In this document: in pieces, positions 1 through 64,000 of the stretch
How the letters are laid out: each line of letters starts with the position of its first letter
Position numbering within the stretch: position 1 is the first letter of the stretch
Origin: Thermoanaerobaculia bacterium
Lineage (GTDB): Bacteria > Acidobacteriota > Thermoanaerobaculia > JALWYX01
DNA: 64,000 nt
Assembly (NCBI GenBank): GCA_027078415.1
Contig: JALWYX010000034.1
Span: forward strand, 60,423 to 124,422
Direction: 5' to 3'
Program-made: the position numbers and the translations under genes
The notes under the pieces: model-generated
What the model was told of the DNA's origin: nothing
Seen by the model: the letters and a program-made list of their open reading frames with translations, nothing else
Database searches by the model: none

Positions 1-816
1 TCTTTATCTGGAGCCACCTTTAGTTCAAATAAAAATATCGCTCCTTTAGCTATAGGAAAAGTACTGGCTGATAAGATGCGAATATCTTTAGATGACGAGA
101 TAACAATTGTAGCAATAGTAAAAGGTACAAAACACAATTTTAAAGTGATATCAGCTAAAGTGGAAAAAATATTCTCAACCGGTCTGTACGAATTTGACTC
201 CGAGTGGATAACTACTTCTTCAACTTTTCTACCTAACGCTGCCTCCAAAATTTACGAGATCCACATCGACTCGCCTACACGCAAGAGCATAGAGAAAATG
301 CAACAATGGATAGATAACAGATTAGGAGATACCTACTTATCTTTTAACTGGTATACACTTAATACTCCCCTGTTCAACGCGTTAGAACTACAAGAAAAAA
401 CGCTATATTTCTTTCTTACCCTTATCATAACGGTAGCTCTTGCAAATTTATCTGCAACTCTACTCACCCTTATAAACAAAAAAATACCAGAGTTTGGCAT
501 ACTTTTAGCTATTGGAATAGATCCAGCTATTATCTATAGTTCGCTAATTTTAACAAATTTGCTATTTACCACTATAGGTATAACAATAGGTACAATAGTA
601 GGAATCGTTAGTACTATCTTAATAGAAAAGTTTGGCCTATTAAATCTACCTGAATCTTTGGCAGATATCTATTTTATAGCTCGTATTCCTATACATAACG
701 AAGTAGACACAGTTCTTCACATATTTGCAATAGCTTTAACGTCAGCTCTAATGTTATCTTCTATTCCAATTATCTATTTAAAACGAATTAAAATAACCCA
801 AATGATATCTTATTAA
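1..816 (+). CDS. FtsX-like ABC transporter permease (LolC/E- or MacB-type), 5'-truncated at the window edge
   Basis: Reading frame is open from base 1 (no stop before the ATG at 76). The C-terminal part has three hydrophobic helices typical of the FtsX domain (LAIGIDPAIIYSSLILTNLLFTTIGITIGTIVGIVS...). Confidence 0.65.
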   Translation, partial: SLSGATFSSNKNIAPLAIGKVLADKMRISLDDEITIVAIVKGTKHNFKVISAKVEKIFSTGLYEFDSEWITTSSTFLPNAASKIYEIHIDSPTRKSIEKMQQWIDNRLGDTYLSFNWYTLNTPLFNALELQEKTLYFFLTLIITVALANLSATLLTLINKKIPEFGILLAIGIDPAIIYSSLILTNLLFTTIGITIGTIVGIVSTILIEKFGLLNLPESLADIYFIARIPIHNEVDTVLHIFAIALTSALMLSSIPIIYLKRIKITQMISY

Positions 817-864
817 ATTATAATTGATTAACTACGATTAAAATTACTTAGCGAGGAGGAATTT

Positions 865-1107
865 ATGGAAAAACCGAAAGTAGCCGGTTTAAAACCAATA
901 GTTATAGAACTAGATGCTGGGGAATATTGGTGGTGTACATGTGGACTTTCCAACAACCAACCTTTCTGTGACGGATCTCATCGTGGAACAGGGTTTACCC
1001 CGTTAAAAATTGAGATTTCAGAGAAGAAAAAGTACGCCTTGTGTACTTGCAAATATACTAATAAACCTCCTTTGTGTGATGGAACGCACAAAAAGTTAAA
1101 GAAATAG
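865..1107 (+). CDS. CDGSH-type iron-sulfur domain protein (two CDGSH motifs)
   Basis: Motifs C-x-C-x...CDGSH and C-x-C-x...CDGTH. A GAGGAGG RBS lies 7 nt upstream of the ATG. Confidence 0.85.
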   Translation: MEKPKVAGLKPIVIELDAGEYWWCTCGLSNNQPFCDGSHRGTGFTPLKIEISEKKKYALCTCKYTNKPPLCDGTHKKLKK

Positions 1108-1113
1108 CAGAGA

Positions 1114-2778
1114 TTATTTATCAGCTAACGCTTTAATCCTCAAAAGTTCAAATTCGTCTCCTTTTTTCCACATAGGGAATGATTTTGAAGTAGCTAAAGA
1201 GTATCCTATATAAAATCCTAATTTAGCATCTTTAACCATTCCTGCAAAGTTCCATTCGTCGTTAAATTCATCGCTAGGCTGGTGGTAATGACTCTTTTCC
1301 CAATGTTCTATCATTTTAACACCCCATCCAGGCTCCCTACCTATAAACTCTGTACCTCCATCTAACCATATAGAAGGTACACCTGCTTTTGCAAAACTAA
1401 ATTGATCGGAGCGATAAAAAAAACCTTTATCAGGAAACTGATCTCCCTTAACCGCTCTCTTTTGAAAAGCTGCATATCCAATAACCAATTTATCTAAATC
1501 TGGTGACTTCCCGTAACCTACTGAGATCAGATCCGCTGTTTCTCCCCATACATTTCCACCATCATAATTTATATTAACAACCATCTTACTAACAGGCACT
1601 GTAGGATTGTGCACATAAAATTTAGATCCCAACAACCCTTGTTCCTCCGCATCTACAATAAGAAAGAGTATAGACCTTTCCAACAGATCTTTAACTTTAC
1701 TAAAAGCTTTAGCTATAGCTATAACTTGAGCAACACCTGTAGCATTATCCATTGCACCGTTATAGATCTTATCACCTTCCTGATCAGGCGTAGATATACC
1801 CAGATGATCGTAATGAGCCGTATATATAACCACTTCATCACTAGTTCCTTTAAGTAAGCCCACTACATTACTACCTTCCACTCTTCTAATTTTTGAACTA
1901 ATTTCAACACTTAATTTAGCCTTTAGTTCTATAGGATAAAAGTTTCTGCTTTTAGAAAGAGCTATAGCCTTCTCTAGAGAGAATCCGCTAGCTTCAAACA
2001 GCTCTTTAGCAGCATCGTAAGTCAACCATCCTTTTACTGCTACACCTTTTTCATCTTCTTTCTGAGGCAATTCAAACTGCTCTCCTGTCCATGAACGTTG
2101 TACAACCTGCCAAGGATAACCAGCAGATTCTGTAGTATGAATTATAAATGCAGCTACTGCACCTAACTCAGCTGCCTTTTCATATTTATAACTCCATCTA
2201 CCGTAATAAAGCCGCCTTTTACCTTCAAAAAGCTGCGGATCCCAGTCTGGATCGTTATTGAGAAATATAAGAACTTTTCCACTTAAATCTTTACCTTTAA
2301 AGTCATCCCAATTATATTCAGGTGCTTGGATACCGTAACCTACAAAAACAACATCTGCATTTTCTACAGCAAGTTTTTCTTTTTGTTTACCAGCAAAAAG
2401 TATAAACTGATCCCAATAGTTAAAAACAACTTTTCTAGTACCTGTAGTAAATTCCAATGTTTTAGGTGAAAAGGTATTAATTCCTACCAAAGTAAATTTT
2501 TGTTCCCACTTTCCCGCATTACCAGGAATAATTCCAACCTCTTTTAGTTTCCTTATTATAAACTCTCTAGCTTTTTTAGATCCTAGACTTCCTGGTGCCC
2601 TTCCCTCCATTTCGTCCGACGAAAGTGTTTTGATAATCTCTTTTAGATATTCAGCAGTAATCGTTTGACTCGCAGCTTTTACCACTTCCAGAGGAGGAGT
2701 ATAAACAAGCGGAGGTTCTGCAGCTTGTAAAACGGTCGTAAACCCTATAACAAAAAGAATTCTACCTTTCATAATCAA
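1114..2778 (-). CDS. M28 family zinc aminopeptidase with PA domain (secreted)
   Basis: N-terminal signal peptide. M28 motifs HYDHLG, NGAMDNATGVA, DAEEQGLLGS and a Zn-ligand HxD pattern. Confidence 0.8.
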   Translation of the reverse strand: MIMKGRILFVIGFTTVLQAAEPPLVYTPPLEVVKAASQTITAEYLKEIIKTLSSDEMEGRAPGSLGSKKAREFIIRKLKEVGIIPGNAGKWEQKFTLVGINTFSPKTLEFTTGTRKVVFNYWDQFILFAGKQKEKLAVENADVVFVGYGIQAPEYNWDDFKGKDLSGKVLIFLNNDPDWDPQLFEGKRRLYYGRWSYKYEKAAELGAVAAFIIHTTESAGYPWQVVQRSWTGEQFELPQKEDEKGVAVKGWLTYDAAKELFEASGFSLEKAIALSKSRNFYPIELKAKLSVEISSKIRRVEGSNVVGLLKGTSDEVVIYTAHYDHLGISTPDQEGDKIYNGAMDNATGVAQVIAIAKAFSKVKDLLERSILFLIVDAEEQGLLGSKFYVHNPTVPVSKMVVNINYDGGNVWGETADLISVGYGKSPDLDKLVIGYAAFQKRAVKGDQFPDKGFFYRSDQFSFAKAGVPSIWLDGGTEFIGREPGWGVKMIEHWEKSHYHQPSDEFNDEWNFAGMVKDAKLGFYIGYSLATSKSFPMWKKGDEFELLRIKALADK

Positions 2779-2889
2779 ACCTCAACTAAATAAGATTTTT
2801 ACATAAAATTTTCCGCCAATACATTAAGGTATACAAAATACAAATTATAATAAATAATAACTCTAAATAAACAAAGGAGGAAATCCGAA

Positions 2890-4629
2890 ATGAAAAGAGT
2901 ATTTTTTGCAGCGTTTCTTTTATCTTTTACCTTTCTTTACGCTCAGAAACAAGGACCTGAGTTATATCCAGAAGTAGAGGAGAAAACTGCACCAAAAGTT
3001 TTAAATCTCTATACCAGTTTAGGGTTAGAACCTGCAATAGTCCAGCAGAATGCTTTTGTATCTGAGAAAGAAAGGGTGGAGGAGATATACAAATGGAACA
3101 AGAAAAACAAACCTATAAAAATAGGGTTAGTAAGATTCTTAAAAAAAGACCTAAGTTTTAAGAAAGGAACCCCATTTTTTACAACCACTTTACCTTCGGG
3201 AGAAAAGGTAGTTACTTTCGGTATAAAGATAGAAAAAGCCAAAAGGTTAAGACTAAGGTTAGACAATGTCAAGGTGCCTAAAGGTACTATATTTACCGCG
3301 TTAAATCCATCGGGAGAAGAAGTAAGAAGCTTTGATACCAGTATAATAGATCATAAAGGAGGTATATGGACTCCCAGTATAGGAGGCGATCAATATATAC
3401 TAGAGATACACCTACCAAAAGAAGCAAATTTGGAAGACGTGGAGTTTACAATTTCTAGGTTCGCGGAGATTATATTCGATAGAGAAAATAATCTGGCTCC
3501 TCGCACGTCGCATACGAACTGTTTACAGGATGCTATGTGCTACGGAAATTCCACCCTTCAAGATATAGATCTGCTACGCGATGCAATAGGATGGTACGAT
3601 TTTGTATCTGGGGGAAGTATATATTACTGTTCTGGAGGGCTCATAAACGACCTCGACACAAGCTCTTATAGACCGCTGTTTCTTACTGCTAACCATTGCA
3701 TATCTACTCAGAGTGAAGCTTCTTCGGCAGAATTTTATTTCAAGGACTATACAGATAGTTGTAACGGTTCCTCAAAACCGTTAGGAAACCTAGACACAGT
3801 TGTAGGATCAACTCTTCTTGAAACAGGTGCTTACAGTGACGGCAAACCGGATTTTACCCTTTTAGAACTCAGTTCACTACCTCCAAACAGCGTTCTACTG
3901 GGTTGGGATGCTTCTACCGGCAATGTGACAGACAATATGAAACTTCACAGAATATCGCATCCTTTTCCAGACAATAATCTACTCCCAGAGCCCCAAACGT
4001 ACAACCAAATAGAATATGACGATTCTCCTTCTGGAACATGCACAGGGGTTCCTACATCTGTTTTCATGTACTCAGAGCCTAAAATAGGTGGCACTTACGG
4101 TGGTTCTTCAGGTGCTCCAGTTGTAAAAAGTGGGCTTATGATAGTAGGGCAATTATTAGGAGCATGTGGACCAACACCAGATACTCCATGCGATATGGAC
4201 GATTACGAAGTAGACGGTAGGTTTTCAGAAACCTATCAATATATCCAAAACCACTTAGCAGGTGGTGGCGGCGGCGGTGGAACATGCACCGCAGATACCT
4301 ATACACACTGTTTCCAAAGCGGTAGATTCCGAGTTACAGTGGATTGGAGAGACCAAAACAACAATACCGGACAAGGAAGAAGGGTAGACCTTACAGACGC
4401 ATCCGGCCTCTTCTGGTTTTTCTCTCCAGACAACATAGAAATGTTAGTAAAAGTATTGGACGGTTGTGCAATAAACAATTACTATTGGGTTCTATTCGCC
4501 GCAACTACAGACCAAGAGTTCACTCTAACCATAACAGATGTAGTTAGAGGCTCAACAAAAACCTACTTTAACCCATTAAAACATATGGCAGATGCTGTAA
4601 TAGACGTACAAGCCTTTAGATGCAATTAG
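2890..4629 (+). CDS. Secreted trypsin-like (S1/chymotrypsin-fold) serine protease with poly-Gly linker and Cys-containing C-terminal domain
   Basis: Signal peptide. Catalytic motifs TANHC (His), DFTLLEL (Asp) and GGSSGAPV (Ser). A GGGGGGG linker precedes a roughly 110-aa Cys-pair domain. AAGGAGG RBS upstream. Confidence 0.7.
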   Translation: MKRVFFAAFLLSFTFLYAQKQGPELYPEVEEKTAPKVLNLYTSLGLEPAIVQQNAFVSEKERVEEIYKWNKKNKPIKIGLVRFLKKDLSFKKGTPFFTTTLPSGEKVVTFGIKIEKAKRLRLRLDNVKVPKGTIFTALNPSGEEVRSFDTSIIDHKGGIWTPSIGGDQYILEIHLPKEANLEDVEFTISRFAEIIFDRENNLAPRTSHTNCLQDAMCYGNSTLQDIDLLRDAIGWYDFVSGGSIYYCSGGLINDLDTSSYRPLFLTANHCISTQSEASSAEFYFKDYTDSCNGSSKPLGNLDTVVGSTLLETGAYSDGKPDFTLLELSSLPPNSVLLGWDASTGNVTDNMKLHRISHPFPDNNLLPEPQTYNQIEYDDSPSGTCTGVPTSVFMYSEPKIGGTYGGSSGAPVVKSGLMIVGQLLGACGPTPDTPCDMDDYEVDGRFSETYQYIQNHLAGGGGGGGTCTADTYTHCFQSGRFRVTVDWRDQNNNTGQGRRVDLTDASGLFWFFSPDNIEMLVKVLDGCAINNYYWVLFAATTDQEFTLTITDVVRGSTKTYFNPLKHMADAVIDVQAFRCN

Positions 4630-4637
4630 ACCTAACT

Positions 4638-4680
4638 AAGGTGTTAGCCACGGAATTTACTTGGCTAACACCTTTTTTAT
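4638..4680 (+). terminator. Rho-independent terminator downstream of the protease gene
   Basis: Perfect 13-bp inverted repeat AAGGTGTTAGCCA / TGGCTAACACCTT with an 11-nt loop, followed by TTTTTT. Confidence 0.8.
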
Positions 4681-5495
4681 TACTAAATATTTCTACAACA
4701 GTTGAGTTAAAAAACTCCTTAAAATCTATACGCCTTAACCAGCAACTTTAAGAAGAAAACTAACCTTATCCACAAAACAACTACCAGAAAGTCAAAACAA
4801 CTTCTCAAAACTCTACAAATATAGACCTTTTACCGCTATATTTCACGTCTTTTGTTTGCCAAAATATAACTCTAAGCAGATACTATAAACGTTTTCAAAG
4901 GTAACAAACCAATATTATTAGAAGCTCCTTTCTTCTATGTATTACACGTAAAGATACGCCTTAATCTTAGAAACGTTTTTGTTTACTTTACATCTTTGAA
5001 ACTTACCATTAACCACATTAACCTTCCAAATTATCCTTAGATGAAACCATTAAAATTATCCAAATAGTTCATATCTAACAAGTCACCAACACACTAAAGA
5101 TAACATTTACTGAAAAAGCAGAGTATTTATAAATATAAACTGAGAATGTTTGAGATTTTTTAGAAAACAAGAGCAACACAATTTTTAAGTGCTAGAGAAG
5201 GTAACACTTCAACCAGAGGTAATACAAAACACACAATTACTCTATACTATTTCAAAAATATAAGTGAGTTAAAACTGCAAATTACCAATGTAGAAATATC
5301 TATTAGCTTAGATCAGACTTCAGTATATAAAGTGTACCCGTATAATAAAAATTTTTAAAATATATGGTGCTACTAATAACTTTATAACACATTATTAAGT
5401 CTTTTCTACCAACCCTTACTGTAATGTAGATTTTAGTTTCTTAAACTAATCCTAGCGACCTTTGAAGCTATATAAGTTTTATGCCAAAAATCTTT

Positions 5496-6506
5496 TTATT
5501 CTTTGTTCCATATAAAAGGTCCCACTTTTTCTTGCAAAGCTATTTCTTCTCGAGCAGCTTCTATATAAAGGAAATCTTTGAAAATTGTTTCTATCTTTGG
5601 GAAACGTTCTGTTATTTTTTCTTTTATCTCTACAGGTTCTGGAAACTGTTTCAACCCTTGTATCTCTTCAAGAAGTTGTAAAAAAAACGTTCTTCTACTT
5701 TCATTTGCCAACATAAAACTCACAAAAAATCCAGCTTGCGAATAAAGAAGATCTCTTTTTTCGGACATATCAAAACCGATCCAATCAAGCATAAGCATGT
5801 CATTTAAGCTCAACTCTCCTTTTTCCATCTCTCTTTTTAAAACAAAGATTGCTGCCAAGGGACCTTCCACAATAAAATCATTTTTTCCCGTTTTCCTAAC
5901 GATTCCCGGCACGCCGTTTATATTTCTAAACTTCGCTAGCATATATTGGGAAAAATCCACAGCTATACCCTCTTCTAGCCAAGGAGGAAGTTTGCGAACA
6001 AAAATTGTACTATTTAAGTAATGAGCAAATTCATGAGCCAAGGTAAGAAATATCATATCTAGTTTCTTATCAGCCGCATTAACGGCGATGATACTACCTG
6101 TTGTAAAACCTTCCATATTTGTATGTCTACAACTTTTGCACACTAGATTTGCAAAAGAGCGAAATTTTTCTCTATCCGCGAAAATGAAAACTTTCATGTT
6201 TTTATCGGGAACGTTAAAACCGTACCTTTTAAAATACTTAACCCGGAAGTCAGCTAAACCAGCACTCAGTATAGTCAGTTTATCGTTAGACAGATCACTC
6301 CAAGTCTCAAAACCAGCTACTTGACTCTTTTGGTGGTCTACAAAATTTTTCCCCACCTCGAGCAATTTTTCTTTTTCAGAAAAACGTCCATCTATTGTAG
6401 TAGACATGTAACTGAAGAAAAAGCTAGAATCCAATTTCTTCTCAGGAGCATTAAAGTAGAATATTCCTATAAGTAAACAAGCGATTACAATGAATACTCT
6501 AATCAT
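5496..6506 (-). CDS. Putative zinc metallopeptidase-like lipoprotein (HEXXH motif), function unknown
   Basis: Lipoprotein-type signal MIRVFIVIACLLIG. HEFAHY zinc-binding motif. The ORF-track extension to 6797 has junk-like composition and overlaps the divergent gene, so the start is set at the MIRVF methionine. Confidence 0.55.
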   Translation of the reverse strand: MIRVFIVIACLLIGIFYFNAPEKKLDSSFFFSYMSTTIDGRFSEKEKLLEVGKNFVDHQKSQVAGFETWSDLSNDKLTILSAGLADFRVKYFKRYGFNVPDKNMKVFIFADREKFRSFANLVCKSCRHTNMEGFTTGSIIAVNAADKKLDMIFLTLAHEFAHYLNSTIFVRKLPPWLEEGIAVDFSQYMLAKFRNINGVPGIVRKTGKNDFIVEGPLAAIFVLKREMEKGELSLNDMLMLDWIGFDMSEKRDLLYSQAGFFVSFMLANESRRTFFLQLLEEIQGLKQFPEPVEIKEKITERFPKIETIFKDFLYIEAAREEIALQEKVGPFIWNKE

Positions 6507-6521
6507 ATATACTATTTTAAA

Positions 6522-8129
6522 ATGTCGGTAGGAGTGTTGACTACGGAAAAATACGATTTTTACCAGAAGCCACCATCGATAGCAGATCCTATAGAGAGCG
6601 ATCCTTTTCTTAAAGAAATAGTATCTTTCCTTATCCCTCCAGAAATAATGGCTGAAATATGGGACGAGATTAAAGAGTTTGCAGAAAGGGTAAAAGAGAC
6701 AGAAAAGTGGGCAAGAGAGGCTGAAATCAATCAGCCAAAGTTGATCCACTACGATCCATGGGGTAAGAGAGTAGACAGGGTCGAATACTGCGAACAATGG
6801 TATAAGTTAAAGGCTTTTTCAGCTGAAGAAGAGCTAGTAAGAGCAGCTTATTTAGGTAGATTTGGAAAGTATAACAGGGTATACCAGAGTGTAAAACTGT
6901 ACCTGTTTCACCCCCGTTCCGCGTTTTATACCTGTCCGTTAGCTATGACAGACGGTGCAGCGGCACTCATATACACTGTGAACGATAGTAAGTTAATAGA
7001 AGAAGTAATACCACACCTGTTAAGCAACGATCCTAAGTCATTCTGGACCTCAGGTCAATGGATGACGGAAAAGACTGGAGGATCTGACGTTAGGAGTAGC
7101 AAAAGTGTAGCGATAGGTGACGGTAAAAGATGGAAATTGTATGGAATAAAATGGTTCACATCTGCTATAGAGTCTGAAGTAGCTTTCACGTTAGCAACCG
7201 TTGAAGGAAGCGATAAACTATCTTTATTTTTTGTAAAAACGAAGAAAGAAGACGGTTCATGGAACAATTTAAAGATTTTACGTTTAAAAGACAAACTAGG
7301 AACTAGGGCATTAGCAACAGCTGAAGTAGAGTTACTAGGGACTGAAGCTCTATTGGTAGGTACTCCCGATAGAGGAATAGCGCATATTGCTACAATACTC
7401 AATGTAACAAGGCTTTATAACGCTATAGGTTCTGTCGCTACCATGAGATACATAACTTCTCTTGCTGTAGATTATTCGTTAAAAAGAAAAGCGTTTGGTA
7501 AGTATATAATAGAGCACCCCTTGCATAGAAACACGCTTGCAGAGATGCAAGCACGTACAGTAGGAACAACTCTATTTACTTTCTGGTTAGTAAAACTGTT
7601 TGGAAATAGCAGTAGTTTGCATTTGGCACGTCTTCTTACACCATTAGCTAAACTATTTACGGCCAAAGAGGCAATTCAAGTAGTTTCTGAAGGTGTTGAA
7701 GCTATAGGTGGAGCAGGGTATATAGAGGATACCGATATTCCTCGATTTTACAGAGACACGCAAGTATTTTCTATATGGGAAGGAACAACTAACGTTTTGC
7801 TTCTAGACTTTCTTAGAGCTATGAAAAAAGAACCTGGAACTCTAGAGCAACTGTACAGTATCCTCTCCAACTCCATTGAATGTGTTAACGTTAAAGTAAC
7901 GTTACAAAACACTTTTGATAACATTAAGCTTCTACTCCAAGAGAAAATAACCCCAGTTTACCTTAAACATCTTTCATTTAAAGTAGCGGAACTGGTAATT
8001 TTTCACTTGATAGGTGCTATAAGTAACAGATCACCACGGTGGAAAGGTATAGAAGAATATTGGAAATTTAGGATTCTTAACCCTACACCTACTGCAAGAA
8101 TATTGAAATCTTTAGAAGATTTAGTATGA
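6522..8129 (+). CDS. AidB-like acyl-CoA dehydrogenase family protein
   Basis: Long N-terminal AidB/ACAD10-11-type region, then an ACAD core ending in the IWEGTTNVL-type C-terminal motif. Stop overlaps the next start (ATGA). Confidence 0.75.
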   Translation: MSVGVLTTEKYDFYQKPPSIADPIESDPFLKEIVSFLIPPEIMAEIWDEIKEFAERVKETEKWAREAEINQPKLIHYDPWGKRVDRVEYCEQWYKLKAFSAEEELVRAAYLGRFGKYNRVYQSVKLYLFHPRSAFYTCPLAMTDGAAALIYTVNDSKLIEEVIPHLLSNDPKSFWTSGQWMTEKTGGSDVRSSKSVAIGDGKRWKLYGIKWFTSAIESEVAFTLATVEGSDKLSLFFVKTKKEDGSWNNLKILRLKDKLGTRALATAEVELLGTEALLVGTPDRGIAHIATILNVTRLYNAIGSVATMRYITSLAVDYSLKRKAFGKYIIEHPLHRNTLAEMQARTVGTTLFTFWLVKLFGNSSSLHLARLLTPLAKLFTAKEAIQVVSEGVEAIGGAGYIEDTDIPRFYRDTQVFSIWEGTTNVLLLDFLRAMKKEPGTLEQLYSILSNSIECVNVKVTLQNTFDNIKLLLQEKITPVYLKHLSFKVAELVIFHLIGAISNRSPRWKGIEEYWKFRILNPTPTARILKSLEDLV

Positions 8130-9835
8130 ATACAGCTAAAATAAACAACAATTTAGAAAAGTATCCAGAATTAACTGTAACTGCAGTATTAGTAGGATAT
8201 TTAATAGGAGCTTTATTAGCTGTCAGCATTGGATACGCTAGTTTAATTCTCGGTTTTTCTATAGAAGGGTCAGAATTAGCTGCTATTCTCGGTTTTGGAA
8301 TACTACGTGGGCTACTAGGAAGAAAAAGCATTATAGAAAACAATATAAACCAGACTGTTGCTAGTGCTGTAAATGGGGCATCTGCTGGAATGATGTTCTC
8401 AGTACCGGCTATATTTATCCTAGGATTTAGTGAAAAAGATTTTTCTCTTCCTATTATGGTTTTAGGATGTATAGCTGGCGGGATTATGGGTATAGCGTTT
8501 ATAATACCTCTTCGCAAGCAGATGATAGATTTTGAAAGGCTAGCATTTCCTGGCGGAATAGCAGTAGCAACTATTTTAAAATCTCCCGGAGCAGGAATAA
8601 AAAAAGCGTATCTGCTATTAGGTGGAGCTTTAGTGTCTGCGTTAGTACATGCGATAGTACTTTACAACGGTTATACAAACTTTCCTCTAGGAGAAAAAAT
8701 AGGGTTACCTTGGTATATGAATGTAACTTTCTACATTTCTCTCCTTACCATAGGAGTAGCATTTTTAGCAGGTAAAGGAGGATTCTTTTTTATAATAGGA
8801 GGTTACACCTGTTATTTTATTCTCGCGCCTATTCTCAATCTAAGAGGCAAGTTAGCTAATCTTTCATCTGCAAGTGATCTACAACACCACCTTTTTAGAC
8901 CTATAGGTATAGGTATGTTAATAGGTGGAGCTTTAATGGGTATCGTCCTAGCACTTCCTCTTATAATAGGTGCAATACGTTCAATGTACCAAGCTAGCAA
9001 ATCGGGTAAAAGAGTAGCTCAAGATGAACTACCTATAGGTTTTCTAGGAGTAGGAATTATAGGGGCATTTGTAGTGCTCCTATATATGTCCTTGTATTCC
9101 GCACAAAACATGACCCTTGGTAGAGGAGTTCTTGTAGCGATACTCGGAACTATTTGGATATGGGTTGCAGGAGTTATCCTATCTGAGTGTATAGGACGTA
9201 CCAACTGGTCTCCCCTTTCTGGAATGACACTTATAGGAGTTACGCTTGCAGTTATGCTTACGTCGGGACTAGGCAACAAGGAATCGATTATAGCATCTAT
9301 TATGGTAGGAGCTGCAATGTGCGTAGCGATGTCACAAGCTACCGACCTCATGTTAGATCTAAAAACAGGTTATCTAGTAGGGGCCATCCCTCGTAAACAA
9401 CAAATAGCACAATTTCTAGGATCAGCACTAGGTCCAATCATAGTTATAACTTTAATAGTTGTACTCCATAAAGCTTATACCTTAGGCTCTCCCAGGCTTC
9501 CAGCTCCACAGGGACAAGCACTAGCATCTATGATAGAAGGGATATTAAACGAAGGTATACCAAAAGATAAATATATAGCAGGCGCGGGGATAGGTGCTCT
9601 CCTTTCAGCTACAGGGATAGGTGGTCTGGGAATTCTTGTAGGATTAGGTTTCTATCTGCCTTTCAATATAGTTCTAACATACACAATAGGCACTGTGTTA
9701 CGCATATGGAGTGATAAAAAAATGGGTAAAAACTGGAGCGATAACGTAGGGGTACCTATAGCGGCAGGAGCAATTGTAGGAGAAGCGTTGATAGGAGTAG
9801 GATTTGCAATATACCACGTTATAAAAGCCCTATGA
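8126..9835 (+). CDS. OPT family oligopeptide transporter
   Basis: About 570-aa polytopic membrane protein with 14-16 predicted TM helices and Gly-rich helices typical of the bacterial OPT family. Translationally coupled to neighbours on both sides. Confidence 0.75.
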   Translation: MNTAKINNNLEKYPELTVTAVLVGYLIGALLAVSIGYASLILGFSIEGSELAAILGFGILRGLLGRKSIIENNINQTVASAVNGASAGMMFSVPAIFILGFSEKDFSLPIMVLGCIAGGIMGIAFIIPLRKQMIDFERLAFPGGIAVATILKSPGAGIKKAYLLLGGALVSALVHAIVLYNGYTNFPLGEKIGLPWYMNVTFYISLLTIGVAFLAGKGGFFFIIGGYTCYFILAPILNLRGKLANLSSASDLQHHLFRPIGIGMLIGGALMGIVLALPLIIGAIRSMYQASKSGKRVAQDELPIGFLGVGIIGAFVVLLYMSLYSAQNMTLGRGVLVAILGTIWIWVAGVILSECIGRTNWSPLSGMTLIGVTLAVMLTSGLGNKESIIASIMVGAAMCVAMSQATDLMLDLKTGYLVGAIPRKQQIAQFLGSALGPIIVITLIVVLHKAYTLGSPRLPAPQGQALASMIEGILNEGIPKDKYIAGAGIGALLSATGIGGLGILVGLGFYLPFNIVLTYTIGTVLRIWSDKKMGKNWSDNVGVPIAAGAIVGEALIGVGFAIYHVIKAL

Positions 9836-10347
9836 AAACAAAAATAGGAATTATTATGGTAACAATTTCCTTTCTAGGTTCCTCATACGTTGCAGTAGAA
9901 TCTGAAAAGTTAGAGTGGGGGAAATGGATAACTCTTATAACAGTAGGTATAATAGGAATCTACTTGATCAAAAGAAGTTCAAAAGAAGAGATTTTAAAGG
10001 TATTAGAAGAAGACTTTTCTTTAGAAGATCTCAAGAAAGTATTGAAAAAAGCTACAAAAGAGGCGGAAAATATCCACTCTGTAGATCCCAAAAACTACCC
10101 CAAATTAATAGAAGAGAACCTCTCTCCTTTACTTTCCGAGTTCGCTTCTCACCGAGAACTGATAAAAGCAGAATTAGGAATCAAGAAATTTGGCGAAATT
10201 TTTTCCCATTTCGCTGCTGGAGAACGGTATGCAAATAGGGCATGGTCAGCAGCGGTAGATGAATACTACGAAGAAGCCAAACGTGCCCTGCAACTCTCAT
10301 TATCTGAACTTAAAGAAACACTTACCCTTCTCGAAACAGTAAACTGA
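9832..10347 (+). CDS. Hypothetical membrane-anchored protein (last gene of the AidB-OPT operon)
   Basis: Two N-terminal TM helices followed by a charged helical domain. ATGA start/stop overlap with the OPT gene. Confidence 0.5.
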   Translation: MKTKIGIIMVTISFLGSSYVAVESEKLEWGKWITLITVGIIGIYLIKRSSKEEILKVLEEDFSLEDLKKVLKKATKEAENIHSVDPKNYPKLIEENLSPLLSEFASHRELIKAELGIKKFGEIFSHFAAGERYANRAWSAAVDEYYEEAKRALQLSLSELKETLTLLETVN

Positions 10348-10445
10348 AAACTCCTCATAAGATGTGACGTTGCATCCAAACAATTCAACCCCTCCTCTCT
10401 AACAAAAAACAATTTTTATCCTTTCCAAAAAGTAGCACAAAAAAA

Positions 10446-10724
10446 TCAATTTTCCTTGGCAGCTGTTGTATTTGCCTTTTTCTCCTCAGTCTTTTTATCT
10501 TCTTTTTTATCAGAATTTTCCTCCGTTTTACCCTTCTTAGAATATTTGTCAGAATAATCTGTTACATACCAACCGCTACCTTTAAACTGTATAGCAGGTG
10601 GTGAAAGTACTTTACTCATTTCACCGCCACACTTTTCACATTTAGTAACAGGAGCATCATTGACAGATTGAATAAGTTCAACGCTTTCGCCGCACTCTTT
10701 ACACTTGTATTCATAGATAGGCAT
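10446..10724 (-). CDS. FmdB-family zinc-ribbon protein with K/E-rich tail
   Basis: Starts MPIYEYKCKECG with paired CxxC...CxxC. A GAAAGGAGG RBS lies just upstream. The ORF-track extension into the tRNA is spurious. Confidence 0.75.
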   Translation of the reverse strand: MPIYEYKCKECGESVELIQSVNDAPVTKCEKCGGEMSKVLSPPAIQFKGSGWYVTDYSDKYSKKGKTEENSDKKEDKKTEEKKANTTAAKEN

Positions 10725-10744
10725 CTCATACCCTCCTTTCCTAA

Positions 10745-10836
10745 TGGCGGAAGCGGATGGGAATCGAACCCACCTTCTTCTCTCGAAGAACATCGGTTTT
10801 GAAGACCGAGAGAGGCACCAGCCCCCTACCGCTTCC
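10745..10836 (-). tRNA. selC: tRNA-Sec (selenocysteine tRNA, anticodon UCA)
   Basis: Reverse complement reads GGAAGCGG-TA-GGGGGC-TGGT-GCCTCT-C-TCGGT-CTTCAAA-ACCGA-TGTTCTTCGAGAGAAGAAGG-TGGGTTCGATTCCCA-T-CCGCTTCC-G-CCA. This gives an 8-bp acceptor stem, a 6-bp D-stem with 4-nt loop, a UCA anticodon in a 7-nt loop, a long variable arm and encoded CCA; 92 nt in total. Confidence 0.85.
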
Positions 10837-11209
10837 TTCAGTTAAAAGTAACAGATAAATATAATAAAAAATTCCATAGCATCTATCCATTAAATTCTGA
10901 TAGTTTTTATAAAGAACTATCCTCATCTTCCTTCATCACAAATCAGTACGTAAAGCAATCGTTCAAAACTGTGAGAAATTATAGGCAATTTCCAATCCCC
11001 CTAAATAACGCAATGTTTTTTGCTTGCAAATCACACATCTAACCTTACTTTGATAACACCTGCTGTATAGATGCACCAGTTTATATCAAATTTTTACAGA
11101 TTTTATTTTTAAGTCACCCCAAGCTATTTAGTCCAAACACACAACAAATACACTCTTGTGTTCCAGCAAAAAACAATTTCATCTAAAAAAACAACGAGTC
11201 TAACAATTA

Positions 11210-12370
11210 CTAACCTGAATTGCGCTTATTGGCCATCTTATTGTTCCAATATATCACGTACCAAGCGAGAATAACGGGTGCAAATAAATTAGGTAACACA
11301 CCAATTACCTCCAATAGAGGAGGCAAAGTAGCAAATTTAAAGGAAGTTATACCTTCTACGAGAAGAGAAGCAGCAGTAGCTAGGGATAAAAGGGTAAACT
11401 CATATTTGAAACTTAGACCTTTTGTAAAATATATATTCCACGCCATAACTATAAGGGGTAAAGCTAGTAGATATGTATGTAACCAAGTTACAGGTGTTAC
11501 AAAAAGTGAAGAAGCTAAAGATATAGCAACTACAGAGTGTATATCTTTGGCAAATTTAGTTGAAATTATAAAAACAAATATAAATGAAATAAAAAGCACA
11601 GGTGTCATAAGGTAATGCAAATCTAGTGCATGTAAAATGCGATGAATTGAAGCACTTCCATCTGCTATATGGCTTTTTATTCGCTCTAATTTATAAAACC
11701 AGCTATCAAAATAAGGAAAAGGCACAGTCAGTAAAGCAGCTACAATTGAAGAGACTACGGAAACGATCACTCCATGTCTTGTAAAAGTTGCAAAAAGAAC
11801 TATCATAATAGGCACAACAAGAGGTTTTACAGCTATCGATAAACCCAATAGAATACCACAAATAAAAGGGTATTTTTTATGGAAGAATAGTACAACTATA
11901 CTAGCTCCAGCTGCAAAGAGTGTCAAATTTTGAAATTTTACCCCCATAGATACCGGAGGAGAAAGAAGTAGCAGAAGGGTGATATCTCGCCATCTTTGAG
12001 TAGCGTCACCTTTCGCCCATGCAGCGGTAAACCAACCGAATAAGGCTAAACCTACCATATTCAAAAATCTGTTAACAACAAGAACCCCAACTTCACCTCC
12101 TACCTTAAAAATTGCAGCTAATACAAACGCCAGCAGAGGAGGATACAAGTATCCCTTCTTACCTCTTCCTCCAACGTAAGGATCTTCACCTGCAGCTACT
12201 CTTTCAGCAGCCCATGCATAATGATATTCGTCTACATTTGGATAGGTTGAAAGTAAAGTATATTCGTACCAAGCAAACAGTAAAACACCAAATAAACTCA
12301 AGATAGCTAGGAAATGTACTTTAAGAGGAAAAGCTACCCATTGCGAGTAAGAATTATCAAGGGGCGTCAT
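11210..12370 (-). CDS. Polytopic membrane protein, possible GT-C/DUF2029-like glycosyltransferase
   Basis: About 10 TM helices. GEDPY...YPP motif in a loop, reminiscent of membrane glycosyltransferases. Weak assignment. Confidence 0.45.
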   Translation of the reverse strand: MTPLDNSYSQWVAFPLKVHFLAILSLFGVLLFAWYEYTLLSTYPNVDEYHYAWAAERVAAGEDPYVGGRGKKGYLYPPLLAFVLAAIFKVGGEVGVLVVNRFLNMVGLALFGWFTAAWAKGDATQRWRDITLLLLLSPPVSMGVKFQNLTLFAAGASIVVLFFHKKYPFICGILLGLSIAVKPLVVPIMIVLFATFTRHGVIVSVVSSIVAALLTVPFPYFDSWFYKLERIKSHIADGSASIHRILHALDLHYLMTPVLFISFIFVFIISTKFAKDIHSVVAISLASSLFVTPVTWLHTYLLALPLIVMAWNIYFTKGLSFKYEFTLLSLATAASLLVEGITSFKFATLPPLLEVIGVLPNLFAPVILAWYVIYWNNKMANKRNSG

Positions 12371-13047
12371 GTTACTCTTTTAAGTAATTTCTCTGATTTT
12401 ATAAGTTTGCTATACGCAACACCTGTATGATACCAATGAAGTAAAAATGCTTCTCGTATAGCTCTCCATACGTACTTAATCCCTTTCTCATCACTGTTGT
12501 AAGCTGGATACAAGAGACAATTCAAACCAAACCCTCTAGCAAAATCGCGTGCTCTAGCTAAATGCAAAGAATCACTTACTATAGCCAACTTCTTAAAAGA
12601 AAGTTTTCTTATTTTGTCTCTAGCATTTTTTAAATTCTCCAAAGTATGCCTCGATTTATCCTCGATCATTATATCGTTCTCTTTTACACCGCAATCAATT
12701 AAATATCTCTTACCAGCCTCAGCCTCACTTATAGTAGCATTACCAGTAAGTCCTCCACAGATAAATATCTTTTTCGCAACTCCTATCGAATATAGAAAAA
12801 AAGCAAAATCGAGCCGAGCTTTAAACACCCTAGAAATCTTATTATTCTCATCGAGAACGCGCCCTAAAACTATCACCACATCTACTTCTTCTATTTCATC
12901 ACCTTTAACACTTTTTAACACCCTCATTAGACACAAGAAAAAAGAGATTCCCATTCCCCCAGATATTACTAGTGAATTTAAAAAAAATGAAGTAATAGCT
13001 CCAGGACCTAAAAACTCAATAATATTCTCGCTTCTGTGCCGTGGCAT
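12367..13047 (-). CDS. DUF218/YdcF (SanA/ElyC-like) domain protein
   Basis: VIVLG ... ICGG.TG...SEAEA..YL...GV....I.E..S..T.EN pattern of DUF218. 4-bp overlap with the downstream gene. Confidence 0.7.
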   Translation of the reverse strand: MPRHRSENIIEFLGPGAITSFFLNSLVISGGMGISFFLCLMRVLKSVKGDEIEEVDVVIVLGRVLDENNKISRVFKARLDFAFFLYSIGVAKKIFICGGLTGNATISEAEAGKRYLIDCGVKENDIMIEDKSRHTLENLKNARDKIRKLSFKKLAIVSDSLHLARARDFARGFGLNCLLYPAYNSDEKGIKYVWRAIREAFLLHWYHTGVAYSKLIKSEKLLKRVT

Positions 13048-13435
13048 TATCGCTCTTTGATCTTTTATAAAGATTCAATAATATCAAAAACAAACCAGCT
13101 AAAACTAAAATCTCTGCCAAGAGAACAATAATCGAAAGCGCATAATTTAAATTCAACAGTAGAAGATTAGACGATCTAAAAAACAACACCCCTACAAACA
13201 AATTAACTATAGCGATAGCAATAACAACCTTTATATCTTTTTCTTTTCTCAACTTAGAAACTTCAAGAATACCGCCCACCAAACCAACAAAAACTAAAAT
13301 ACCTCCAACTAAAACAGAAAGTGTAAAATCTGCTTTCAAAAGGTTATAAAGCACAAAAAACAATATTACTCCGAAAAAAATAGCCGCAAATACAGATATA
13401 AAAATATCTCTCTCCTTCATCCCTTTTTCTCCCAT
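13016..13435 (-). CDS. Hypothetical small membrane protein
   Basis: Four hydrophobic helices, no recognisable motif. The start may be the internal Met at 13420. Confidence 0.45.
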   Translation of the reverse strand: MGEKGMKERDIFISVFAAIFFGVILFFVLYNLLKADFTLSVLVGGILVFVGLVGGILEVSKLRKEKDIKVVIAIAIVNLFVGVLFFRSSNLLLLNLNYALSIIVLLAEILVLAGLFLILLNLYKRSKSDNATAQKREYY

Positions 13436-14267
13436 TTAAGCTACACCCTTATAGCTGTTTATATCTTAAAATATAAACAAAGCAATAACATCCAGAAACT
13501 AAAAAAACGGTCCAACTTTCAAACCCTACAACTGTTCCATTTCTCAATAAACTTATAAAAAGCAAAACTCAAATCAAAATTTCAAACTCCAAAAAAGCGC
13601 CAAAACAGAATCTACCTGAAGAAGATATAAGTAATTCTATTTATTAAAAAGCAATCTTACATATCCTACCAGTTGTGGTTTAACATAAGCACTTAACAAC
13701 TCTGTTCTACAGAAGACAATACCAAAGGAAACCACTACAACACTTTATCATCTTATATGTCAACAGTTACAAACATTAGTAATAGTTTCCCATTTCAAAA
13801 GCATTACTTTTACTTAAAAAAGATCTTAATCGTTTCTTAAGATAAAGGAAAAGCACCTAAAAGTTACAAACAGAACTTTGTGAAAATATATAACACCGTT
13901 AAGAGTTAAAAAGCTGAATTACATCCTTGAGCTTGCTCTTGATTATACCTTTAACACAACAGGCATACACTATACGGAAAAAACCTAATACCTCGACTCT
14001 ATCATTCTCTTTCCAACAGAGCTAACAAACTATCATTCAATATAATAACTGTCCTTAAAAAATTACAGAAGCCTATTCTGTATTTACTCGATTGCTCAAA
14101 GTCTAATTTTATTTTTTGGCTGTAACGTTTATTTAGATACGGTAGATGGTAAATTACAGTTTCTAGAGAACACCTTACAAAGTACAACTCTATATAACCA
14201 ATTTTGTTTTATCGATGGTTATCAACCCTAGCTCTCTAATTTATACACCTATTATCTTTGAGATATT

Positions 14268-14483
14268 CTAAATACCGTCTCTCTTGGAGAAATCGTCATT
14301 TTCTCTTCTTGTAATAATAACTCCAGCGATACTTAAACCTATTCCCATTAATATCAAAATTGAACCAACCAAAGCAGAAATCATAAACCCAACTTCTGTC
14401 ATCTTATAAAGTATGAAGAATGCCCCTGCTCCAAAAACCAAATCTATCAATCCTACCACCATAAGTATTTGACCTTTGTTCAT
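14268..14483 (-). CDS. Hypothetical small membrane protein (2 TM)
   Basis: 71-aa ORF with two TM helices, 3 nt upstream of the following gene. Confidence 0.4.
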   Translation of the reverse strand: MNKGQILMVVGLIDLVFGAGAFFILYKMTEVGFMISALVGSILILMGIGLSIAGVIITRRENDDFSKRDGI

Positions 14484-14486
14484 ATA

Positions 14487-15245
14487 TTAACCTCCACGAA
14501 ATATAACTTTATCTCCGCTTTGCACGTCCATTATAGATGCAGCAGAATCTAAGTTCATAGATATTTCAGCAGTCCCAAGCGACCCTATCACTACAGCTAG
14601 TTCCCCTTTATCGATCTGTTGATAGTTATCAACAATCTTTTTAATCACTCGGTTTTTTATTTCAAAATACCCACCTCTTTGCACTAGAGATCCAGGGATG
14701 TTAGTAACTACATTTCCAAACCTATCTATATGCACTACTTCTCCAATAACCTGGTTCCCTTTATATTCCAAAATAGGTTGGGGTAACAATTTAGGATTAT
14801 CTATAGGATACCCCAGTTTTCTATAATCATTACCATTTAGCAGATACGCTGCCACAGGAGCAAAACGATCTCTTCCATGGAAAGTGTTACTACCTAAATC
14901 GAGAAAAATGTCTTCTTTGTCTACTGCGAAAACTTTCCCTTTACTTACAAAAGGTGTTAAAAGTCCATTATCGGGGGCAATGAACAAGTAACCATCATAT
15001 TCTGTTACTATTATTCTTCTATCTGTACCCACACCAGGGTCTACAATCGCTAAATGTATAGTGTTTGGTGGATACAGAGAGTAAAGAGCTTGCAAAAAAA
15101 ATGTAGCTTTTTTTACATTGCCAGGTTCTATCTCATGGGATATATCCACTATAGTACATTCAGATCTAGCCAAGATAACTCCTTTTACAGCAGCAACGTA
15201 CCAGTCGGCAGTTCCGAAATCCGATAAAAAAGTAAGCAATTTCAT
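14487..15245 (-). CDS. SAM hydrolase / SAM hydroxide adenosyltransferase family protein (DUF62)
   Basis: N-terminus MKLLTFLSDFGTADWYVAAVKGVI matches the DUF62 signature (LTDFG..D.YVG.mKGVI). About 250 aa. Confidence 0.8.
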   Translation of the reverse strand: MKLLTFLSDFGTADWYVAAVKGVILARSECTIVDISHEIEPGNVKKATFFLQALYSLYPPNTIHLAIVDPGVGTDRRIIVTEYDGYLFIAPDNGLLTPFVSKGKVFAVDKEDIFLDLGSNTFHGRDRFAPVAAYLLNGNDYRKLGYPIDNPKLLPQPILEYKGNQVIGEVVHIDRFGNVVTNIPGSLVQRGGYFEIKNRVIKKIVDNYQQIDKGELAVVIGSLGTAEISMNLDSAASIMDVQSGDKVIFRGG

Positions 15246-15321
15246 TTATACCACATCATAACATAACCTTACTTAATTCGTTTGTTTACCGTATAATAGA
15301 TTGAAAACAAGGAGAAAAAAA

Positions 15322-17094
15322 ATGATAAGGGTGGGTTATATAATGGTAGGTATCACTTTAATCACCTTAAAAGCACAAGGTGCAACAGAAGCTGTGTCGG
15401 TTTCGCCTACACAACTAAAGCTCAACTTAGATGTAAAGACTTTCACTCTTCCCAATGGTATGAGATTCCTACTGGTACAGAAAAAAGAACTACCCATGAT
15501 ACATGCAGGGTGGGTAGCACATGTAGGTTCTGCAAATGAAAGGCCAGGCATAACAGGTCTAGCGCATCTGTTTGAGCATATGATGTTCAAAGGTACAAAA
15601 GTAATAGGTACTAAAGATTACGAAAAAGAGAAAAGTATTATGGAGGAAAAAGAAAATCTACAAGAGCGAATAAGAGAGTTATATTCCCAGCAGAGGCAAA
15701 GATACTACAAAGGTGAAATAGAAGATCCTTTTGATCCAGATACATACCCTCAAGAATTAAAGCAACTCTTGGCCGAGTTTGAAGAGTTAGACAAGAAACA
15801 CAAAGAGCTAATAATAAAAGACGATTTCACACGCATATACAAAGAGGCTGGTGCTGCTAATTTTAACGCTTTCACAACTTACGATCTTACAGGGTATATA
15901 ATTTCTGTGCCAGCAAACAAATTGGAACTATGGTTCTGGATGGAATCTGAAAGGTTGCTTAATCCTGTGTTTAGGGAGTTCTATACAGAACGTGACGTTG
16001 TGCAGGAAGAGAGGAGACTACGGACGGAGAGTACTCCTACAGGTAAGTTTGATGAACTTATAGAAGCTGCGTTTTGGCAATCGCATCCTTACAAATGGCC
16101 CGTTATAGGCTGGCCTTCAGATCTCAAAATAATAAGTATGAAACAAGCTCAAAAATTTTACGACATGTATTACGCTCCCAACAATATAACAGCTGTTTTG
16201 GTAGGAAATTTTGATATAGAGAAGGTTAAAGAACTAGCTGATAAATACTTCGGAAGGCTCAAAAAAGCCGATGAAATAGAAGAAGTGGTCACTTTAGAAA
16301 TGCCTCAACTAGCATACAAAGAAATTGAAGGAGAATGCGATTGTCAACCTCAGATAAAGGTGATGTATCACACTGTACCTTTTATTCACAAAGATGCACC
16401 TGCATTTGAAGTGCTTGCCGAACTTCTAAATGGTTATACAGGAAGGTTATACAAAACTTTAGTTTTGGAAAAAAAGATTGCTTCTTCCGCTTTTTCCTAC
16501 AACTACCCTCGCAAATACGCCGGTAGTTTTATAATACAAGCTGAAACCTCCAAAGAAAGTACTCCTAAAGAACTGTATGAAGCGTGGCAAGAGATTTTAG
16601 AAGATCTAAAAGAGAATCCAGTCTCAGATAAAGAGTTGCAAAAGGTAAAAAATAAAGTAACAGCGGATTCTTTCAGAAGATTAGAAAACCCTTTTATGCT
16701 TATGTTGCAACTTGTTTATTACGACGGTTTAGGAGACTGGAAATATCTTCTTGAGTGGGGTGAAAGAGTAAACAAAGTAACGAAAGAGGATATTCAAAAA
16801 ATAGTTAAAAAGTATCTAACAAAAGAAAATACACTTGTAGCATTTTATTACCGTAAAAAAGACAGTGAATCTAGAGAATATCCCGCAGAAATTACAGAAC
16901 TACCTCCAGAGATACAAAGCCATTTTAAAAGACAATTAGACGCTATTCAAAATGAGACGGACAAAGAGAAGTTAGAAAAAATCTACACATCTTTATTAGC
17001 TCAAGAAGGAAATATTCCTCCCGAGATTCAAAAAGCTTTTGAAACTCTAAAGAAAACTATTGAAAATAGGATCCAAGAACTTGAAAATAGATAA
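15322..17094 (+). CDS. M16 family zinc peptidase (pitrilysin-like, catalytic subunit)
   Basis: Inverted zinc motif HLFEHMMFKGT (HxxEH). AAGGAG RBS 7 nt before the ATG at 15322. The ORF-track start at 15301 is a TTG extension. Confidence 0.85.
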   Translation: MIRVGYIMVGITLITLKAQGATEAVSVSPTQLKLNLDVKTFTLPNGMRFLLVQKKELPMIHAGWVAHVGSANERPGITGLAHLFEHMMFKGTKVIGTKDYEKEKSIMEEKENLQERIRELYSQQRQRYYKGEIEDPFDPDTYPQELKQLLAEFEELDKKHKELIIKDDFTRIYKEAGAANFNAFTTYDLTGYIISVPANKLELWFWMESERLLNPVFREFYTERDVVQEERRLRTESTPTGKFDELIEAAFWQSHPYKWPVIGWPSDLKIISMKQAQKFYDMYYAPNNITAVLVGNFDIEKVKELADKYFGRLKKADEIEEVVTLEMPQLAYKEIEGECDCQPQIKVMYHTVPFIHKDAPAFEVLAELLNGYTGRLYKTLVLEKKIASSAFSYNYPRKYAGSFIIQAETSKESTPKELYEAWQEILEDLKENPVSDKELQKVKNKVTADSFRRLENPFMLMLQLVYYDGLGDWKYLLEWGERVNKVTKEDIQKIVKKYLTKENTLVAFYYRKKDSESREYPAEITELPPEIQSHFKRQLDAIQNETDKEKLEKIYTSLLAQEGNIPPEIQKAFETLKKTIENRIQELENR

Positions 17095-17104
17095 GGAGTA
17101 TGTT

Positions 17105-18568
17105 ATGAAAAAAATCACTGTAACTCTTTTATTCTTAACAGGTGGTATTGTGATGGCTATTCCTCCGCACCCACAAAAGCTGGAATTTCCTGAATTACAA
17201 TTTTCTTTACCCAACCCAGATGATATTACATATACTATAGACAAGAATGTAAGCCTCCTTATAGCAGAAGATCATTCTTTACCGTTAGTACATCTTTCTT
17301 TGATTTTCAGAGGTGGCAGCTATTTAGATCCTGAAGGTAAAACTGGTTTAGCTACCCTTACAGCTAAAGTAATGCGTACTGGAGGTACAAAAAAGTTAAC
17401 TCCAGAAGAGTTTGATGAAAAAGCTGACTTTCTAGCGGCCAATATCTCAACATCTGTAGATAGTAGTTCTTTTAGAGCGTATCTAAATTGTTTATCTTCT
17501 GTTTTCGATGAGTGTTTAGAATTATTTTTTAAAATGCTGAAGGAACCTAGATTTGACAAAGAGAGATTAAAAATAGAAAAAACCAAGATGATAGAAGAGC
17601 TTAAACAACGCAACGATCATCCTCAATCTATACTGTGGAGAGAATGGAATTGGCTAGTATACGGTAAAAGTCATCCAGAAGCTCGGCAAACTACGAAAGC
17701 AGAGATCGAATCTATAACGCAAAATGATCTTTTTGAATTTTGGAAGAAGATAACACCAGAGAACGGTGTGATAGCAGTAGTAGGAGACATCGATGCAAGT
17801 AAAATAAAAGAAAAGATAGCCAAAATGATCTCTGACTGGCCAAACTCAGGAAATGTAAAATGGCCTCCTGAGGAAAAAACAAAACATTTATCAAAGCCTG
17901 GTATCTACGTTATAGAAAAAGAGATTCCTCAAACTGCAGTTGCAGCAGGCCATAGAACTTTCAAAATGGAGAATTGGCTTGATAAATCAAATTTCGCAAT
18001 AACGGTTATGAACGAAATTTTAGGAGGAGGGTTCAACTCTCGTCTATTTACCAGAATAAGGTCAGACGAAGGGTTAGCGTACGCTGTACGTTCGATATTC
18101 AGGCACAGTGTCTACTGGCCAGGCACATTTATAGCATTTTTCCAGTCAAAAAACGAAACTGCAGCCTATGCTACTAAACTGTTAATCGAAGAGCTAGAAA
18201 AAATGAGAACTGACAACGTAACATCCAAAGAATTAAAAGCTGCTAAACAAGGGATAATAGATAGGTTTCCTCAAAGATTTGAAACCCTAAAAGCTGCTAT
18301 ATGGGTTTTTGCCGAAGATAAATTTATAGGAAGACCTTTTTCGTTTTGGAAAAATTATCGTAACTACATAGAGGAAGTAACCGCAGACGCTGTAAAAAAA
18401 GCTGCAAACGATTTTATACATCCTGAAAAAAGCGTAATAGTGATGGTAGGTAAATGGAGTGAAATAGATAAATGGGCAAAAGATAAGAACATAGACTTAC
18501 GCCAATTCGGCCCTATAACTCACTTGCCGTTAAGAGATCCTTTAACACTTGAACCGGTGAAACAATAG
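17105..18568 (+). CDS. M16 family peptidase (second, partner subunit)
   Basis: M16-type domain architecture without a perfect HxxEH. AAGGAG RBS 6 nt before the ATG at 17105. The ORF-track start at 17060 is a TTG extension. Tandem to the first M16 gene. Confidence 0.8.
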   Translation: MKKITVTLLFLTGGIVMAIPPHPQKLEFPELQFSLPNPDDITYTIDKNVSLLIAEDHSLPLVHLSLIFRGGSYLDPEGKTGLATLTAKVMRTGGTKKLTPEEFDEKADFLAANISTSVDSSSFRAYLNCLSSVFDECLELFFKMLKEPRFDKERLKIEKTKMIEELKQRNDHPQSILWREWNWLVYGKSHPEARQTTKAEIESITQNDLFEFWKKITPENGVIAVVGDIDASKIKEKIAKMISDWPNSGNVKWPPEEKTKHLSKPGIYVIEKEIPQTAVAAGHRTFKMENWLDKSNFAITVMNEILGGGFNSRLFTRIRSDEGLAYAVRSIFRHSVYWPGTFIAFFQSKNETAAYATKLLIEELEKMRTDNVTSKELKAAKQGIIDRFPQRFETLKAAIWVFAEDKFIGRPFSFWKNYRNYIEEVTADAVKKAANDFIHPEKSVIVMVGKWSEIDKWAKDKNIDLRQFGPITHLPLRDPLTLEPVKQ

Positions 18569-18627
18569 AGATTTACTCGATAATTTAACACTTTAGAAAA
18601 CCAACTCTATTAGGCGTAAGGGGACAT

Positions 18628-20487
18628 TTAATCGAGCAAAGCCTGTAACCTAGCTATTATTCTATCGACAGTTTTTTCCACAGAATACTTATGAGCCACA
18701 AGTTTTGCAGCATTTGCTCCTTTACGTGCAGCTTCTTCTCTATTTTCATAAACTTCACGTAGCAAAAAACTTAAATGCTCACTGTCAGGATCCGCCCAAT
18801 TGAAACCTTTGTAATAAGGACACTTAGCCACAGCAGGTACTGTACCTTTTACCTTTACAGGATAGCCTACCTGTTCATTAAGATATTCCGTAACCCCTCC
18901 CCACAGTGGTGCTATAACCGGCTTCCCACATGCCATAGCTTCCATAAGAGGCATATCCCACCCTTCACCTCTAGACGCACTTACGTAACAATCACAACTA
19001 CGGTACAAAAGAGGCATCTGGTAATAAGGAAAATTTCTGTTAAAAATAAAATAAATCCTTCCTCCACTATCACGTAATCTTAACTTCCTTATCTCCTCTA
19101 AAACTTTAATAGAAGGGTCTCTGTTGTTAATTTTAGCTACAAGTCTAACAGGTTCTTTAGAGGAAAATGTCTGGTTAAAAGTAGATAGTAATGTCCAAGG
19201 ATTTTTTCGTTCCCCCCATTCAAATACAGAAAGAAAAACAAACTCAGAAGTATTAGGTACGGATTTTATATAAGGATTAAAATAGTTTGTATCAACTCCG
19301 AGAGGGATCTTATAAATCTGCTTCTTCAATCCTGAATTTAAAAAACCCTCCAAATTAAATTGAGATGGAACCCAAATTTCATCCATCTCATTGGCTTGTC
19401 TAACCCACTCTTTAGGAAAACCATCAACTTCCAGCATTGTAAATCCCACTTTCTTACCCTTAGAAGCTTTAAAAAAAACATCTCCTTGAGCGTATACTAC
19501 AGAAACCTTGGCTTTCCTGTCATCACGACTGGCCAATACGTTTAAGTAATAATCATTCATTTGATTAGGTTCATTTAAAGGAAACGGTGTTCCAGAACCG
19601 TACGCATACCTATAGATGACCTTAACCCCTTTCATATCAAGATTAGGTAAAATTTTCCTAGCAGTTTGTGCATAACCACCTGGAAAATTTAAAATTGTGT
19701 GGAAAACAACGTCATACTTATAACTCTTCTCCAAATATCTTTTCCATTTTTTAGAAAAAATTTTTTGACTTTCCCTAAAGAGTCTTTTTCTATAGGATGA
19801 AATATCATATGTAGAACCATGTTCGTCGTGTATAACTACAGATCTTCCATCAACAACCACTTTAAAACCTGCTTTTCTTGCCCTGATACAATAGTCAGTA
19901 TCCTCAAAATAAGAATGGTATTCAGGTGACAAAAAACCTATTTTATCTATAACAGTTCTCTTTACATACACACACGCAAATACCACTCCTTCAACTTCAC
20001 GAGGCATTAAATACTGGTATATATATTTTTCACCACTGCCTATCTGTTGACCCCAAATAGTGTCAGGCAATATATAAGTACCAGCATGAAGAAGTCTCTT
20101 TTCAGGAGTAAGTAGTACAGGACTCACTATACCAACCCTAGAATCAGTATATGCTGTAGCTCTAAGAAACCTTAACCAACTAGGTTCCTCAAAATATACA
20201 TCGTTGTTAACAAGCACCAGATCATCTTCACTATCTACAAAATCTAACGCTCTTATGTTACCTTTAGAAAAACCCAGATTGTTCTTAAATCTTATGTAGC
20301 TTATCCCTTTCTCAGCAGCAAAAGATGGCAGTTGTTCCTTCGTTAGATCTGTAGAGCCATTATCAACCACGAGTATTTTGGCGCCATCCAAGTGAGTATC
20401 CAGTAAAGTTTCTACACATTTCTTGGTAAGATCCCATCTATTCCAAGCAAGTATCACTATAGTTATTTCTTTCATACCATTTTCCAT
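18628..20487 (-). CDS. Bifunctional glycosyltransferase (N-terminal GT2 domain fused to C-terminal GT4/GT1-fold domain)
   Basis: N-terminus ITIVILAWNRWDLTKKCVETLL...VVDNGSTD (GT2). C-terminus EGWDMPLMEAMACGKPVIAP (GT4 E-x7-E-like motif). Confidence 0.75.
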   Translation of the reverse strand: MENGMKEITIVILAWNRWDLTKKCVETLLDTHLDGAKILVVDNGSTDLTKEQLPSFAAEKGISYIRFKNNLGFSKGNIRALDFVDSEDDLVLVNNDVYFEEPSWLRFLRATAYTDSRVGIVSPVLLTPEKRLLHAGTYILPDTIWGQQIGSGEKYIYQYLMPREVEGVVFACVYVKRTVIDKIGFLSPEYHSYFEDTDYCIRARKAGFKVVVDGRSVVIHDEHGSTYDISSYRKRLFRESQKIFSKKWKRYLEKSYKYDVVFHTILNFPGGYAQTARKILPNLDMKGVKVIYRYAYGSGTPFPLNEPNQMNDYYLNVLASRDDRKAKVSVVYAQGDVFFKASKGKKVGFTMLEVDGFPKEWVRQANEMDEIWVPSQFNLEGFLNSGLKKQIYKIPLGVDTNYFNPYIKSVPNTSEFVFLSVFEWGERKNPWTLLSTFNQTFSSKEPVRLVAKINNRDPSIKVLEEIRKLRLRDSGGRIYFIFNRNFPYYQMPLLYRSCDCYVSASRGEGWDMPLMEAMACGKPVIAPLWGGVTEYLNEQVGYPVKVKGTVPAVAKCPYYKGFNWADPDSEHLSFLLREVYENREEAARKGANAAKLVAHKYSVEKTVDRIIARLQALLD

Positions 20488-20780
20488 ATAGAAACCACAA
20501 CACGTTCTATATCATCCTCTATCTCAACACAAGCGTCATCTCTCCAATTAACCGGATAAGACTTGATAAGGTAACGACCTTCCAAGATAAAAAAAATCTT
20601 TTCTAATTCGGAGGGAGAAACAGAATTAATGATTTCAACAATTTGGTCAGACTTGCGTTGTAACTCTTTCTTTAAAGAATCTATAACTCTTTCCAATTTT
20701 TCTATTTTTCTTTTACATTCTTGTAAATCTTTTACCATTTCCTTCCCGTAACTGCGCGCAAAAATTGCAAAAACTTCCAT
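20472..20780 (-). CDS. Hypothetical coiled-coil protein
   Basis: ORF only. An alternative start at 20738 has a GGAAGG RBS. Confidence 0.4.
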   Translation of the reverse strand: MEVFAIFARSYGKEMVKDLQECKRKIEKLERVIDSLKKELQRKSDQIVEIINSVSPSELEKIFFILEGRYLIKSYPVNWRDDACVEIEDDIERVVVSIWKMV

Positions 20781-20992
20781 CCTTTAGAATTAAATAACTT
20801 CTGCTCAAACTCTTGATAATATTTTAGAACACTCTCCAACTCTCTTATCCTATGTCTATACCCAGCACACGGGTCTAAAGTTTCGTTTTCTACTTCGATC
20901 CTCGTACTAATAGCTCTTATCTCTCTCTCTTTAAGAGTTTGGATAAAGTCCATAACTTCTTTTTCTTCTTGCATAAAAGTTTCTACCATGTT
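20732..20992 (-). CDS. Hypothetical small protein
   Basis: AAGGAG RBS before the Met at 20992. The longer ORF-track form would run into the sucC start. Confidence 0.4.
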   Translation of the reverse strand, partial: NMVETFMQEEKEVMDFIQTLKEREIRAISTRIEVENETLDPCAGYRHRIRELESVLKYYQEFEQKLFNSKGWKFLQFLRAVTGRKW

Positions 20993-21051
20993 AATCTCCT
21001 TACCGAAAATATACCAAAAGGATTTTTTAAAAGTAAAGTTAGGGAGGATAT

Positions 21052-22212
21052 ATGAAGATTCATGAATATCAGGCAAAAGAAATATTTAAAAGATTTTCCA
21101 TACCCGTACCTATAGGATACGTGGTAGATGATTTAGAAAAAGTGAAGGAAGTTGTTGTAACGCTAGGAGTTCCCGTTGTAGTAAAAGCTCAGATACATGC
21201 AGGAGGTAGAGGGAAAGGGGGAGGAATCAAATTGGCTAAAATAGCAGCTGAAGCTATAACTGCTGCTAAATCGTTGTTGGGCAAAAAATTAGTTACTCCC
21301 CAAACGGGGCCAGATGGACAACCGGTAAACAAACTTCTTATAGAGAAAGCTGTAGATATAGAAAAAGAATACTACTTAGGAATTCTTCTAGACAGGTCAA
21401 AATCTCTTCCACTTGTTATGGCATCTGCTGCTGGAGGTATGGATATAGAAGAAGTCGCTGCAAAAGATCCTTCTCTTATAAAGCATACACACTTTGACCC
21501 TTTTCTAGGCTTATGGAGTTACCAAAGTAGAGAAATAGCTAAATTTCTAGGTATAGAAAGTAAGTTGCTCAGAAAGTTTGAACAGTTACTAAGATCCTTA
21601 GCAAAACTGTATCTTGAACTAGATGCTTCCCTAGTAGAGATAAATCCTCTGGTTTTAACTAAAGAAGGTGATTTTATCGCTTTAGATGCCAAGATAAACT
21701 TCGACGACAATGCTCTTTTTAGGCATCCAGAGATAATAGAATTGCGAGATTATTCCCAAGAAGATCCCTTAGAAACGGAAGCATCGAGATACAATCTCAA
21801 CTACATAAAATTGGATGGAAATATAGGATGTATGGTAAATGGTGCTGGTTTAGCTATGGCTACCATGGATATAATAAAACTGTATGGAGGAGAACCAGCA
21901 AATTTTCTCGATGTGGGTGGAGGAGCTACTCAAGACGCAGTTAAAAATGCATTTAGAATACTCATATCCGATCCATCTGTAAAGGCGGTGCTTATAAACA
22001 TATTTGGTGGAATTGCCAGAACAGACAGAATTGCTAGAGGAGTAGTTGCTGCTATAGAAGAATTAGGAGAGGTAAAAATACCTGTGGTTGTACGTTTAGA
22101 AGGCACTAACGTTGAAGAAGGAAGACGTATCCTAAGAGAAGCGAACTTCGACTTCATAGTGGCGGAGAATATGTCTGACGCAGCTGAAAAAGTAGTAAAG
22201 GCTGTCTTATAA
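21052..22212 (+). CDS. sucC: Succinyl-CoA synthetase (ADP-forming) beta subunit
   Basis: MKIHEYQAKEIFKRFSIPVP ATP-grasp N-terminus; full-length match to the SucC pattern. Confidence 0.95.
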   Translation: MKIHEYQAKEIFKRFSIPVPIGYVVDDLEKVKEVVVTLGVPVVVKAQIHAGGRGKGGGIKLAKIAAEAITAAKSLLGKKLVTPQTGPDGQPVNKLLIEKAVDIEKEYYLGILLDRSKSLPLVMASAAGGMDIEEVAAKDPSLIKHTHFDPFLGLWSYQSREIAKFLGIESKLLRKFEQLLRSLAKLYLELDASLVEINPLVLTKEGDFIALDAKINFDDNALFRHPEIIELRDYSQEDPLETEASRYNLNYIKLDGNIGCMVNGAGLAMATMDIIKLYGGEPANFLDVGGGATQDAVKNAFRILISDPSVKAVLINIFGGIARTDRIARGVVAAIEELGEVKIPVVVRLEGTNVEEGRRILREANFDFIVAENMSDAAEKVVKAVL

Positions 22213-22232
22213 CATAATTCAAAGGAGGGAGT

Positions 22233-23120
22233 ATGAGTATATGGTTAGATGAAAAGGCACGTGTTGTAGTGCAAGGAATAACTGGTAGAGAAGGTCGATT
22301 TCACGCTATAGCGTGTAAGGAATACGGTACAAATATAGTAGCTGGAGTAACACCCGGCAAAGGAGGACAAGAAGTAGAAGGAATCCCGGTTTTTGATACT
22401 GTAAGAGAAGCTACAGAAAAAACAGGATGTAACGTATCTTTGATATTTGTTCCTCCTCCATTTGCAGCAGACGCTATAATAGAAGCAGCAGATTGTGGTA
22501 TGGAACTTATAGTATGTATAACTGAAGGAATACCTATACGAGACATGTTATATGTAAAAGATTTTCTTCAAAAATCTAACTCTCGTTTGATAGGCCCAAA
22601 TTGTCCAGGAATCATAACTCCCGGTAAAGCAAAAGTAGGTATAATGCCAGGACATATACATAAAGCTGGTAATATAGGAATCGTTAGTAGATCTGGAACT
22701 CTTACATACGAAGCTGTATGGCAACTTACCAATCTGGGTCTTGGGCAAAGCACATGTGTGGGTATAGGAGGTGACCCTGTAAACGGTACAAACTTTATCG
22801 ACGTTCTTAAAGCCTTTGAGGAAGATGAAGAAACAGTAGCGGCTGTTATGATAGGAGAGATAGGAGGAAGTGCAGAAGAAGAAGCTGCTGAATGGATTAA
22901 AAATAACTTTTCAAAACCTGTAGTAGCTTACATAGCCGGAATAACCGCTCCTCCAGGGCGTAGGATGGGACACGCAGGAGCCATTATAATGGGAGGAAAA
23001 GGTACAGCTGAAGGAAAGATGCAAGCTCTTAGACAAGCCGGTGTAACTGTAGTTGAATCACCTGCCCAGATAGGTGAAGCAGTTGCAGAAGTATTAAAAA
23101 AGAGAGAAGTAAAACCCTAA
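22233..23120 (+). CDS. sucD: Succinyl-CoA synthetase alpha subunit
   Basis: [15 protein letters not shown] CoA-binding motif. Active-site His region GHAGAII. Confidence 0.95.
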
Positions 23121-23134
23121 AGACGGGAGGAGAA

Positions 23135-23551
23135 ATGAAAGAGAGGACCCTAGCCATTATAAAACCAGACAGCTTTAAAAAAGGAAGAGTAGGAGAAATT
23201 CTCTCTTTTCTTGAAAAAAAAGGTTTCAACATTCTAGCACTTAAAAGTAGATTACTTTCTCGCAAAACAGCGGCGGAGTTCTATAAAGTCCATGCAGATA
23301 AACCGTTTTTCGATAGCTTGCTTAACTTTATGACTGAAGAAAAATGCGTAGTAGTTGCACTCGAGAGAGAAAATGCAGTAGAGTATCTACGTGAAGTTAT
23401 GGGAGCTACAGATCCAGCAAAAGCAGAAAAAGGTACTATAAGAGCTTTATACGGAGAAAACATAGAAAGAAACGCTATTCACGGCAGCGACTCTATAGAA
23501 AATGCTAAACGTGAGCTGAATTTCTTTTTCTCGGAGGAAGAATTGATATAA
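23135..23551 (+). CDS. ndk: Nucleoside diphosphate kinase
   Basis: LAIIKPDSF ... NAIHGSDS (active-site His). Confidence 0.95.
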   Translation: MKERTLAIIKPDSFKKGRVGEILSFLEKKGFNILALKSRLLSRKTAAEFYKVHADKPFFDSLLNFMTEEKCVVVALERENAVEYLREVMGATDPAKAEKGTIRALYGENIERNAIHGSDSIENAKRELNFFFSEEELI

Positions 23552-23552
23552 A

Positions 23553-23801
23553 ATGTTTAGGGCAATTTACGCCATACCAGAATCGCAAATAATATCTCCA
23601 GACAAGAAAACAAAACGCGTCGCGAAATTTTGTAAAATATGTTACGAGTTTTTTCCGCTATATGCGTTAACTCATAAACATTATACGCTACTAGGTAAAG
23701 ATCACGTACAGGTTACCTGTAGCTGTGAAGGATCTGAGTTTACAGAAGGTGCCGAATGGTGGGAGTACGCAGTCGTAGAAATAATCTCAGATGAGCAGTG
23801 A
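23553..23801 (+). CDS. Hypothetical small Cys-rich protein
   Basis: 82-aa ORF starting 2 nt after ndk. CKIC...CSC cysteines could form a Zn site. Confidence 0.4.
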   Translation: MFRAIYAIPESQIISPDKKTKRVAKFCKICYEFFPLYALTHKHYTLLGKDHVQVTCSCEGSEFTEGAEWWEYAVVEIISDEQ

Positions 23802-24429
23802 AAAAGATATTTCTATAGATCCACAAAGATTGAAAAGAGCGTATAAGGTACAAGCAAGTTTCTACGATAAAATATTTAACAGCCGTGTTTTTGTAGAGGG
23901 ACGTAAAAGGGCAATAGAACTACTAGCACCATCTAACGAGGACAGTATAATAGATGTTGGAGCAGGGACAGGGTTAAACTTGCTTTATTTTCGCAATTAT
24001 AAAAGTATAGTAGAAACAGATTTTTCCTACGAAATGTTATCTAAAGCTTACAAAAGAGCCCAGATACTCGGTATTAACGCAGAGTTTATAATAGCAGATG
24101 CGTGTGCATTACCCTTTGAAAACGGCAGTTTTGACTGTGCTATAGCAAGTTACGTAATAAGTGCAGTTCCCAAACCGATTCAAGTATTAAAAGAGATGAA
24201 ACGAGTGGTTAAAAAAGGAGGAAGAATTGTAATAATAAACCACTTTAGAAGCGAAAATAATGTAATAGCTTTTTTTGAAGATCTTGTCGAAGGTGTATGT
24301 TCCTATCTAGGGTGGAAAAGTAATCTTCCATTTGAAGAAACTATTCATAAAGCTGGGCTTATTCCCATATATACCGAAAAGGTGAATTTCCTAAACGGAT
24401 GGACGCTGGCTCTATTCATAGTAGATTAA
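23791..24429 (+). CDS. Class I SAM-dependent methyltransferase (Methyltransf_11-like)
   Basis: Motif I IDVGAGTGLN and post-I acidic residue. About 210 aa. Confidence 0.8.
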   Translation: MSSEKDISIDPQRLKRAYKVQASFYDKIFNSRVFVEGRKRAIELLAPSNEDSIIDVGAGTGLNLLYFRNYKSIVETDFSYEMLSKAYKRAQILGINAEFIIADACALPFENGSFDCAIASYVISAVPKPIQVLKEMKRVVKKGGRIVIINHFRSENNVIAFFEDLVEGVCSYLGWKSNLPFEETIHKAGLIPIYTEKVNFLNGWTLALFIVD

Positions 24430-25895
24430 TGCGCCCCTTTGCCACTTAAAATTGCCGGTACAGTCCTAATCATTATCTTCAAATCGAGCCATAAAGACCA
24501 GGAGTCTATATACTTCATATCAAGCGCCATCCACTCGTTAAAATCGAGTTCCGATCTACCGCTTACTTGCCATAAACCTGTAATACCAGGTTTCATAGAT
24601 AACCTGCGTTTTTGCCATCTCTTATACCTCTTAACCTCATCTGGAATAGGAGGACGAGGACCTACCAGAGACATGTCACCTTTCAAAACGTTCCACAATT
24701 GGGGCAACTCGTCCAAACTATAACGACGTAAAAATTTACCAATAGAAGTGACTCTAGGATCATCTTTAGCTTTAAACGCTGGACCGTTAACCGTGTTCAG
24801 ATGTCTAACTTCTTCCAACCTCTTTTCAGCATCTTCTACCATAGTTCTAAACTTATACAGAGTAAATTCTCTGCCGTTTAAACCGCATCTCCGCTGTTTA
24901 AAAAATACAGGTCCTCTAGAAGTGATTTTTATAAGAATCGCTACTGCCATTATAATAGGTGCCAACATAACCAATAACAAAATAGAAACAACTATATCTA
25001 TAACTCTTTTTAAAAATAGCTGTACAGCAGTAGCAGGAGTATTAGAAAATGTTATAACAGGTACTTGGGCAAAAGAGGAAATTTCTACCCAAGCTCTATT
25101 ATGGGGAAAAATATCTAGTGAAAATAGGGTTCTTATTCCCAACTCTTCAAGAGCAAGTATTTTATTTGCAAGTCTACCTAGTTCCTTAGCATTCACCGCA
25201 AACAACACGTCATCAACAACGTTTTCTTCCACAATCCTATTTAAATCATCTATATCTCCTAATACAGGATAACCAGCAAAAGTTCTACTCTTACTAGAAC
25301 TATTAGGAGCTAAAACTCCTACAACTTTAAACCCCCAGTGAGGATTACGTCGTAAATTTATAAGAAACTTACGCGCTGTTTCTCCTATACCAACTATTAA
25401 AATGGTTCTGTAGTTATAACCTCTACTACGTAGATAGCGCGATAGAGTACGAATAAAAAGCTTCTCTCCAGATATAAGTAAAGTGAGAAACAATATGAAC
25501 AAAGCTAACAAGCTACGAGGAAATCTATGATAAGTAAGTATCTCATCTATCCTGGAAAGAAATATTAATACACCAAAAGTTAACATCGTATAAAAACTGA
25601 TTTTTATAACAGTCTTGACCTCTTCTCTTATAGAGAGAGTTCTCCAAGACCTGTACAAACCCAACTTTATAGCATAAAAACTCCATATTATTATTAAAAT
25701 CAGAAGTAATATTAGATAATCTTTAAATTCAAGAATTGGAGTAGGAAAAGAGGAAGGGAAAAAAGCAGGTAGAAAAGAGTTTCTTATAACATAAGAGATA
25801 GCAAACGCTAAAATTAGGAAAAACAGATCTAATATATAGAAAGCAATAGTAATAATTTTTCCTTGTTCTTTAAGCATTTGTACACAATTTAACAA
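24426..25895 (-). CDS. Polyprenyl-phosphate sugar phosphotransferase (WbaP / exopolysaccharide priming glycosylphosphotransferase family)
   Basis: Four to five N-terminal TM helices. C-terminal bacterial sugar transferase domain KRVIDIVVS...GPVFFKQRRCG...LDELPQLWNVLKGDMSLVGPRP. Confidence 0.85.
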   Translation of the reverse strand: MLNCVQMLKEQGKIITIAFYILDLFFLILAFAISYVIRNSFLPAFFPSSFPTPILEFKDYLILLLILIIIWSFYAIKLGLYRSWRTLSIREEVKTVIKISFYTMLTFGVLIFLSRIDEILTYHRFPRSLLALFILFLTLLISGEKLFIRTLSRYLRSRGYNYRTILIVGIGETARKFLINLRRNPHWGFKVVGVLAPNSSSKSRTFAGYPVLGDIDDLNRIVEENVVDDVLFAVNAKELGRLANKILALEELGIRTLFSLDIFPHNRAWVEISSFAQVPVITFSNTPATAVQLFLKRVIDIVVSILLLVMLAPIIMAVAILIKITSRGPVFFKQRRCGLNGREFTLYKFRTMVEDAEKRLEEVRHLNTVNGPAFKAKDDPRVTSIGKFLRRYSLDELPQLWNVLKGDMSLVGPRPPIPDEVKRYKRWQKRRLSMKPGITGLWQVSGRSELDFNEWMALDMKYIDSWSLWLDLKIMIRTVPAILSGKGAH

Positions 25896-26976
25896 ACAAA
25901 TCGGAATATAAAGTGGCGATTTTTTCCCATCTAAACAGTTTCAATGCTCTTTTTCGAGCCATTTGCCCCATTACTTCTGCCACTGAACGATTTTCATCTA
26001 TTTTATAAAACAGTTCACTCAACGAGTCAATTTTGTCAAGTTTAAAAAAAAACGCAGTATTACCAGCAGCTTCTCTATTCTCTGGAATATCGCTGAGCAA
26101 TAACGCCCTACCTGCCCCCATAGCTTCGATAACAGCAGGATGTACTCCTCCTAACTCATATGCATGTACTGTAGCCAACGCATTACACACAAGTTCTTTA
26201 TAGTACCTATCGTAAATAGCGCCTGTAAACAAAACTCTGTCATCCGCTAAACTTTTTACGTACTCTTTGTACTTCGAAGCGTAAGGTGCATCACCAACTA
26301 ATACTAAAGGAATATTACCTCTATACTCACGATAAGCCGATACAACAAAATCCGCATTGTTTTCCGGTTCCAGCCTAGCTACATATAGGAAATAGTTATT
26401 TTTTTTTAATCCATAACTAGCCAACATTTTTCCAGGCGGCGTATAGTCAAAATCAGCACCGTAATAAATCACTTCAGCCTGCACGTCAAATTGCTCCAAC
26501 CAACGTGCATTGTAAGTAGAATCTGTTACAACCTTATCTGCTAGTTTACAACCTAAAGGTACAGATGCCTTATGAATACTCCTTCCAACAAAACCCCATT
26601 TCCTACGCATATACTCTCTACCATCCACATGAAGAACAACCGGAATTTTATAAACAGATATAAGAGGAATAACAAAAGAGTTTGCTGAATTTACCAAAAA
26701 AACTATATCAGGTTTTACTAGAGGAAGATGTATAGTTGATAACAAAGTATGAAAGGGTGTATCTAAATATTTATTACGAATCGTCGGAAGCCATATTATA
26801 GACGCACCCTTGTAAAACCTAGGAGTTCTGTGAAAAAAATAGTTTCTGGAATAGACGTAAACGGAAAATTGTCCTTTAGAAAGAATAGGTACTATATTAT
26901 CGATCAAAGTTTCATAACCCCCATATCTAGCTGGGATTCCTCTAGAACCTAAAATAGCTAACGAATACTTCTTCAT
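25870..26976 (-). CDS. Glycosyltransferase family 4 (GT-B fold)
   Basis: N-terminus LAILGSRGIPARYGGYETL (DUF1972-like GT4 N-domain). C-terminal GGVHPAVIEAMGAGRALL E-x7-E motif. The start is set at the MKKYS Met because the longer form overlaps the divergent GT2 gene. Confidence 0.7.
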   Translation of the reverse strand: MKKYSLAILGSRGIPARYGGYETLIDNIVPILSKGQFSVYVYSRNYFFHRTPRFYKGASIIWLPTIRNKYLDTPFHTLLSTIHLPLVKPDIVFLVNSANSFVIPLISVYKIPVVLHVDGREYMRRKWGFVGRSIHKASVPLGCKLADKVVTDSTYNARWLEQFDVQAEVIYYGADFDYTPPGKMLASYGLKKNNYFLYVARLEPENNADFVVSAYREYRGNIPLVLVGDAPYASKYKEYVKSLADDRVLFTGAIYDRYYKELVCNALATVHAYELGGVHPAVIEAMGAGRALLLSDIPENREAAGNTAFFFKLDKIDSLSELFYKIDENRSVAEVMGQMARKRALKLFRWEKIATLYSDLFVKLCTNA

Positions 26977-27010
26977 TTTCACCGGGTGAAGTAATATTAT
27001 AGCTAAATCT

Positions 27011-27916
27011 ATGATGAGTAAATCCGAGAAGATAACAGTAGTTATCATATATTACGGAAAAGCTAAACAACTAGAAGAAAACTTAAAAAAATGGAATACA
27101 TCAGATCAATTAGAAATATATTTAATAGACAATCTCGGTGATCTCAGAAACAGGTATAATAAACTGCCCGATACAATAACCATAATTGCTCCACCCTATA
27201 ACCTGGGATTTGCCGGTTCTATAAATCTAGTAACTTCAATAGCAAAAAACAACAACATATTAGTAGCAAACAGCGATGTTTACCCACTTGATAGGACAAC
27301 AATCACCTATTTGTCAAAAGCGTTTAAAATCTATCCAGATGCGGATATAGTAGTACCTAAATTACTGTTTCCCAGTCTAAAAGAGCAAACAGGTTGGCAA
27401 ATAAAAAAAGGATTAAACTTCCTACACCTCCTCTCGTTTCTCTTCTTTTTCGATACGCGTAAAAGTACTTATCCTCTTGCCGGTAAAATATACTCTCAAC
27501 CCGCAGGAGCTGCTCTCCTTTTCAAAAGGTCCGCTCTTGAAAAATTGGGAGGACTTGATGCGACATTCTATCCAGCTTGGTTTGAAGACGTAGATCTATA
27601 TATCCGTAGTTGTAAAAAACAGATAAATATCGTATACTACCCCTACTCTATTTTTATACATAAACTAGGTGAATCAATAGATACAATAGGATTTAAAACT
27701 TTTACTTACACATTTATGATCAACTTTTTCAGATTGATCAAAAAATTTTATCCTAAATACTCTCTACTTTTAGCAATTTTACTTCCGATAGCAATGCTAA
27801 TACGTGCCGCTATTGCCTTAATATATCTCCCTAAGAAAGCCAAAAACGTAAAAGAAGCTGTAACAACGTTTCTTAAAGTACCTATTAAAGTATGGAAAGA
27901 GATTATTCTGTCGTAA
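27011..27916 (+). CDS. Glycosyltransferase family 2
   Basis: ITVVIIYYG...D-rich GT2 N-domain, with C-terminal TM helices. Confidence 0.6.
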   Translation: MMSKSEKITVVIIYYGKAKQLEENLKKWNTSDQLEIYLIDNLGDLRNRYNKLPDTITIIAPPYNLGFAGSINLVTSIAKNNNILVANSDVYPLDRTTITYLSKAFKIYPDADIVVPKLLFPSLKEQTGWQIKKGLNFLHLLSFLFFFDTRKSTYPLAGKIYSQPAGAALLFKRSALEKLGGLDATFYPAWFEDVDLYIRSCKKQINIVYYPYSIFIHKLGESIDTIGFKTFTYTFMINFFRLIKKFYPKYSLLLAILLPIAMLIRAAIALIYLPKKAKNVKEAVTTFLKVPIKVWKEIILS

Positions 27917-28863
27917 TAGTTACCCACAATTCAGCTCCAGATATTGCTAAAGCTCTACAACATCTATATTCGCAAACTCTAAAGCCCAAAACTACTGTAA
28001 TTGTGGATTCGGGCAGTAAAGATAACACTATACCTATTGTGAAAACTCTTCAATATACCAACTTGAAGGTAATAGAACTACAGAATAATGTAGGTTTTGC
28101 TTCGGCACTTAATATAGGAATAGAAAATACAGATTCTCCATGGATACTTTCTTTGAATCCTGATACTCGTATGGAGATACTATACAGCGAGAATATACTA
28201 AATGCGCTTAGCTATTATAGATACGACAGAATCGCATCTGGTACTGGTAGACTAGTTAGATTGGAACAAACCAACATCTTAGACTCTTGCGGAATATACA
28301 TAAATCCAACTTGGCGTCACTTCGACAGAGGTAGCAATAAGGTTATATCTCACTCTTATATACAACCTGGATTTGTATTCGGTGCCACTGGTGCAGCCAG
28401 TTTTTACAATAGAGAAGCGTTAGAAGACGTACAGCTTGAAAAGAGTAAATTTGACCCTTTGTTTCATTCATACAGAGAAGACGCTGAAATAGCCTTTAGG
28501 TTGCAACAGAGAGGGTGGAAAACTGTATATATTCCCTACGCTGTATGTTACCACCGCAGGCAAGTACTACCTGAAAAAAGATCTAAATTATCAAAACATA
28601 TAAACTATCACTCCTTAAAAAACAGGTACCTTCTACGCTTATATCACCAAACCTTTACAAACCTGATTTTAACTTTGCCTATAATCTTACCGCGTGAAAT
28701 AGGGATTGTACTATATTTAATATTCAAAGAGCGCAACAGCTTAAAAGCTTATAGATGGTTATGGAACAACAGAAAGTTGATAATAGAGAGAAGAAAAGAG
28801 ATAAAGAGCAAAAAGCTAATTTCCTTTAACAAATGGTTTTTCAGACGCATATTACCTACTTAA
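27892..28863 (+). CDS. Glycosyltransferase family 2
   Basis: YSVVIVTHNSAPDI...VIVDSGSKDNT...DxD-type region. Confidence 0.75.
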   Translation: MERDYSVVIVTHNSAPDIAKALQHLYSQTLKPKTTVIVDSGSKDNTIPIVKTLQYTNLKVIELQNNVGFASALNIGIENTDSPWILSLNPDTRMEILYSENILNALSYYRYDRIASGTGRLVRLEQTNILDSCGIYINPTWRHFDRGSNKVISHSYIQPGFVFGATGAASFYNREALEDVQLEKSKFDPLFHSYREDAEIAFRLQQRGWKTVYIPYAVCYHRRQVLPEKRSKLSKHINYHSLKNRYLLRLYHQTFTNLILTLPIILPREIGIVLYLIFKERNSLKAYRWLWNNRKLIIERRKEIKSKKLISFNKWFFRRILPT

Positions 28864-30198
28864 AACATTGCTATTAACAACTCTTTTCTTAAAATTGTTA
28901 TTTATTGCAGTCTGCTTATTAAGATTTTCAAACATTTCGTTACACTTAGAAGAAAGCACTTCACACAAGTTTCTATTCTCATCAAAATCGTTTCTCAAAT
29001 CGTAAAGTTCCTTCTCTAAACCACCTATAAATTTCCAGTTTCCTACAATCAGAGAAGCACTATAGTTACTTACGCTTCTAGACTCTGCTAATATAAAACG
29101 ATCACTATCAGAAAAACTTACAATAGTTGGGATTAAAGAGATTCCTTGAAAAACTATCTCTTTTTTATCTATTCCTAAAATATCTAACAAAGTAGGTGTA
29201 ACATCTATAAGAGAAACATTTGTAGGTATCTTTTTAGTTCCAACTTTAGGTATATAGATAAACAGAGGAACATGTAACGTTTCATTGTAAAGTTGAGAAT
29301 GTAAAAAGTTACCATGTTCACCAAATTCTTCACCATGGTCCGAAGTAAAAACTACTACCGTTTTAGGAAATTTATCGATAACTTCTTTAAGTAAAGGCGC
29401 AATTTTCTCAAGGGTATATCTGACTAGAGCATCGTATAAAGAAATAAGTCTGCGTACATCAAGTTCGTTAGACAGATTAAATTGGTTCCAAAACCTATCT
29501 CGTATCTCAGGAAAACTGATAATCGATGAATTCAATTTTCTGAATTCTTTCCAGCTTACCACGAAATTGTTTTTATCTTTCCAAAAGATATCTAACCCAT
29601 CCTCCGGTAAAAGGTAAGGATCGTGCGGACCGTAAGTATGGAAAAAAAGAAAAAAAGGTTCCTTTGCATCGTTTAACCATGCTAAAGCTTCTTTTACATA
29701 ACCCCATCTATCGTAACGTTTAGAAGGTTGTCCTTTATTCAGATAAAAGTCAAAACCTCTGTTAAAGCCAAAAATGCCTGATACGTTTCCTCCGCCGTGA
29801 AATCCTACCGTAGTATACCCTGCATCTTTAAGTATCTCTGCTATAGTGGGTAGGTTACCGTTTATAACTGTTTGTTTACGAAAGTAACGTGTTATATTTC
29901 TAACTCCATGTATTTCAGGATAAACACCTGTAAACAAAGACGCGTGGGAAGGAGCTGTAAAGGGTGATGGTGCAAAAGCTCTTTCGAAAATTACACTTTT
30001 TTTTACAAAAAAATCTATCACAGAAGAAGTATCTCTAAAGTAGCCATATTGCGACATATGCTTCGCTGCAAGGGTATCTACAGATACTATAACTACATTG
30101 CATCTTCTACATTCTATTTCCTCGGAACTTCTACAATTCCACAAAAGAAAACTAAAGATAACCAAGAACTTCCAGCTCTTTTTTAAGATCATCGTCAA
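28852..30198 (-). CDS. Sulfatase-family (alkaline-phosphatase superfamily) lipoprotein S1, non-canonical nucleophile
   Basis: VIVSVDTLAAKH metal-site motif. FTAPSHASLFTGVYPEIHG in place of CxPxRxxxLxTGxYPxxHG. TSDHGEEFGEHG metal motif. Signal peptide. Confidence 0.75.
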   Translation of the reverse strand: MTMILKKSWKFLVIFSFLLWNCRSSEEIECRRCNVVIVSVDTLAAKHMSQYGYFRDTSSVIDFFVKKSVIFERAFAPSPFTAPSHASLFTGVYPEIHGVRNITRYFRKQTVINGNLPTIAEILKDAGYTTVGFHGGGNVSGIFGFNRGFDFYLNKGQPSKRYDRWGYVKEALAWLNDAKEPFFLFFHTYGPHDPYLLPEDGLDIFWKDKNNFVVSWKEFRKLNSSIISFPEIRDRFWNQFNLSNELDVRRLISLYDALVRYTLEKIAPLLKEVIDKFPKTVVVFTSDHGEEFGEHGNFLHSQLYNETLHVPLFIYIPKVGTKKIPTNVSLIDVTPTLLDILGIDKKEIVFQGISLIPTIVSFSDSDRFILAESRSVSNYSASLIVGNWKFIGGLEKELYDLRNDFDENRNLCEVLSSKCNEMFENLNKQTAINNNFKKRVVNSNVLSR

Positions 30199-31588
30199 TC
30201 TCTAAAACTTTTCCTTTACCACCACCGCTAACGCTACTCAATATCTCTTTTAGCATCTCTTGCAGTAAATCAACAATCCCCGGGTGTATAGAACTTACAT
30301 CTTTTTTTTCTTTAGGGTCGGTTTTTAGGTTGAAAAGTAGGCGTTTATCCTCACCCCTAAGGATAAACTTAAACAAGCTTTTGTCCACTACAGCTACAGA
30401 ATCTGGACCGTAAGCAGGTGATTCTATGAAGACTAACTCTTTTTTTTCGCAAAACCCCTCCTCTAAAAAATTCGCACCTCTCCATCTACCAACTTTAGGC
30501 AGGTTCAAAATTGCGGCCAATGTAGGCATTATATCTATGTGACTTACTATGCAGTTTACATTTCTTCTGTTTATACCTTTCCCACCAATCACTATAACAC
30601 TACGGACAAGCTCTTCGAACATAGTATGCCCGTGACCTATACCGTAAATATTCCGCGGATCGTCTTTCCAACGCCACTGTAGATCTACATGATCCCAAAA
30701 TTCTTCTCCATGGTCTGTAGTAATTAAAAAGATAAAATTATCAGCTATTTTACTTCTCAAAAATAGGAAGAGACGCCTTATTTCACTGTCTACATACCTA
30801 AGTGTAGCATCGTAAAGCTTTATTTTATTACTCTTGTATTCGATAAACTCTTGGTCCGCAAAGTTAAAAATCTCACCAAACCTCCAACCAGCATACTTTT
30901 TGGCGTCATCTATTGCAAAAAGCTTCACAAACTCCTGAGGTGGTTCCAAAGGATGGTGTGGATCCATATACTGAATGTACAGGAAAAACGGTTGCTCAAC
31001 CTTATCAACAGCATCTATAGCAAGATCTGTGAGTTTCCTAGCGGAGACTCTTTTAGAAAAGTGAAAATCCGTAGCAGGAGCAAAATTTTTATTCAAATAG
31101 GGATTAGCGGAAAAAAATAGTGAACTGTAACCGTATTTTTTAAAATACTCGGTTGCTAAAACCACCTCTTCCAAAGGTTGTCTACTCTTATCTTTTATAC
31201 CCAACCAGCGCATCTTCCCTCTCTCACCAACACCTGCTCCATGTTCCGAAGGATACAGAGAAGATAGTATAGAAGCAACAGACGGAACTGTCCAATTAGA
31301 ATGGGAATATACACGTTCAACTATCACAGAATTGGCGGCGATAAAATCTATATTGGGAGTCGTATCTCTCATATAGCCCATAAAAGAAAAATGATCGTAC
31401 CTAGCAGTATCTATTACAACAACTATTACATTTGAAGGTCCCTCTTTCTCTTTACTACTTTCGGAGGGTTTGTGGCAGGATAGTAAAAAAAATGGAAAAA
31501 ATAAATAGAAAAGGAGGTGGAAAAATCCACCTCCTTTCCTAAGAACTTTTCTAGATCTTTTACGGCATTCTATAAGCCTCAAATTCAT
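30152..31588 (-). CDS. Sulfatase-family lipoprotein S2, non-canonical nucleophile
   Basis: Lipobox LLSC. VVVIDTARYDHF. WTVPSVASILSSLYPSEHG. TTDHGEEFWDH. C-terminal tail ...LKKELEVLGYL. Confidence 0.75.
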   Translation of the reverse strand: MNLRLIECRKRSRKVLRKGGGFFHLLFYLFFPFFLLSCHKPSESSKEKEGPSNVIVVVIDTARYDHFSFMGYMRDTTPNIDFIAANSVIVERVYSHSNWTVPSVASILSSLYPSEHGAGVGERGKMRWLGIKDKSRQPLEEVVLATEYFKKYGYSSLFFSANPYLNKNFAPATDFHFSKRVSARKLTDLAIDAVDKVEQPFFLYIQYMDPHHPLEPPQEFVKLFAIDDAKKYAGWRFGEIFNFADQEFIEYKSNKIKLYDATLRYVDSEIRRLFLFLRSKIADNFIFLITTDHGEEFWDHVDLQWRWKDDPRNIYGIGHGHTMFEELVRSVIVIGGKGINRRNVNCIVSHIDIMPTLAAILNLPKVGRWRGANFLEEGFCEKKELVFIESPAYGPDSVAVVDKSLFKFILRGEDKRLLFNLKTDPKEKKDVSSIHPGIVDLLQEMLKEILSSVSGGGKGKVLEIDDDLKKELEVLGYL

Positions 31589-32201
31589 CCAGATAGTACG
31601 TTACAGCTCCATTGACCTGTGCTGCTGGATTTTGTACAAGGCCAAATCTAAAGTAATCTATGTCGAATGCGCTCGTTGCTAAATTGTTTTTACAAACCTC
31701 TTTATAACTTGGGGTAAGCCTACGCACACATACAAATCCATCTCCATTTCCAGCTCTCCACTCTACTTCAAGCTGATGAGTCTTTGGTGAATTATCAAAA
31801 GACAACCAAACACCACCTACAAAAGTAAAATTACCACTATTCTGTCTAGCCCAAACGTTAAATCTATACGTTCTGTCACCGTCATTTTCTAGATCATGCC
31901 TAAGAAAACCCACTAAAAATACAGCAGGTGCTACATCACGTGCAAAATAAAGTATTCTTAAAGAGCTATCATCTTTTATATTAGTAGCATTTTCAGCACG
32001 TAACATAAATCTAACCTTTACGTGCGTTTCGTTGTTAGGAGCATTTGTTTCCACATACGCTTTATCAGAGGAAGTCCCATCCAGATTAATCTCCAAACCA
32101 TAATTGCCTTCCAACGCAGAGGTATTCGTAACACTTAAAGTGTTTTGCGCCCCTAGAGGCAAAGTAAACAACGCTATCATACCTCCTACCTTTTTCCACA
32201 T
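31560..32201 (-). CDS. Hypothetical secreted protein embedded in the hydrolase cluster
   Basis: Signal peptide MIALFTLPLGAQN. Beta-rich composition. No motif recognised. Confidence 0.5.
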   Translation of the reverse strand: MWKKVGGMIALFTLPLGAQNTLSVTNTSALEGNYGLEINLDGTSSDKAYVETNAPNNETHVKVRFMLRAENATNIKDDSSLRILYFARDVAPAVFLVGFLRHDLENDGDRTYRFNVWARQNSGNFTFVGGVWLSFDNSPKTHQLEVEWRAGNGDGFVCVRRLTPSYKEVCKNNLATSAFDIDYFRFGLVQNPAAQVNGAVTYYLDEFEAYRMP

Positions 32202-32266
32202 AACCTTACTTACCTCCTCTTTTTAGGTACTTTCACATTATAATACATAACTCTTCACCAGCGCAA

Positions 32267-33658
32267 TTAAGAATGCTCGTCTAATATCTTATCTGCTTTG
32301 TTTATAGCTTCTTTTAACTCCTCACTTTTCAAAGACGCTTCTTTCTTAATAATCTCTAGAAGATCTTTTTTAAGAGAATCTATAATACCTTTTCTATCCT
32401 CCAACGTAACCGATCTATCCAACTTGTAGAGATTACTCTTACCAGAAGAGAACGAAAAACTTAGGAAAAAAGGCAAATTAATTATAACAAACCTATCAAA
32501 TAGAGTGGAATCATATTCAATACCAACGACTTTTCGTGCAGCAAAAGCTGAAAGTGCACTTCGTTCATCCCTTAAAAGTGGAAGGAAACTTTTTCCATCT
32601 ATATCGGAAAATAGATCTACTCCTAAATAATCTTCTATAAAAGCGGCAATATCTGCATGAGACACCAGAGCATCTACTTTTTTACCCTTAAATTCAGCGT
32701 TTGGGAACCTTATAACCAAAGGAATTTTAGCAACAGACGGAGACAATTGATAATGACTTAAACTTCCGTACTCACCAAACTCTTCCCCATAATCGGCTGT
32801 AAAAATAACAACAAATTTCTCTAACCAACCATCTTCCCTCAACCACCCAAAAAAATCTCCCAATCTCTTATCTAAATAGTCCACCTGGGCCTTGTAAACA
32901 GTTTTCAGAGCAGCAAGAGCATCTTTAGAAAGTTTTCTTGTCCTGTAAAATTGAAGCCATTTATCCGCACACATACCTTTGAAACAAAACATATCCTCTT
33001 TGATTTTCAATTTCTCCTTTAACGATGGAGGTAAAAAATAAGGTAATTTATTACCATTAGCTGGCGGATCAGGAGCGAGATCACTAATTTGCATAAATAT
33101 GAACAAAGGATCGCTTCTATTTTCATGGAAATCGATTATCCTGACAGTTCTATCAACTATTGAGTCCACATGTATAAACTCACGTTCAGAATCCCTGTAA
33201 ACCGTAAAACCACCTATAAGACCAGATTCTGGACTCAAAAAAGGAGTCGAATAAAAACCGACTGTTTTATACTGAAGATCTAAAAGTTTATGAAAAAACT
33301 GTCTCACATAATTGTTCGATCCCTCAGGAATAGAATTTATAATGCCATGGCGCAAAGGACTAAGTCCAGTAAATAAAGTTACATGTACAGGTAAAACATG
33401 ATTAATTTGAGTATAGAAGTTAGTAAACTCCACACCTTCACTAACCAAAGACTTATATACAAAAGTATTCTTGGCATAATCGAAACTGAACGAGCTAACA
33501 GAAATAAGCAATATATTAGGGTACTCTTCTACTTTTCCAAAAACGTCTAATGATGAAGGAATTACAGTAGATGAACTATTTTCCTTGCTATCTTGGGGAA
33601 AAATGTTACAACCGCTCAAAAATATTAAACTAATGAGAAATAAGCCTTTCAATTTCAT
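32267..33658 (-). CDS. Sulfatase-family lipoprotein S3 with degenerate active site (probable pseudo-enzyme)
   Basis: Lipobox LSGC. Metal motifs degraded (ISVSSFSFD instead of DTxRxD; TADYGEEFGEYG instead of DHGEEFGEHG). Val at the nucleophile position (HVLPVHVTLFTG). Confidence 0.65.
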   Translation of the reverse strand: MKLKGLFLISLIFLSGCNIFPQDSKENSSSTVIPSSLDVFGKVEEYPNILLISVSSFSFDYAKNTFVYKSLVSEGVEFTNFYTQINHVLPVHVTLFTGLSPLRHGIINSIPEGSNNYVRQFFHKLLDLQYKTVGFYSTPFLSPESGLIGGFTVYRDSEREFIHVDSIVDRTVRIIDFHENRSDPLFIFMQISDLAPDPPANGNKLPYFLPPSLKEKLKIKEDMFCFKGMCADKWLQFYRTRKLSKDALAALKTVYKAQVDYLDKRLGDFFGWLREDGWLEKFVVIFTADYGEEFGEYGSLSHYQLSPSVAKIPLVIRFPNAEFKGKKVDALVSHADIAAFIEDYLGVDLFSDIDGKSFLPLLRDERSALSAFAARKVVGIEYDSTLFDRFVIINLPFFLSFSFSSGKSNLYKLDRSVTLEDRKGIIDSLKKDLLEIIKKEASLKSEELKEAINKADKILDEHS

Positions 33659-35099
33659 TTATAAAACACTCCACCCCCAATCCTTTATCGGTGACATCTA
33701 GTAGTACTTCTTGTAAAGTTGCAGCTCCTCGAGAATGAACCTTTTTCCTTAGCCAATCGAGCAGAACGGAAAACTTTCCCTCCTGAAAAGTTTCTTCCAA
33801 ATCGGTTATTTCTTTACGAGCCTGATTATAAAACTGAGCAGCGGACAAAGATCCTAGGGTGTATGTAGGAAAGTAACCAAACAAACCTGCAGCCCAATGA
33901 ATATCCTGTAATACCCCTTCACTTACGTTCCCGGGAACAACACCAACTATCTCTTTGTATAGTTCATTCCATCGCGTAGGTAATTCTTTTACTGTCAAAT
34001 TTTCGTTTATAAGCTCTTTTTCCAGGAGATAACGAACAAAAACGTGTAAATTGTAACTTACAATATCAGCTTCCACTCTTATAAGAGAACGTTTAATCTG
34101 ATTTACATACTTAACCCATTCTTCTATTCCTCCTTCCAGAAAAGGAAAAAGTTCTTTTAATTTATAGAATCCCCAACTCCAGAATTCTTTTCGTCTTCCC
34201 ACGAAATTTTCCCATAGTCTAGACTGTGACTCATGTAATCCTAAAGATATAATCTTACCCAAGGGAGTATAAAACAGAGACTCATCTATGCCCAGCTCGT
34301 ATAAGGCATGTCCAGCTTCGTGTAAAACACCAAATACTGATGACCTGAAATCGTTTTTCCTGTATCTAAAAGTTATACGAACATCGCAAGGGGTAACCGC
34401 TATACACATAGGATGAGTAGATAAATCTAATCTGCTGTCTGTCTCTAATCTTAAGCCAACAGCGCTAGCAAAAAAGGCAGCTGCCTCCCATTGCTTATCT
34501 GGAGAATATTCAAAAACAGAATATTTATCTGAAGCAAAATTAGTTTCATATTTATCAAGCAAACTGTAAGTCTTGGGAATAAGTCTTTCAAAGACTGAAT
34601 CTATAACCTTTTCTGTAATTCCAGGCTCAAATAAATTAAGCAGAGCTTCGTATAAAGAAGTATCATCTTGTTTAAGACAACTAGCTTCCTCTTTTTTAAG
34701 TTTCAGTAAATTGTCTAGCTCTTTTTCAAAAATAGAAAAATCGCCTTCTTTTCTTGCTAATTTCCAAGCTTCTACGGCTAAAGTGGTAGAATAGGCTAAC
34801 GATGTACGTACTTTAGCAGGAACCTTAAAATATCTATCAACCACAATACGAGCCACTCGAGCATGCCTAGCAAACTCTTTACCTTCTTCCTCTATACTGT
34901 CCAAAAGTTCAACAAAATAAGGATCTGTCACAAGCGTATACAAAACACTGTTTAAATGTGCAATTATTTCTGCACGTTGGGAAACAGCTCCTTTAGGCAT
35001 ATATGTCTCTTGATCCCACGCAAAAAGTGCTAGAGCAGATTCTAAAGAGGATATCTTTTTCCACCTTCTAAAGAACTCTTCTCTTAACTCTTTTGTCAT
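33630..35099 (-). CDS. M32 family carboxypeptidase (carboxypeptidase Taq-like)
   Basis: HEAGHALYE zinc motif and full-length M32 architecture. HESQS and IRVEAD family motifs. Confidence 0.9.
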   Translation of the reverse strand: MTKELREEFFRRWKKISSLESALALFAWDQETYMPKGAVSQRAEIIAHLNSVLYTLVTDPYFVELLDSIEEEGKEFARHARVARIVVDRYFKVPAKVRTSLAYSTTLAVEAWKLARKEGDFSIFEKELDNLLKLKKEEASCLKQDDTSLYEALLNLFEPGITEKVIDSVFERLIPKTYSLLDKYETNFASDKYSVFEYSPDKQWEAAAFFASAVGLRLETDSRLDLSTHPMCIAVTPCDVRITFRYRKNDFRSSVFGVLHEAGHALYELGIDESLFYTPLGKIISLGLHESQSRLWENFVGRRKEFWSWGFYKLKELFPFLEGGIEEWVKYVNQIKRSLIRVEADIVSYNLHVFVRYLLEKELINENLTVKELPTRWNELYKEIVGVVPGNVSEGVLQDIHWAAGLFGYFPTYTLGSLSAAQFYNQARKEITDLEETFQEGKFSVLLDWLRKKVHSRGAATLQEVLLDVTDKGLGVECFINEIERLISH

Positions 35100-36488
35100 T
35101 TACAAATACCCCAAGGCTTTTAACTCTTCTTCTACATCTCTATCGAAAGAGTAAAATCTAGCTCTAGGCCAAGCACCATAAATTCTGTCTCTTTTTATCA
35201 TAAGTCTAATAAGTTCTTCTTTTACAGAATTTTTCAACATAGCAGCGTTTCTCTTATCTATCTCGGCAATGTCATGCAACTCCTTAGGATCCTTCATAAG
35301 GTTAAATACCTTAACCCTATCAGTCCTAGGATCGTATTTAACAGAGTAAGGAAAATCTATTATAAAAAAACTCCACCTGTTGTATACATGGGCAGTACCT
35401 ACAATTTTCCTTTTAACCTGATTTTTACTGAGAAGTGAAAATAGAGAAAGTCCATCAAAGGCAACCGGGTATTGCAAACCTAAATAATCTAAGAAAGTAG
35501 GAACTATATCAGGTAGCCAAACCGGTGTATCTACTATCTTAGGAGCATCGTTGTCAGGAGTTATAAGCATCATGGGTATAGCTATTGTTTCGATGAATGG
35601 TTGTGAATGACCAAAATATTTATGTTCCTTAAACTCCTCACCATGATCCGAAAAGATAATAATTATAGAGTTTGAGAATAGATTCCATTTCTCAAACAAA
35701 TCGAAAAGCTTCGCTAACTGGCTGTCAAGAAAGCGTACACCTCTTCTATAGATTTCTTCCACCAATTCAACCTTTTCCGGTTTAAGTGGAATAGCTTCTT
35801 CCCTTACAAGCCGTAACCAGCTATCAGCACATCTGTTGTACCTACAAAAGGTACCTTCTTTTATAGGTAGATCCTTTCTATATGAAGGAGGAGAGTAGTA
35901 AGGTAACGTGTTCCCGTCTCTTCCTTGAGGATCAGAATGAGCATCCATAAAATGGATAAAGGCAAAGAAAGGAACTTTTTCCTCAACTGCTGCTCCCAGA
36001 TAATTGGAAACCTCCTCTAATATAGCTTCCGAAGGAACAAGTTTAAACCGTATTGGAATAAAAACGTCAAATCCTTTGTGGAATCCACCTTCTCGACCCA
36101 AAAGAGCATTAGAATGTATAGCAATGGTTGTGTAACCTTTACTTTTTAAAATTTCAGCTATAGTAGGTATGGAAGGCGGTAAAGCTCCAACTTTTACTTC
36201 CAATATAGAATGTACAATCGAAGACATACCAGTAAAAGCAGACATATGCGAAGGAACCGAGTAATGAGCTGTTGAGAATGCATTCCTGAAAACTATCCCT
36301 TTACGTTCCTCAAAAATTCTCTTTATATTGGGCATATCCAAACGAGGACTCCCTACAAGCTCACCCCAGCAATCACGCCTTACAGTATCCAAAGATATCA
36401 ATATAACGTTCTTCTTTATCTCAGACCTACATCCAAATAACAAAACCAAAAATAACAAAACCACTTTCCTTCTCATCACGCGATCCAA
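35100..36488 (-). CDS. Sulfatase-family lipoprotein S4, non-canonical nucleophile
   Basis: Lipobox LLFGC. ILISLDTVRRD. YSVPSHMSAFTG. FSDHGEEFKEH. C-terminal tail ...EEELKALGYL. Confidence 0.75.
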   Translation of the reverse strand: MDRVMRRKVVLLFLVLLFGCRSEIKKNVILISLDTVRRDCWGELVGSPRLDMPNIKRIFEERKGIVFRNAFSTAHYSVPSHMSAFTGMSSIVHSILEVKVGALPPSIPTIAEILKSKGYTTIAIHSNALLGREGGFHKGFDVFIPIRFKLVPSEAILEEVSNYLGAAVEEKVPFFAFIHFMDAHSDPQGRDGNTLPYYSPPSYRKDLPIKEGTFCRYNRCADSWLRLVREEAIPLKPEKVELVEEIYRRGVRFLDSQLAKLFDLFEKWNLFSNSIIIIFSDHGEEFKEHKYFGHSQPFIETIAIPMMLITPDNDAPKIVDTPVWLPDIVPTFLDYLGLQYPVAFDGLSLFSLLSKNQVKRKIVGTAHVYNRWSFFIIDFPYSVKYDPRTDRVKVFNLMKDPKELHDIAEIDKRNAAMLKNSVKEELIRLMIKRDRIYGAWPRARFYSFDRDVEEELKALGYL

Positions 36489-36712
36489 AAAATATTACTA
36501 CAACACCAAATACCCGGCAACCAAGTAAGTATTAAAGGCAATTATAATTCTAAAACCGGATTTTAAAAATAAGCTTCGCTTACCAATACAACTAAAAAAC
36601 ACGCAAGATGACTTAAAAACAATAATAATGGTACACTTAAAAATCAAAATAGAGCAATTATTTGCCCTATCTTAAAACATTCTAAATATCCCTTCCCAGT
36701 ATTAGCCAACAG

Positions 36713-38161
36713 TTATTTATATCCTAACGCCTCTATAGCTCTCTTTTCCATCCTATCCAGTTCATCCAAAAATTGAGGTTCAGTGACAGCAAGTAACTTT
36801 TTACGCTTCTCTAGTTTAACACTTATCTCAAGATCCAATCTTTTTTTCAAGTTATCAAGCAAATCCTTAAAAGATTTGTCGCTAGCCAAATTATTCTGTT
36901 CCATTCTATCGCTACTCAAGTCAAAAAGTTCTACCAACCCATCATCTTTAATAATCAGATGATAAGGATAAACAATCATAGATCTAAAGTTCAAATTTTC
37001 CTTTTTATGTCCTAGAATAGCAACATCGCGTTTGGGCGTTATACTCTCTATCCAAGGTATCAAACTTTCCCCATCCAACTTTAGGGGAAAATCGTATGTA
37101 ATATTTAGGTAATCCAATATGGTAGGCAAAATATCTTCATGCCCTACAGGTATCTCTATCACCTTTCCTGCCCATCTATTTTTAGGAAACTTTATCAAAA
37201 GAGGAACATGAATATTTTCTACGTAAGGTCTATTGTGTAAAAAAGAACCGTGCTCACCAAACTCTTCACCGTGATCGGCTGTTATTATTACAAACATATC
37301 ATCCAATAAACCTTCAGCATTCAAATATCCAAACAGATCTCCTAACCTCTCGTCTAAATAAACAGCTTGCGCTTCGTATAAACGTTTCATTTTTACAACA
37401 GTACTTTTAGGCAACTTAATGCCTTTTTTTACAACTTCTAACAACCATCTACTAGCACACAGCTCTTTCCAACAAAACTCGGACCTATCAACTTTTATAT
37501 CTTTTCTGTAGGGAAAATAAGAATAATAGGGCAGAAAATTTTCAACTCCCACCATATCTTTATCGAAATCTGAGTGCAGATCCATATAATGTGCAAAAAT
37601 AAATAGTGGACTATCTCCGTACCCCAACCGTGATCTTTCAGATAGAAGATAGGAGATAGAATCGTTTATTCTTTGAGCAAAAGTAAGTCCTCTACCTATA
37701 TCCATGTAAAAGTCAAATCCCTTAGCAAAACCATATCTAGGTCTTAGAAAATAGTTGTGGTAAAACCCAAATGTCCTATAACCGTGTGTTTTCAAAATTT
37801 GAGCGATAGTTGGTATATTTTGCAACAAAGCAGGACCTCGCTCAGCATAAATAACTCCATGAACATAAAAAGACAACCCTGTAAACATGGACATATGAGT
37901 TGGAAGTGTAAAACCTGTAGCAGCATAGACGTTTAAAAAATTTACACTCATATTACTGATATCTTGCAATCTAGGCATAAGAGAATTATCACGGAAAAAA
38001 TGCCACAGATCGGCTCTCATCGTATCTATGGAGATAAACAGAATATCGGGGAGTTTTCCACGAGTACTCTCTATCTCTTCTAATTGTTGCTCATTCATAT
38101 GCTCCGCAAAACATCCGTAAAAAAGAACCACAAAAACTAACAAACACCTCCGAACTCTCAT
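36713..38161 (-). CDS. Sulfatase-family lipoprotein S5, non-canonical nucleophile
   Basis: Lipobox LFYGC. LFISIDTMRAD. FTLPTHMSMFTG. TADHGEEFGEHG. C-terminal tail ...AIEALGYK. Confidence 0.75.
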   Translation of the reverse strand: MRVRRCLLVFVVLFYGCFAEHMNEQQLEEIESTRGKLPDILFISIDTMRADLWHFFRDNSLMPRLQDISNMSVNFLNVYAATGFTLPTHMSMFTGLSFYVHGVIYAERGPALLQNIPTIAQILKTHGYRTFGFYHNYFLRPRYGFAKGFDFYMDIGRGLTFAQRINDSISYLLSERSRLGYGDSPLFIFAHYMDLHSDFDKDMVGVENFLPYYSYFPYRKDIKVDRSEFCWKELCASRWLLEVVKKGIKLPKSTVVKMKRLYEAQAVYLDERLGDLFGYLNAEGLLDDMFVIITADHGEEFGEHGSFLHNRPYVENIHVPLLIKFPKNRWAGKVIEIPVGHEDILPTILDYLNITYDFPLKLDGESLIPWIESITPKRDVAILGHKKENLNFRSMIVYPYHLIIKDDGLVELFDLSSDRMEQNNLASDKSFKDLLDNLKKRLDLEISVKLEKRKKLLAVTEPQFLDELDRMEKRAIEALGYK

Positions 38162-38502
38162 CTACCAATAACCCCGGTACAGATAGCTTTATAATAACTT
38201 AACAAAGTAGCTCCGATCATCTACAGAACAAAATGTTTATAAACCACAGAGAGCGTAAAGAGCAAAGTCCCATTAATACTTGTCACCTTTCTAAAAGCTA
38301 CCCGTAGATCTCATTTATCTTTACACAACTATTATCTTAACTAACTTGTTGTTTTATCAACTTATCCCTTTTTATTGCAGAAGATATTAAGTGTAGCTAT
38401 TCTTCTCAATTTAATATTTATCATGTAAACCAAAAAGTATTTAATAATATTTCTTTTAAAACTCAACTGAAAAATACGCATAACCTTAGAGCAAAATATA
38501 AA

Positions 38503-39816
38503 TCACTCTTTCAACGTAGCAGCAGTGTAAACAACCGTAGCGTAGAAAGCGGTTATATTTTGTAAGTTTTCTTGTTGTACTTTATCAAAAGTATCATTTT
38601 CGGTATGGTGATAATCGAAATAGAAAGTTGAGTCAGGTGTTATATCAATAAATTGAACACCTCTATCTCTAAAGAAGGATATATCTGCACCACCTCTTCC
38701 TTTCTCTTCAACCCATTTTACGTTGTATCTTTTAAGAATACGTCTTATAGACTTTAGCACCTTACCTACTAAGCCTTTTTTTTCACCTCTTATTTTAAAT
38801 ACTTTCCCCAATCCAAAATCAGCTTCAAGAGCTAAGATATGAGGATCATCCTTGTGCCTATCAAAGTAATCGCGAGCCCCATCCAACCCAAATTCTTCGT
38901 TGTTAAAAAGCACGAATCTAACGGTCCTATTTAGTGAATAATTAGCAATATAACACGCAGTAGCCAAAACTGTTGCTACTCCTATACCATCATCTATAGC
39001 TCCTTCTCCCACATCCCAAGAGTCTAAATGAGCACCCAACAAAATAATCTCTCTACTTTTCCCTTCTATCTCTCCTAGCACATTGTAAGCAGTTACAGGA
39101 GCAAGTTGCCGTGAAGAGGAAAATATTTTTACACGCGGTATACTATCTTTCAACCTTCTTAGAAGATCTGCGTCAGCAGGTGCAAGTGCTATTGCAGGTA
39201 ATCCGTCTGAATAACTAATTGCAGTTATACCTGTATGTGGAAAACGATCATAACCGGTACCTGCTGACCTCATAAGATAGGCTATAGCGCCTTTTTCCAA
39301 AGCTATTTTTGGCCCCAGCCATCTCGTGCGAGAACCTTCCCTATAATCGGCACCGTTTCTTTTTCTTCTCATAACAAAATCTACAAAAACTATCTTTCCC
39401 GATATAGCATGCTCGGGAGCCTCTTTTAGCTTTTCCAAAGAGTCAAAATAGACCACCTCACCTTCTATACCTTCTTTTGGGGTACCACTACTACCTCCCA
39501 ATTCTATAGCTATAAGTTTTCTTTCAACCGGAGCTATTAGAGCAACTTCTAGTTTTCCCCTTACCCATCGTGGAGCTATAAAATCTTCTTTCCAAACTTT
39601 TACTCCACAATCTTTAAAGACCTTTTCAGCCCATAAAACAGCTTCTACATTCCCTTGGCTTCCAATGAATCTAGGGCCTATCCTTGTCAATTGCTCAAGG
39701 AAAATGAAAGATTTGTTGTCATTTACAACTGTGTAGAAAAATTTCTCTATCTCTTTTTGCAAACCATATACGTTAAATGATAAAAATAAGATAAAAGCTA
39801 AAAAAAACGCTCGCAT
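38503..39816 (-). CDS. M28 family peptidase (second copy, with PA-like insert)
   Basis: GAHLDSWDVGEGAIDDGIGVA and NNEEFGLDGA M28 motifs. Start set at the MRAFFLAFILFLS signal-peptide Met; the ORF-track start at 39879 would overlap the divergent gene. Confidence 0.75.
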   Translation of the reverse strand: MRAFFLAFILFLSFNVYGLQKEIEKFFYTVVNDNKSFIFLEQLTRIGPRFIGSQGNVEAVLWAEKVFKDCGVKVWKEDFIAPRWVRGKLEVALIAPVERKLIAIELGGSSGTPKEGIEGEVVYFDSLEKLKEAPEHAISGKIVFVDFVMRRKRNGADYREGSRTRWLGPKIALEKGAIAYLMRSAGTGYDRFPHTGITAISYSDGLPAIALAPADADLLRRLKDSIPRVKIFSSSRQLAPVTAYNVLGEIEGKSREIILLGAHLDSWDVGEGAIDDGIGVATVLATACYIANYSLNRTVRFVLFNNEEFGLDGARDYFDRHKDDPHILALEADFGLGKVFKIRGEKKGLVGKVLKSIRRILKRYNVKWVEEKGRGGADISFFRDRGVQFIDITPDSTFYFDYHHTENDTFDKVQQENLQNITAFYATVVYTAATLKE

Positions 39817-39840
39817 TTTCTCAATTATAGGTGATAAACG

Positions 39841-40959
39841 ATGATAGAAAAAGTGGAAAAAGTGCTCGAAGAACTTCAAAAAATAGCTTTAGAAAAAATA
39901 AAAATCTTAGGTAAACCGATACCCAAAGGCGAACTATTTCTCACATTAAATATTGCACTTTCAGGATCACGTGAACACCTTCACAACGAAGCAATCAACT
40001 TAACAAAAATTATAGACGCTGAGATAAACGATCTTATAGCACATATGGAAATGCTTCCTGTGGGTAGGATACACTGCTTGAAGTGTAACACAGCCACCTG
40101 TGAACACTCTGCACCTACTAAAAGAAGAGAAGTGTTTGTAGGATATAAACCCAATGGTACTCCAGAGTTTAGAGACCTCACCCAAGCACTCCTAGATAAA
40201 GGGCATCCGCAGACCCACAGACTATTTGAAAAAAAACCACCTATTTTGGCTCTTGCTATAAAACCACAAAATTTATTCTCAAACTTGCTACCGGGCTTTA
40301 AACCGTGGGAATCTATGAGAATACACGGTGCTGTTATATGTGGATGGTTCATAGACAAAGAAGGAGAGAAAAACGGGATTACTTTCCTGCTGGTTTCCTC
40401 AGGTACCAAAAGATCGAGAAGAAAATTTTACTTGCATACTATAAACCTCCTAGCAGCAAAAGCGGAGTTAGATAAGTTGTTGCTTACAAACGGCACTTTC
40501 AGATGGGACCAACCTCTTCAATGGAGTAAGAAAATGTTAAAAATCATAGAAGCTGATCTAAGAAGCAATACTCTAACCAAAGCTTTTATCAAAAAGATCG
40601 AAGCTAGACTGAACGGTGTTCTTGACAACTTAGCGTTACGGTTAGAAAAAATAACTGAGAAGGAAACACATTATACAAAACATGCAGTAGAACGCAAATC
40701 GGCTAACAGACCTGTATCCCAAGCATTTTTGGACCTCAAAAGTGCAACTGTCGACTGGAGTTTCTACGATGATACTGAGAAAAGCATAGTAATAGTAGGA
40801 CCTAAGTCGAGAGTACACATATTTTCTCCCAACGGTAAACTGATAACTTCAATACGATACTCATCTGAAGCTATTCAGAGAAAGATAAGAAGCGGAAAAT
40901 GGCAAAGGATTTCTCTACAACAACTGAACGAATTAAAGAAAAATGCAATTAGGAATTAA
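39841..40959 (+). CDS. Hypothetical protein translationally coupled to a UbiB/ABC1 kinase
   Basis: 372-aa ORF with no recognised motif apart from a C-x2-C-x4-C-x-H cluster. TAATG overlap with the next gene. Confidence 0.5.
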   Translation: MIEKVEKVLEELQKIALEKIKILGKPIPKGELFLTLNIALSGSREHLHNEAINLTKIIDAEINDLIAHMEMLPVGRIHCLKCNTATCEHSAPTKRREVFVGYKPNGTPEFRDLTQALLDKGHPQTHRLFEKKPPILALAIKPQNLFSNLLPGFKPWESMRIHGAVICGWFIDKEGEKNGITFLLVSSGTKRSRRKFYLHTINLLAAKAELDKLLLTNGTFRWDQPLQWSKKMLKIIEADLRSNTLTKAFIKKIEARLNGVLDNLALRLEKITEKETHYTKHAVERKSANRPVSQAFLDLKSATVDWSFYDDTEKSIVIVGPKSRVHIFSPNGKLITSIRYSSEAIQRKIRSGKWQRISLQQLNELKKNAIRN

Positions 40960-42626
40960 TGTTCAAGACAACTCAAGATGCCACAGTAAAAAGACGATTC
41001 AGAAGAGTTTTTGTCTTCTTACGTAGAGTCATACTGTCGGTTTTTATATGGGACATACTTATACCGAGATTAAGACTTCATTTTCTCCGTAAAGATCCTA
41101 AAAAACGTTGGCAAAGACTAGCTCGCGAGTTCAGAGAACTAGCTGAAAAAGAAGGTGCTTTACTGATAAAACTGGGACAATTCTTAAGTACAAGGGTTGA
41201 TATATTACCTGTAGAAGTAACTTCAGAACTGCAGAAATTGCAAGATGAATTACCACCAGCACCCTTTGAAGAAATAAAAAAAATTATTACAGAAGAGTTT
41301 GGCAAAGAGAGGTTCGAACAGCTGTTCTCTAAAATAGATCCTAAAGTGCTAGGATCCGCATCTTTAGCTCAAGTGCATAAAGCGTATCTAAAAAACGGTG
41401 AAACAGTGGTGGTAAAAGTTTTAAGACCTAGAATAGAAGAACTAGTAACTACCGATTTAGCCGCTATAAAAAAAGCATTAAATTACCTTAAAAAATGGAA
41501 ATTCTTAACAAAAAGGGTAAACATAGACAAACTTTATAACGAGTTTGAGACAACTTCCTTAAAAGAACTTAACCTTATAGAAGAAGCAAAAAACCTATTA
41601 AAATTCAAAGAACTTTTTAAAGACAACCCCAAAGTAAAAATACCTGATGTAGATAGAATCAGAACTCGAAAGAAAGTTCTAACCTTAGAATACGTGGAAG
41701 GAATAAAAATAGACGATATAGAACAACTAGAAAAAACCAACGTAGACCTCTACGAAGTAGCAAAATTGTTTCAATCTTTACTGCTGGAACAGCTGTTTAT
41801 CCATAGATTTGTCCACGCAGATCCCCATCCTGGAAATATCCTAATCCAAGTAGATAACAGTGCTAGTAACAAATTCAAAATAGTATATTTAGATTTCGGT
41901 ATGATGGCGCATATACCCAAACATATATACAAGGCTATGGTTATGTATCTACAAGGTTTAGCTTACAAAGATGCTAGATTAATAGTTTCAGCTTATCTAG
42001 AGGCTAATATAGTACTCCCAGGTACAGACATACCTTCCCTTATAAGGGCACATCAGTTACTGCTAGACAAAGTATGGGGGATATCTGTGATAGAACTAAG
42101 CTCTATATCTTTCTCTATGATCAACGAACTCTTTAGAGAATACAGAGAGTTGATGTTATCTATGCCGCTTCAATATCCAACAGATTTACTGTACGCTTGG
42201 AGAGCAGTAGGAATAGTAGCAGGATTGACAGTAAAATTAGCACCAAACTTCAACCCATGGAACGAACTTATACCTTACGCGAAAATGACTGCAAACGTAG
42301 ATCCACTAGAAACCTGGGAAAATCTAAAAGAAGAACTGTATTTCTCTATGCTACACGGATGGAAAATTCCCAGAAAAGCTTACAACTTTTTTAAAGAGTG
42401 GGAACTTATAAACAAATCTAAGCCAGTAACTTTACACGAAATTAACAGGAAAATAGAGAGTATAGAAAACAATATTTCAAAACTTAACCTTTACCTTATA
42501 TCCCTTATTCTTCTCTCCTTATCACTTTTCCTAGACAACTATCCAACATTAGAAACAACTCTTACAACTCTAGCACTTGTTATAATTCTAAAAACAGTTT
42601 TAAAAAATTTAAACGTATTCAATTAG
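40959..42626 (+). CDS. ABC1/UbiB family atypical protein kinase with C-terminal TM region
   Basis: LGSASLAQVHKA (Lys region). HADPHPGNIL catalytic motif. DFG-like segment. C-terminal hydrophobic segment. Confidence 0.85.
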   Translation: MFKTTQDATVKRRFRRVFVFLRRVILSVFIWDILIPRLRLHFLRKDPKKRWQRLAREFRELAEKEGALLIKLGQFLSTRVDILPVEVTSELQKLQDELPPAPFEEIKKIITEEFGKERFEQLFSKIDPKVLGSASLAQVHKAYLKNGETVVVKVLRPRIEELVTTDLAAIKKALNYLKKWKFLTKRVNIDKLYNEFETTSLKELNLIEEAKNLLKFKELFKDNPKVKIPDVDRIRTRKKVLTLEYVEGIKIDDIEQLEKTNVDLYEVAKLFQSLLLEQLFIHRFVHADPHPGNILIQVDNSASNKFKIVYLDFGMMAHIPKHIYKAMVMYLQGLAYKDARLIVSAYLEANIVLPGTDIPSLIRAHQLLLDKVWGISVIELSSISFSMINELFREYRELMLSMPLQYPTDLLYAWRAVGIVAGLTVKLAPNFNPWNELIPYAKMTANVDPLETWENLKEELYFSMLHGWKIPRKAYNFFKEWELINKSKPVTLHEINRKIESIENNISKLNLYLISLILLSLSLFLDNYPTLETTLTTLALVIILKTVLKNLNVFN

Positions 42627-43073
42627 CAAAGTACTTTTAATACTAAAAATTTTGCACCTATTCTAGACACGCAACTTATGCGACAAAAATTCTCAACACA
42701 AATACAAAAAGTTTTTATACCTACTTATAAGAACTACTTATTCTAATAAATAACATAGAATGTGCAATCTACATTATACTTTTGCAAGCAAAATCCTTCT
42801 AAAAGCAATACTTTACAATAGTAAATGAGCAGTTACTTACACGAAATCCAATATATACCGCAATAGTTCCTTCCATACTTTACAGCACATAATAGATCAT
42901 CCAACACAAACAAATTTTAATAAGAAACAAATAACTACCACCTCAAGTCTTTCTTTATTAAAAAACTAAATCCTCGATAAACACGGATTTTTAGGTATTT
43001 TAAAAATTATCCAATACTTTAAGTAACTGGAAACTTACCGATAATGGGAATATATAAGTTGATTTTTACACCT

Positions 43074-44309
43074 TTATTTAGAACTCTTTGCATTACTTGT
43101 AAAAAAATTCTTTATTTTATCCCAAACACTCTTTGCTTTAAAAAATTTGCTGTTATAAACAGCTGACAACCTAGCTTCTAAGCAAAACTTATCCCATCCC
43201 AAAGACTCATACTCTTTGACAAGTTTCTCATATTGACTTCTATAATACTCAGCTTCTCTACTCTTTTCTCTTAGCTTTAGGTTCAATATATAAGTCAAAT
43301 AGCTACCTACATATCCTCCAACTATAGGAAACATCTCGTTTTCTACCTTAGCTACAATTAGGAATGGATCATCCAACGCTAAAGAATTTTTGGGTAATAA
43401 AAGACGAAACATTTTACTTTTTTCGATGCCTGTAAAAAGTATCACATCTTCTCTCCCTTCGTACAATCTGAAAGGAACATCAAATTTTTGTGTAACGAAA
43501 ATCAAATTTTTTATCTTTCCTCTACCTACTGTTATCCAACCGTCTATTATTAAGTTACCTTCTTCGTTTGTTTGCAGTTTCTCAACAAAATAGATCGGTT
43601 CAGGTAGTATATTAATTTCTCTTGGCTCTTTACTAACTACCCATAAATCCTGATACCCCCCTAAGGCACGTGGTATAAAATGGGCGTTACCGCCTAATGA
43701 TTTTATAAAATCCAATAAAAATCCATATTCAAACCAGGTGGTACCGTATTCATTGGGAGACAAGGACTCATCTTCGCTGTAAGGTTTGAAACAATACTTA
43801 CTCAACTTCTCTTGGCAACTAATTACATTATTTGTAGAAAAAACAAAAACACCGTTTTCAGCTAAAGAATTAACAATTTTTTCAATAGTATTTAATGCAA
43901 TTTCAGGTGGCAGATGAGTAAACAACGATATAGCTGTTACAAAACTTACCCTATCCATCCTAAGAGGTGGTATAGCGGTAGTAACACCAAAGGTACTTTT
44001 CTGGAAATCTAAAGCTTCCTCTTTTATATCAAGAGCTACAACTTTAAAACCTTCACCTATGAGAAAACGTGTAACTCTACCAAACCCTGAACCGTAATCT
44101 ATTATTTTTCTTTCGTTACATACAGATCGTGCAATGTAAGATAGGATTTTAGCTATGCAGTAGCCAGATCTAAGATACTCAAAAGCAGCTAAATCTTTTA
44201 CACCTATCTCCTTTAAATAAAAACGGTATATAGGATCTTGATGTGGTATAGTAAAGATACAGTTCATCAAACCAAATCTATTCCTAAACAACTCAACTAA
44301 AGTGCTCAT
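43074..44309 (-). CDS. SAM-dependent methyltransferase domain protein with unknown C-terminal domain
   Basis: Motif I DYGSGFGRVTRFL. Acidic residue LDIKEE. About 200-aa C-terminal extension of unknown function. Confidence 0.6.
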   Translation of the reverse strand: MSTLVELFRNRFGLMNCIFTIPHQDPIYRFYLKEIGVKDLAAFEYLRSGYCIAKILSYIARSVCNERKIIDYGSGFGRVTRFLIGEGFKVVALDIKEEALDFQKSTFGVTTAIPPLRMDRVSFVTAISLFTHLPPEIALNTIEKIVNSLAENGVFVFSTNNVISCQEKLSKYCFKPYSEDESLSPNEYGTTWFEYGFLLDFIKSLGGNAHFIPRALGGYQDLWVVSKEPREINILPEPIYFVEKLQTNEEGNLIIDGWITVGRGKIKNLIFVTQKFDVPFRLYEGREDVILFTGIEKSKMFRLLLPKNSLALDDPFLIVAKVENEMFPIVGGYVGSYLTYILNLKLREKSREAEYYRSQYEKLVKEYESLGWDKFCLEARLSAVYNSKFFKAKSVWDKIKNFFTSNAKSSK

Positions 44310-45102
44310 CTAACCATCCTTTTGTCATATATACAGCAACTAAAAATGCCCATGAAGATGCTATATAAGGGTTGTCTATTGAATAGTTATGATCACCAGT
44401 TAGTAAACTAACAGCTCTTAAAGTTTTACAAACAGATAATAATTCTTTTATCTCTTCTTCTGTTACAATTTGGTCATTTTTACAATAGAGGAGTAACCAG
44501 GGAACGTGAATTTTTCTAGCTTTTTCCACTACATTCAACTCTTCGTTTGCATAGAACAACTTATCTATCACTTCTTTATATAAAAACAACTTCTCACCGG
44601 TTGAGTCATCTCGCAAGCACAGTTTATTATCTTTTATTTTTTTATAGATCTCCTTCTTTTGCCATCTTACAAAAGTTGCTCCTGGCGACCATGTGACTAA
44701 TGCTTCTACGTTATATTCGCATGCCATAATAATTGCCAAACTACCTCCACCAGAGTGTCCAAACAGAATCACTTTTTCATTCAATTTGCTGAAATGCTCA
44801 ACAACTCGTCTAGCATCATAAAGATTATCCAGAATGGATGTCTTAGCAAAGATTTCCCTGTTTGTTATTCTGGTAGATCCAATACAATATCCCGTACCAC
44901 TGAAAGTAACTTGTACAGCTTGATATCCCCACATAGTAAAAAAAGTTGCTACTTGAGGGAAAAAACCCCACCATCCTGAACATCTGAACCCTGGAAGCAT
45001 TACAACTATACCTTTATAGGAGATATTTGGCACAGTACAATGCATAAGTATCTCGCCTCTGCTTCCCTTCAATTTACTGACGGTGTTACTATTTTTCACC
45101 AT
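44293..45102 (-). CDS. Alpha/beta hydrolase fold protein
   Basis: GHSGGGS nucleophile elbow (GxSxG). About 270 aa. 17-bp overlap with the downstream methyltransferase gene. Confidence 0.7.
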   Translation of the reverse strand: MVKNSNTVSKLKGSRGEILMHCTVPNISYKGIVVMLPGFRCSGWWGFFPQVATFFTMWGYQAVQVTFSGTGYCIGSTRITNREIFAKTSILDNLYDARRVVEHFSKLNEKVILFGHSGGGSLAIIMACEYNVEALVTWSPGATFVRWQKKEIYKKIKDNKLCLRDDSTGEKLFLYKEVIDKLFYANEELNVVEKARKIHVPWLLLYCKNDQIVTEEEIKELLSVCKTLRAVSLLTGDHNYSIDNPYIASSWAFLVAVYMTKGWLDEHFS

Positions 45103-45137
45103 CTGTGTACCGATTTGTTATAAAATCACAACTAACA

Positions 45138-45734
45138 ATGATTGAAGTAAACGATTTAAAACCACCTTTTTTTTTGGTAGCAACACCTGCGGTACTTGAT
45201 ACATTTTTTAAACATTCTGTAGTCTTAATGGTACATCATGACTCTGAGGGGAGTCTAGGATTTATAGTAAACAAGCCTACAAATATAGATTTATCCTTCG
45301 TTGTTAAAGACCTAGGAATATCTAACGGTTACAGTGGCATGGAGAAAATATTTTTTGGAGGCCCTGTTGCTCCTCAAACAGGTACTATAATATTTAGTTC
45401 CCCTAAAATACCGGAAGAAACCGGCTTAGCTGGACTTCCTATAGCACAGATATCTGAGCAGCTTTACCTAAGTCAAGATCGCTCTGTATTTGAAAAAATA
45501 TTTGTAGATCCTCCCGAAAACTTTATAGTACTGATGGGATATTCTGGGTGGGGTCCAGGACAGTTAGAATCTGAAATGTCTAGAAACGATTGGCTAATTG
45601 TCCCTTATAAAGATCACAAACTAGTATTCGATGGTAAAGAGGAAGAGACGTGGAAGAAAGCGATAGAAGAAATAGGTATAGATCCTCTAGGATTTGAATT
45701 ATGGGGCACCAGTGGTTCTCCAAGTACTCACTGA
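45138..45734 (+). CDS. YqgE/AlgH family protein (UPF0301)
   Basis: FLVATPAVLDTFFKHSVVLMVHHDSEGSLGFIVNKP matches the AlgH family. Start moved to the first ATG; the ORF-track start is GTG. Confidence 0.75.
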   Translation: MIEVNDLKPPFFLVATPAVLDTFFKHSVVLMVHHDSEGSLGFIVNKPTNIDLSFVVKDLGISNGYSGMEKIFFGGPVAPQTGTIIFSSPKIPEETGLAGLPIAQISEQLYLSQDRSVFEKIFVDPPENFIVLMGYSGWGPGQLESEMSRNDWLIVPYKDHKLVFDGKEEETWKKAIEEIGIDPLGFELWGTSGSPSTH

Positions 45735-46327
45735 CTCCAGATATACATCCAGTAGATAACCCATTAAAATTGTTCACTTCTCTATGGTACGGTGCTAAAA
45801 AGCTTGAAAAGTACGATCCAACCGCTGCAGCACTAGCTACCTCAGGTAAAAAAGGGCCAAGTGTCAGGATAGTACTTATAAAAGAGATTGTGGAAGAGGG
45901 AATTATATTTTACACGAATTACAACAGCAGAAAAGCGAAAGAGCTGCTTAGAGACCCTCGTTGCGCGCTGGTTTTATGGTGGCCTATTACAGGAATACAA
46001 ATAAGGATAGAAGGGAAGGCAGAAAAAATTGCTCCTGAACTTAACGATTCCTATTTTGTATCCCGTCCTAAAAGAAGTCAAGCAGCCGCTATAGTTTCAA
46101 AACAGAGCGAAATACTACACGACTATAACAACTTTGTACGTGAGGTAGAAAAAGTATATGAAGATATAAAAAATAAAGATATCAAAGCACCCTCCTATTG
46201 GGGAGGATTTGTAGTGATACCTGAGAGAATAGAGTTTTTCTACCATCACAGTTTCAGATTACATAAAAGATTCCTATACAGCAAAAGATCTGGAATTTGG
46301 CAATTTGAAGGAATGTTGTACCCTTAA
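45701..46327 (+). CDS. pdxH: Pyridoxamine 5'-phosphate oxidase
   Basis: RIVLIKEI...FYTNYNSRKAKEL...IEGKAEKI...SRPKRSQ...WGGFVVIPERIEFF, the classic PNPOx pattern. Confidence 0.85.
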   Translation: MGHQWFSKYSLTPDIHPVDNPLKLFTSLWYGAKKLEKYDPTAAALATSGKKGPSVRIVLIKEIVEEGIIFYTNYNSRKAKELLRDPRCALVLWWPITGIQIRIEGKAEKIAPELNDSYFVSRPKRSQAAAIVSKQSEILHDYNNFVREVEKVYEDIKNKDIKAPSYWGGFVVIPERIEFFYHHSFRLHKRFLYSKRSGIWQFEGMLYP

Positions 46328-47223
46328 ATCACCACACCCAAAGGTTTTCTTAAAACAATAATAAAAACTATCGTCCAAACGAAAAACACTATCAGCCAAT
46401 GAGTAGAAAAGAGATAAAAGTATCCTCCAAACAGAGAACTTCTATCTCCAAACTCTAGCAAAGGTATATACTTAGGCTCATAGTGTACTTTAACAAATCT
46501 AACAGGTACATTTTTTTCTATTGGGAACTCACTTGCATATAAAAGCATTTGACCTACATATAAACCAGGTTTAACAGTTGATAGAACGGCGTATTTATTA
46601 GGCAAATAGCTGATGCTTTTATCGATCTCATAAGGTCCCAACTTAATTTTTAAACCAAAAACTCCCTCTCTCTCAAACTCTACCCTAGTAAACAAAGTAT
46701 TACTTCGAGCCACCCATACCCAAGGAGTACCTTGCCTGATCCCTTCAGGTAAAACGAGAGATATTTCAGGTTTCCCTGTGGCAGGATCTAACTCTATCCC
46801 TGCAGCTTCCCAACCATCTTTAAGAACCACCTCTAAAGTAAGTTTTTTACCACTGAGATAGCCGTATCTTGAATCAAGATGAGGAAGCAAAAGCAGAAGA
46901 ATAGGAATTATAAAAATCATTGGAGGAAGGGAATAAAGTAAATACTTACCATTCGCTTTAAAAACGTTTAACTGTGCTCGCAATATTCTACTAAAGCTAT
47001 GATTATAAAGTCGCATTTCAAAAAGAGAAGCCCAGATAAGATCTTTAGTTTTCTCTAAAGCTTTTTGGTTGGAAGTCTTTTTAAAAATAATCAGCATAAC
47101 TCCAGATATAAAAGCAGTAAAAATCAGTAAAGTAACAAACGGAAACCTGCTAGCTAAAGGATCGTAAAGATACACAAAGCAGTACTCTACAATCAAATTT
47201 ATATAAGATAATACGGTTAGCAT
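46324..47223 (-). CDS. Hypothetical membrane protein (distal gene of the NPP operon)
   Basis: N-terminal and C-terminal TM helices with a large soluble middle. No motif recognised. Confidence 0.5.
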   Translation of the reverse strand: MLTVLSYINLIVEYCFVYLYDPLASRFPFVTLLIFTAFISGVMLIIFKKTSNQKALEKTKDLIWASLFEMRLYNHSFSRILRAQLNVFKANGKYLLYSLPPMIFIIPILLLLLPHLDSRYGYLSGKKLTLEVVLKDGWEAAGIELDPATGKPEISLVLPEGIRQGTPWVWVARSNTLFTRVEFEREGVFGLKIKLGPYEIDKSISYLPNKYAVLSTVKPGLYVGQMLLYASEFPIEKNVPVRFVKVHYEPKYIPLLEFGDRSSLFGGYFYLFSTHWLIVFFVWTIVFIIVLRKPLGVVI

Positions 47224-47421
47224 CTAAGATATATATCCCAACCCTTTTAATCTCTTCTTTATCTCTTCTTCGTCTTTAGCATCATCAAACTTGGCCAGTT
47301 CCTTTTCAAGTGCATGGGTAATAAACTCTTCCACCGACGCATAACCAGCCACCTCGGCTATTTTCTTTAATTTTTCAACAAGAGCTTTATCCAATTTAAC
47401 TTTCACTTTCCTACCGAACAT
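47224..47421 (-). CDS. Small ribbon-helix-helix (CopG/Arc-like) protein carrying the LGY C-terminal tail
   Basis: KVKVKLDKALVEKLKKIAE fits the RHH beta-alpha pattern. Ends ...EEEIKKRLKGLGYIS, matching the tails of S2, S4, S5 and NPP-C. Confidence 0.55.
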   Translation of the reverse strand: MFGRKVKVKLDKALVEKLKKIAEVAGYASVEEFITHALEKELAKFDDAKDEEEIKKRLKGLGYIS

Positions 47422-47423
47422 CT

Positions 47424-49346
47424 CTATTCACCTCCTCGTCTCTTATAAAGCGAGATTATAAAAGAAGACACTTCTTCCAAAGATTTGGGATACTCTTTCA
47501 TCTTTTTATTTGAAAAGAACACTCCAGGTACACTACCAGGATCCATACAATGATCTCCACTCCACTCATCCCTATTTATCTCTACCACTTCCTTACCAAA
47601 CCCTCCAATAGCAGTTTTATCGGAAGATCTATAGGTTTTAGCGTACCCAACTATCATATCTGGTCCTTTAGCAAGATACTCTCTATTAAACGTTCTCTCC
47701 GTTATATCGACTCTTGTAACAACTCGTTCTCCATTAAGAGGGTTCTCAAAAGCGAGTAACTTTTGCTTTATCTCTTCTAGAATCTTCATCTTCTCTTCGG
47801 GAGGAACTATACCGTGCTTTTCTCTACCTTTTACATTTATGTACAAACCGTTGAGACCTAAAGAGTAGGCCTTAGTTCCATTCCAATCTACATTAACAAA
47901 GTATCCGGGATCTCTAGCAAGAACGCTTTTATTTTTAACCTTTAGATAACCTTCCTCAAGCAACCAATTGTTAAGATTAACAGCGTACCTCCAACTGGTA
48001 AAACCGTGGTCAGAAAGGACTATCAAAGTATCATTCTCTTTCAAATTTTCCAACACAAACCCTATAAGTTCGTCAAACTTCCTGTAAAGGTCTGGAATAA
48101 CATGAGCATATTTACTATCTATTTTCTCGTTGTAAGCCGGATGTTCTGTATCTATAGCTCTCCACATTATATGAGATACCTGATCCAAGTTACCAAAGTA
48201 GTAAAAAAAGAAACCACCTTTAACTTGCGGCAAAATAATTTTGAACTGCTCTATAAGTTCATCTCCAGCGACCTTTGCTTGCTTTAAAAACTCATCTCGT
48301 GTAAATACACCTTCGGTTATAGCCTTGGTATCTTCAGGCATACCTTGCGTATAGAACCTACCTGTAACTCTCGCCAAATTTACAGAAAATTTCTCAGGTG
48401 TAGATATAGGTAAGATAGGATTGTAGGGATCGATGTTTACAGGTGAAGCGTAAAGCTCTAGCTCCGGACGCACGCTCCTTAAGTAAAAACGCACCATAGC
48501 AGGGAGCTTCTGGAGAGGAAGCAAATCAAAACTAAACGGAATCCACTCACTGAATTCACCAGGTTTAAGCACTACCGCAACGTTATCTATAACAACTGTA
48601 ACAACATCATCTATAGGATCTGGATATATAACAAATTTTTTCTTTACTGTAGGATCGTCTGTTAGTTCCGGGTCCAAAAAAGGATTTGGTGGACCGTAAA
48701 GATAAGCTTCTATTTTACCGTCCTCCTCGTAAACTTCGTATACCTCTCCTCCAGAGATCTCTTTACCTGCAAAAGCGAATAACCTAGTTGTATAAAAAGA
48801 GAAAGTTCCATAAGTACCAATCACATCGGGAGTCCCCATTCCCGATAACTCGAAAGAAGCAGTAGATGAAGGAGGAAAATTTGCAGGCATACGTAGTATA
48901 AAAGTCTTTATACCCGAGTTCTCAAGTTTTTCCCAAAATGGAACCCCATATCGTAGAAGTTCAACCTTACCAGAAGAGATAGGTAACCTGTATTTACCTA
49001 TAGAGAAATATTTACCCTCTACACTACGGCTAGTAGAAAGATAGGGAGTCATAGTATCAGGATTTCTATGGATAAAATCAAATATACCATGTCCACCAGG
49101 ATCTAGGCCGGTTATTACACTAGACCAAGCAACTGGGCTTTGAGGTGGAATTGAAGTAGCTAACGAAGAGAAACTACCCTCCTTAGCCAACCTCGCAAAA
49201 TTTGGCAGTTCACCAGTTTCCATAAGCTGCTTGGTTAAAGAATAATCCATACCATCAATTCCTATCACTATAACCCGTTTATATCTCTCCTTCACACAAC
49301 CAAAAATAACAAATAAGCAAGTAAAAAGAACGTACCTTCTTATCAT
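47424..49346 (-). CDS. NPP / type I phosphodiesterase-nucleotide pyrophosphatase-like lipoprotein (AP superfamily) A
   Basis: Lipobox IFGC. VIVIGIDGMD. SPVAWSSVITGLDPGGHGIFDF (NPP-like nucleophile loop). SDHGF. WSGDHCMD. Confidence 0.75.
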   Translation of the reverse strand: MIRRYVLFTCLFVIFGCVKERYKRVIVIGIDGMDYSLTKQLMETGELPNFARLAKEGSFSSLATSIPPQSPVAWSSVITGLDPGGHGIFDFIHRNPDTMTPYLSTSRSVEGKYFSIGKYRLPISSGKVELLRYGVPFWEKLENSGIKTFILRMPANFPPSSTASFELSGMGTPDVIGTYGTFSFYTTRLFAFAGKEISGGEVYEVYEEDGKIEAYLYGPPNPFLDPELTDDPTVKKKFVIYPDPIDDVVTVVIDNVAVVLKPGEFSEWIPFSFDLLPLQKLPAMVRFYLRSVRPELELYASPVNIDPYNPILPISTPEKFSVNLARVTGRFYTQGMPEDTKAITEGVFTRDEFLKQAKVAGDELIEQFKIILPQVKGGFFFYYFGNLDQVSHIMWRAIDTEHPAYNEKIDSKYAHVIPDLYRKFDELIGFVLENLKENDTLIVLSDHGFTSWRYAVNLNNWLLEEGYLKVKNKSVLARDPGYFVNVDWNGTKAYSLGLNGLYINVKGREKHGIVPPEEKMKILEEIKQKLLAFENPLNGERVVTRVDITERTFNREYLAKGPDMIVGYAKTYRSSDKTAIGGFGKEVVEINRDEWSGDHCMDPGSVPGVFFSNKKMKEYPKSLEEVSSFIISLYKRRGGE

Positions 49347-51343
49347 TGCTTCAACAAACTTTTACCATCTATAAACGCAGGAATAGGCACAGCGAACATA
49401 TCTAGTATAGTAGGAGCTAAATCGATTATATTGCACTCCTTACTCTGGAGTTTTAAATTTGTCAACATAATACCAGGAATAAGTTTAGGATCTATACAAT
49501 GATCACCGCTCCAGGCTTTCACATTATCTTCTACAATATCTCCTTTAACCACCCCTCTAGCACCATTCCAAGAAACACGGTAGCCTTTGTTATATCCAAC
49601 TATCAAATCTGGAGCATTATCAACATATCCACCCCAGTAACACTCGGAAGTATCGTAAACTTTGCTAATAACTTTCTCACCTTCATATTCTAAGTTCTCC
49701 AACTTCTTTATTATCTCTTTTTTGATCTTCTTAGCTTCATCTCCGGGATCTACTATTCCATGTGCTTCTCGACCTTTGATATTTAGATATATACCCGCTA
49801 ATCCAAGAGAGTAAGCAACCGTTCGAGACCAATCAACATCTCTAAGCCACTCCCTTTCACCGCTATATTTCTCTTTGACACACAGATAACCTTCCTGCAA
49901 CAGCCACGCGTTAAGGTTTATACCCTTTCTAAACGAGTTAAAGCCGTGATCTGAGATGACAAACACAAAATCCCCCTCCTTCATCTTTGCAAGGAGCTTA
50001 CCCAATATGCGGTCGTTATTACGGTATAACCTTTCTATAGCATCACTTTTTTTTCCTTTCGGATTTGCTGGATGATTATAATCTATATAACGCCAAAACA
50101 TATGTTGTATCCTATCGGTAGCATCGAAAACGGCAACCAATACTCCTTGATCCAAATCATCTAAAAGAGAAAAGAACTGCTCTTCTCTCTCTTTATCTAT
50201 ATCAAACACCATTTGCAAGAATGTATCGTCATCTATAACCTTCTCATTCAACGCCCAGGTATCCTCAGCTAAACCTAAAGTAGCGTATTTACCCAATTTA
50301 TAGCGTAAATAAGGAGCAAAATAATTTGGATGCGAAATAGGCATAGCAGGCCTTTCAGGATCTATATTCAAAGGAGTAGAGTAGAGAAATATATCATCTC
50401 CTTCCCTAAAGAAAAGAAGACGAGTTATCGCAGACACTTTAACACCGGGCAGAAGTCTATACCTAATATCAACCCATTCGCTCAACTTACCTTCCTTTAG
50501 AAACAGAGACTCCCTATTGAAATGTATGTAACAACCTTCATCGTACAGTTCTAACGTAAAAGGCAACTTAACCTCTTCTTGAGAGACCTTAAATATATTA
50601 GGTACTCCAGGAAACTCACCTCTGTACAAACCGTTCTTTACCTTTATAAGTCTCTTACGTATACCTCCTTCTTCAAATTTTCCATCTTCCTCGCTTGAGG
50701 AAAATAATATAAATGTACCCTGTGTTCCAAGAATATCAGGAACACTCATAGCGGAAAGTTCTACTCCAAAAAATTGATCCGGTGGAAAAGTAATAGGGAC
50801 CCTTAATATAGAACTCCATACACCGTACTCACCCAACGTTACCCAGAACGGCTTTGACTTACGCAACAATTTCAATTCAGGCTTACCTAGAGGAATCCTA
50901 TATTTTCCCACTCTTAAAAATCTACTAATATTACCTATTTTCGAAGAAGATATAACAGGAAGATAGCTCTTAGGATCTCTAGATAGAAAATCGTATATAT
51001 TATGTTTGCCCGGATTTGTTCCTGTGGAAAAGGAAGACCATGCAACAGGAGAAATAGCAGGTATGGTAGTCCCTAGTTCAACAAAACAACCTTCCTTAGC
51101 TAACTTAGAAAAATTGGGTAATATACCTTGATCCATAAATTTACGAGTAAGTTCAGGGTCTTGACCATCGAACCCTAAAACTATAACCCTTCTAGCTAAA
51201 GGTTTACCCTTTCTCTTTGGAAGGGTAAAATATCTATATAGTTTTTTAAATGGCCAGATAAGCAGCGACAAAATGGCAACTATGAGAGTTATAACAACCG
51301 CGAAAAGAGAAGAAACTAGGGCAAAGCCTGCCCCAGGTCCCAC
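49343..51343 (-). CDS. NPP / type I phosphodiesterase-like membrane-anchored protein B (start uncertain; ORF is open up to 51667)
   Basis: RVIVLGFDGQD. SPVAWSSFSTGTNPGKHNIYDF. SDHGF. WSGDHCID. One or two N-terminal TM helices. Candidate starts are GTG 51343 and ATG 51499/51559/51667; the longer forms overlap the divergent sulfotransferase gene. Confidence 0.65.
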   Translation of the reverse strand: MGPGAGFALVSSLFAVVITLIVAILSLLIWPFKKLYRYFTLPKRKGKPLARRVIVLGFDGQDPELTRKFMDQGILPNFSKLAKEGCFVELGTTIPAISPVAWSSFSTGTNPGKHNIYDFLSRDPKSYLPVISSSKIGNISRFLRVGKYRIPLGKPELKLLRKSKPFWVTLGEYGVWSSILRVPITFPPDQFFGVELSAMSVPDILGTQGTFILFSSSEEDGKFEEGGIRKRLIKVKNGLYRGEFPGVPNIFKVSQEEVKLPFTLELYDEGCYIHFNRESLFLKEGKLSEWVDIRYRLLPGVKVSAITRLLFFREGDDIFLYSTPLNIDPERPAMPISHPNYFAPYLRYKLGKYATLGLAEDTWALNEKVIDDDTFLQMVFDIDKEREEQFFSLLDDLDQGVLVAVFDATDRIQHMFWRYIDYNHPANPKGKKSDAIERLYRNNDRILGKLLAKMKEGDFVFVISDHGFNSFRKGINLNAWLLQEGYLCVKEKYSGEREWLRDVDWSRTVAYSLGLAGIYLNIKGREAHGIVDPGDEAKKIKKEIIKKLENLEYEGEKVISKVYDTSECYWGGYVDNAPDLIVGYNKGYRVSWNGARGVVKGDIVEDNVKAWSGDHCIDPKLIPGIMLTNLKLQSKECNIIDLAPTILDMFAVPIPAFIDGKSLLKQ

Positions 51344-51386
51344 GTAAGCAAAAGAAACGTTAGGAAAAAGGAGAAAAATAAACAAA

Positions 51387-52043
51387 ATGAACAGAACAAA
51401 AGAATATACACGCCCATTTTCGTTAACCAGAAAGCTACTTTTCGGGAAACCTATAATAGTGGTATCAGGATTACCCCGCTCAGGAACTTCAATGGCCATG
51501 AAAATGCTTCGTGATGGGGGATTAGAAGTAGTATCGGACAACAAGCGTAAAGCTGACATAGATAATCCAAAAGGATACTTCGAATATGAACCTGTCAAAG
51601 ATATCCACAGATCGGGGCAAAACCTGAAATGGCTAAAAAAAATACGAGGCAAAGGTATCAAAATCATCTCCTTCCTCTTACGTTATCTACCCGATAATAA
51701 CAATTACAACATAATATTTATGCAACGCGATCTCAACGAGATCTTAGTTTCTCAAGCCAAAATGCTTCATCGTAGGGGCGAAGAACACTCTATCCCTGAC
51801 GAAAAAATGATGGTTTTCTGGAAAGAACACCTCGAACAGATATTCTTTATAATGCACCATCGCCCCTCTTTTCGCTTTATAGTACTAGATTACCTAGACG
51901 TTATTCAAGACCCTCGAAGCGCAGCTAAAAAAATAGAATCTTTCCTCAATATAGACCTAGACATAGACAAAATGGCAGAAGCAGTTTCACCAGAACTTTA
52001 CCGAAACAGAAAAGAAAATTTAATAAAAAGCACAAAAGGTTAA
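51387..52043 (+). CDS. Small sulfotransferase-family protein (PAPS-dependent, Sulfotransfer_3/Stf0-like)
   Basis: 5'-PSB-like loop VVSGLPRSGTSM near the N-terminus. 3'-PB-like IIFMQRDLNEILVSQ. AGGAG RBS upstream of the ATG. Confidence 0.6.
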   Translation: MNRTKEYTRPFSLTRKLLFGKPIIVVSGLPRSGTSMAMKMLRDGGLEVVSDNKRKADIDNPKGYFEYEPVKDIHRSGQNLKWLKKIRGKGIKIISFLLRYLPDNNNYNIIFMQRDLNEILVSQAKMLHRRGEEHSIPDEKMMVFWKEHLEQIFFIMHHRPSFRFIVLDYLDVIQDPRSAAKKIESFLNIDLDIDKMAEAVSPELYRNRKENLIKSTKG

Positions 52044-52501
52044 AGCGATATATCAAAACTTTTAGATTAAACCAACTACACTCTAAAGTAGAAAAAACGC
52101 TGTACAATCTTAATACTCAAAATCACGATAAAAATTACAAAAACACAACTCCTTAGTAGATCTCCAAAACTTAGAAAAATAAAACTTTTTCTCAACACAA
52201 TATTTTTATCTCCTAAAGCTAATAACCCTTTAAATTAAAAAATAGACTTTACACCATCTATTAAACGCTTTTATACTCCTAATTCATCGCAACATCAAAA
52301 ATCAAATTGCCAATATCAGGCAAACAACTTATTCATATAAAAAGTTTCAATAAAGTAACAACACTCTTTACACACTTATGTACCTTACAACTAGCAGGTA
52401 AACACACATATAACAAATAAGAATTGTAAAAAGATGCAAAACAGATCTACCAAAAGTATTTTTCACAAAAAAACAGTAAAAAAAAGAGAAGAACAAAAGT
52501 T

Positions 52502-54046
52502 TTACGGAAGGTATCCCAAGCTTTTTAAAACCTTGAGGGTACTTTCATCTAGGTATTTATTACTTTTTTCCGTCTTTACTCTAAGAGGATAGCTATCTAT
52601 AAATCTAGGAGGGTATTTTTTTATAAAGTGATCATTTATAACCGATAAAAAACCTTTACCATTTTTTTTAGGCACTGGATATCCTTGCAAATATAAAATA
52701 AGGGGATTTAAATCCAATATGGATAATGTGACGTTTCCCTTTTTAAAAGGGGGCCCTACAGCCAAAAATACTCCCGGAGGAGCACTGATATGGTGGAGGT
52801 TATCAAAATCGAATCCATGATCTGAAACTACTATAACAGCTACATTTGACAAACCTTCTACAACTTCCTTTAGAAATCTTTCGAAATCCTTATAACGTTT
52901 AATTATAGGTTCTTTGATACCTCTTCTATAGTCTCTACCACAGTAGTGGTGAAATTTATCTACAGAAACAAACTCTGTAGCTAAAAGATCATAGTCACCA
53001 GTCAGAAAAACCTGCCACAAAAGATCTTCTTCATAAGAAGATAAAAAATCCCTACACTTATCTGAAATAGCACTTTTACTCGACAGGTCATTTAACCTAT
53101 ACTTGTAAACATCATAATTTTCAGTTTCCAAGTTTAGATGAAAATTGGTAATAATAGTTCTGTTAGTTAGTAACCATTTAACAACTGCATAACTACGAGT
53201 AGATCCTACAATCTCCCAAAATGGCGGATACAAACTGTTTTCCAAATTTGAAAGTCTAACAATTTCTTGTTTGAAAATCATCTTTATAAAAGGAACTACA
53301 AAAAAATTGAGCCCTACATGTAAAGGAAAAGAAGATATATGCGATTGCAAACCTGGCAAATCGAAAAATATAAAATGTTCTATTCCATGTTTATCCGGTG
53401 TTACACCAGTAGCCATAGAACTCCAAACTGCTGCAGAAAGAGCAGGATAAACGGTTGTTAGTTCTCCGTAAGTAGCGTTTTGTAGAAGAGATCTTATAAA
53501 CGTGAGTTCTCCCGAGAGTGCAAGGTTAAAGAGCAGATGAGGGTCTAACCCATCACTTACAAGTAGAATAGTTCTAACTGGTACTCTGCTTTCTACCTCA
53601 AAATGCACTTCTGAAACTCTTTCTGTCTGTGTCACATAAGGAAACAGTAAACCTCTTATTACAATAAGAGAAGCTACAACTCCTAAAACATAGCTAATAT
53701 ACTTGAATCTACTTATAAAAAAAGCGATAACCAGCGCTGCACAAATAAACACAACTAGGTATCCGATTTTACGAGAAAAAAGTAAATTACTAAGGAAGTA
53801 AGTGTTTATTTTTAATTCGGGTAAGAGCAAAGTGTATACCAATACAAATGCTCCAATTATATAGTGGACAAAGCCATCTTTTCTTAAAAATTTTCGTAAT
53901 GAACTTTCTATTATCGCTATAACAAGTAGAGGAATAAACAGGTAGAGCAAAAACAGTACTCTATCTTTGATAGTTAACCAAGAATTTAACGAAATAGTTA
54001 GAAAAAATACTACACTTATAAAGAGATAAACCGTTGAAGTTATCAC
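52502..54046 (-). CDS. NPP / type I phosphodiesterase-like protein C with about 5-TM N-terminal membrane domain
   Basis: About 150-aa polytopic N-terminus. ILLVSDGLD. LSAAVWSSMATGVTPDKHGIEHF. VSDHGFD. C-terminal tail ...LKVLKSLGYLP. Confidence 0.7.
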   Translation of the reverse strand: MITSTVYLFISVVFFLTISLNSWLTIKDRVLFLLYLFIPLLVIAIIESSLRKFLRKDGFVHYIIGAFVLVYTLLLPELKINTYFLSNLLFSRKIGYLVVFICAALVIAFFISRFKYISYVLGVVASLIVIRGLLFPYVTQTERVSEVHFEVESRVPVRTILLVSDGLDPHLLFNLALSGELTFIRSLLQNATYGELTTVYPALSAAVWSSMATGVTPDKHGIEHFIFFDLPGLQSHISSFPLHVGLNFFVVPFIKMIFKQEIVRLSNLENSLYPPFWEIVGSTRSYAVVKWLLTNRTIITNFHLNLETENYDVYKYRLNDLSSKSAISDKCRDFLSSYEEDLLWQVFLTGDYDLLATEFVSVDKFHHYCGRDYRRGIKEPIIKRYKDFERFLKEVVEGLSNVAVIVVSDHGFDFDNLHHISAPPGVFLAVGPPFKKGNVTLSILDLNPLILYLQGYPVPKKNGKGFLSVINDHFIKKYPPRFIDSYPLRVKTEKSNKYLDESTLKVLKSLGYLP

Positions 54047-54051
54047 TTTTC

Positions 54052-54357
54052 TTATCTATTACTATTTTCAATATACTCCTCTATTGAAATTCCAGTTATA
54101 TTTAGAAATCTCTGATAGTAACTAATTCCCACAACTTGATCGCGGTCAAAATCTATTCTTTCTATCCTACGCATAGGAAAAAAAACGGTTGATAATCCTA
54201 GCGTTGGTGAACCTCTTACTATTTCTCTTACCCATTCATCAAAGAAATCTAAACTTATAGCTTTAACAAGTACTCCTTCACTTCCCAACTTAAGAAGTTT
54301 GCCCCACATCTTTTCTCTAGGGTTTACCAGATGCAATACTACGAATTCCCCTTCCAT
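54052..54357 (-). CDS. Hypothetical protein
   Basis: 101-aa ORF between the epimerase and NPP-C genes in the same operon. No motif recognised. Confidence 0.45.
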   Translation of the reverse strand: MEGEFVVLHLVNPREKMWGKLLKLGSEGVLVKAISLDFFDEWVREIVRGSPTLGLSTVFFPMRRIERIDFDRDQVVGISYYQRFLNITGISIEEYIENSNR

Positions 54358-54752
54358 AAAGAAACCAGTTCTACTAGTACACCACCCATAGAGTTAGGAT
54401 GTATAAATTGTACAGCTTTGCCGTCTGCTCCCTTACTTATAGGTTTTTTTAAAGTACATACACCTTTATCTTCGAGATGTTCACTAAATGATTTTAGATC
54501 TCCTTCGAAAAACAGTGCTATATGGTGAATACCTTCACCTTTTTTTTTAATAAATCTCCATATAGGAGATTCTTTAGATGTGGGTTCCAGGAGTTCTATC
54601 TTAGTTTCTCCACATGGTATAAAAGCAACACGTACTTTCTCTGTGTGCACCTCTTCTATCTTAGTAATTCTCAAGCCCAGAGTTTTATACTTTTCTATAG
54701 CTTCTTCTAAAGATTTTACAGCTATTCCAATGTGATCTATTTTAGTTATCAT
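54339..54752 (-). CDS. Methylmalonyl-CoA epimerase / VOC (glyoxalase) family protein
   Basis: [15 protein letters not shown]...HIALFFEGD...GGVLVELV, the MCE pattern. About 135 aa. Confidence 0.8.
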
Positions 54753-55915
54753 TGGTTGAACAACCTCTTAGCTATAACAAGTCTTTGAATTTCAGAAGTT
54801 CCTTCACCTATAGTACATATTTTCGCATCTCTGTAAAACTTTTCCGCCTTGTAATCTTTAATAAATCCATATCCTCCATGTATTTGCACAGCCCTCTCGG
54901 AACAGAAAACCGCGGTCTCTCCTGCATACAACTTAGCCTCTGAAGCTAGTAAAGTTATAGGTTCACCTTTATCCTTTTTAGCAGCTGCGGCAAAGGTAAG
55001 AGCCTCTGCAGCTGCTATTCTGGTTGCCATTTCTGCTAAGGTAAACTGGATAGCTTGGAAAGATGCTATCGGTTTACCAAACTGCTCACGTTCTTTAGCG
55101 TATTTTATAGATATATCAAACGCACCTTTAGCGATACCTACACCTAAAGACGCTATAGAAATTCTACCTCCATCAAGTATAGTCATAGCTTGTTTAAAGC
55201 CGGTATTTACTTCCCCTAAAACGTTATCATCAGGAACAAAACAGTTTTCCAATATAATCTCTGTAGTTTCAGAAGCCCTGACTCCCAATTTGTTTTCTTT
55301 TTTTCCAGCTTTAAGCCCCTCGGTTCCCTTCTCTATAACAAAAGCAGAAATATTTCTACCTTTACGACCTCCCGGATCAGTAACCGCCATAACAACGTAT
55401 ATATCGCCACTATATCCGTGTGTTATAAAAACTTTACTACCGTTTATCAGCCATCCACCGTCTACTTTTGCAGCCAATGTTTTCATGCTTGCAGCATCCG
55501 ACCCAGAACCAGGTTCTGTAAGAGCCCACGCACCTATCTTCCTACCAGAGGCGAGATCCGGTAACCATCTATTCTTCTGTTCTTCGTTACCAAAAGTAAA
55601 TATGTGATTAGAGCATAATGAGGTGTGAGCCGCCACACTCAACGCGACAGAAGGCTCTATTCTAGCTAACTCTATTATAGTTGTAGCGTACGCTTTATAA
55701 TCAAAATCCGCACCACCGTACTTCTCAGGAAAAATCACACCCATAAACCCTAGTTCCCCCAACCTACGCAAGATATCTACAGGGAAAATCTGTTTCTCAT
55801 CTATCTCGTCGATCCTAGGATATATCTCATTCAAAGCAAAAGTACGCACAGTTTCAGCAATCTGTTCCAGTTCCAAACTTTTGCTAAAATCAACCATACC
55901 CTCTCCCTGTCTCAT
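54749..55915 (-). CDS. Acyl-CoA dehydrogenase (short/branched-chain type)
   Basis: Full ACAD architecture. [15 protein letters not shown]-terminal motif. [13 protein letters not shown]. Confidence 0.9.
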
Positions 55916-56799
55916 GAAATATATTGCATCAAGGATACAATCTCTTTACTCCATTCATCCTTAGAACATTCCCTAGAAAAACCCAACGATCTATAACGCA
56001 CAACACCTTTCTTGTCTGTTATCCAATTTGTAGGAATACCTTTCTGTAAAACCCATTTAAACTCTCTATAAGCATAAAGAGACAGAACCTTCATTTTTGT
56101 TTTGTAAACAAAACGTCTACCTCTACTTATATCATGGTCAAGATTAAAACTCAAAACTTGGTAACGTCTCATCTTTTTACTCTTCAAAAAATCATGCAAA
56201 TACTCAATGTAAGGCATCTCACTCTTACAAGGCGAACACCAACTAGCCCACAGGTTAATAAAAGAAACCTTACCGTACAACCTACCTTTATACCAAGGCA
56301 AACCGGTCTTTATCTTTGGGAGTTTGATAAAAGAAAAAGATTTTTTTGTTTTATACCATTTTTTACCACAAATCTCTAAAAAATCACTCTTTCCCCTACT
56401 ATCTTTGTCCTCTACAAGCTCAAGACTATCTTTTTCTGTCTTATCTTTATCGCGATCGATCTCTTTTTCCACTTTCTCATTATCACTCTCTTTAGAGTTG
56501 CTAATATCTACTGCGACTTTATCTTTACCCTCAAAACCACTTGTATTTCTGTTCTCTTCAACCTCTTTAGGTAGAACTTGTCTAGTTATCTGGGGAGTAG
56601 GTAAATCTTCCGTGTCACCCGGTATATAAAATGTTGAGTAAAACAGATGTTTAACGTCTTTCAAAAAACCTTTCTTGTCACTTTTATAAATAACAAGGAA
56701 GAAAAGAGCAACTATCAATAAAACGAACATTCCTACCAACGATTTTAATGAGACAATGACTATCTTTGGCCGGTTTCTTTTCACGTTATTAGAGGTCAT
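55912..56799 (-). CDS. Membrane-anchored TlpA/redoxin-like thiol-disulfide oxidoreductase with D/K-rich low-complexity linker
   Basis: N-terminal TM helix. [13 protein letters not shown] CxxC thioredoxin-fold motif. Confidence 0.75.
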
Positions 56800-56802
56800 A
56801 AG

Positions 56803-57813
56803 CTACCCTACAGACACAACTATTTTTCCAAAGTGTTTTCCTTCTTTAAGAGCATAAAAAGCGTGCTTAACATCTTCAAAAGGAAAGATTTCGTATATAA
56901 CTGGTTTTAAGTCGTTAGTTATTACAGCTTTTACAAGATCTTTCAGATCTTTTTTACTACCTACAAAAATCCCATAAATTTTAAGCATATTCATAAGGAT
57001 TGCCAATATGGGGAAACCTGCTTCTACGCCACTTAGTACTCCTATTAAAGCTACTCTACCACCGGGATTAAGAGTCTTAACTGTCTGGGAAAACGTTTTA
57101 GCGCCTCCAACTTCTATAGCAAGATCTACTCCTCCAGTTATCTCTCTTACAACTTTTCCCCAATTAGGGTTAGAAATGTAATTAATAGTAAAGTCTGCAC
57201 CTAACTTTTTAGCACGCTCCAATTTATCATAGCTTTTGGAAGTGATTATCACTCTTGCACCGATTATCTTAGCCAGCTGTAGAGAAAATATAGACACCCC
57301 TCCTGTTCCCAATGTAAGAACAGTGTCTCCAGGTTTAAGTCCTCCAGTTTTCCAAATAGCTGACCAAGCAGTAACACCCGCGCAAGGTAAAGTTGCTGCA
57401 TTTTCAAAGCTTAACTCCTCAGGAATTTTAAGAACGGCTTCTCTAGGTAAAACTACATATTCACTCAAAACTCCAGGTAGAGGCGCTCCTAAAACTTGTC
57501 GTAAAAATCTCTTTGTAGGATCACCATCTTCCCAAAACGGAGAAAAAACTGTAACTACTCTATCTCCAGCTTTAAGTTCCTTAACAGCAGAACCTACCTC
57601 TACAATCTCTCCAGCCGCGTCACTACAAGGGGTTATAGGTAAAGGCTGATTAGGATTATACAAACCCTCTATCATAAGTAAGTCTCTATAATTAAGAGAT
57701 ACATTATGGACCTTTAACAACACATCATTTTCAGAAGGTGAGGGGATATCTTTTGACTGCAATTCAAGACTATCTATACCGCCGAAACTATTTATAATCC
57801 AACTTCTGTTCAT
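56803..57813 (-). CDS. Zinc-type alcohol dehydrogenase / MDR superfamily NAD(P)-dependent oxidoreductase
   Basis: GroES-like N-domain. GTGGVSIFSLQLAKIIGARV Rossmann motif. Confidence 0.85.
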   Translation of the reverse strand: MNRSWIINSFGGIDSLELQSKDIPSPSENDVLLKVHNVSLNYRDLLMIEGLYNPNQPLPITPCSDAAGEIVEVGSAVKELKAGDRVVTVFSPFWEDGDPTKRFLRQVLGAPLPGVLSEYVVLPREAVLKIPEELSFENAATLPCAGVTAWSAIWKTGGLKPGDTVLTLGTGGVSIFSLQLAKIIGARVIITSKSYDKLERAKKLGADFTINYISNPNWGKVVREITGGVDLAIEVGGAKTFSQTVKTLNPGGRVALIGVLSGVEAGFPILAILMNMLKIYGIFVGSKKDLKDLVKAVITNDLKPVIYEIFPFEDVKHAFYALKEGKHFGKIVVSVG

Positions 57814-58220
57814 AACCTTTCTTTAATTTTTTCCAAAAGATCTTCAGCTTCCTCTTCCAATAATCTATGAGGATTCCAACCTATAATAAGTCCAGAATCT
57901 TTAAATTTGGGAATAATATGAAAATGAACGTGAAATACTGCTTGATGAGCCAAGGAACCGTTATTTTGCAGAATATTATAAGCCTCAGCTCCTGTAGCTT
58001 CCATAATAGCCCTAGCTATACGAGGTAAAACCCTTCCTATAGCAGCAGCGTAATCATCGGGCAACTGATGTAAATAAGCCACTTCTATCTTAGGTATAAC
58101 TAAGGTGTGACCTCTAGATAAAGGATTGATATCGAGAAACGCTAAAACTTTTTCATCTTCATACACTTTATAACAAGGAATTTCACCTCTTATAATTTTT
58201 GAGAACACACTCTCAACCAT
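57810..58220 (-). CDS. HIT family hydrolase
   Basis: HTLVIPK...HVHFHIIP histidine triad. Confidence 0.85.
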   Translation of the reverse strand: MVESVFSKIIRGEIPCYKVYEDEKVLAFLDINPLSRGHTLVIPKIEVAYLHQLPDDYAAAIGRVLPRIARAIMEATGAEAYNILQNNGSLAHQAVFHVHFHIIPKFKDSGLIIGWNPHRLLEEEAEDLLEKIKERL

Positions 58221-58251
58221 AGTTCAATTTTACACCTTGAAAAAGAGGAGT

Positions 58252-58953
58252 TCAAAAACTACTGTACATACTTAAAAACGCGAACCAACCGAAGATAAAA
58301 ATAACTTTATCGCACAAAATGTGGCTCACCCAAGGATAGACTATACTACCTGTAGCTACATAAAGCCAGTTCCACCAACTAAATCCTAGAATAATTGCAA
58401 CCCACGCCAAAGCAACCACAAAATAGTTGTTATCGCCAGCCAATTCTATAATAACTACAAGATGATGCAAACTGAAAAAGAGAGACGAAAAGAAAGAAGA
58501 TTTTAAAAATGTGAAAGAATTTCGCAACAAGTTGAAAAAAACGATTCTCCAATAAAACTCTTCCATAAAAGAATGTAAAAAAGAAATAACAGTTGCAAAT
58601 ACAAAATATATATACCAGTTGTGCAAAGAAAATAGATAGATCTTTTCCACTATTGCTCTCTGAACATTTTCCCAACTTTGTGTATAAGAAAACACCAAGA
58701 TAGCCAGAAAAAGTAGTAAGGGAGGAAATACAGTAGAGGTTATAGTTAGCGAGACCGAAATTTTGTTGAACGATTTAACTCTTGGTAACCCTCTAAAACG
58801 CAGAAATACCCATATAGCAATTATAAGCTGAACGATTTTGCTAATAACGTAAAATGGAAGAGGGTTATAGTCAAGGTAAAGATAGTAGTAAAGAGCTGCA
58901 ATAGTAGGGTACAAAGCCATCAAAGATAAGGTAAAATAAAATTTTTTGTCCAC
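58252..58953 (-). CDS. CPBP (CAAX protease / Abi) family intramembrane metalloprotease
   Basis: Polytopic. EEFYWR (motif 1), FSLHH (motif 2) and a downstream His. Confidence 0.7.
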   Translation of the reverse strand: MDKKFYFTLSLMALYPTIAALYYYLYLDYNPLPFYVISKIVQLIIAIWVFLRFRGLPRVKSFNKISVSLTITSTVFPPLLLFLAILVFSYTQSWENVQRAIVEKIYLFSLHNWYIYFVFATVISFLHSFMEEFYWRIVFFNLLRNSFTFLKSSFFSSLFFSLHHLVVIIELAGDNNYFVVALAWVAIILGFSWWNWLYVATGSIVYPWVSHILCDKVIFIFGWFAFLSMYSSF

Positions 58954-58983
58954 GTCGGTTAAAATATTATAAGATCAACCGTT

Positions 58984-61269
58984 ATGGTAGAAGACAAAAC
59001 CACCAATATTAGTATCTCGCATATTAGAATAAATCTTCTTAGAGAATTTCAAGCTCCTCCTGTGGCTCCCCCTAAAGTTACTGGGATAGAAGATGTGATA
59101 GACCTTTTAGAAAAAATCGGAATACCTCACGATAAAAAACAGATATATAGAGCTTACCAATTTGCAAAAGAAAAGCACAAAAAACAAACACGCAAAGACG
59201 GCACACCGTATATAACTCATCCCTTAAATGTATCTTACATAGTTGCTTCCATGAAGCTCGATACAACATCGATAGTGTCCGCTTTGCTTCACGACGTTGT
59301 AGAAGACACAGAAGCAACTTTAGACGAGATAGAAAGGTTGTTTGGTAGTGAAGTAGCACTGATAGTAGATGGGGTTAGCAAAATAGGAAGACATTCAAGC
59401 AAATACACATACAAAGATGCTATACAAGCTGAAAATTTTAGAAAGTTATTACTTAGTACGGCAAAAGACATAAGAGTGATCTTGATCAAACTTGCCGATA
59501 GATTACACAATATGACAACTTTGGGGTGGCTTCCCAGAGAAAAACAGATAAGAAAAGCTCGAGAGACGTTAGACATATACGCTCCTATTGCTCACAGACT
59601 GGGGATATCGCATTTATGGGGAGATTTATCAGATCTCTCATTCTATTTTCTAAAGCCTGAAAAATGTTTTGACCTACGGGTACAACTATACTTTTATCTT
59701 AGAGAACGAGCAGAGCTGTTGGACGAGATTCTTGAAGCACTAAATAAACTACTTGCAAACTATGATGTAACTATAAACTATAGGGTAAAACGTCTATGGT
59801 CTATCTACAAAAAGATGGAACAGAAAAAAATATCGAACATAAATAACTTGTATGACTACGTAGCTTTCCGCGTCTTAACCAACACTAAAGAAGAAGCCTA
59901 CGCTATATTAGGCTTAGTTCACGGTAAATGGCAACATGTTCCTGGCACTATAAAAGATTATATAGGGACTCCAAAAGAGAATTTATACCAATCTTTGCAC
60001 ACTACAATTCTTTATAAAGGTAAACCGTACGAAATTCAAATACGAACTTATGAAATGGATAAAATTGCTGAAGAAGGAATAGCCGCACACTGGGCATATA
60101 AAGAGAAAGGATCAAAAATAAAAGCTATAGACAAAGATGTAATGAAATTAAGATCACGATGGAACAGTTGGATCAGCAGTTTTCTCGACTTAAAAGATGA
60201 GCTCACCGATCCTAAAGAGTTTTTTAACTTATTGAAAATAGATCTTTACACAGATCAAGTATACGTTTTATCTCCTAAAGGAGAAGTGTTTGCATTTCCT
60301 GTAGGAGCAACACCTATAGATTTTGCATACAGAATCCATACAGAAGTTGGTAATCACTGTAGTGGTGCACGAGTAAACAACGTTTTAGTACCACTAAATT
60401 ACAAACTTAAAACTGGAGATACAGTTGAAATACTGACAAGCCAAAAAGCTTCCCCCAAGCGCCATTGGTTAAACCTAGTTGTAACTTCAAAAGCAAAATC
60501 TAAGATAAAGCAATGGCTTCTAAGAGAAGAAAAAGAAAAAGCCAAAGCAATAGGAAAGCATTTACTCGAAAAAGAGCTGGAAAATTACAATTTATCTTTA
60601 GAAAATATAAAAAGCGACGAACGTTTCCCAGAATACCTTAAGAGTAAAGGATTATCAACACTAGAAGATCTATTTGTCCATATAGGATTTGGGAAGATAT
60701 CAACACAATCGATAATCAAACATTTTCACAAAGAAGAAAAAAAGCTAAGTAAGATATTACAGAAAGCCTGGGGAATAGTAGAAAAAAGCTTTAAAAAAAG
60801 CAATCAAATTATTTTGGTGGATGAAGAAACAAACTTTCTAACCTACTTTGCCAAATGTTGCGCTCCTATACCTGGAGATAAAATTATAGGTTATATAACA
60901 AGAGGTAGAGGTATATCTATTCACAGAATAGAGTGTAAAAATATCAGAAACAACCTATTTCCAAGTGAAAAATTCATAAAAGTATATTGGAATCAGGAAT
61001 ACAATAAAAAATCTCTATTTCCGGTAAAACTGCATCTAGAACTTATAGACAAAAGAGGGATAATAGCATCTGTTACCTCTATATTGGATAAACATCATAT
61101 AAATATAGGAAAACTTAATGCTGATGCTATGCGCAAAAACGTTCCGCCCGGCAGAGGGTACGCTGAAATAGTAATATTCGTTAAAAACACACAGCAACTC
61201 ACCGATGTGATAAAAAATATAAAAAAGGTAAAAGGAGTTATAAAGGTTAAACGGCTGAGTGGCTCATAG
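58984..61269 (+). CDS. Bifunctional (p)ppGpp synthetase/hydrolase RelA/SpoT family
   Basis: HD domain HDVVEDT. Synthetase domain. C-terminal TGS and ACT regions. 761 aa. Confidence 0.9.
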   Translation: MVEDKTTNISISHIRINLLREFQAPPVAPPKVTGIEDVIDLLEKIGIPHDKKQIYRAYQFAKEKHKKQTRKDGTPYITHPLNVSYIVASMKLDTTSIVSALLHDVVEDTEATLDEIERLFGSEVALIVDGVSKIGRHSSKYTYKDAIQAENFRKLLLSTAKDIRVILIKLADRLHNMTTLGWLPREKQIRKARETLDIYAPIAHRLGISHLWGDLSDLSFYFLKPEKCFDLRVQLYFYLRERAELLDEILEALNKLLANYDVTINYRVKRLWSIYKKMEQKKISNINNLYDYVAFRVLTNTKEEAYAILGLVHGKWQHVPGTIKDYIGTPKENLYQSLHTTILYKGKPYEIQIRTYEMDKIAEEGIAAHWAYKEKGSKIKAIDKDVMKLRSRWNSWISSFLDLKDELTDPKEFFNLLKIDLYTDQVYVLSPKGEVFAFPVGATPIDFAYRIHTEVGNHCSGARVNNVLVPLNYKLKTGDTVEILTSQKASPKRHWLNLVVTSKAKSKIKQWLLREEKEKAKAIGKHLLEKELENYNLSLENIKSDERFPEYLKSKGLSTLEDLFVHIGFGKISTQSIIKHFHKEEKKLSKILQKAWGIVEKSFKKSNQIILVDEETNFLTYFAKCCAPIPGDKIIGYITRGRGISIHRIECKNIRNNLFPSEKFIKVYWNQEYNKKSLFPVKLHLELIDKRGIIASVTSILDKHHINIGKLNADAMRKNVPPGRGYAEIVIFVKNTQQLTDVIKNIKKVKGVIKVKRLSGS

Positions 61270-61465
61270 TTGATAAAGGAGGCTTTTTAACTTTACCCAT
61301 CTTTATACAGGTAGTACATACTTTGATTCTCTTCACTTGTCCATCTATAAGAGCTCTAACTCTTTGTAAATTAGGGCGGAACTTTCTTCTGGTCACATTA
61401 TGAGCGTGACTTATCTGCCTACCAGCAACTGTCTTTTTACCACAAAAATAACATCTGTACGCCAT
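61247..61465 (-). CDS. rpmB: 50S ribosomal protein L28
   Basis: MAYRCYFCGKKTVAGRQISHAHNVTRRKFRPNLQ. GGAGG RBS 6 nt before the Met at 61465; the ORF-track start lies further upstream. Confidence 0.9.
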   Translation of the reverse strand: MAYRCYFCGKKTVAGRQISHAHNVTRRKFRPNLQRVRALIDGQVKRIKVCTTCIKMGKVKKPPLSTMSHSAV

Positions 61466-61520
61466 TTTAGCCTCCACTTTAGAAATCGCTTTCGGGAGTT
61501 TTTATTGTATCATCTTTGTT

Positions 61521-62873
61521 GTGAAATATAAAAAACTTTTACACAAATTAACACCAATTATCCTATACCCCCCCATAACTCTAATAATAAGTTTCAGCAT
61601 ACTCATATCGATAGGAACAGTGCTACTCTCAACAAAAGCAGCTGTAAAAGGCGAAACACTTTCTCTTACAGATGCTCTATTCACCGCTACAAGCGCAAGT
61701 TGCGTAACAGGGTTAACTGTTGTAAACACAGGGGATAAATTCACCCTTTTTGGGCAACTGGTCATCCTGCTCCTGATTCAATTAGGTGGACTAGGGATTA
61801 TGACTTTCTCTTTCATAATATTAGGTATACTTGGGAAAAAAATAGGATTCAGAGGCAGACATATAGTAGAAAAAACTTTAATAGGTCCGGAAAAGCCTGT
61901 AGATGTAAAAGACATTCTGAAAACAATTGTTATTTTCACTTTAACTATAGAAAGTATAGGTGCATTTTTTCTATGGTTAGCGTGGATCCCTGAGATGGGG
62001 ATAAAACAAAGTGTATATTACGCAATATTTCACAGTATATCCGCATTTTGCAACGCTGGTTTCTCACTTTTTACCAACAGTTTAGAAGGCTATTCAACAC
62101 ACATAACTTTAAATATCATAGTAATGCTTTTGATATTTCTAGGAGGCATAGGTTTTATAGTAGTGTACGAAGTTTTAGAACTATTTAGAAAGAACACCAA
62201 ACTATCCCTTCACTCCAAAATAGTACTTAGCGCATACTGTGTACTGTACCTTATAGGTTCTATCCTCTTCTACATTTCTGAAAAAGAACTGTTAAAAGAA
62301 AACAATATTTTAGAAAAAATAGTAATATCGATATTTCAAAGTGTAACTACACGAACAGCAGGATTTAACACTGTAGAAATAGGAGCGCTTTCTCCAACTA
62401 CACTGTTTGTTCTTATCTTACTTATGGCTATAGGTGGAGCACCAGGTTCAACTGCAGGAGGATTAAAAGTAACAACTTTTACAGTACTTATAGCAGCAAG
62501 TCTAACACGTATAAGAGGACATAGAAACGTCAACATATTTTACCGCACTTTGCCACGCGAAGTAGTATACGAAGCAGTTATGCTTTCCATAATAGGTTTT
62601 CTCCTAGCTACAAGCGCTACAGTTGTATTTATGCTCAATGCAGGCACCAGAGAACACTCTTTTTTTATACAAGGCTTTTTTGAAGTTGTATCAGCTCTTG
62701 GAACCGTAGGACTTTCCACCGGGATAACTCCTTTCCTAAGCGATAGTAACAAATTACTCATAGCAGCACTCATGTTTATAGGAAGACTCGGACCTTTAAC
62801 GTTAGCAGGAGCATTAGCATTAAAACAGGATTTTGATATACGATACGCAAAAGAACCTGTAATAATAGGGTGA
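61521..62873 (+). CDS. trkH: TrkH/KtrB family potassium uptake membrane protein
   Basis: Fourfold M1-P-M2 repeats with selectivity-filter Gly residues (CVTGLTVV, NAGFS, RTAGFN, STGIT). Confidence 0.9.
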   Translation: MKYKKLLHKLTPIILYPPITLIISFSILISIGTVLLSTKAAVKGETLSLTDALFTATSASCVTGLTVVNTGDKFTLFGQLVILLLIQLGGLGIMTFSFIILGILGKKIGFRGRHIVEKTLIGPEKPVDVKDILKTIVIFTLTIESIGAFFLWLAWIPEMGIKQSVYYAIFHSISAFCNAGFSLFTNSLEGYSTHITLNIIVMLLIFLGGIGFIVVYEVLELFRKNTKLSLHSKIVLSAYCVLYLIGSILFYISEKELLKENNILEKIVISIFQSVTTRTAGFNTVEIGALSPTTLFVLILLMAIGGAPGSTAGGLKVTTFTVLIAASLTRIRGHRNVNIFYRTLPREVVYEAVMLSIIGFLLATSATVVFMLNAGTREHSFFIQGFFEVVSALGTVGLSTGITPFLSDSNKLLIAALMFIGRLGPLTLAGALALKQDFDIRYAKEPVIIG

Positions 62874-62877
62874 TAAT

Positions 62878-63534
62878 ATGGCAAGTGTACTGGTTATAGG
62901 ATTAGGAAGATTCGGCTCACACGTAGTTAAATATCTAAATGAGGAAGGACACCAAGTTGTAGCTGTAGATATAAATCCAGAAAATGTAGATAGAGTAAAA
63001 GATGTTTGCGACAAAGCTATCCTAATGGATGCTCAAGACAAAGAAGCGCTAGAAGCTATAGGAACAGATAGTATAGATGTAGCTATAGTATCTCTAGGAG
63101 AACGAGTAGACGTATCCTGCCTAGTTTCTTTACATCTTAAAGACTTAGGAGTTCCACGTATAATAACAAAAGCTGGTTCATACGAACACCAACGGCTGCT
63201 ATCTCTTATAGGAGTAGATGAAATAGTATTTCCTGAAATGGAAGCAGCAGAAAGATTAGCAAAAAAGATATCTGGAACTTCGCTCATAGATATAATACCT
63301 TTAGCCGTAGGATACGGAATACACGAGATCGCTCCACCTCCTTCTTTCATAGGCCATTCATTGGCAGAATTGAGAATACGAAACCGCTTCAACGTTCAAG
63401 TTATAGGTATTAGAGATCTACTAAAACAAGAACTCCTACTTAACCCTCCACCAGATATTAAAATAAAAGACTCCGATTCGCTACTTATTTTAGGGAAAGA
63501 TGAGGACCTTGAAAGACTAGAAAAACTAGAATAA
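62878..63534 (+). CDS. trkA: TrkA/KtrA potassium uptake regulatory protein (RCK N and C domains)
   Basis: VLVIGLGRFGSHV Rossmann motif. Adjacent to trkH. Confidence 0.9.
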   Translation: MASVLVIGLGRFGSHVVKYLNEEGHQVVAVDINPENVDRVKDVCDKAILMDAQDKEALEAIGTDSIDVAIVSLGERVDVSCLVSLHLKDLGVPRIITKAGSYEHQRLLSLIGVDEIVFPEMEAAERLAKKISGTSLIDIIPLAVGYGIHEIAPPPSFIGHSLAELRIRNRFNVQVIGIRDLLKQELLLNPPPDIKIKDSDSLLILGKDEDLERLEKLE

Positions 63535-63548
63535 ATCAATATATAAAC

Positions 63549-64000
63549 TCATAACTCTTCATGTCGCAACCTATTTATCTTGGAAATGAGTTTTTTTCGA
63601 ATCAAATCTACATGCATATGGAGGTGATACAGCTCTTCCATATAAGACAAAGGAACCTTAACCTTCGACGTTTCCTGCTCTATCTTCTCCACCTCTTTAA
63701 GAAGTTCCTCAAATTTCTTAAGCTCTTTGTCCTTCCTCATAGAAAGCTCGATCTCTCGTAGAACCTTATACCATTTATATATCCTTCTTCTTATACCCCA
63801 CCTATAAAGAGGAGGAATAACTTTAAAAAGGGGAAACATAAGTGTTAACAAAGGTATAAACAATATTTTAAGTCTGTCAATCAGTGAAGCTAACCAAAAA
63901 GAAGGAATTATCCTGTATAGCAAACCAGGGCCTCTTTCTAAATAAATACGTGCAGTCTTAGGTTGAGGAAAATCTAACAACCGCGAAGAAGGGAATTCCT
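63549..64000 (-). CDS. Hypothetical protein, 5' end beyond the window (partial)
   Basis: Frame stays open to base 64000; the ORF-track start is a TTG. Hydrophobic N-part and charged helical C-part. Confidence 0.4.
   Translation of the reverse strand, partial: EFPSSRLLDFPQPKTARIYLERGPGLLYRIIPSFWLASLIDRLKILFIPLLTLMFPLFKVIPPLYRWGIRRRIYKWYKVLREIELSMRKDKELKKFEELLKEVEKIEQETSKVKVPLSYMEELYHLHMHVDLIRKKLISKINRLRHEEL

Follow-up and report, generated by a model that had tools for sequence, protein, structure and literature searches.

A canonical selenocysteine tRNA gene (selC), closely followed by an FmdB-type zinc-ribbon gene, in a Thermoanaerobaculia bacterium

A tRNA-Sec gene (selC) lies at positions 10745-10836 on the minus strand of the window, the 64,000-nucleotide stretch of DNA that was analysed here. 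ARAGORN reports it as tRNA-SeC with anticodon tca, the sole tRNA in the 64-kb window, and returned exactly the coordinates given in the initial annotation, which had left the strand unstated. A scan with 4227 Rfam families at their gathering thresholds gave a single match in the window, to the tRNA-Sec family RF01852 (cmscan, 10836->10749, 77.3 bits, E = 3.7e-14). This match spans model positions 1-91 of 91, is not truncated and scores about 30 bits over the RF01852 gathering score of 47. Within each clan (CL00001 here), only the best overlapping match is retained in the cmscan output; thus, the tRNA-Sec model beat the generic tRNA model at this locus. A long-arm tRNA for Ser, Leu or Tyr had been named as the alternative to be checked, and both ARAGORN and Rfam call Sec. 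Such class II elongator tRNAs were rejected on structure as well, because they have a 7/5 branch, a D stem of 3-4 bp and a large D loop, whereas in selC the branch is of the 8/5 form, the D stem has 6 bp and the D loop 4 nt, and the Rfam clan comparison favours tRNA-Sec.

The gene is 92 nt long, counting the discriminator G73 (position 89) and the encoded CCA that follows it (10748-10745), and its RNA sequence is GGAAGCGGUAGGGGGCUGGUGCCUCUCUCGGUCUUCAAAACCGAUGUUCUUCGAGAGAAGAAGGUGGGUUCGAUUCCCAUCCGCUUCCGCCA. The fold was computed as the unconstrained ViennaRNA minimum-free-energy structure of the 92 nt, with 200 dinucleotide shuffles as the control. A free energy of -40.9 kcal/mol was obtained, compared with -30.3 +/- 3.3 for the shuffles (z = -3.2), none of which (0/200) folds as well. 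The acceptor stem consists of 8 bp, all Watson-Crick (GGAAGCGG/CCGCUUCC), starting with G1:C72, and is joined to the D stem by a 2-nt linker (UA). The D stem has 6 bp (GGGGGC/GCCUCU), including two G-U pairs, and carries a 4-nt loop, UGGU, with G18 and G19. One unpaired C separates it from the anticodon stem of 5 bp, which bears the 7-nt loop CUUCAAA with the anticodon UCA at window positions 10802->10800. The variable arm is long, with a 6-bp stem and a GAGA loop. The T stem is formed by 5 bp (G-U, U-A, G-C, G-C and G-C) with the loop UUCGAUU and stacks straight onto the acceptor stem; in the unconstrained fold, these two make up an acceptor/T branch of 13 bp in the bacterial 8/5 form. The 8-bp acceptor stem, 6-bp D stem with 4-nt loop, UCA anticodon and long variable arm, which had been described earlier as the Sec-specific features of the cloverleaf, were all reproduced by the minimum-free-energy fold. 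According to the account given in PMC7609411, the 6-bp/4-nt D arm is a determinant for SelA, the variable arm of tRNA-Sec is used by seryl-tRNA synthetase (SerRS) and the 8-bp acceptor stem is a determinant for SelB binding, with EF-Tu binding being approximately 100-fold weaker. The locus at 10745-10836 is a canonical bacterial selC; its sequence is new, but genes of this kind are thoroughly known.

Downstream of selC and on the same strand lies a gene (10446..10724, minus strand) for a 92-aa FmdB-type zinc-ribbon protein, which was identified by Pfam (Zn_ribbon_8, E = 2.1e-15) and is also called at 92 aa in an ENA assembly. The protein reads MPIYEYKCKECG...CEKCG, followed by a Lys/Glu-rich tail. 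It starts with the ATG at 10724; a spacer of 20 nt separates this codon from the CCA of selC upstream (10724-10748, minus strand) and contains a Shine-Dalgarno sequence, AAGGAGG. This start, 20 nt past the tRNA CCA, is the one oddity of the locus. The spacer leaves no room for a separate promoter. No terminator-like site was found between selC and the zinc-ribbon gene, the sole match of the scan being the anticodon arm itself. The 20-nt spacing and the lack of a terminator make co-transcription likely, and the zinc-ribbon gene is thus probably expressed from the same transcript as selC.

The junction was also described by a degenerate pattern, consisting of the T loop and 3' acceptor of tRNA-Sec, a gap of at most 33 nt and a start reading M-P-x-Y-E-Y/F. 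This pattern matched once in the window and never in shuffles of the window; in the contigs of 185,579 species genomes and in JGI metagenome contigs, it gave no matches. Within the limits of the pattern, the lack of a match elsewhere gives no support to a conserved functional link between selC and fmdB. By this measure, the tight selC-fmdB layout appears to be idiosyncratic and not a conserved module. It is very unlikely that the layout is functional in this deep-branching host, with a zinc ribbon made from the tRNA-Sec transcript acting in selenium or Sec metabolism or regulation.

An AT-rich spacer of 373 bp separates selC from its upstream neighbour, a gene for a GT87-like membrane glycosyltransferase (11210..12370, minus strand; Pfam GT87, E = 4.9e-6). 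A promoter scan found a candidate sigma-70-like promoter, TGGATA-17 nt-TATTAT, at 10861..10889 on the minus strand (10889->10861). The candidate stops 24 nt short of the mature tRNA 5' end and is the sole promoter-like site in 10300-11300. Shuffles of the promoter region contained 2.7 +/- 1.8 such sites versus the one observed; since shuffling yields more promoter-like sites than were seen, it is the position of the site, and not statistics, that argues for this candidate.

Converging on selC and the zinc-ribbon gene is a plus-strand operon (6522..10347; Pfam and ORF coordinates), which is context here and not part of the Sec system. It encodes an AidB-like acyl-CoA dehydrogenase (6522-8129; Pfam AidB_N and Acyl-CoA_dh_1/M), an OPT transporter (8126-9835; Pfam OPT, E = 9e-56) and a 171-aa protein with no assigned function (9832-10347; ORF coordinates), and the starts and stops of the three genes overlap by 4 nt. 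The FmdB zinc-ribbon gene and the AidB-OPT operon had both been named as neighbours of the tRNA gene in the initial annotation, and Pfam scans of about 55 ORFs in the window bear this out, having found Zn_ribbon_8/FmdB, AidB_N together with acyl-CoA dehydrogenase domains, and OPT. A genomic island inserted at selC, as occurs in E. coli, was considered and rejected; no second copy of the tRNA 3' end is present in the window with up to three mismatches, and no integrase is encoded among the neighbours.

The same population was found in the ENA metagenome assembly ERZ23491050, in which scaffolds 477, 1122 and 1292 are 100% identical to the window. The Logan assembly of SRR14510437 is likewise 100% identical. 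ENA scaffold_477 covers window positions 446-13488 at 100% identity, and selC is identical in it. Flanking sequence was recovered for 9.1 kb past the left end and 9.5 kb past the right end of the window, and the total read was about 83.6 kb. The left flank contains genes for a radical SAM protein, a seryl-tRNA synthetase, an S8 peptidase, a sulfatase-TPR protein, MazG and FtsX, and the right flank contains genes for NMT1, SBP_bac_5, RmuC, amidohydrolase, M20, LplA and penicillin amidase proteins. The end of scaffold 477 and the start of scaffold 1122 meet at 13457-13488 with a 32-bp overlap, and the Logan contig ends at 13221. This junction borders some 780 bp of AT-rich sequence without genes (13489-14267). 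A chimeric contig at 13457-13488 was rejected, as the tetranucleotide composition of the selC-bearing left part correlates with the rest (0.978-0.980) as closely as the other parts do with one another (0.980-0.982). Because the composition matches on both sides, the junction looks like an assembly-graph break, perhaps due to a repeat or to strain variation, and not a chimera. Exact-protein look-ups of the OPT transporter, the AidB-like protein and three others returned no record. The OPT and AidB-like proteins are nevertheless called in the identical scaffold_477 with the same lengths as in the window (569 and 535 aa), and a negative look-up is thus no proof of absence.

A 34-nt exact core of the tRNA, comprising the D arm and the anticodon arm, had no matches in 185,579 species genomes and none in JGI metagenome contigs. 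Similarly, the GT87-like protein had no homologue but itself at E <= 1e-10 among 5.8 billion protein clusters, and the best non-self match of RelA (58984-61269) in the same clusters was 45% identical, with Acidobacteriota among the names listed for RelA. For the OPT transporter, proteins 67-71% identical occur in many phyla, so it is uninformative on relatives. Names among the best OPT and RelA matches include Gemmatimonadota, Marinimicrobia/Fidelibacterota, Myxococcota and Acidobacteriota. By these comparisons, the host belongs to a poorly sampled and very isolated lineage. As to the other contents of the window, the regions 28852-38161 and 47424-54046 contain a dense cluster of six sulfatase-family genes, with an M32 carboxypeptidase gene and an unassigned ORF interspersed, and, farther along, three alkaline-phosphatase-superfamily (Phosphodiest) genes. 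The sulfatase and phosphatase genes suggest that the host may degrade sulfated polymers. The 866 bp at 4630-5495 contain no ORF of at least 100 aa, no ENA gene call and no Rfam match at gathering thresholds.

The genes next to selC had been said not to be selA, selB or selD, and this holds throughout the 83.6 kb or so of window and flanks. No SelA, SelB-wing, AIRS (SelD) or related domain was found by Pfam among the approximately 55 ORFs of the window, nor was selA, selB or selD present among the called genes of the 9.1-kb left and 9.5-kb right flanks. A six-frame scan reading through TGA revealed no convincing TGA-split gene with substantial coding on both sides in the window or flanks; the read-through candidates either added a short tail past an ordinary stop or overlapped a neighbouring gene. 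The sel genes and the selenoprotein genes presumably lie elsewhere in the genome, as the initial annotation had proposed. The sole redoxin-fold protein in the window, a membrane-anchored redoxin/AhpC-TSA-fold protein (55912-56799, minus strand), is a Cys form with the motif WCSPC. Redoxin-fold families of this sort include Sec-containing members elsewhere. A seryl-tRNA synthetase gene (L007 954-2225) is located in the left flank, about 8 kb before the window begins and about 17.5 kb from selC. Since SerRS is universal, the closeness of this gene to selC is probably coincidental and gives no evidence either way.

Stop codon usage in the window bears on how a tRNA with the anticodon UCA could operate in this host. 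Among 49 genes, 25 end in TAA, 14 in TGA and 10 in TAG. As UGA terminates 14 of the 49, the UCA tRNA cannot decode UGA codons in general, and its action must depend on context, in the manner of SelB and SECIS. In addition, tRNA-Sec is described in PMC5330540 as specific to genomes that contain selenoproteins. The intact identity elements of selC, taken with this published specificity, indicate that the host very probably makes selenoproteins, and on the same grounds, it is reasonable to attribute UGA-to-Sec decoding to it.

The gene was observed directly, as were its structure, identity elements and genomic context. It is very likely a functional, canonical selC that serves the recoding of UGA to Sec, using SerRS, SelA, SelD and SelB encoded elsewhere. 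Expression, charging, conversion and delivery of the tRNA are presumed, and so are the machinery and its targets; the steps that follow were derived from the established pathway. Transcription would proceed from the AT-rich upstream spacer along the minus strand. RNase P would trim the 5' end of the transcript, and 3' trimming would halt at the encoded CCA. Seryl-tRNA synthetase, which reads the long variable arm and G73, would then load serine. Next, SelA would recognize the D arm by its 6-bp stem and 4-nt loop and turn the serine into selenocysteine with selenophosphate supplied by SelD. Finally, SelB, and not EF-Tu, would recognize the 8-bp acceptor stem inside the 13-bp acceptor/T branch and deliver the Sec-tRNA to UGA codons trailed by a SECIS hairpin. 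Counted against this reading are the lack of sel genes and of a TGA-split gene in about 83.6 kb, a C-U mismatch in the anticodon stem and the lack of close relatives.

The same lack of any Sec machinery or selenoprotein gene in the 83.6 kb around selC would fit an orphan or relic, in which the tRNA gene is intact, a working selA/selB/selD set has been lost or was never present, and no Sec is inserted. Such a gene may be kept for some non-Sec purpose. Also consistent with an orphan is the location of selC outside a selABC-type operon, the arrangement that PMC5330540 gives as usual for genomes with an atypical 7/5 tRNA-Sec. However, 83.6 kb is only part of the genome, and selC is unlinked in E. 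coli too. The identity elements are all intact, the Rfam score lies 30 bits above threshold, and the reported restriction of tRNA-Sec to selenoprotein-containing genomes (PMC5330540) also speaks against an orphan, which is considered unlikely.

A different job for a Sec-like tRNA, as an allo-tRNA, a selC*-type tRNA(Cys) or a Ser-inserting UGA suppressor, is highly improbable, even though a UCA anticodon and a long variable arm are described for some of these (PMC5389517; PMC7609411). Allo-tRNAs, as characterized in PMC5389517, have acceptor/T branches of 12 bp in the 8/4 or 9/3 form, whereas the branch of selC has 13 bp in the 8/5 form, and this identity was rejected. The selC* tRNA(Cys) of Desulfobacterales has A1:U72 and adjoins selB*/cysS* in the description given by PMC7609411. 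The gene found here has G1:C72 and G73, with GT87-like and FmdB genes and not selB*/cysS* as its neighbours, and a selC* tRNA(Cys) of Deltaproteobacteria was likewise rejected. Since UGA is commonly used as a stop in this host, an unrestricted suppressor would be harmful. Nothing speaks for a chance cloverleaf or an artefact of assembly, and this reading is effectively refuted by the Rfam E-value of 3.7e-14, by the failure of all 200 shuffles to fold as well, by the identical selC in the independent ENA assembly and by a composition that fits the rest of the contig. A working selC in a host with its Sec machinery encoded elsewhere is thus the reading preferred here.

Because standard gene callers truncate selenoprotein genes at the Sec UGA, a genome that carries selC merits a selenoprotein screen. 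The main use of this find is therefore to flag that the selenoprotein genes of the host need dedicated annotation. It also places a Sec tRNA in a poorly sampled bacterial lineage. Every feature of the tRNA that was tested is canonical, and knowledge of the Sec system as such is therefore not advanced.

Among known arrangements, the thrU-tyrU-glyT-thrT-tufB operon of E. coli is a tRNA-mRNA co-transcript. As in that operon, a tRNA gene is followed here by a protein gene on the same strand with no terminator between them. In contrast to it, the tRNA gene here is selC, the gene after it encodes a small zinc ribbon of the FmdB type, and the co-transcription proposed for the locus was deduced from the 20-nt spacing only. 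The selABC-type operon is presented in PMC5330540 as the usual arrangement in genomes with an atypical 7/5 tRNA-Sec, including Clostridiales and Gammaproteobacteria. Both that tRNA-Sec and the one described here have a UCA anticodon, but the present selC has the 8/5 form and sits between GT87-like and FmdB genes, with selA and selB not adjoining. With the allo-tRNAs and the selC* tRNA(Cys), selC has in common a long acceptor stem and a long variable arm, together with the UCA anticodon that is given for some of them (PMC5389517; PMC7609411).

The closest comparison is with selC of E. coli, the founding member of RF01852, whose reference sequence is 100% identical to the annotated tRNA-Sec of E. 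coli genomes. In both genes, the 8-bp acceptor stem begins GGAAG, the linker is 2 nt long, the D stem has 6 bp, the 4-nt D loop contains GG and the anticodon loop is the identical CUUCAAA. They also share the 8/5 architecture, G73, the encoded CCA and a T stem of 5 bp that opens with a G-U pair, and in E. coli, as here, selC is unlinked to the other sel genes. The present gene is 92 nt long, compared with 95 nt in E. coli, and its variable stem has 6 bp in place of 8 bp. Its anticodon stem has 5 bp plus the C-U mismatch, which is flagged in the cmscan alignment, versus 6 bp in E. coli, and its last acceptor pair is G-C where that of E. coli is C-G. Unlike E. coli selC, it is followed by a protein gene that begins 20 nt past the CCA. 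These differences are minor, and the gene shares with E. coli selC the whole architecture of a canonical bacterial tRNA-Sec.

Follow-up and report, generated by a model that had tools for sequence, protein, structure and literature searches.

Lipoproteins with a sulfatase fold, a putative Thr/Ser nucleophile and pEtN-transferase-like metal-site residues encoded in a Thermoanaerobaculia genome

Five genes for sulfatase-family proteins, S1 to S5, lie on the minus strand of the 64-kb window (the whole stretch of DNA that was analyzed), where an earlier note had placed them: S1 at 28852..30198 (448 aa, or 446 aa in the public gene call, which starts at Met3), S2 at 30152..31588, S3 at 32267..33658, S4 at 35100..36488 and S5 at 36713..38161. 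All are currently annotated as sulfatases. In HMM searches, each matched the PF00884 profile along its whole length, with E-values of 7e-43, 6e-37, 8e-18, 1.5e-35 and 1.8e-32 for S1 to S5, respectively, S3 being the weakest of the five. The SGSH_C subdomain was found besides, giving the proteins the sulfatase alpha/beta fold with its C-terminal subdomain. PF01663, the profile against which the earlier note had proposed to weigh PF00884, matched only from positions ∼1 to 72 of 342, around the nucleophile (E 1e-7 to 1e-10), and hence not as a full-length NPP catalytic domain. The predicted structure of S5 had a pLDDT of 92 and a pTM of 0.90. The proteins are 448–482 aa long and consist of a single signal peptide and Cys followed by the catalytic domain. 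Their N-termini run from a basic n-region through a hydrophobic stretch to a Cys (LWNC, LLSC, LSGC, LFGC and FYGC), a pattern which, read by eye, fits lipoproteins. S2 and S4 end in an LGYL tail and S5 in LGYK, whereas S1 has no LGY tail; a PDB search with the tail itself gave no match. The identical sequence also occurs in sample SRR14510437 and in ENA ERZ23491050.

Described earlier as five tandem copies, the genes are indeed five paralogues, but they are not contiguous: a 213-aa ORF (ORF213, 31560..32201, minus strand) and an M32 (carboxypeptidase Taq) gene (33630..35099, minus strand) are interspersed among them. Because pairwise identity among S1–S5 is only 24–34%, they are old paralogues. 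Recent tandem duplication is rejected on account of this divergence together with the closer relatives that each copy has in other phyla. The M32 gene has zero gap to S4 and overlaps S3 by 29 nt, and did not turn up among the related clusters for which gene calls were compiled. ORF213 encodes a secreted protein predicted to be all-beta. HMM searches assigned it no Pfam family (3 of 45 members matched PF14099 weakly), and its profile had no sequence match in the PDB. A word-indexed search for homologues returned ORF213 alone, and the AF2 model built from this single sequence was poor (pLDDT 42). The ORF213 family comprises 225 representative clusters at E ≤ 1e-3, and also occurs as a domain of large secreted proteins with lyase, CBM or LamG domains. 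Homologues were found in nine other loci, every one of which also holds sulfatase-like genes, and the pairing of ORF213 with the S1-type gene is conserved. Promoter and terminator scans of the window were at chance level (33 found versus 37.7 expected, and 10 versus 8.0). Only one element stood out, a terminator-like 16-bp hairpin with a T-run on the minus strand (31541–31506), 15–20 nt past the ORF213 stop codon and within the part of S2 that encodes the signal peptide. Rfam and ARAGORN searches returned nothing but a tRNA-Sec. Ten housekeeping proteins encoded in the window each form a cluster of one at 90% identity.

Solved sulfatases served as the alignment reference for locating the formylglycine site. 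The C-A-P-A-R of choline sulfatase aligned with T-A-P-S-H of S1, and comparison of a profile of the homologous clade with 7oz8 placed the site in the same way. The motifs there are TAPSH (S1), TVPSV (S2), VLPVH (S3), SVPSH (S4) and TLPTH (S5), exactly as the earlier note had read them. The formylglycine position is thus T, T, V, S and T in S1 to S5, and in none of the five is a Cys or Ser followed by the Arg of the (C/S)-x-(P/A)-x-R maturation and catalytic motif. Cys and Arg are both replaced, as claimed, yet the Arg position is not simply lost: it holds a conserved His in S1, S3, S4 and S5, and Val in S2. The further claim that the metal motifs are retained was borne out for some copies only. 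DTxRxD is kept in S2, S4 and S5, but reads DTLAAK in S1 and SSFSFD in S3; DHGEEFGEHG is kept in S1 and S5, but reads DHGEEFKEH in S4, DHGEEFWDH (followed by an insertion) in S2, and a degenerate DYGEEFGEYG in S3.

About 385 homologues have a signature set in common, which in S5 numbering is D46-T85-H89-H101-H191-H196-D296-H297-H304-H309; in the larger set of 387 homologues, at least 265 carry it in full. Position 85 is Thr in 243 of 249 aligned homologue residues, and H196, D296, H297 and H309 are each ∼99% conserved among aligned homologues. Just one of the 387, a neighbor gene, is of the Cys/Arg/Lys type. S1 and S5 carry the full D-T-H-H-H-H-D-H-H-H set. S4 has Ser85, with the remaining conserved His and Asp residues all intact, and the H89V and H191Q changes of S2 mark a distinct, conserved subfamily. 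S3 differs at D46 (S), T85 (V), H191 (Q), H196 (A), H297 (Y) and H304 (Y), and is the sole degenerate member among the 387 homologues. Lacking most metal ligands, S3 is probably an inactive pseudoenzyme, a point that had gone unnoticed. S1-, S2- and S5-type orthologues co-occur in Acidobacteriota and other metagenome-assembled genomes, across distant lineages. S1 orthologues are 36–42% identical to S1, and S2-type orthologues were recognized with clear score margins in five loci (L002, L012, L084, L087 and L088). The best 80 related loci, which do not include the source genome itself, reach at most 34% identity. Judged from these alignments, S1–S5 are an ancient, conserved paralogue set. A literature search found no paper on any member of the Thr-type clade and no characterized soluble member.

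By sequence and predicted fold, the clade is closest to the formylglycine sulfatases and phosphonate monoester hydrolases (PMHs): its profile matched solved S1-family sulfatases and PMHs over their full length, with E-values of 1e-78 to 1e-43. The active sites differ. Where sulfatases and PMHs have a formylglycine precursor Cys or Ser plus Arg, the clade has Thr or Ser plus His. Their 'GKxH' Lys/His pair is absent (GKMH of 7oz8 lies opposite 'ggwl' of the clade profile), and their second Lys, that of HWRK in 7oz8, lies opposite His309. The clade also has an additional conserved His, His191. We take the corresponding sulfate-binding residues of PAS to be K113, H115 and K375; those of EfAS are K110, H112 and K324 (PMC12421950). 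Among true sulfatases the motif residue is Cys (79%) or Ser (21%), the Arg (Arg55) is 99% conserved, and Thr cannot be converted to formylglycine (PMC5066984). On these alignments, the Cys, Arg, Lys/His and Lys that bind sulfate are gone from the clade, which has acquired a set of Thr, H-x4-H, DH and His. Such sites are less surprising than the earlier note had made them: Thr-type PF00884 non-sulfatases were already known, with Thr in 30 of 59 PF00884 seed sequences, which cannot be sulfatases according to the SulfAtlas paper (PMC5066984), and some relatives already go by the name 'sulfatase-like hydrolase/transferase' at NCBI. No maturase had been visible in the window to the earlier reader, and our scan likewise found no FGE (PF03781) or radical-SAM family member among the window ORFs covered, which were most of those ≥120 aa, the few others mostly overlapping longer genes. 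No window ORF ≥100 aa has a CxxxCxxC motif, and no maturase gene was found in the window or in the 10 kb past its right end (∼74 kb of the genome).

The replacement residues instead resemble those of pEtN-transferases. Aligned with the clade profile by hhalign (probability 97.7%, E 1.4e-12), E. coli K-12 EptA paired its Glu with D46, its catalytic Thr with T85, 'LHTIGSHGP' with H191/H196, DH with D296/H297 and 'YLHG' with H309. Residue for residue, the clade has in common with EptA, MCR-1 and LptA the motif [D/E]-T-x-R-A-[D/E], a Thr nucleophile, H-x4-H, and DHGE..GE.G...H. In MCR-1, Zn1 is bound by E246, T285, D465 and H466, and the second zinc of LptA is coordinated by the residues equivalent to H395 and H478 (PMC5031297). 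Thus, as far as alignment can tell, the EptA-type set (a Thr nucleophile, Glu/Asp, Asp and His as Zn1 ligands, and two His for the second zinc) would be present in the clade, lending weight to the EptA-like chemistry proposed in the earlier note. EptA, MCR-1 and LptA have an N-terminal five-helix membrane domain that presents lipid donor and acceptor, which S1–S5 lack, and the best bit scores against pEtN-transferase NCBIfam/equivalog models (29–33) fall far below the cutoffs of 500–660. Soluble domains of EptA and LtaS hydrolyze substrate but do not carry out transfer without the membrane domain (PMC7576196). LtaS/LtaP and PbgA/YejM differ from the clade in having a five-TM-helix anchor and lipid donors or LPS as substrates, and in lacking the H-x4-H and final His pattern; sequence similarity to LtaS2 is weak (E 2.6e-6). 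Likeness to NPPs (PF01663) is local to the nucleophile, where the clade consensus is T-L-P-S-H-x-S-M-x-T-G-L-Y-P-x-x-H-G-V. This resembles the NPP motif, which we take to be TFPNH...TGLYP..HGI; matches of the clade to Xanthomonas NPP and ENPP1 are weak (E ∼0.15–0.25).

Polysaccharide-synthesis genes lie next to the array: a Bac_transf initiating transferase (24426–25895) and a GT4 with DUF1972 (25870–27048), both on the minus strand, and two GT2 genes on the plus strand (27011–27916 and 27892–28863). The latter GT2 gene converges on S1 with a 12-nt overlap, and these GT genes are not co-transcribed with S1. The link proves stronger than the adjacency noted earlier. An ORF213-like gene and GT genes adjoin S1 orthologues in other genomes: in two loci (L045 and L049) the S1-type gene has homologous GT4 (39–44% identity) and GT2 (41.5%) genes as neighbors, GT genes also flank S1-type genes in four more (L083, L084, L085 and L087), and about 7–8 of 10 loci examined show such an arrangement. 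For the clade as a whole the link is weak. No conserved neighbor is universal among the best 80 related loci, most of which show none, and about 11 of the 80 (raw count) have a GT4 homologue no more than 10 kb away; the synteny signal emerges only when S1-type orthologues are followed.

From these comparisons we judge it reasonably probable that S1, S2, S4 and S5 are metal-dependent phosphoesterases or phosphotransferases with a Thr/Ser nucleophile, acting on an envelope glycoconjugate. They would be metalloenzymes of the alkaline-phosphatase superfamily, tethered to a membrane and facing the periplasm, that retain the body of a formylglycine sulfatase, C-terminal subdomain included, around an active site suited to phosphoryl transfer; S3 would probably be a non-catalytic partner. 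A metal held by D46, T85, D296 and H297, with Thr85 positioned relative to the metal ligands as the alignment implies, would lower the pKa of the hydroxyl on Thr85 (Ser in S4). The alkoxide would then attack a phosphate ester to give a covalent phospho-enzyme. H196 and H309, aided by H191, would hold either a second metal or the leaving group, and water or an acceptor hydroxyl would resolve the intermediate. The paralogue set travels with the ∼213-aa secreted beta-rich protein and with GT4, GT2, GT-C glycosyltransferase and methyltransferase genes, and the substrate would therefore be a phosphorylated glycoconjugate, either of the envelope or extracellular, that those genes produce. Substituents attached to it by phosphodiester bonds might be removed or relocated by the enzymes, which might alternatively set free a phospho-linked glycan. 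Hydrolysis or glycan-to-glycan transfer is favored over lipid-donor transfer because the five-helix membrane domain of EptA and LtaS is absent.

The same catalytic set would also suit general secreted or periplasmic phosphatases or phosphodiesterases that scavenge phosphate or nutrients (compare PafA, PhoK and NPP), with paralogues broadening the substrate range and no specific tie to glycosyltransferases. We regard this as unlikely, though it has a real claim. The window is rich in secreted hydrolases, including M28 peptidases (1114–2778 and 38503–39879), an M16 pair (15301–18568), the M32 protein and three PF01663 (NPP-type) genes (47424–54046), and has an OPT peptide transporter (8126–9835). 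NPP-like genes also neighbor related genes in five other loci, and the lack of a conserved neighbor at most of the best 80 loci is in keeping with this reading. Scavenging fits equally well with the array's M32 and M28 genes, which are not conserved elsewhere, and with the NPP-type genes, which are 10–15 kb off. Yet the co-occurrence of orthologous S1, S2 and S5 subtypes with ORF213 across distant lineages, and the homologous GT4/GT2 genes beside S1-type genes in several genomes, point to a dedicated system and not to redundant scavengers. It is improbable that S1–S5 are non-catalytic binding or regulatory proteins on a sulfatase fold, as argued for PbgA/YejM: the nucleophile and the D/DH metal ligands are conserved in S1, S2, S4, S5 and ∼99% of homologues as strictly as in active enzymes, and a later report described YejM itself as a Mg-dependent phosphatase (PMC7576196). 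More doubtful still are genuine sulfatases with an unmodified Thr/Ser nucleophile, or with the Ser of S4 made into formylglycine by a maturase elsewhere in the genome (anSME can oxidize Ser in Ser-type sulfatases, sulfatases and PMHs account for all of the nearest sequences and folds, and the maturase check covered only ∼74 kb), since the signature Arg and the sulfate-binding residues are replaced, Thr cannot mature, the window holds no FGE or radical-SAM gene among the ORFs scanned, and the His set of S4 is that of its Thr-type relatives.

A broader, though unlikely, reading may also be entertained. S1–S5, ORF213 and the neighboring GT genes could together represent one instance of an envelope system, undescribed so far but widespread among uncultured diderm bacteria (Acidobacteriota, Planctomycetota, Myxococcota and others). 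Specialized lipoproteins with a Thr nucleophile, in a fixed combination of the S1, S2 and S5 types that at times includes an inactive partner, would in this system build, decorate or trim a phosphodiester-containing glycopolymer, as a soluble-enzyme counterpart of the logic of LtaS, GacH and EptA. On this reading the clade would also stand nearer than any other living group to the ancestor that gave rise to formylglycine sulfatases from phosphoryl-transfer enzymes.

Thousands of environmental entries named 'sulfatase' or 'arylsulfatase A-like enzyme' belong to the Thr-type group, and surveys of sulfated-glycan degradation would count them wrongly. With pEtN-transferase residues on a sulfatase scaffold, these proteins offer a natural test case for switching between phosphate and sulfate in the alkaline-phosphatase superfamily. 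For phyla that have few cultured members, the recurring combination of three types of orthologous enzyme, a conserved small secreted protein and glycosyltransferases offers a concrete starting point for work on an undescribed envelope-glycan pathway.

The five sulfatase-like, putative lipoprotein ORFs, S1–S5, share the sulfatase fold and have lost the residues specific to sulfatases. The earlier note had set PF00884 and PF01663 against each other as candidate families, and HMM comparison separates the two. All five proteins matched PF00884 along its entire length, with E-values from 7e-43 to 8e-18, and four of them, S2 being the exception, also matched the sulfatase C-terminal subdomain SGSH_C. 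The PF01663 match was confined to profile positions ~1–72 and comes from the nucleophile segment (consensus TLPSHxSMxTGLYPxxHGV). NCBIfam gave only sub-threshold matches, to sulfatase, PehA, EptA/MCR, LtaS and YejM models. In phmmer comparisons with solved structures, choline sulfatase SPLCAPARASFMAG aligned with SPFTAPSHASLFTG of S1, and a profile of 123 clade sequences placed Thr on the formylglycine Ser/Cys of sulfatase 7oz8 and His on its Arg. At this site S1–S5 read TAPSH, TVPSV, VLPVH, SVPSH and TLPTH, respectively, the same five reads from which replacement of both Cys and Arg had been proposed. True sulfatases use Cys (79%) or Ser (21%) as nucleophile, with 99% conservation of the Arg, and oxidation of Thr yields a ketone, not formylglycine (PMC5066984). 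The observation that no maturase gene is visible in the window also stood: a scan of most window ORFs of at least 120 aa turned up neither an FGE nor a radical-SAM family, no window ORF of at least 100 aa contains a CxxxCxxC motif, and the 10 kb past the window's right end yielded no maturase of either kind.

The clade profile aligned over its full length with solved S1 sulfatases and phosphonate monoester hydrolases (E 1e-78 to 1e-43). In the comparison used for clade placement, values were 37–31 for S1 sulfatases, 32.7 for PbgA/YejM, 30.5 for VP1736, 29.7 for LtaP, 27.8 for LtaS, 27.4 for EptC, 24.9 for EptA, 24.4 for MCR-1, 24.2 for NPP, 23.0 for BcsG, 22.3 for PafA and 19.9 for GacH. When the N-terminal 119 residues were compared with the PDB, which holds no solved structure of a Thr-type clade member, the near matches were Cys/Ser...Arg sulfatases only, with NPPs at E ~0.15. 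Profile alignment with 7oz8 showed 'PHSPY' (H196; S5 numbering throughout) and 'SDHG' (D296/H297) to be common to both, whereas the Lys/His pair of its 'GKMH' faces 'ggwl' in the clade and the Lys of its 'GDHYHWRK' faces H309. Alignment with E. coli EptA (hhalign, probability 97.7%, E 1.4e-12) paired 'ISIDTMRAD' of the clade with 'IVGETSRAE', T85 with the Thr of 'GTAT', 'HYMDLHS' with 'HTIGSHG', and 'DHGEEFGEHGSFLHN' with 'DHGESLGENGIYLHG'. In MCR-1, Zn1 is bound by Glu246, Thr285, Asp465 and His466, and the second zinc in LptA is held by the equivalents of His395 and His478 (PMC5031297). Taken with these ligand roles, the EptA pairing suggests that the clade active site has been rebuilt, with the residue set of a pEtN transferase on a sulfatase body.

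The Thr-type proteins are a large clade rather than a local oddity, and the EptA-like set is conserved across it. Searches with S5 and S1 returned 3016 proteins (E<=1e-3, among 8000 candidates scored) and 5187 proteins, respectively. With each species represented by a single genome, DHGE[EH]Fx[ED]H was matched at 594 loci or more, and the 80 top-ranked loci all come from metagenome-assembled genomes; among them are Acidobacteriota (with Aminicenantes, Thermoanaerobaculia and Holophagales), Planctomycetota, Myxococcota, delta-proteobacteria, Calditrichaceae, Gemmatimonadota, Spirochaetales and two archaeal bins. Source names of homologues are 'sulfatase', 'arylsulfatase A-like enzyme', 'choline-sulfatase' and 'sulfatase-like hydrolase/transferase'. 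Conservation was counted on homologues aligned to the clade HMM. In a first set of 268 domain hits, 243 of the 249 residues aligned at position 85 were Thr, the others being Cys (3), Ser (2) and Val (1); H196, D296, H297 and H309 were each ~99% conserved, and His (186) predominated at position 89, followed by Val (24) and Phe (13). In a larger set of 387 proteins, at least 265 carried the full D-T-H-H-H-H-D-H-H-H signature; the Cys/Arg/Lys sulfatase pattern occurred once, in an unrelated neighbor gene in L047 (L numbers denote related loci in other genomes).

From upstream to downstream, the minus-strand array comprises S5 (36713–38161, 482 aa), S4 (35100–36488, 462 aa), S3 (32267–33658, 463 aa), S2 (30152–31588, 478 aa) and S1 (28852–30198, 448 aa). 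The earlier note's 'five tandem copies' are indeed five paralogues in one array, but they are not contiguous: an M32 carboxypeptidase gene (33630–35099) lies between S4 and S3, and ORF213 (31560–32201, minus strand), encoding a secreted protein of 213 aa, between S3 and S2. Gaps of 341 and 224 nt precede S5 and S4, respectively, and intergenic gaps from S4 to S1 range from –47 to +65 nt. A plus-strand GT2 glycosyltransferase gene converges with S1, overlapping it by 12 nt. The N-termini of S1–S5 have a basic stretch, then a hydrophobic stretch, then Cys, and are compatible with lipoproteins. A 16-bp hairpin with 7 G–C pairs, containing AAGGAGGTG and followed by TTTATTTTTT, lies at 31506–31541 on the minus strand, 15–20 nt past the ORF213 stop codon and within the signal-peptide-coding part of S2, which has no alternative in-frame start downstream of it. 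Partial termination or attenuation at this hairpin may divide the array into an upstream and a downstream half.

Peptide-processing genes are abundant in the window, with two M28 peptidase genes (1114–2778 and 38503–39879, the latter upstream of the array), an M16 pair (15301–18568) and an OPT oligopeptide transporter (8126–9835) besides the M32 gene; in L088, a reprolysin-type protease adjoins the paralogue array. The sole RNA family found in the window is a selenocysteine tRNA gene (10745–10836, minus strand; Rfam 77 bits; ARAGORN anticodon TCA). Window G+C is about 36%. Nine of ten housekeeping proteins (NDK, SucC, SucD, RelA/SpoT, TrkA and others) are singletons when clustered at 90% identity, the tenth being absent from the collection; the lineage appears to be without close sequenced relatives.

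The catalytic set is full in S1 and S5, and in S4 apart from Ser at position 85. S2 has Val for H89, Gln for H191 and an insertion after DHGEEFWDH; its combination of substitutions is a conserved subtype, present too in L002, L012, L084, L087 and L088. S3 carries D46S, T85V, H191Q, H196A, H297Y and H304Y. It is the sole degenerate member among the 387 homologues, with metal ligands and nucleophile lost and fold and lipoprotein signal kept, and is probably inactive, a pseudoenzyme kept within an enzyme array. The view that all five retain the metal motifs is therefore right for S5, but not for S1, whose first motif reads DTLAAK, or for S3 (D46S, H297Y, H304Y). The window paralogues are 24–34% identical to one another, and for each of them closer relatives occur elsewhere (up to 42% identity for S1 and 38% for S5).

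The gene company of these proteins is also conserved. Genes of S1, S2 and S5/S4 type co-occur in L084 (Acidobacteriota, GCA_039028635.1), L002, L012 and L087, and L088 combines S2- and S5-type genes with two that are weakly S1-like; each of these loci has 4–5 paralogues within about 15 kb. ORF213 belongs to this team. An HMM of 8 members found homologues in 9 other loci (including two outside the training set: L087, 8e-43; L088, 2e-39), and an ORF213-like gene lies directly upstream of the S1-type gene in L083, L084, L085, L087, L002 and L012. At E<=1e-3, 225 representative clusters belong to the family, most of them 200–240 aa long; it is uncharacterized, secreted and predicted to be all-beta, its termini are conserved, and a 'Y.DEF.S.R' motif lies near the C-terminal end. 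The family is also found as a domain within large secreted proteins, of up to 5213 aa, beside polysaccharide-lyase (PF14099), CBM_4_9, PA14, Laminin_G_3, Big_9, Ig, RHS or subtilase domains, and 3 of 45 members weakly matched PF14099 itself (best E 0.004). These are hints, only a lead, that ORF213 is a carbohydrate-binding or lyase-like beta-sandwich. Glycosyltransferase (GT) genes neighbor S1-type genes in L045 (GT4 and GT2, 39% and 41.5% identical to the window's), L049 (GT4, 44%), L083, L084 and L085 (GT4/GT2 fusions and methyltransferases) and L087 (a PMT_2 GT-C gene and GT4). Across all 80 related loci, by raw count, only some 11 have a GT4 homologue nearby.

Three NPP-type genes (PF01663), all on the minus strand, lie 10–15 kb from the array at 47424–49346 (E 3e-35), 49343–51667 (3e-31) and 52502–54046 (3e-23), giving eight alkaline-phosphatase-superfamily members within 25 kb; their homologues adjoin sulfatase-like genes in L016, L021, L029, L058 and L076. 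A motif, L-x-x-LGY-[LIVK], forms the extreme C-terminus of S2 (LGYL, 30152–30166), S4 (LGYL, 35100–35114) and S5 (LGYK, 36713–36727). It is missing from S1 and S3 and present in most S1-type orthologues. The tail occurs in 81 of 131 sulfatase-like ORFs of related loci and 101 of 122 database matches, compared with just 11 or so of the roughly 5,700 other ORFs; its Gly and Tyr reach 90% conservation or higher across the aligned clade, on par with the catalytic residues. NPP-type proteins encoded nearby share it, both in the window (52502–54046, '...LKSLGYLP') and in L016, L021, L029 and L076. It could be an oligomerization, docking or sorting signal.

By analogy with EptA, a metal-activated Thr (Ser in S4) would attack a phosphate ester to form a phospho-enzyme, the leaving group would be handled by a second metal or by the His cluster (H196, H309, H191), and water or an acceptor would complete the reaction. 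As soluble domains, separated from their membrane domains, EptA and LtaS hydrolyze their substrates but cannot carry out transfer (PMC7576196). S1–S5 have only a putative lipid anchor. This argues for hydrolysis or glycan-to-glycan transfer, which we favor, the likely substrate being a phosphorylated glycoconjugate that the co-located genes produce. The main rival is that S1–S5 are general phosphate and nutrient scavengers, in keeping with the peptidase, peptide-transporter and NPP-type genes that surround the array.

Thr-type non-sulfatases within PF00884, such as LtaS, EptA and YejM, are already established (PMC5066984), so specialists would expect that these proteins are not sulfatases. In the literature we found no description of a soluble or lipoprotein clade nearest true sulfatases with a pEtN-transferase residue set, of a fixed set of several paralogues teamed with ORF213-family proteins, or of a common LGY tail.

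Follow-up and report, generated by a model that had tools for sequence, protein, structure and literature searches.

Five proteins encoded in the 64,000-nucleotide stretch of DNA analysed here (the window) carry a C-terminal LGY followed by one or two residues, which raises the question of what such a shared ending does on proteins of different families. An earlier note had listed these five C-termini and described the proteins as sulfatase-like, NPP-like and RHH-like. On re-reading, the C-termini proved exact, and the families were borne out by matches to Pfam Sulfatase PF00884 (S2, S4 and S5; E 6e-37 to 2e-32), Phosphodiest PF01663 (NPP-C; E 3e-23) and RHH_1 PF01402 (the 65-aa protein; 24.2 bits, cut-off 20.5). 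The tails and two paralogs of the sulfatase-like proteins are located as follows.

28852..30198, (-) strand: S1, a sulfatase-like paralog that has no tail and serves as internal control
30155..30193, (-) strand: LGY tail of S2 (DDLKKELEVLGYL), end of the sulfatase-like lipoprotein gene 30152-31588
32267..33658, (-) strand: S3, sulfatase-like paralog without LGY, ending in an acidic amphipathic helix
35103..35141, (-) strand: LGY tail of S4 (RDVEEELKALGYL, ending EEELKALGYL), end of the sulfatase-like lipoprotein gene 35100-36488
36716..36754, (-) strand: LGY tail of S5 (RMEKRAIEALGYK, ending EKRAIEALGYK), end of the sulfatase-like lipoprotein gene 36713-38161
47227..47268, (-) strand: LGY tail of the 65-aa RHH protein (EEIKKRLKGLGYIS), end of gene 47224-47421
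52505..52546, (-) strand: LGY tail of NPP-C (ESTLKVLKSLGYLP; C-terminus TLKVLKSLGYLP), end of gene 52502-54046

S2 has one N-terminal hydrophobic segment and an LLSC lipobox (read by eye), NPP-C has five N-terminal hydrophobic segments followed by the Phosphodiest domain, and S3 carries Val at the nucleophile position.

Sequence and conservation of the tail

Chance is excluded as the origin of the shared tails. Among 56 window proteins, five ended in LGY.{0,2} against 0.047 expected from composition (Poisson P = 1.9e-9), the count stayed at two or below in all 20,000 shuffles of the 60 C-terminal residues, and five of the seven LGY tripeptides present lay at the extreme C-terminus. Analysis of ORFs of at least 150 aa in 80 related loci revealed 21 C-terminal LGY against 0.84 expected, with permuted tripeptides at expectation. 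The tails in the window are only 39–61% identical as DNA and differ in synonymous codons, indicating conservation at the protein level rather than recent gene conversion.

The consensus spans approximately 16 residues, hydrophobic-[S/T/D]-x-E-E-x-E-x-L-[K/R]-[A/S/G]-L-G-Y-[L/I/V]-polar; the Tyr was Tyr in 337/337 tails and was followed by exactly two residues in 84/130. With [ST] and then acidic residues at its N-terminal end, Gly at its C-terminal end and Leu at -4 and -1, the tail reads as an amphipathic helix some 11 residues long, N-capped and Gly-C-capped, that shows one Leu/Leu/Tyr/aliphatic face and is attached through a linker that is variable and mostly polar. AF2 models predicted a helix at residues 450-459 of S4 (pLDDT ~80), with a beta-bridge in the preceding linker, and at 51-61 of the RHH protein (pLDDT ~94). 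The tail was present in 105/120 S4 homologs at 25–35% overall identity, with L456, L459, G460 and Y461 of S4 each at least 90% conserved in A3; six of 11 NPP-C homologs ended in L[KR]xLGY[IL], and R57, L58, G60, G62 and Y63 of the RHH protein were invariant across 120 homologs.

The tail lies outside the sulfatase fold. It is not merely the last helix of a common domain, which the earlier note had named as an outcome that would refute its view, because S1 and S3 do not have it, a variable linker precedes it and no solved sulfatase aligns past position 456 of the 471 in the profile. The closest solved folds to S4 are choline sulfatase and phosphonate monoester hydrolase (TM ~0.69), in which C-terminal extensions contribute to oligomer interfaces. 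Unlike those arms, to which it is unrelated in sequence, the LGY tail also occurs on non-sulfatase folds, and the nucleophile motif here is T/S-x-P-S-H rather than C/S-x-P-x-R.

Spread of the tail over unrelated folds

The LGY tail is a real, widespread and portable module, and the modularity proposed by the earlier note is upheld: after a variable linker the tail was found on sulfatase-like and NPP-like enzymes, RHH proteins, ASST propellers and, beside the RHH cassette in L012 and L149, TPR-like lipoproteins, which are unrelated folds. In one locus (L098), an APS kinase keeps its native end and then continues into a linker and tail. Of 122 metagenome matches to ERLKALGY[ILVM], 99 fell within 0-6 residues of the stop, and nearly every terminal one was either a small RHH protein (33) or an AP-superfamily enzyme (~44). 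The tail is independent of a free C-terminus, being also internal in AP-enzyme-TPR fusions, where it stands at the end of the AP module ahead of the TPR repeats, and in proteins with long acidic extensions. It is likewise independent of compartment. Carriers include lipoproteins and multi-TM proteins with external domains as well as signal-peptide-free proteins, namely the RHH protein, three NPPs (P0127, P0130 and P0132) and the APS kinase, sulfatase-like and NPP proteins of L098. No hydrophobic or basic anchor follows the tail, and we found no family model or paper that describes it. One urease gamma-beta fusion also carries the tail, with no AP-family gene found in the surrounding sequence examined.

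Similar helix-LGY-strand strings are found within folds that have no relation to one another, namely GlmS, NrdH, PG_binding and the native end of APS kinase, and part of the tail similarity could represent a generic helix-capping solution. The native C-terminal helix of APS kinase (...L-E-x-x-G-Y/F-L), which is found in the same sulfation operons, is very similar in string and position. We rejected it as a look-alike because it is intrinsic to the fold and seen in solved structures, has no linker and carries Y, F, L or I at the Tyr position, and because the L098 enzyme adds a true tail after it.

The model of the 65-aa protein superposes on the NikR RHH domain, with the RHH fold confined to the first 42-49 residues, and NikR, Arc and ParD all match this core. 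The protein has more than 4,300 homologs, with 682 clusters at 50% identity; in the large 64-aa RHH family nearly all intact members bear the tail, and R-L-x-G-L-G-Y is near-invariant. In Mnt-type RHH repressors, Arc/Mnt structural work has placed a C-terminal helix after the RHH domain in a tetramerisation bundle. The RHH-tail protein resembles them in having an RHH domain of ~45 residues, a linker and one predicted amphipathic C-terminal helix. However, this helix is only ~11 residues long and ends in invariant L-G-Y-[IL]-S, its sequence recurs on AP-superfamily enzymes, and the protein is 70–80% identical across phyla.

Gene neighbourhood of the RHH-tail gene

The RHH-tail gene always lies within conserved cassettes, with the same neighbours in ~80 loci from several phyla. 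The window cassette comprises the following genes.

46324..47223, (-) strand: mem299, membrane protein whose gene abuts the RHH stop codon
47224..47421, (-) strand: RHH-tail gene, 65 aa, core of the cassette
47424..49346, (-) strand: NPP-A, tail-less NPP-like lipoprotein directly upstream of the RHH gene
49343..51499, (-) strand: NPP-B, tail-less NPP-like protein with a signal-like segment
51387..52043, (+) strand: ST218, PAPS-type sulfotransferase, divergent from NPP-B

Two architectures were found, one with the sulfotransferase on one side and NPP-B, NPP-A, RHH and a YidC-like protein on the other, and a second with sulfotransferase, RHH, ATP sulfurylase, NPP and APS kinase, without mem299. 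The mem299 protein resembles YidC/DUF106 proteins (Mj0480; its profile matches PDB 5c8j at E = 1.3e-11) and has a domain inserted. The nearest solved relatives of the sulfotransferase profile, both matched weakly (E ~1e-5), are phenol/tyrosine-ester SULTs and the TPST PAPS-binding loop. NPP-A homologs have lipoprotein or Tat signal peptides. Of the canonical start codons (ATG, GTG or TTG), only the ATG at 51499 lies in frame upstream of the NPP-B signal-like segment. That segment is followed by A-Y-V-GPGAG, a TM segment and a K/R-rich stretch, an order that predicts a cytoplasmic catalytic domain.

The tail was present in 0/129 NPP genes located up to 6 kb from an RHH-tail gene and in 10/11 NPPs with no RHH gene in the surrounding sequence examined (flanks up to 10 kb), a contrast confounded by the choice of loci for an RHH gene or a tail, by the flank length and by the tail-less NPPs forming separate subfamilies. 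This complementarity was present in both architectures. Tail-bearers also cluster: the window has five within 24 kb, L083 has three side by side and L098 has four, and tandem tailed sulfatases directly follow RHH-mem299 in L029, L031 and L034. The tail marks one functional neighbourhood, that of Thr/Ser-nucleophile sulfatase-like and NPP-like AP-superfamily enzymes and the accessories encoded beside them: the small RHH protein and, in some cases, an APS kinase, TPR-like lipoprotein or ASST-like propeller.

Candidate roles of the tail

We infer that the tail binds protein, and we put at about even the probability that it is a docking or oligomerisation helix which ties its partners to AP-superfamily enzymes, either in cis or in trans. 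Short helical docking motifs are known from the paxillin LD motif, LxxLL boxes and PKS/NRPS docking domains. The tail would share with them an acidic amphipathic helix that is short and has its Leu residues at i, i+3/4 and i+7, a flexible linker and reuse on different proteins of one pathway; it differs in being bacterial, with a defined Gly-Tyr cap, a strong C-terminal bias and a presence in both cytoplasm and periplasm. The tail is conserved like catalytic residues against a background of 25–35% identity, which favours docking, as do its helix anatomy, its modularity, its restricted distribution, the clustering of its carriers and the complementarity between NPP tails and RHH-tail genes. Its independence of compartment agrees with a partner on each side of the membrane, with NPP-B predicted to be cytoplasmic and NPP-A exported. 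Counting against docking are the urease fusion and L083, where three tailed enzymes occur with no tail-less NPP within 10 kb.

The predicted AF2 helices could equally reflect packing of the tail in cis on each host domain. If the LGY helix were simply a favourable domain end made up of helix, Gly cap and hydrophobic anchor, packed back on its own domain and reached by convergence in families that share no partner or function, one would understand the native APS-kinase ends (LEHEGYL, LESQGFL and LEKLGYI), the internal ERLKALGY matches in GlmS, a LarE-like protein, NrdH, PG_binding and a sulfatase core helix, the confident AF2 helices and S4-linker beta-bridge that suggest cis docking, and the retention of the motif at the AP-module end even with TPR repeats after it. 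We nevertheless regard this reading as improbable, because unrelated folds of the same operons share 8–13 residues (RLK[AG]LGY[IL] together with the acidic run), the motif at a protein's end is hardly seen outside AP enzymes and RHH proteins, the Tyr never varies in tails and does so at the intrinsic APS-kinase position, the L098 kinase has a tail beyond its own terminal helix, and S1 and S3 fold without one. The earlier note had also proposed a recognition peptide for a PDZ/TPR-type partner. Partner recognition survives as a candidate role; for the partner itself, the evidence points to the AP-superfamily enzymes, especially the tail-less NPPs, over a separate PDZ or TPR protein, and the internal tails of the TPR fusions, for which a free carboxy-terminus is not required, weaken a PDZ or carboxylate-clamp mechanism. 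A dedicated receptor outside the AP superfamily (TPR repeats, the mem299 cytoplasmic coiled coil, the sulfotransferase or another hub) is suggested by the C-terminal TPR arrays on many AP enzymes of these loci, by the window's RHH stop codon lying directly against the start of mem299 and the adjacency of these genes in nearly all loci, by the match of mem299 to Mj0480 including the TM1, coiled-coil and TM2 region, and by sulfotransferases directly adjoining RHH2 in several loci. It too seems unlikely, since each of these candidates is missing from some tail-containing loci (the second cassette lacks mem299, and L103 has no sulfotransferase beside RHH2), no TPR protein was found among the window genes scanned, the TPR fusions retain their own LGY motif and a single receptor would need to work in both cytoplasm and periplasm.

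The invariant Tyr with its upstream acidic run could instead be a modification or carrier site, O-sulfated by the PAPS-dependent sulfotransferase of the cassette, nucleotidylated or phosphorylated, so that the small RHH-tail protein would act as carrier or substrate, with the enzyme tails as built-in acceptors or pseudo-substrates. The company of the RHH-tail gene (sulfotransferase, ATP sulfurylase, APS kinase and NPP), the tails on arylsulfatase-family and ASST-family proteins, the weak SULT/TPST resemblance and a cross-phylum identity unusual for a plain repressor are compatible with this. We consider it unlikely: in known tyrosine-sulfation sites (TPST and RaxST substrates) acidic residues are adjacent to the Tyr, but here its neighbours are Gly and Leu and basic residues stand nearby, the majority of the sulfatase-like proteins with a tail are exported and there is no PAPS outside the cell, the conserved Leu pattern is more in keeping with a helix that is packed than with an exposed acceptor, and L103 has no ST218-like gene beside RHH2. 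Very improbable is a sorting, secretion or degradation tag read by a sortase-like enzyme, tail-specific protease or PDZ protease, two versions of which the earlier note had raised. The strong preference for the extreme C-terminus and the lipoprotein-type N-termini of most sulfatase-like carriers speak for such a tag. As a conserved motif that ends many exported hydrolases, the tail resembles LPXTG, PEP-CTERM, GlyGly-CTERM, PGF-CTERM, the T9SS CTD, C-terminal degrons and PDZ ligands. Unlike these, the LGY tail has no hydrophobic helix or basic tail after it, occurs on cytoplasmic proteins and is tolerated internally; the earlier judgement that it is not a described sorting signal stands, and the same signal-peptide-free carriers and internal positions speak against both secretion and regulated degradation. 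Nor did the processing partner sought by that note appear: the labelled neighbours included no gene for a sortase, exosortase, rhombosortase, PDZ protein or Tsp, and the peptidases of the window (M32, M28 and M16) are not seen again in the 80 related loci.

Under the docking reading, the helix would dock onto the AP-superfamily enzyme module, and in most enzymes it would come from the end of their own catalytic module, acting in cis or exchanged between subunits. The tail-less NPPs of the sulfotransferase cassettes would receive it in trans: in the cytoplasm, the dimeric RHH protein may supply its tail to NPP-B, a candidate receptor, or to the 460-aa NPP, and in the periplasm, tail-bearing lipoproteins may supply theirs to NPP-A, the candidate receptor there. 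The tail would in this way couple the RHH protein to enzyme occupancy, and would assemble and co-regulate a multi-enzyme system tied to PAPS-dependent sulfation and polysaccharide modification. If so, the LGY tail would be an undescribed docking tag by which the parts of a sulfation-related enzyme system are kept together.

A C-terminal module on five proteins of the window

Re-reading of the window recovered, exactly as the earlier note had claimed, five proteins that end in Leu-Gly-Tyr (LGY) and one or two further residues, and their Pfam families agreed as well.

Proteins of the window that carry the LGY tail
30152–31588, minus strand: S2, sulfatase-like (Pfam Sulfatase, PF00884), ending ...DDLKKELEVLGYL
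35100–36488, minus strand: S4, sulfatase-like (Pfam Sulfatase, PF00884), ending ...EEELKALGYL
36713–38161, minus strand: S5, sulfatase-like (Pfam Sulfatase, PF00884), ending ...EKRAIEALGYK
47224–47421, minus strand: 65-aa RHH protein (Pfam RHH_1), ending ...EEIKKRLKGLGYIS
52502–54046, minus strand: NPP-C, NPP-like (Pfam Phosphodiest, PF01663), ending ...TLKVLKSLGYLP

The five lie within 24 kb. The LGY tripeptide occurs seven times in the 56 plausible proteins of the window, and five of these occurrences sit 1–2 residues before the stop. Composition predicts 0.047 LGY ends among the 56 proteins (Poisson P = 1.9e-9 for the five seen), and shuffling the last 60 residues over 20,000 rounds gave at most two every time; among the window's proteins, the possibility that such ends are no commoner than chance can thus be set aside. 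The DNA coding for the tails is only 39–61% identical and differs in synonymous codons, and selection therefore acts at the peptide level.

Alignment of 113 tails of S4 homologs on Gly-Tyr (Gly as position 0) yielded a consensus with a hydrophobic residue at −12, S/T/D at −11, Glu at −9, −8 and −6, R/Q at −5, Leu at −4 (111/113), K/R at −3, A/S at −2, Leu at −1, Gly at 0 and Tyr at +1 (113/113 each), L/I/V at +2 and a polar residue at +3, followed by the stop. Of 337 tails from sulfatase-like and RHH proteins that match this general pattern, every one has Tyr at the aromatic position. We read this sequence pattern as an amphipathic helix of approximately 11 residues, N-capped and Gly-C-capped. 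In an 81-sequence alignment, L456, L459, G460 and Y461 of S4 are as conserved as the catalytic residues, and the AF2 model of S4 (81-sequence alignment; mean pLDDT 93) places a final canonical helix at 412–437, one beta-bridge in the linker and the tail helix at 450–459 (pLDDT about 80). The linker that precedes the tail varies in length, the paralogs S1 (28852–30198, minus strand) and S3 (32267–33658, minus strand) have no tail, and none of the solved sulfatases aligned to the S4 profile extends past position 456 of 471. The tail is therefore an add-on outside the common fold, which disposes of the alternative that it is simply the last helix of the sulfatase fold.

Families that carry the tail

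All five sulfatase-like paralogs, S1–S5, match Pfam Sulfatase (E 8e-18 to 7e-43), and the solved folds nearest to the S4 model are choline sulfatase and phosphonate monoester hydrolase (PMH; TM about 0.69, 16–19% identity). The FGly-type motif C/S-x-P/A-x-R was absent from S1–S5; the aligned nucleophile motifs read S-V-P-S-H (S4), T-L-P-T-H (S5), T-V-P-S-V (S2), T-A-P-S-H (S1) and V-L-P-V-H (S3), so that Thr or Ser (Val in S3) occupies the nucleophile position and His or Val replaces the motif Arg. Hundreds of homologs share the subfamily consensus T-L-P-S-H, in which T77 and H81 are at least 90% conserved. Whereas FGly sulfatases carry C/S-x-P-x-R, these 'sulfatases' carry T/S-x-P-S-H, and because of this replacement S1–S5 cannot be formylglycine sulfatases. 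They remain members of the sulfatase fold family, but the FGly label does not suit them, and catalysis may have been lost in S3.

NPP-C and the tail-less NPP-A and NPP-B match Phosphodiest (E 3e-23 to 3e-35) and contain a predicted Ser/Thr-nucleophile motif, P-x-x-[ST]-x-[PA]-[AV]-W...T-G, its first part read as PPQSPVAW, PAISPVAW and PALSAAVW. Homologs of NPP-A have lipoprotein or Tat signal peptides. The N-terminus of NPP-B homologs is highly conserved (loci L003–L082) and consists of a signal-like segment ending in A-x-A, the motif Y-[IV]-G-P-G-A-G, a TM helix and a K/R-rich stretch, an arrangement from which an N-out/C-in anchor and a catalytic domain in the cytoplasm are predicted. Ahead of its signal-like segment, NPP-B has a single canonical in-frame start codon (among ATG, GTG and TTG), the ATG at 51499; the gene would therefore overlap head to head by 113 nt (51387–51499) with that of the PAPS-type sulfotransferase ST218 (51387–52043, plus strand), across the conserved GLPRSGTS loop of the sulfotransferase. 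The motif-to-motif distance between the two genes is 118 nt in the window and typically 180–570 nt in loci with both landmarks found. A natural fusion from Flavobacteriaceae (P0125, 866 aa) joins an NPP domain, TPR repeats and a Sulfotransfer_3 domain, and its end, LYRNK, resembles the conserved LYRNR end of the cassette sulfotransferase; this fusion ties the NPP-like enzymes to the cassette sulfotransferase family.

The RHH protein scored 24.2 bits against RHH_1 (PF01402; cut-off 20.5). Its AF2 model (120 sequences; mean pLDDT 92) contains helices at 12–25, 30–45 and 51–61, and Foldseek matched it to the RHH domains of NikR, Arc and ParD over the first 42–49 residues only (for NikR, rmsd 0.9 Å over 42 columns with prob 0.99 but E = 0.2). 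When 48 intergenic regions between the sulfotransferase and NPP-B genes were searched by k-mers, no repeat operator emerged, only a one-orientation promoter-like TATACTACA motif, present in 14 of 51 regions scanned. The AT-rich motif C-TA[TG]ACTACA-[AC], in otherwise GC-rich intergenic DNA, always has the orientation of NPP-B (L003, L004, L007, L015, L021, L022, L027, L038, L039, L064, L069, L078, L079 and L081); its sequence resembles a −10 element, in some cases with an ATG after it, and not a repeat operator. Two candidate Rosetta-stone fusions, P0265 (NPP-A–RHH) and P0375 (RHH–membrane protein), were discarded as apparent frameshift or read-through artefacts, and an in-frame NPP-B–RHH fusion (P0351) is a single case of little weight.

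Beyond the window, 105 of the 120 best S4 homologs (25–35% identity) terminate in LGY plus at most five residues, the others ending mostly in IGY, MGY or LGY with an acidic extension, and 6 of 11 NPP-C homologs end in L[KR]xLGY[IL]. The RHH-tail protein has more than 4,300 homologs of 63–67 aa, among which R-L-x-G-L-G-Y is near-invariant; the closest are 70–80% identical across MAGs of Acidobacteriota, Gemmatimonadota, Myxococcota, Methylomirabilota, Planctomycetota and Gammaproteobacteria. Searching 1.84 billion representatives with the RHH profile returned 682 clusters, and the tail was kept in 112 of the 149 inspected; many of those without it seem truncated or frameshifted. Calmodulin matches to this profile ('EEEIREAF...GNGYIS') were rejected as chance EF-hand similarity (E above 0.04). 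A metagenome scan for the exact peptide ERLKALGY[ILVM], which samples one tail variant only, gave 122 matches, 99 of them within 0–6 residues of a stop: 33 small RHH proteins, about 35 sulfatase-like and 9 NPP-like proteins, 3 TPR-like lipoproteins and a few others. The internal matches fell in unrelated folds (GlmS, a LarE-like protein, NrdH, PG_binding and the sulfatase core).

The PAPS-synthase end LHLEKLGYIGA (L043, L075 and L076) was excluded as a tail, as each of its residues aligns with the native C-terminus of APS kinases of known structure, in whose last helix Y, F, L and I interchange at the Tyr position. The APS kinase of locus L098 retains this native end and continues through a linker into EEAAVAARLRDLGYLG, a true appended tail. 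A urease gamma–beta fusion (L184, 130–873, minus strand) has a 20-residue C-terminal extension ending ENKIAERLKALGYIE. The tail is a real, ancient and widespread C-terminal module, and it appears undescribed: Pfam and NCBIfam hold no model that covers the tail, the RHH subfamily or the cassette membrane protein mem299, which matched neither collection, and literature searches on the tail motif, the GPGAG motif at the N-terminus of NPP-B and the make-up of the cassette found nothing relevant.

Sulfotransferase cassettes around tailed genes

The RHH gene belongs to a five-gene cassette (46324–52043 in the window) in the order sulfotransferase, NPP-B (49343–51499, minus strand), NPP-A (47424–49346, minus strand), 64-aa RHH protein and a 280–300-aa membrane protein, here mem299 (46324–47223, minus strand). 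Nearly without exception, the 80 loci retrieved around RHH homologs from GTDB representatives (L003–L082) show the same order, which occurs in MAGs of at least six phyla, with the sulfotransferase usually divergent and a single NPP gene in some loci; we found no published description of the cassette. The mem299 profile matched the archaeal YidC-like (DUF106-like) Mj0480 (PDB 5c8j; E = 1.3e-11), of which mem299 is a bacterial homolog with an additional domain, approximately 130–150 residues long, placed after TM2 and before the last TM.

In about 14 loci the cassette is flanked by sulfatase-like genes, and 16 of their 23 products have a terminal tail (one of them, in L029, with four residues after LGY); in five of the other seven the motif is internal, before TPR repeats. 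Cassette-adjacent ASST-like propellers (L007 and L015) and TPR-like lipoproteins (L012 and L149) are also tailed, and L083 has three adjacent tail-bearing genes. On metagenome contigs we found a second cassette, comprising, in this order, a sulfotransferase (not in every locus), a divergent RHH protein with the same tail, ATP sulfurylase (382–390 aa), a tail-less cytoplasmic NPP of approximately 460 aa and APS kinase (L103, L108, L113, L118, L131, L135, L152, L183 and L203). Within 12.4 kb, L098 encodes four tailed proteins with no recognisable signal peptide (RHH, the APS kinase, sulfatase-like and NPP), next to a tail-less NPP, a PHP-domain protein, two methyltransferases, a radical-SAM protein and a Wzx-type flippase.

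In the window, a polysaccharide-synthesis cluster (18628–28863), with a Bac_transf priming transferase, several GT1/GT2 and a GT2–GT1 fusion, adjoins the sulfatase-like cluster. Directly upstream of NPP-C lies a gene for a 101-aa protein of unknown family (54052–54357, minus strand), a homolog of which adjoins a tailed sulfatase-like gene in L028 (1292–2041). An M32 (Taq-type) carboxypeptidase gene (33630–35099, minus strand) begins one base past the S4 stop codon, amid the tailed cluster, and M28 peptidase genes lie at 38503–39879 and 1114–2778. The M32, M28 and M16 peptidases of the window were considered as tail processors and rejected: none recurs near tails in 80 related loci, and the placement of M32 and M28 is therefore probably coincidental.

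A proposed docking role and its rivals

We consider it an even call that the tail is a docking or oligomerisation helix for which the alkaline-phosphatase (AP) superfamily module provides the docking site, in cis or in trans. An amphipathic helix on a flexible tether, conservation at the level of the active site, unrelated co-encoded folds and independence of compartment and of a free terminus fit together under such a role. All non-AP tail carriers found adjoin AP-superfamily genes except the urease fusion, the sole carrier without an AP-family gene in the surrounding DNA examined. Where an RHH-tail gene lies no more than 6 kb away, 0 of 129 NPP-like genes were tailed, and where the DNA examined has no RHH gene, 10 of 11 were; these counts are drawn from loci selected either for the RHH gene or for the tail, and the tail-less NPPs in them form separate subfamilies. 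That non-AP carriers adjoin AP genes and that RHH-adjacent NPPs are never tailed points to the AP module as the preferred site; a dedicated receptor outside the superfamily, be it TPR repeats, a mem299 coiled coil or the sulfotransferase, seems unlikely. In most enzymes the docking tail would act in cis or be swapped between subunits, and in the cassettes it would act in trans, the tail of the RHH dimer docking to the cytoplasmic tail-less NPP and those of tailed lipoproteins to periplasmic NPP-A. In Mnt-type repressors a helix for oligomerisation follows the RHH domain at the C-terminus, and choline sulfatase and PMH have C-terminal oligomerisation arms. The RHH protein resembles the former in its predicted C-terminal helix (a high-confidence model) but differs in tail sequence, and the tailed sulfatase-like enzymes share the fold of the latter, in which the LGY tail sequence is unmatched; unlike the Mnt-type helix and these arms, the LGY tail is common to several folds. 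Helix–LGY–strand is an ordinary structural element of the unrelated folds with internal matches; that the tail is a generic cap acting in cis, with a convergent sequence, we regard as improbable.

The earlier note had proposed a modular signal, which is right in form, and had named sorting, secretion, degradation and PDZ/TPR-type recognition as its possible purposes. S2, S4 and S5 each begin with a single hydrophobic segment that bears a lipobox, whereas NPP-C has five N-terminal hydrophobic segments. The restriction to exported cargo expected of a sorting signal does not hold: the RHH protein has no hydrophobic segment of this kind, and the tailed NPPs P0127, P0130 and P0132 and the L098 sulfatase-like and NPP proteins start straight at the first catalytic strand. 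Most tails have only 0–3 residues after LGY (0–7 after Tyr overall), a run too short for LPXTG, PEP-CTERM or GlyGly-CTERM signals, whose motif precedes a hydrophobic TM helix and a basic tail, and the labelled neighbours of tailed genes yielded no gene of sortase-like, PDZ or Tsp type. In AP-enzyme–TPR fusions (L011, L014, L019, L044, L080, P0128 and P0129) the motif lies between the catalytic module and the TPR array, 176–346 residues before the protein end, and in L114 it is likewise far upstream in an ORF that continues past the contig edge; a free C-terminus is thus not required. With this internal position and a variable register, the tail departs from ligands of PDZ domains, tail-specific proteases or TPR carboxylate clamps, which present a free carboxylate in fixed register. 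A sorting signal or degron is accordingly the least credible reading, one we scarcely entertain. Modification of the Tyr, or a carrier role for it, is quite improbable: the cassette encodes a sulfotransferase that weakly resembles aryl SULTs and the TPST loop, but tyrosine O-sulfation sites of the TPST/RaxST type combine an exposed Tyr, immediately adjacent acidic residues and a cognate PAPS-dependent sulfotransferase, and here Gly and Leu stand at −1 and −2 of the Tyr, with acidic residues at −6 to −9. In a specific form that we hold to be very improbable, the invariant Tyr would be the working part of the tail and the 64-aa RHH-tail protein a small substrate or carrier. The PAPS-dependent sulfotransferase encoded nearby would O-sulfate the C-terminal Tyr of this protein or esterify it in another way, AP-superfamily enzymes would then handle it, and the identical tails of sulfatase-, NPP- and ASST-like enzymes would be built-in acceptors or pseudo-substrates; if true, this would be a bacterial protein-tyrosine-sulfate relay.

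The tail is present on thousands of uncharacterised proteins, labelled 'sulfatase' or 'alkaline phosphatase family', of Acidobacteriota, Gemmatimonadota, Myxococcota, Planctomycetota and many uncultured lineages, and its recognition sets apart a Thr-nucleophile subfamily for which an annotation as formylglycine sulfatases is inappropriate. Should it prove to be a docking tag that can be transferred between proteins and is active on either side of the membrane, synthetic biology would gain a useful part. Of most use is the link that the tail makes between the Thr-nucleophile AP-enzyme subfamily, a highly conserved small RHH protein and two conserved sulfotransferase/PAPS/NPP cassettes, and a peptide of approximately 16 residues offers a concrete, cheap handle with which to fish for the partners and the substrate of a widespread, probably sulfation-related, envelope-modification system.

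Follow-up and report, generated by a model that had tools for sequence, protein, structure and literature searches.

Five genes with PF00884 "Sulfatase" domains (S1–S5) lie on one strand of the window, the 64,000-nucleotide stretch of contig JALWYX010000034.1 analyzed here, interleaved with a gene for an M32 carboxypeptidase and with an orphan ORF, u213. The question raised by this locus is whether one of the five, S3, is a retained paralog that has ceased to be an enzyme, or whether its degenerate catalytic motifs reflect a gene in decay, an enzyme with different chemistry, or an error of assembly. With a probability of roughly 70%, the sequence data are best read as showing a lineage-specific duplicate of the neighboring S1 that would have lost the ancestral metal-dependent phospho-/sulfo-ester chemistry while selection preserved it as a folded and exported lipoprotein, and that would thus be a pseudoenzyme.

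The gene array and its family

S3 (32267..33658, minus strand) is an uninterrupted ORF of 463 codons, predicted to encode a sulfatase-fold lipoprotein of 463 aa with a degenerate active site. Its match to PF00884 is significant, with a score of 65 bits as compared with 113–147 bits for the other four paralogs, and its predicted fold is that of the alkaline phosphatase superfamily, an alpha/beta core with a C-terminal subdomain. The four are S1 (36713..38161, minus strand), which is intact and retains 10/10 near-invariant active-site columns; S2 (35100..36488, minus strand), likewise intact, with Ser at the nucleophile position; S4 (30152..31588, minus strand), a divergent paralog with an intact active site; and S5 (28852..30198, minus strand), an intact paralog that, like S3, lacks the C-terminal LGY motif.

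S2 abuts the gene for a Taq-type M32 carboxypeptidase (33630..35099, minus strand; PF02074, E = 8.5e-141), the product of which has neither an N-terminal hydrophobic segment nor a lipobox; the 3′ end of the M32 gene in turn overlaps the start of S3 by 29 nt. A Shine–Dalgarno-like GGTGGAG (33669..33675, minus strand) is located within this 3′ end, 10 nt before the S3 ATG. The orphan u213 (31560..32201, minus strand) starts 65 nt downstream of S3, is preceded by a strong Shine–Dalgarno sequence, and encodes 213 aa with a putative N-terminal signal peptide and a predicted all-beta structure. Searches of Pfam and NCBIfam returned no match for u213, a homolog search was empty, and its single-sequence AF2 model (pLDDT 42) was too poor for a fold search. 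The 65-nt spacer between S3 and u213 is unstructured, and a terminator-like 16-bp hairpin with a U-run (31506..31541, minus strand; −30.8 kcal/mol, z = −6.0) lies 19 nt past the u213 stop. Given the overlapping and abutting genes, the unstructured spacer, and the hairpin after u213, the S2-M32-S3-u213 segment may be transcribed as one unit, with S2 as its first gene and the strong hairpin as its end; S3 appears, from this layout, to be co-transcribed with an intact paralog.

The array is preceded upstream by an M28 peptidase gene (38503..39879) and followed downstream by genes for a Bac_transf initiating sugar transferase and GT1/GT2 glycosyltransferases. The outside homolog closest to the array protein, P0035, is found beside MBOAT, AlgX-like, GT2, and nucleotidyltransferase genes. 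These surroundings point to a putative association of the array with envelope glycan metabolism.

The N-terminus of S3 reads as a signal peptide, MKLKGLFLISLIFLSGC (33608..33658, minus strand; read from the sequence), which by inspection comprises a Lys in the n-region, a hydrophobic h-region, and a lipobox, L-S-G-C (Cys17), that conforms to the bacterial lipoprotein pattern [LVI][ASTVI][GAS]C. A previous reading made from the sequence alone (hereafter the sequence-only reading) had described the lipoprotein signal and the overall length of S3 as conserved, and both descriptions hold: the signal is intact, and the five paralogs span 448–482 aa.

Judged by their motifs, S1–S5 are not sulfatases in the strict sense, because the intact paralogs carry Thr or Ser rather than the formylglycine motif C/S-x-P-x-R; "hydrolase array" is a fair description, while "sulfatase array" is not. 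The nucleophile motif of the paralogs is T/S-x-P-S/T-H or -V, and the formylglycine signature C/S-x-P/A-x-R is absent both from these and from S3 (V-L-P-V-H). The metal site of the formylglycine-dependent type I sulfatases (SulfAtlas S1), made up of the beta-1 Asp, the nucleophile, and an Asp-Asn/His pair, is likewise not preserved in S3. None of S1–S5 reached an NCBIfam cutoff, with all scores far below. PF00884 proteins in which Thr replaces Cys/Ser cannot be regarded as sulfatases according to SulfAtlas (PMC5066984).

Active-site substitutions and catalytic competence

The sequence-only reading had proposed that both metal-ligand motifs of S3 are mutated and that Val occupies the nucleophile position. 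In an alignment of S1–S5, each substitution so described is present in S3, and each was recovered in an alignment of 23 sequences as well. SSFSFD (aa 55–60; 33479..33496, minus strand) stands in place of DTxRxD, such that the first metal-ligand Asp is replaced by Ser55, Thr by Ser56, and Arg by Ser58, with Asp60 kept; the counterpart is DT[MVA]R[ARY]D in S1, S2, and S4, and DTLAAK in S5, where only Asp-Thr is kept. VLPVH (aa 88–92; 33383..33397, minus strand) replaces T-x-P-S-H, with the nucleophile Thr changed to Val88, Ser changed to Val91, and His92 kept; this nucleophile column is Thr in 148 of 155 homolog domains, and is Thr (S1, S4, S5) or Ser (S2) in the paralogs. The segment DYGEEFGEYGSLSH (aa 289–302; 32753..32794, minus strand) retains Asp289 and His302, but the metal-ligand His has become Tyr290 and a further His has become Tyr297; S3 thus reads DYGEEFGEYG over aa 289–298, as compared with DHGEEFGEHG in S1 and S5, DHGEEFKEHK in S2, and DHGEEFWDHV in S4.

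Alignment also revealed substitutions beyond those previously described: S91V, H190Q, H195A, and the loss of the C-terminal [LIVMA]GY motif. The two His changes fall within QISDLAPD (aa 190–197; 33068..33091, minus strand), which stands in place of HxxDxHSD, with His changed to Gln190 and a near-invariant His (154/155 homologs) to Ala195. The [LIVMA]GY motif is present in 151/173 homologs and in S1, S2, and S4; it is absent from S3, which ends in KILDEHS, and from S5. Residues kept in S3 include D60, P90, H92, H104, D289, E292, and H302, together with Cys225 and Cys230 (FCFKGMCA; 32969..32986, minus strand), a disulfide-type pair within a subfamily-specific insertion that is conserved in S1, S2, S3, and the closest homologs.

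In sum, 9/16 positions of the signature DTxRxD / TxPSH / HxxxxH / DHGEEFxEHGxxxH are substituted in S3. The metal site consists of Ser55, Val88, Asp289, and Tyr290, so that one of four core positions is retained; the nucleophile is lost, with Val88 in place of Thr, and so are two of three side-chain metal ligands, with Ser55 in place of Asp and Tyr290 in place of His. In the second shell, Ser58 stands for Arg and Val91 for Ser, and three His residues have given way to Gln190, Ala195, and Tyr297.

The degree to which these positions are otherwise conserved was assessed with an HMM built from 44 close family members, to which 213 domain matches from 178 sequences were aligned, 160 of them near full length. 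Across 155 homolog domains, the core columns are almost invariant: Asp40 in 147 of 148 non-gap domains, Thr81 in 148 (with Ser in two more), His187 in 154, Asp286 in 154, His287 in 154, and His299 in 153. At these model columns S3 has Ser, Val, Ala, Asp, Tyr, and His, respectively, and it is further changed at Thr41Ser, Arg43Ser, Ser84Val, His182Gln, and His294Tyr (model columns). Of the four core metal-site positions (the nucleophile and three ligands), three are substituted in S3, which is the case in no other of the 160 near-full-length domains; other apparent losses of at least two core positions reflect N-terminally truncated fragments. P0028, at first a candidate for a second degenerate member, was rejected because it proved to be a true sulfatase of the Cys type (DD...CAPSR...DNG...K). 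When only columns conserved at 90% or more are counted, S3 retains 4/10 in the active site versus 17/21 elsewhere, an enrichment of active-site losses that is modestly significant (one-sided Fisher p = 0.03 at the 90% threshold, ~0.1 at looser ones). S4, which is overall at least as divergent as S3, keeps 10/10 active-site and 13/21 other near-invariant columns.

When S1 and S3 are aligned to PDB chains with HMMER, the beta-1 metal-ligand Asp is matched by the first Asp of DTxRxD, the formylglycine Cys/Ser of sulfatases and phosphonate monoester hydrolases (e.g., CGPSR in 4upk) by the residue at position 88 (Thr/Val), the DH/DN metal pair of solved structures by the DH motif, and the catalytic Lys by S3 His302. 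In a homolog of solved structure, EfAS (9koq), any one of the changes D20N, C61A, D311N, and H312A is enough to eliminate activity on phosphate, phosphonate, and sulfate esters, and activity is minimal in H220A (PMC12421950). Motif spacing agrees between EfAS and the family model: 41 residues separate Asp from the nucleophile in both, Arg/His follows four residues after the nucleophile, and Lys/His follows 12 after the DH motif. Because the spacings match and the HMMER alignments concur, S3 is taken, on sequence equivalence, to be substituted at the counterparts of EfAS D20, C61, H312, and H220. Valine cannot act as a nucleophile, and we know of no enzyme of the alkaline phosphatase superfamily that dispenses with a metal-bound Ser, Thr, or formylglycine; for these two reasons S3 has very likely lost the ancestral chemistry, as far as its residues allow this to be judged. 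S3 is thus homologous to an enzyme family and lacks residues that, by reference to EfAS, are essential for catalysis, which is the usage of pseudoenzyme adopted here.

Origin and probable maintenance of S3

In a neighbor-joining tree, S3 and S1 are sisters (bootstrap 89/100), though the wider grouping of S1, S2, and S3 is weak (46/100). Because the canonical residues are found in S1, in S2, and in all outgroups, the degenerate ones are best read as having arisen on the S3 branch. The terminal branch of S3 measures 0.985, as compared with 0.545 for S1, and Tajima's relative-rate test with S2 as outgroup counts 70 unique changes in S3 versus 32 in S1 (p = 1.7e-4), a twofold acceleration of S3 relative to S1.

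No ortholog of S3 was recovered by an exhaustive HMMER search of 1.84 billion representative proteins, in which nothing exceeded 33% identity; 9,324 of these proteins match at E ≤ 1e-10, and those ranking highest after S3 itself are P0034 (28%) and the paralog S1 (33%). A word-indexed search of 5.8 billion proteins identified only S3 itself, with the next match 27% identical; a scan of GTDB species genomes yielded no ortholog, and an exact look-up of encoding contigs yielded none for S3. A search for syntenic relatives through the adjacent M32 gene was also negative, the nearest M32 homologs being 41–45% identical and from unrelated phyla. Matches to RelA/SpoT are all at most 40% identical and are scattered across phyla. 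These identities (M32 no higher than 45%, RelA/SpoT no higher than 40%) suggest that the host lineage is itself an isolated one.

The coding sequence of S3 nevertheless has the properties of a maintained gene. Its synonymous-codon preference score is 0.151, as compared with 0.155 ± 0.034 for 41 ORFs of the window, and the scores of its wrong frames are −0.05 and 0.04; GC1 exceeds GC2 and GC2 exceeds GC3, as in neighboring genes. The reading frame, the lipobox, and the subfamily insertion with Cys225 and Cys230 are all intact, and AlphaFold predicts the structure with confidence. Between S3 and S1, the nine changed active-site codons show differences at 18 of 27 nucleotides, which implies a long time of divergence. 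Under simple unconstrained substitution simulated on the S3 sequence (200 runs at each level), amino-acid divergences of 20%, 40%, and 60% brought 6, 11, and 16 in-frame stops on average, respectively, and in no case did any of the 200 runs remain free of stops. These sequence and simulation data suggest that S3 is most likely kept by selection rather than decaying as a pseudogene. The proposal of the sequence-only reading that S3 looks like a pseudoenzyme is supported accordingly by the combination of three lost core metal-site positions of four and missing pocket histidines with a coding sequence that yet bears the marks of maintenance and a fold that is confidently predicted.

A maintained ORF would also fit a neofunctionalized enzyme, in which a remodeled pocket of Ser55, Ser56, Val88, Tyr290, and Tyr297, together with the retained Asp60, His92, Asp289, Glu292, and His302, would carry out a different reaction or use a different metal, dispensing with the Thr nucleophile. 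The retention of several pocket residues (Asp289, His92, His302, and Asp60) beside two new Tyr residues leaves room for unrecognized chemistry, and the acceleration of the S3 branch fits adaptive change as well as it does relaxation. However, Val88 cannot be the nucleophile of such an enzyme, and both His-to-Tyr changes are single C-to-T substitutions (CAY to TAY), the cheapest mutational route in a genome of 36% GC, for which reason they look more like relaxed constraint than design. In addition, no other of the 160 domains has the residue set of S3, so that nothing points to a newly conserved active site. We consider this explanation improbable, if the best of the alternatives.

Slightly less probable again is that S3 is a young pseudogene, already decaying, that has so far acquired no stop or frameshift. 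Its terminal branch is the longest or near-longest in the tree (0.985 against a median of 0.52), it is mismatched at conserved positions without a catalytic role (P59F, G121Q, T337F, and D406S in model columns), its C-terminal LGY motif is lost, and the searches described above found no ortholog. Set against these features, the 18 nucleotide differences among the 27 of the nine active-site codons would, if drift had been equal across the whole gene, be accompanied in simulation by 6–16 stops and never by none; structural near-invariant columns are better kept in S3 (17/21) than in the catalytically intact S4 (13/21); and the lipobox, the Shine–Dalgarno sequence, the Cys pair, and the codon bias are all intact, and the fold is predicted with confidence. 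An inactivation that is very recent, through loss of expression for instance, is possible for a gene represented by a single genome.

That the unusual residues are an artefact of sequencing or assembly, or of a chimeric contig, is very improbable: though S3 is known from a single genome and its composition offers no hint in either direction, the changes are spread over at least nine codons, many of which differ by two or three nucleotides, and leave the frame undisturbed, GC content and codon usage are continuous with neighboring genes, and a Logan assembly of run SRR14510437, built separately from a run that may or may not be the source of the window, agrees with it at 100% identity over 8,778 nt, a stretch that takes in S3 codons 1–130 and with them SSFSFD and VLPVH. 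The Logan contig (L001) was also considered as an independent strain and rejected as the same DNA, given its 100% identity.

Possible roles and known relatives

If S3 is a maintained pseudoenzyme, its history may have begun with a lineage-specific duplication of the neighboring S1. The resulting protein would be unable to form a covalent phospho- or sulfo-enzyme intermediate, would probably lack catalytic metal binding, and would act non-catalytically at the cell envelope. What remains of the pocket (D60, H92, H104, D289, E292, and H302) may hold a ligand related to the substrate of the family; alternatively, S3 may pair with an intact paralog, either its sister S1 or the co-operonic S2. The role put forward in the sequence-only reading, that of a possible substrate-binding or scaffolding subunit for the active paralogs, is plausible.

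The idea of pairing draws on three indirect observations: fused two-domain homologs, oligomeric relatives, and the apparent co-transcription of S2 and S3. Two near-full-length domains are fused in P0034, P0067, P0095, and P0143, and split partial two-domain matches occur in P0111, P0113, and P0137. The first domain of P0095 is partly degenerate (T81R, H85L, and H187D), and the second is intact. Solved relatives are oligomers, from dimers to octamers (PMC12421950). S3 could form a surface-anchored heteromer with S1 or S2, a phosphoesterase or transferase in which it would be the non-catalytic subunit, contributing substrate binding or regulation, a proposal that we put forward tentatively and regard as having perhaps one chance in a few. 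Were it correct, the array would represent an enzyme–pseudoenzyme pair within the alkaline phosphatase superfamily, and the fused two-domain homologs, including P0095, would represent a covalent version of the same partnership.

A maintained dead paralog would offer a natural experiment in a very large and uncharacterized family, the members of which are labeled sulfatases in databases although Thr, not formylglycine, is present. If such a copy still binds substrate without turning it over, it could be used to trap and identify the substrate of the family. For metabolic reconstructions, the case is also a warning that not every PF00884 match should be counted as an active sulfatase. In enzyme families generally, degenerate paralogs are nothing unusual, and S3 is so far confined to a single genome.

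The closest relatives of S3 belong to a Thr-type sulfatase-like clade of PF00884, marked by DTxRxD, TxPSH, DHGEEFxEHGxxxH, and a C-terminal LGY, of which S3 is a member by descent and to which S1 (33%), P0034, and P0035 are its nearest representatives. The clade and S3 have in common an LPY...FC...CA insertion with two Cys residues, which in S3 takes the form LPYFLPPSLKEKLKIKEDMFCFKGMCADKW; the top matches of S3 in the exhaustive search all carry this insertion. However, the catalytic signature is lacking in S3 alone, which is also without the LGY tail. A search of the literature on threonine-nucleophile sulfatase-like proteins found no characterized member of this clade.

Among characterized enzymes, the best sequence and fold matches of S3 are in the arylsulfatase/phosphonate monoester hydrolase (AS/PMH) group (EfAS, 9koq; RlPMH, 2vqr; SpPMH, 4upk; SpAS1, 4upi), with which its family has a two-subdomain architecture in common, though identity is only 15%–20%. 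AS/PMH enzymes are oligomeric, and their metal site follows the pattern D...nucleophile...D-H, the fourth ligand being His. They generate formylglycine from C/S-x-P-x-R, whereas the S1–S5 family has T/S-x-P-S/T-H and S3 has V-L-P-V-H. The intact paralogs combine the AS/PMH-like two-subdomain fold with a signature of Asp, Thr, Asp-His, and His+12, which we take to be the ligand set of LtaS, EptA, and MCR-1; an acidic residue, a Thr nucleophile, Asp-His, and a His 12 residues past DH would be features of both. Together with the motif spacing and weak NCBIfam matches, the active sites of MCR-1 and EptA suggest by analogy that the intact paralogs may carry out phosphoryl rather than sulfuryl chemistry.

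The periplasmic domain of PbgA/YejM (LapC) of Enterobacteria is a further point of comparison, though S3 is not homologous to it at the family level: the match to NCBIfam NF038282 reaches 38.5 bits where the cutoff is 825, and it is limited to residues 233–341. PbgA/YejM has a five-helix membrane domain, whereas S3 has no membrane domain and is a predicted lipoprotein instead; the degeneration of S3 would be an independent and recent event in a different clade. The value of YejM as a precedent is debated, as it has also been reported to be a metalloenzyme (PMC7576196). Searches of the literature on bacterial "pseudosulfatase" and similar terms found no precedent. Within these comparisons, S3 is a lineage-specific and independent instance of a well-known phenomenon, the dead-enzyme paralog, in a poorly studied clade.

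Gene starts and a hairpin downstream of S3

Immediately downstream of S3 (32267-33658, minus strand), the paralog with a degenerate active site among the five neighbouring sulfatase-like (PF00884) genes S1-S5, lies u213 (31560-32201, minus strand), an orphan ORF of 213 amino acids with a putative N-terminal signal peptide, preceded by a strong Shine-Dalgarno sequence (AAGAGGAGG). Pfam and NCBIfam gave no match for u213, and no homolog was found among 5.8 billion proteins; a single-sequence AF2 model returned an all-beta fold at low confidence (pLDDT 42). Beginning 19 nt past the u213 stop codon is a perfect 16-bp hairpin followed by a U-run (31506-31541, minus strand; -30.8 kcal/mol, z = -6.0), whose 5' arm includes AAGGAGGTG. 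The hairpin is contained within the S4 ORF (30152-31588, minus strand), in its signal-peptide-coding part (RKGGGFFHLLFYLFF). It may represent a terminator or attenuator restricting S4-S5 expression, or else the S4 start may be wrongly assigned.

The start of S1 (36713-38161, minus strand) differs between gene calls. The NCBI/ENA protein (P0030, 461 aa) omits the first 21 codons of the ORF and with them the signal peptide and FYGC lipobox, both of which are present in the 482-aa call (P0029) from Logan, a separately built assembly of sequencing runs; the N-terminus of S1 is probably cut off in the public annotation.

Genomic surroundings

No close sequenced relative of this genome was found. 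The best identities to anything recovered were at most 45% for the M32 (Taq-type carboxypeptidase) gene (33630-35099, minus strand) and at most 40% for RelA/SpoT; S3, S4, u213, and M32 each form singleton clusters, and sequence from the window was found in just one further place, an 8.8-kb Logan contig from run SRR14510437 that matches it with 100% identity. Exported esterase-like genes and peptidases (two M28, an M16 pair, and M32) are abundant in the region. Apart from the S1-S5 array, three minus-strand genes of PF01663 (NPP/phosphodiesterase) type, all retaining a DHG motif, are further alkaline-phosphatase-superfamily members located in a second cluster (47424-49346, 49343-51667, and 52502-54046). 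The 5' end of the second of these, a 774-aa ORF, overlaps by ~280 nt a 218-aa ORF on the opposite strand (51387-52043, plus strand) with sulfotransferase domains PF13469 and PF00685; either the one ORF or the other has probably been given a start too far upstream. Because a selenocysteine tRNA gene is present (10749-10836, minus strand; ARAGORN anticodon TCA; Rfam tRNA-Sec, 77.3 bits), the organism probably uses selenoproteins.

Active-site chemistry and tandem homologs

The family to which S1-S5 belong is very large, with 9,324 representative proteins matching S3 at E <= 1e-10. It includes tandem two-domain fusions (e.g., P0095, P0143, and P0067, homologs from an exhaustive HMMER search with S3). 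Several of these carry active-site substitutions in one domain and leave the other intact, as in P0095, where domain 1 has T81R, H85L, H187D, and E289T (family-model columns; nucleophile Thr at 81). A search for a characterised member of this Thr-type family found none. Across all five paralogs of the array (28852-38161, minus strand), Thr (Ser in S2) replaces the Cys/Ser-x-P-x-R formylglycine signature, and the pocket is His-rich. Although annotation would label such proteins sulfatases, phospho-esters are their probable substrates.
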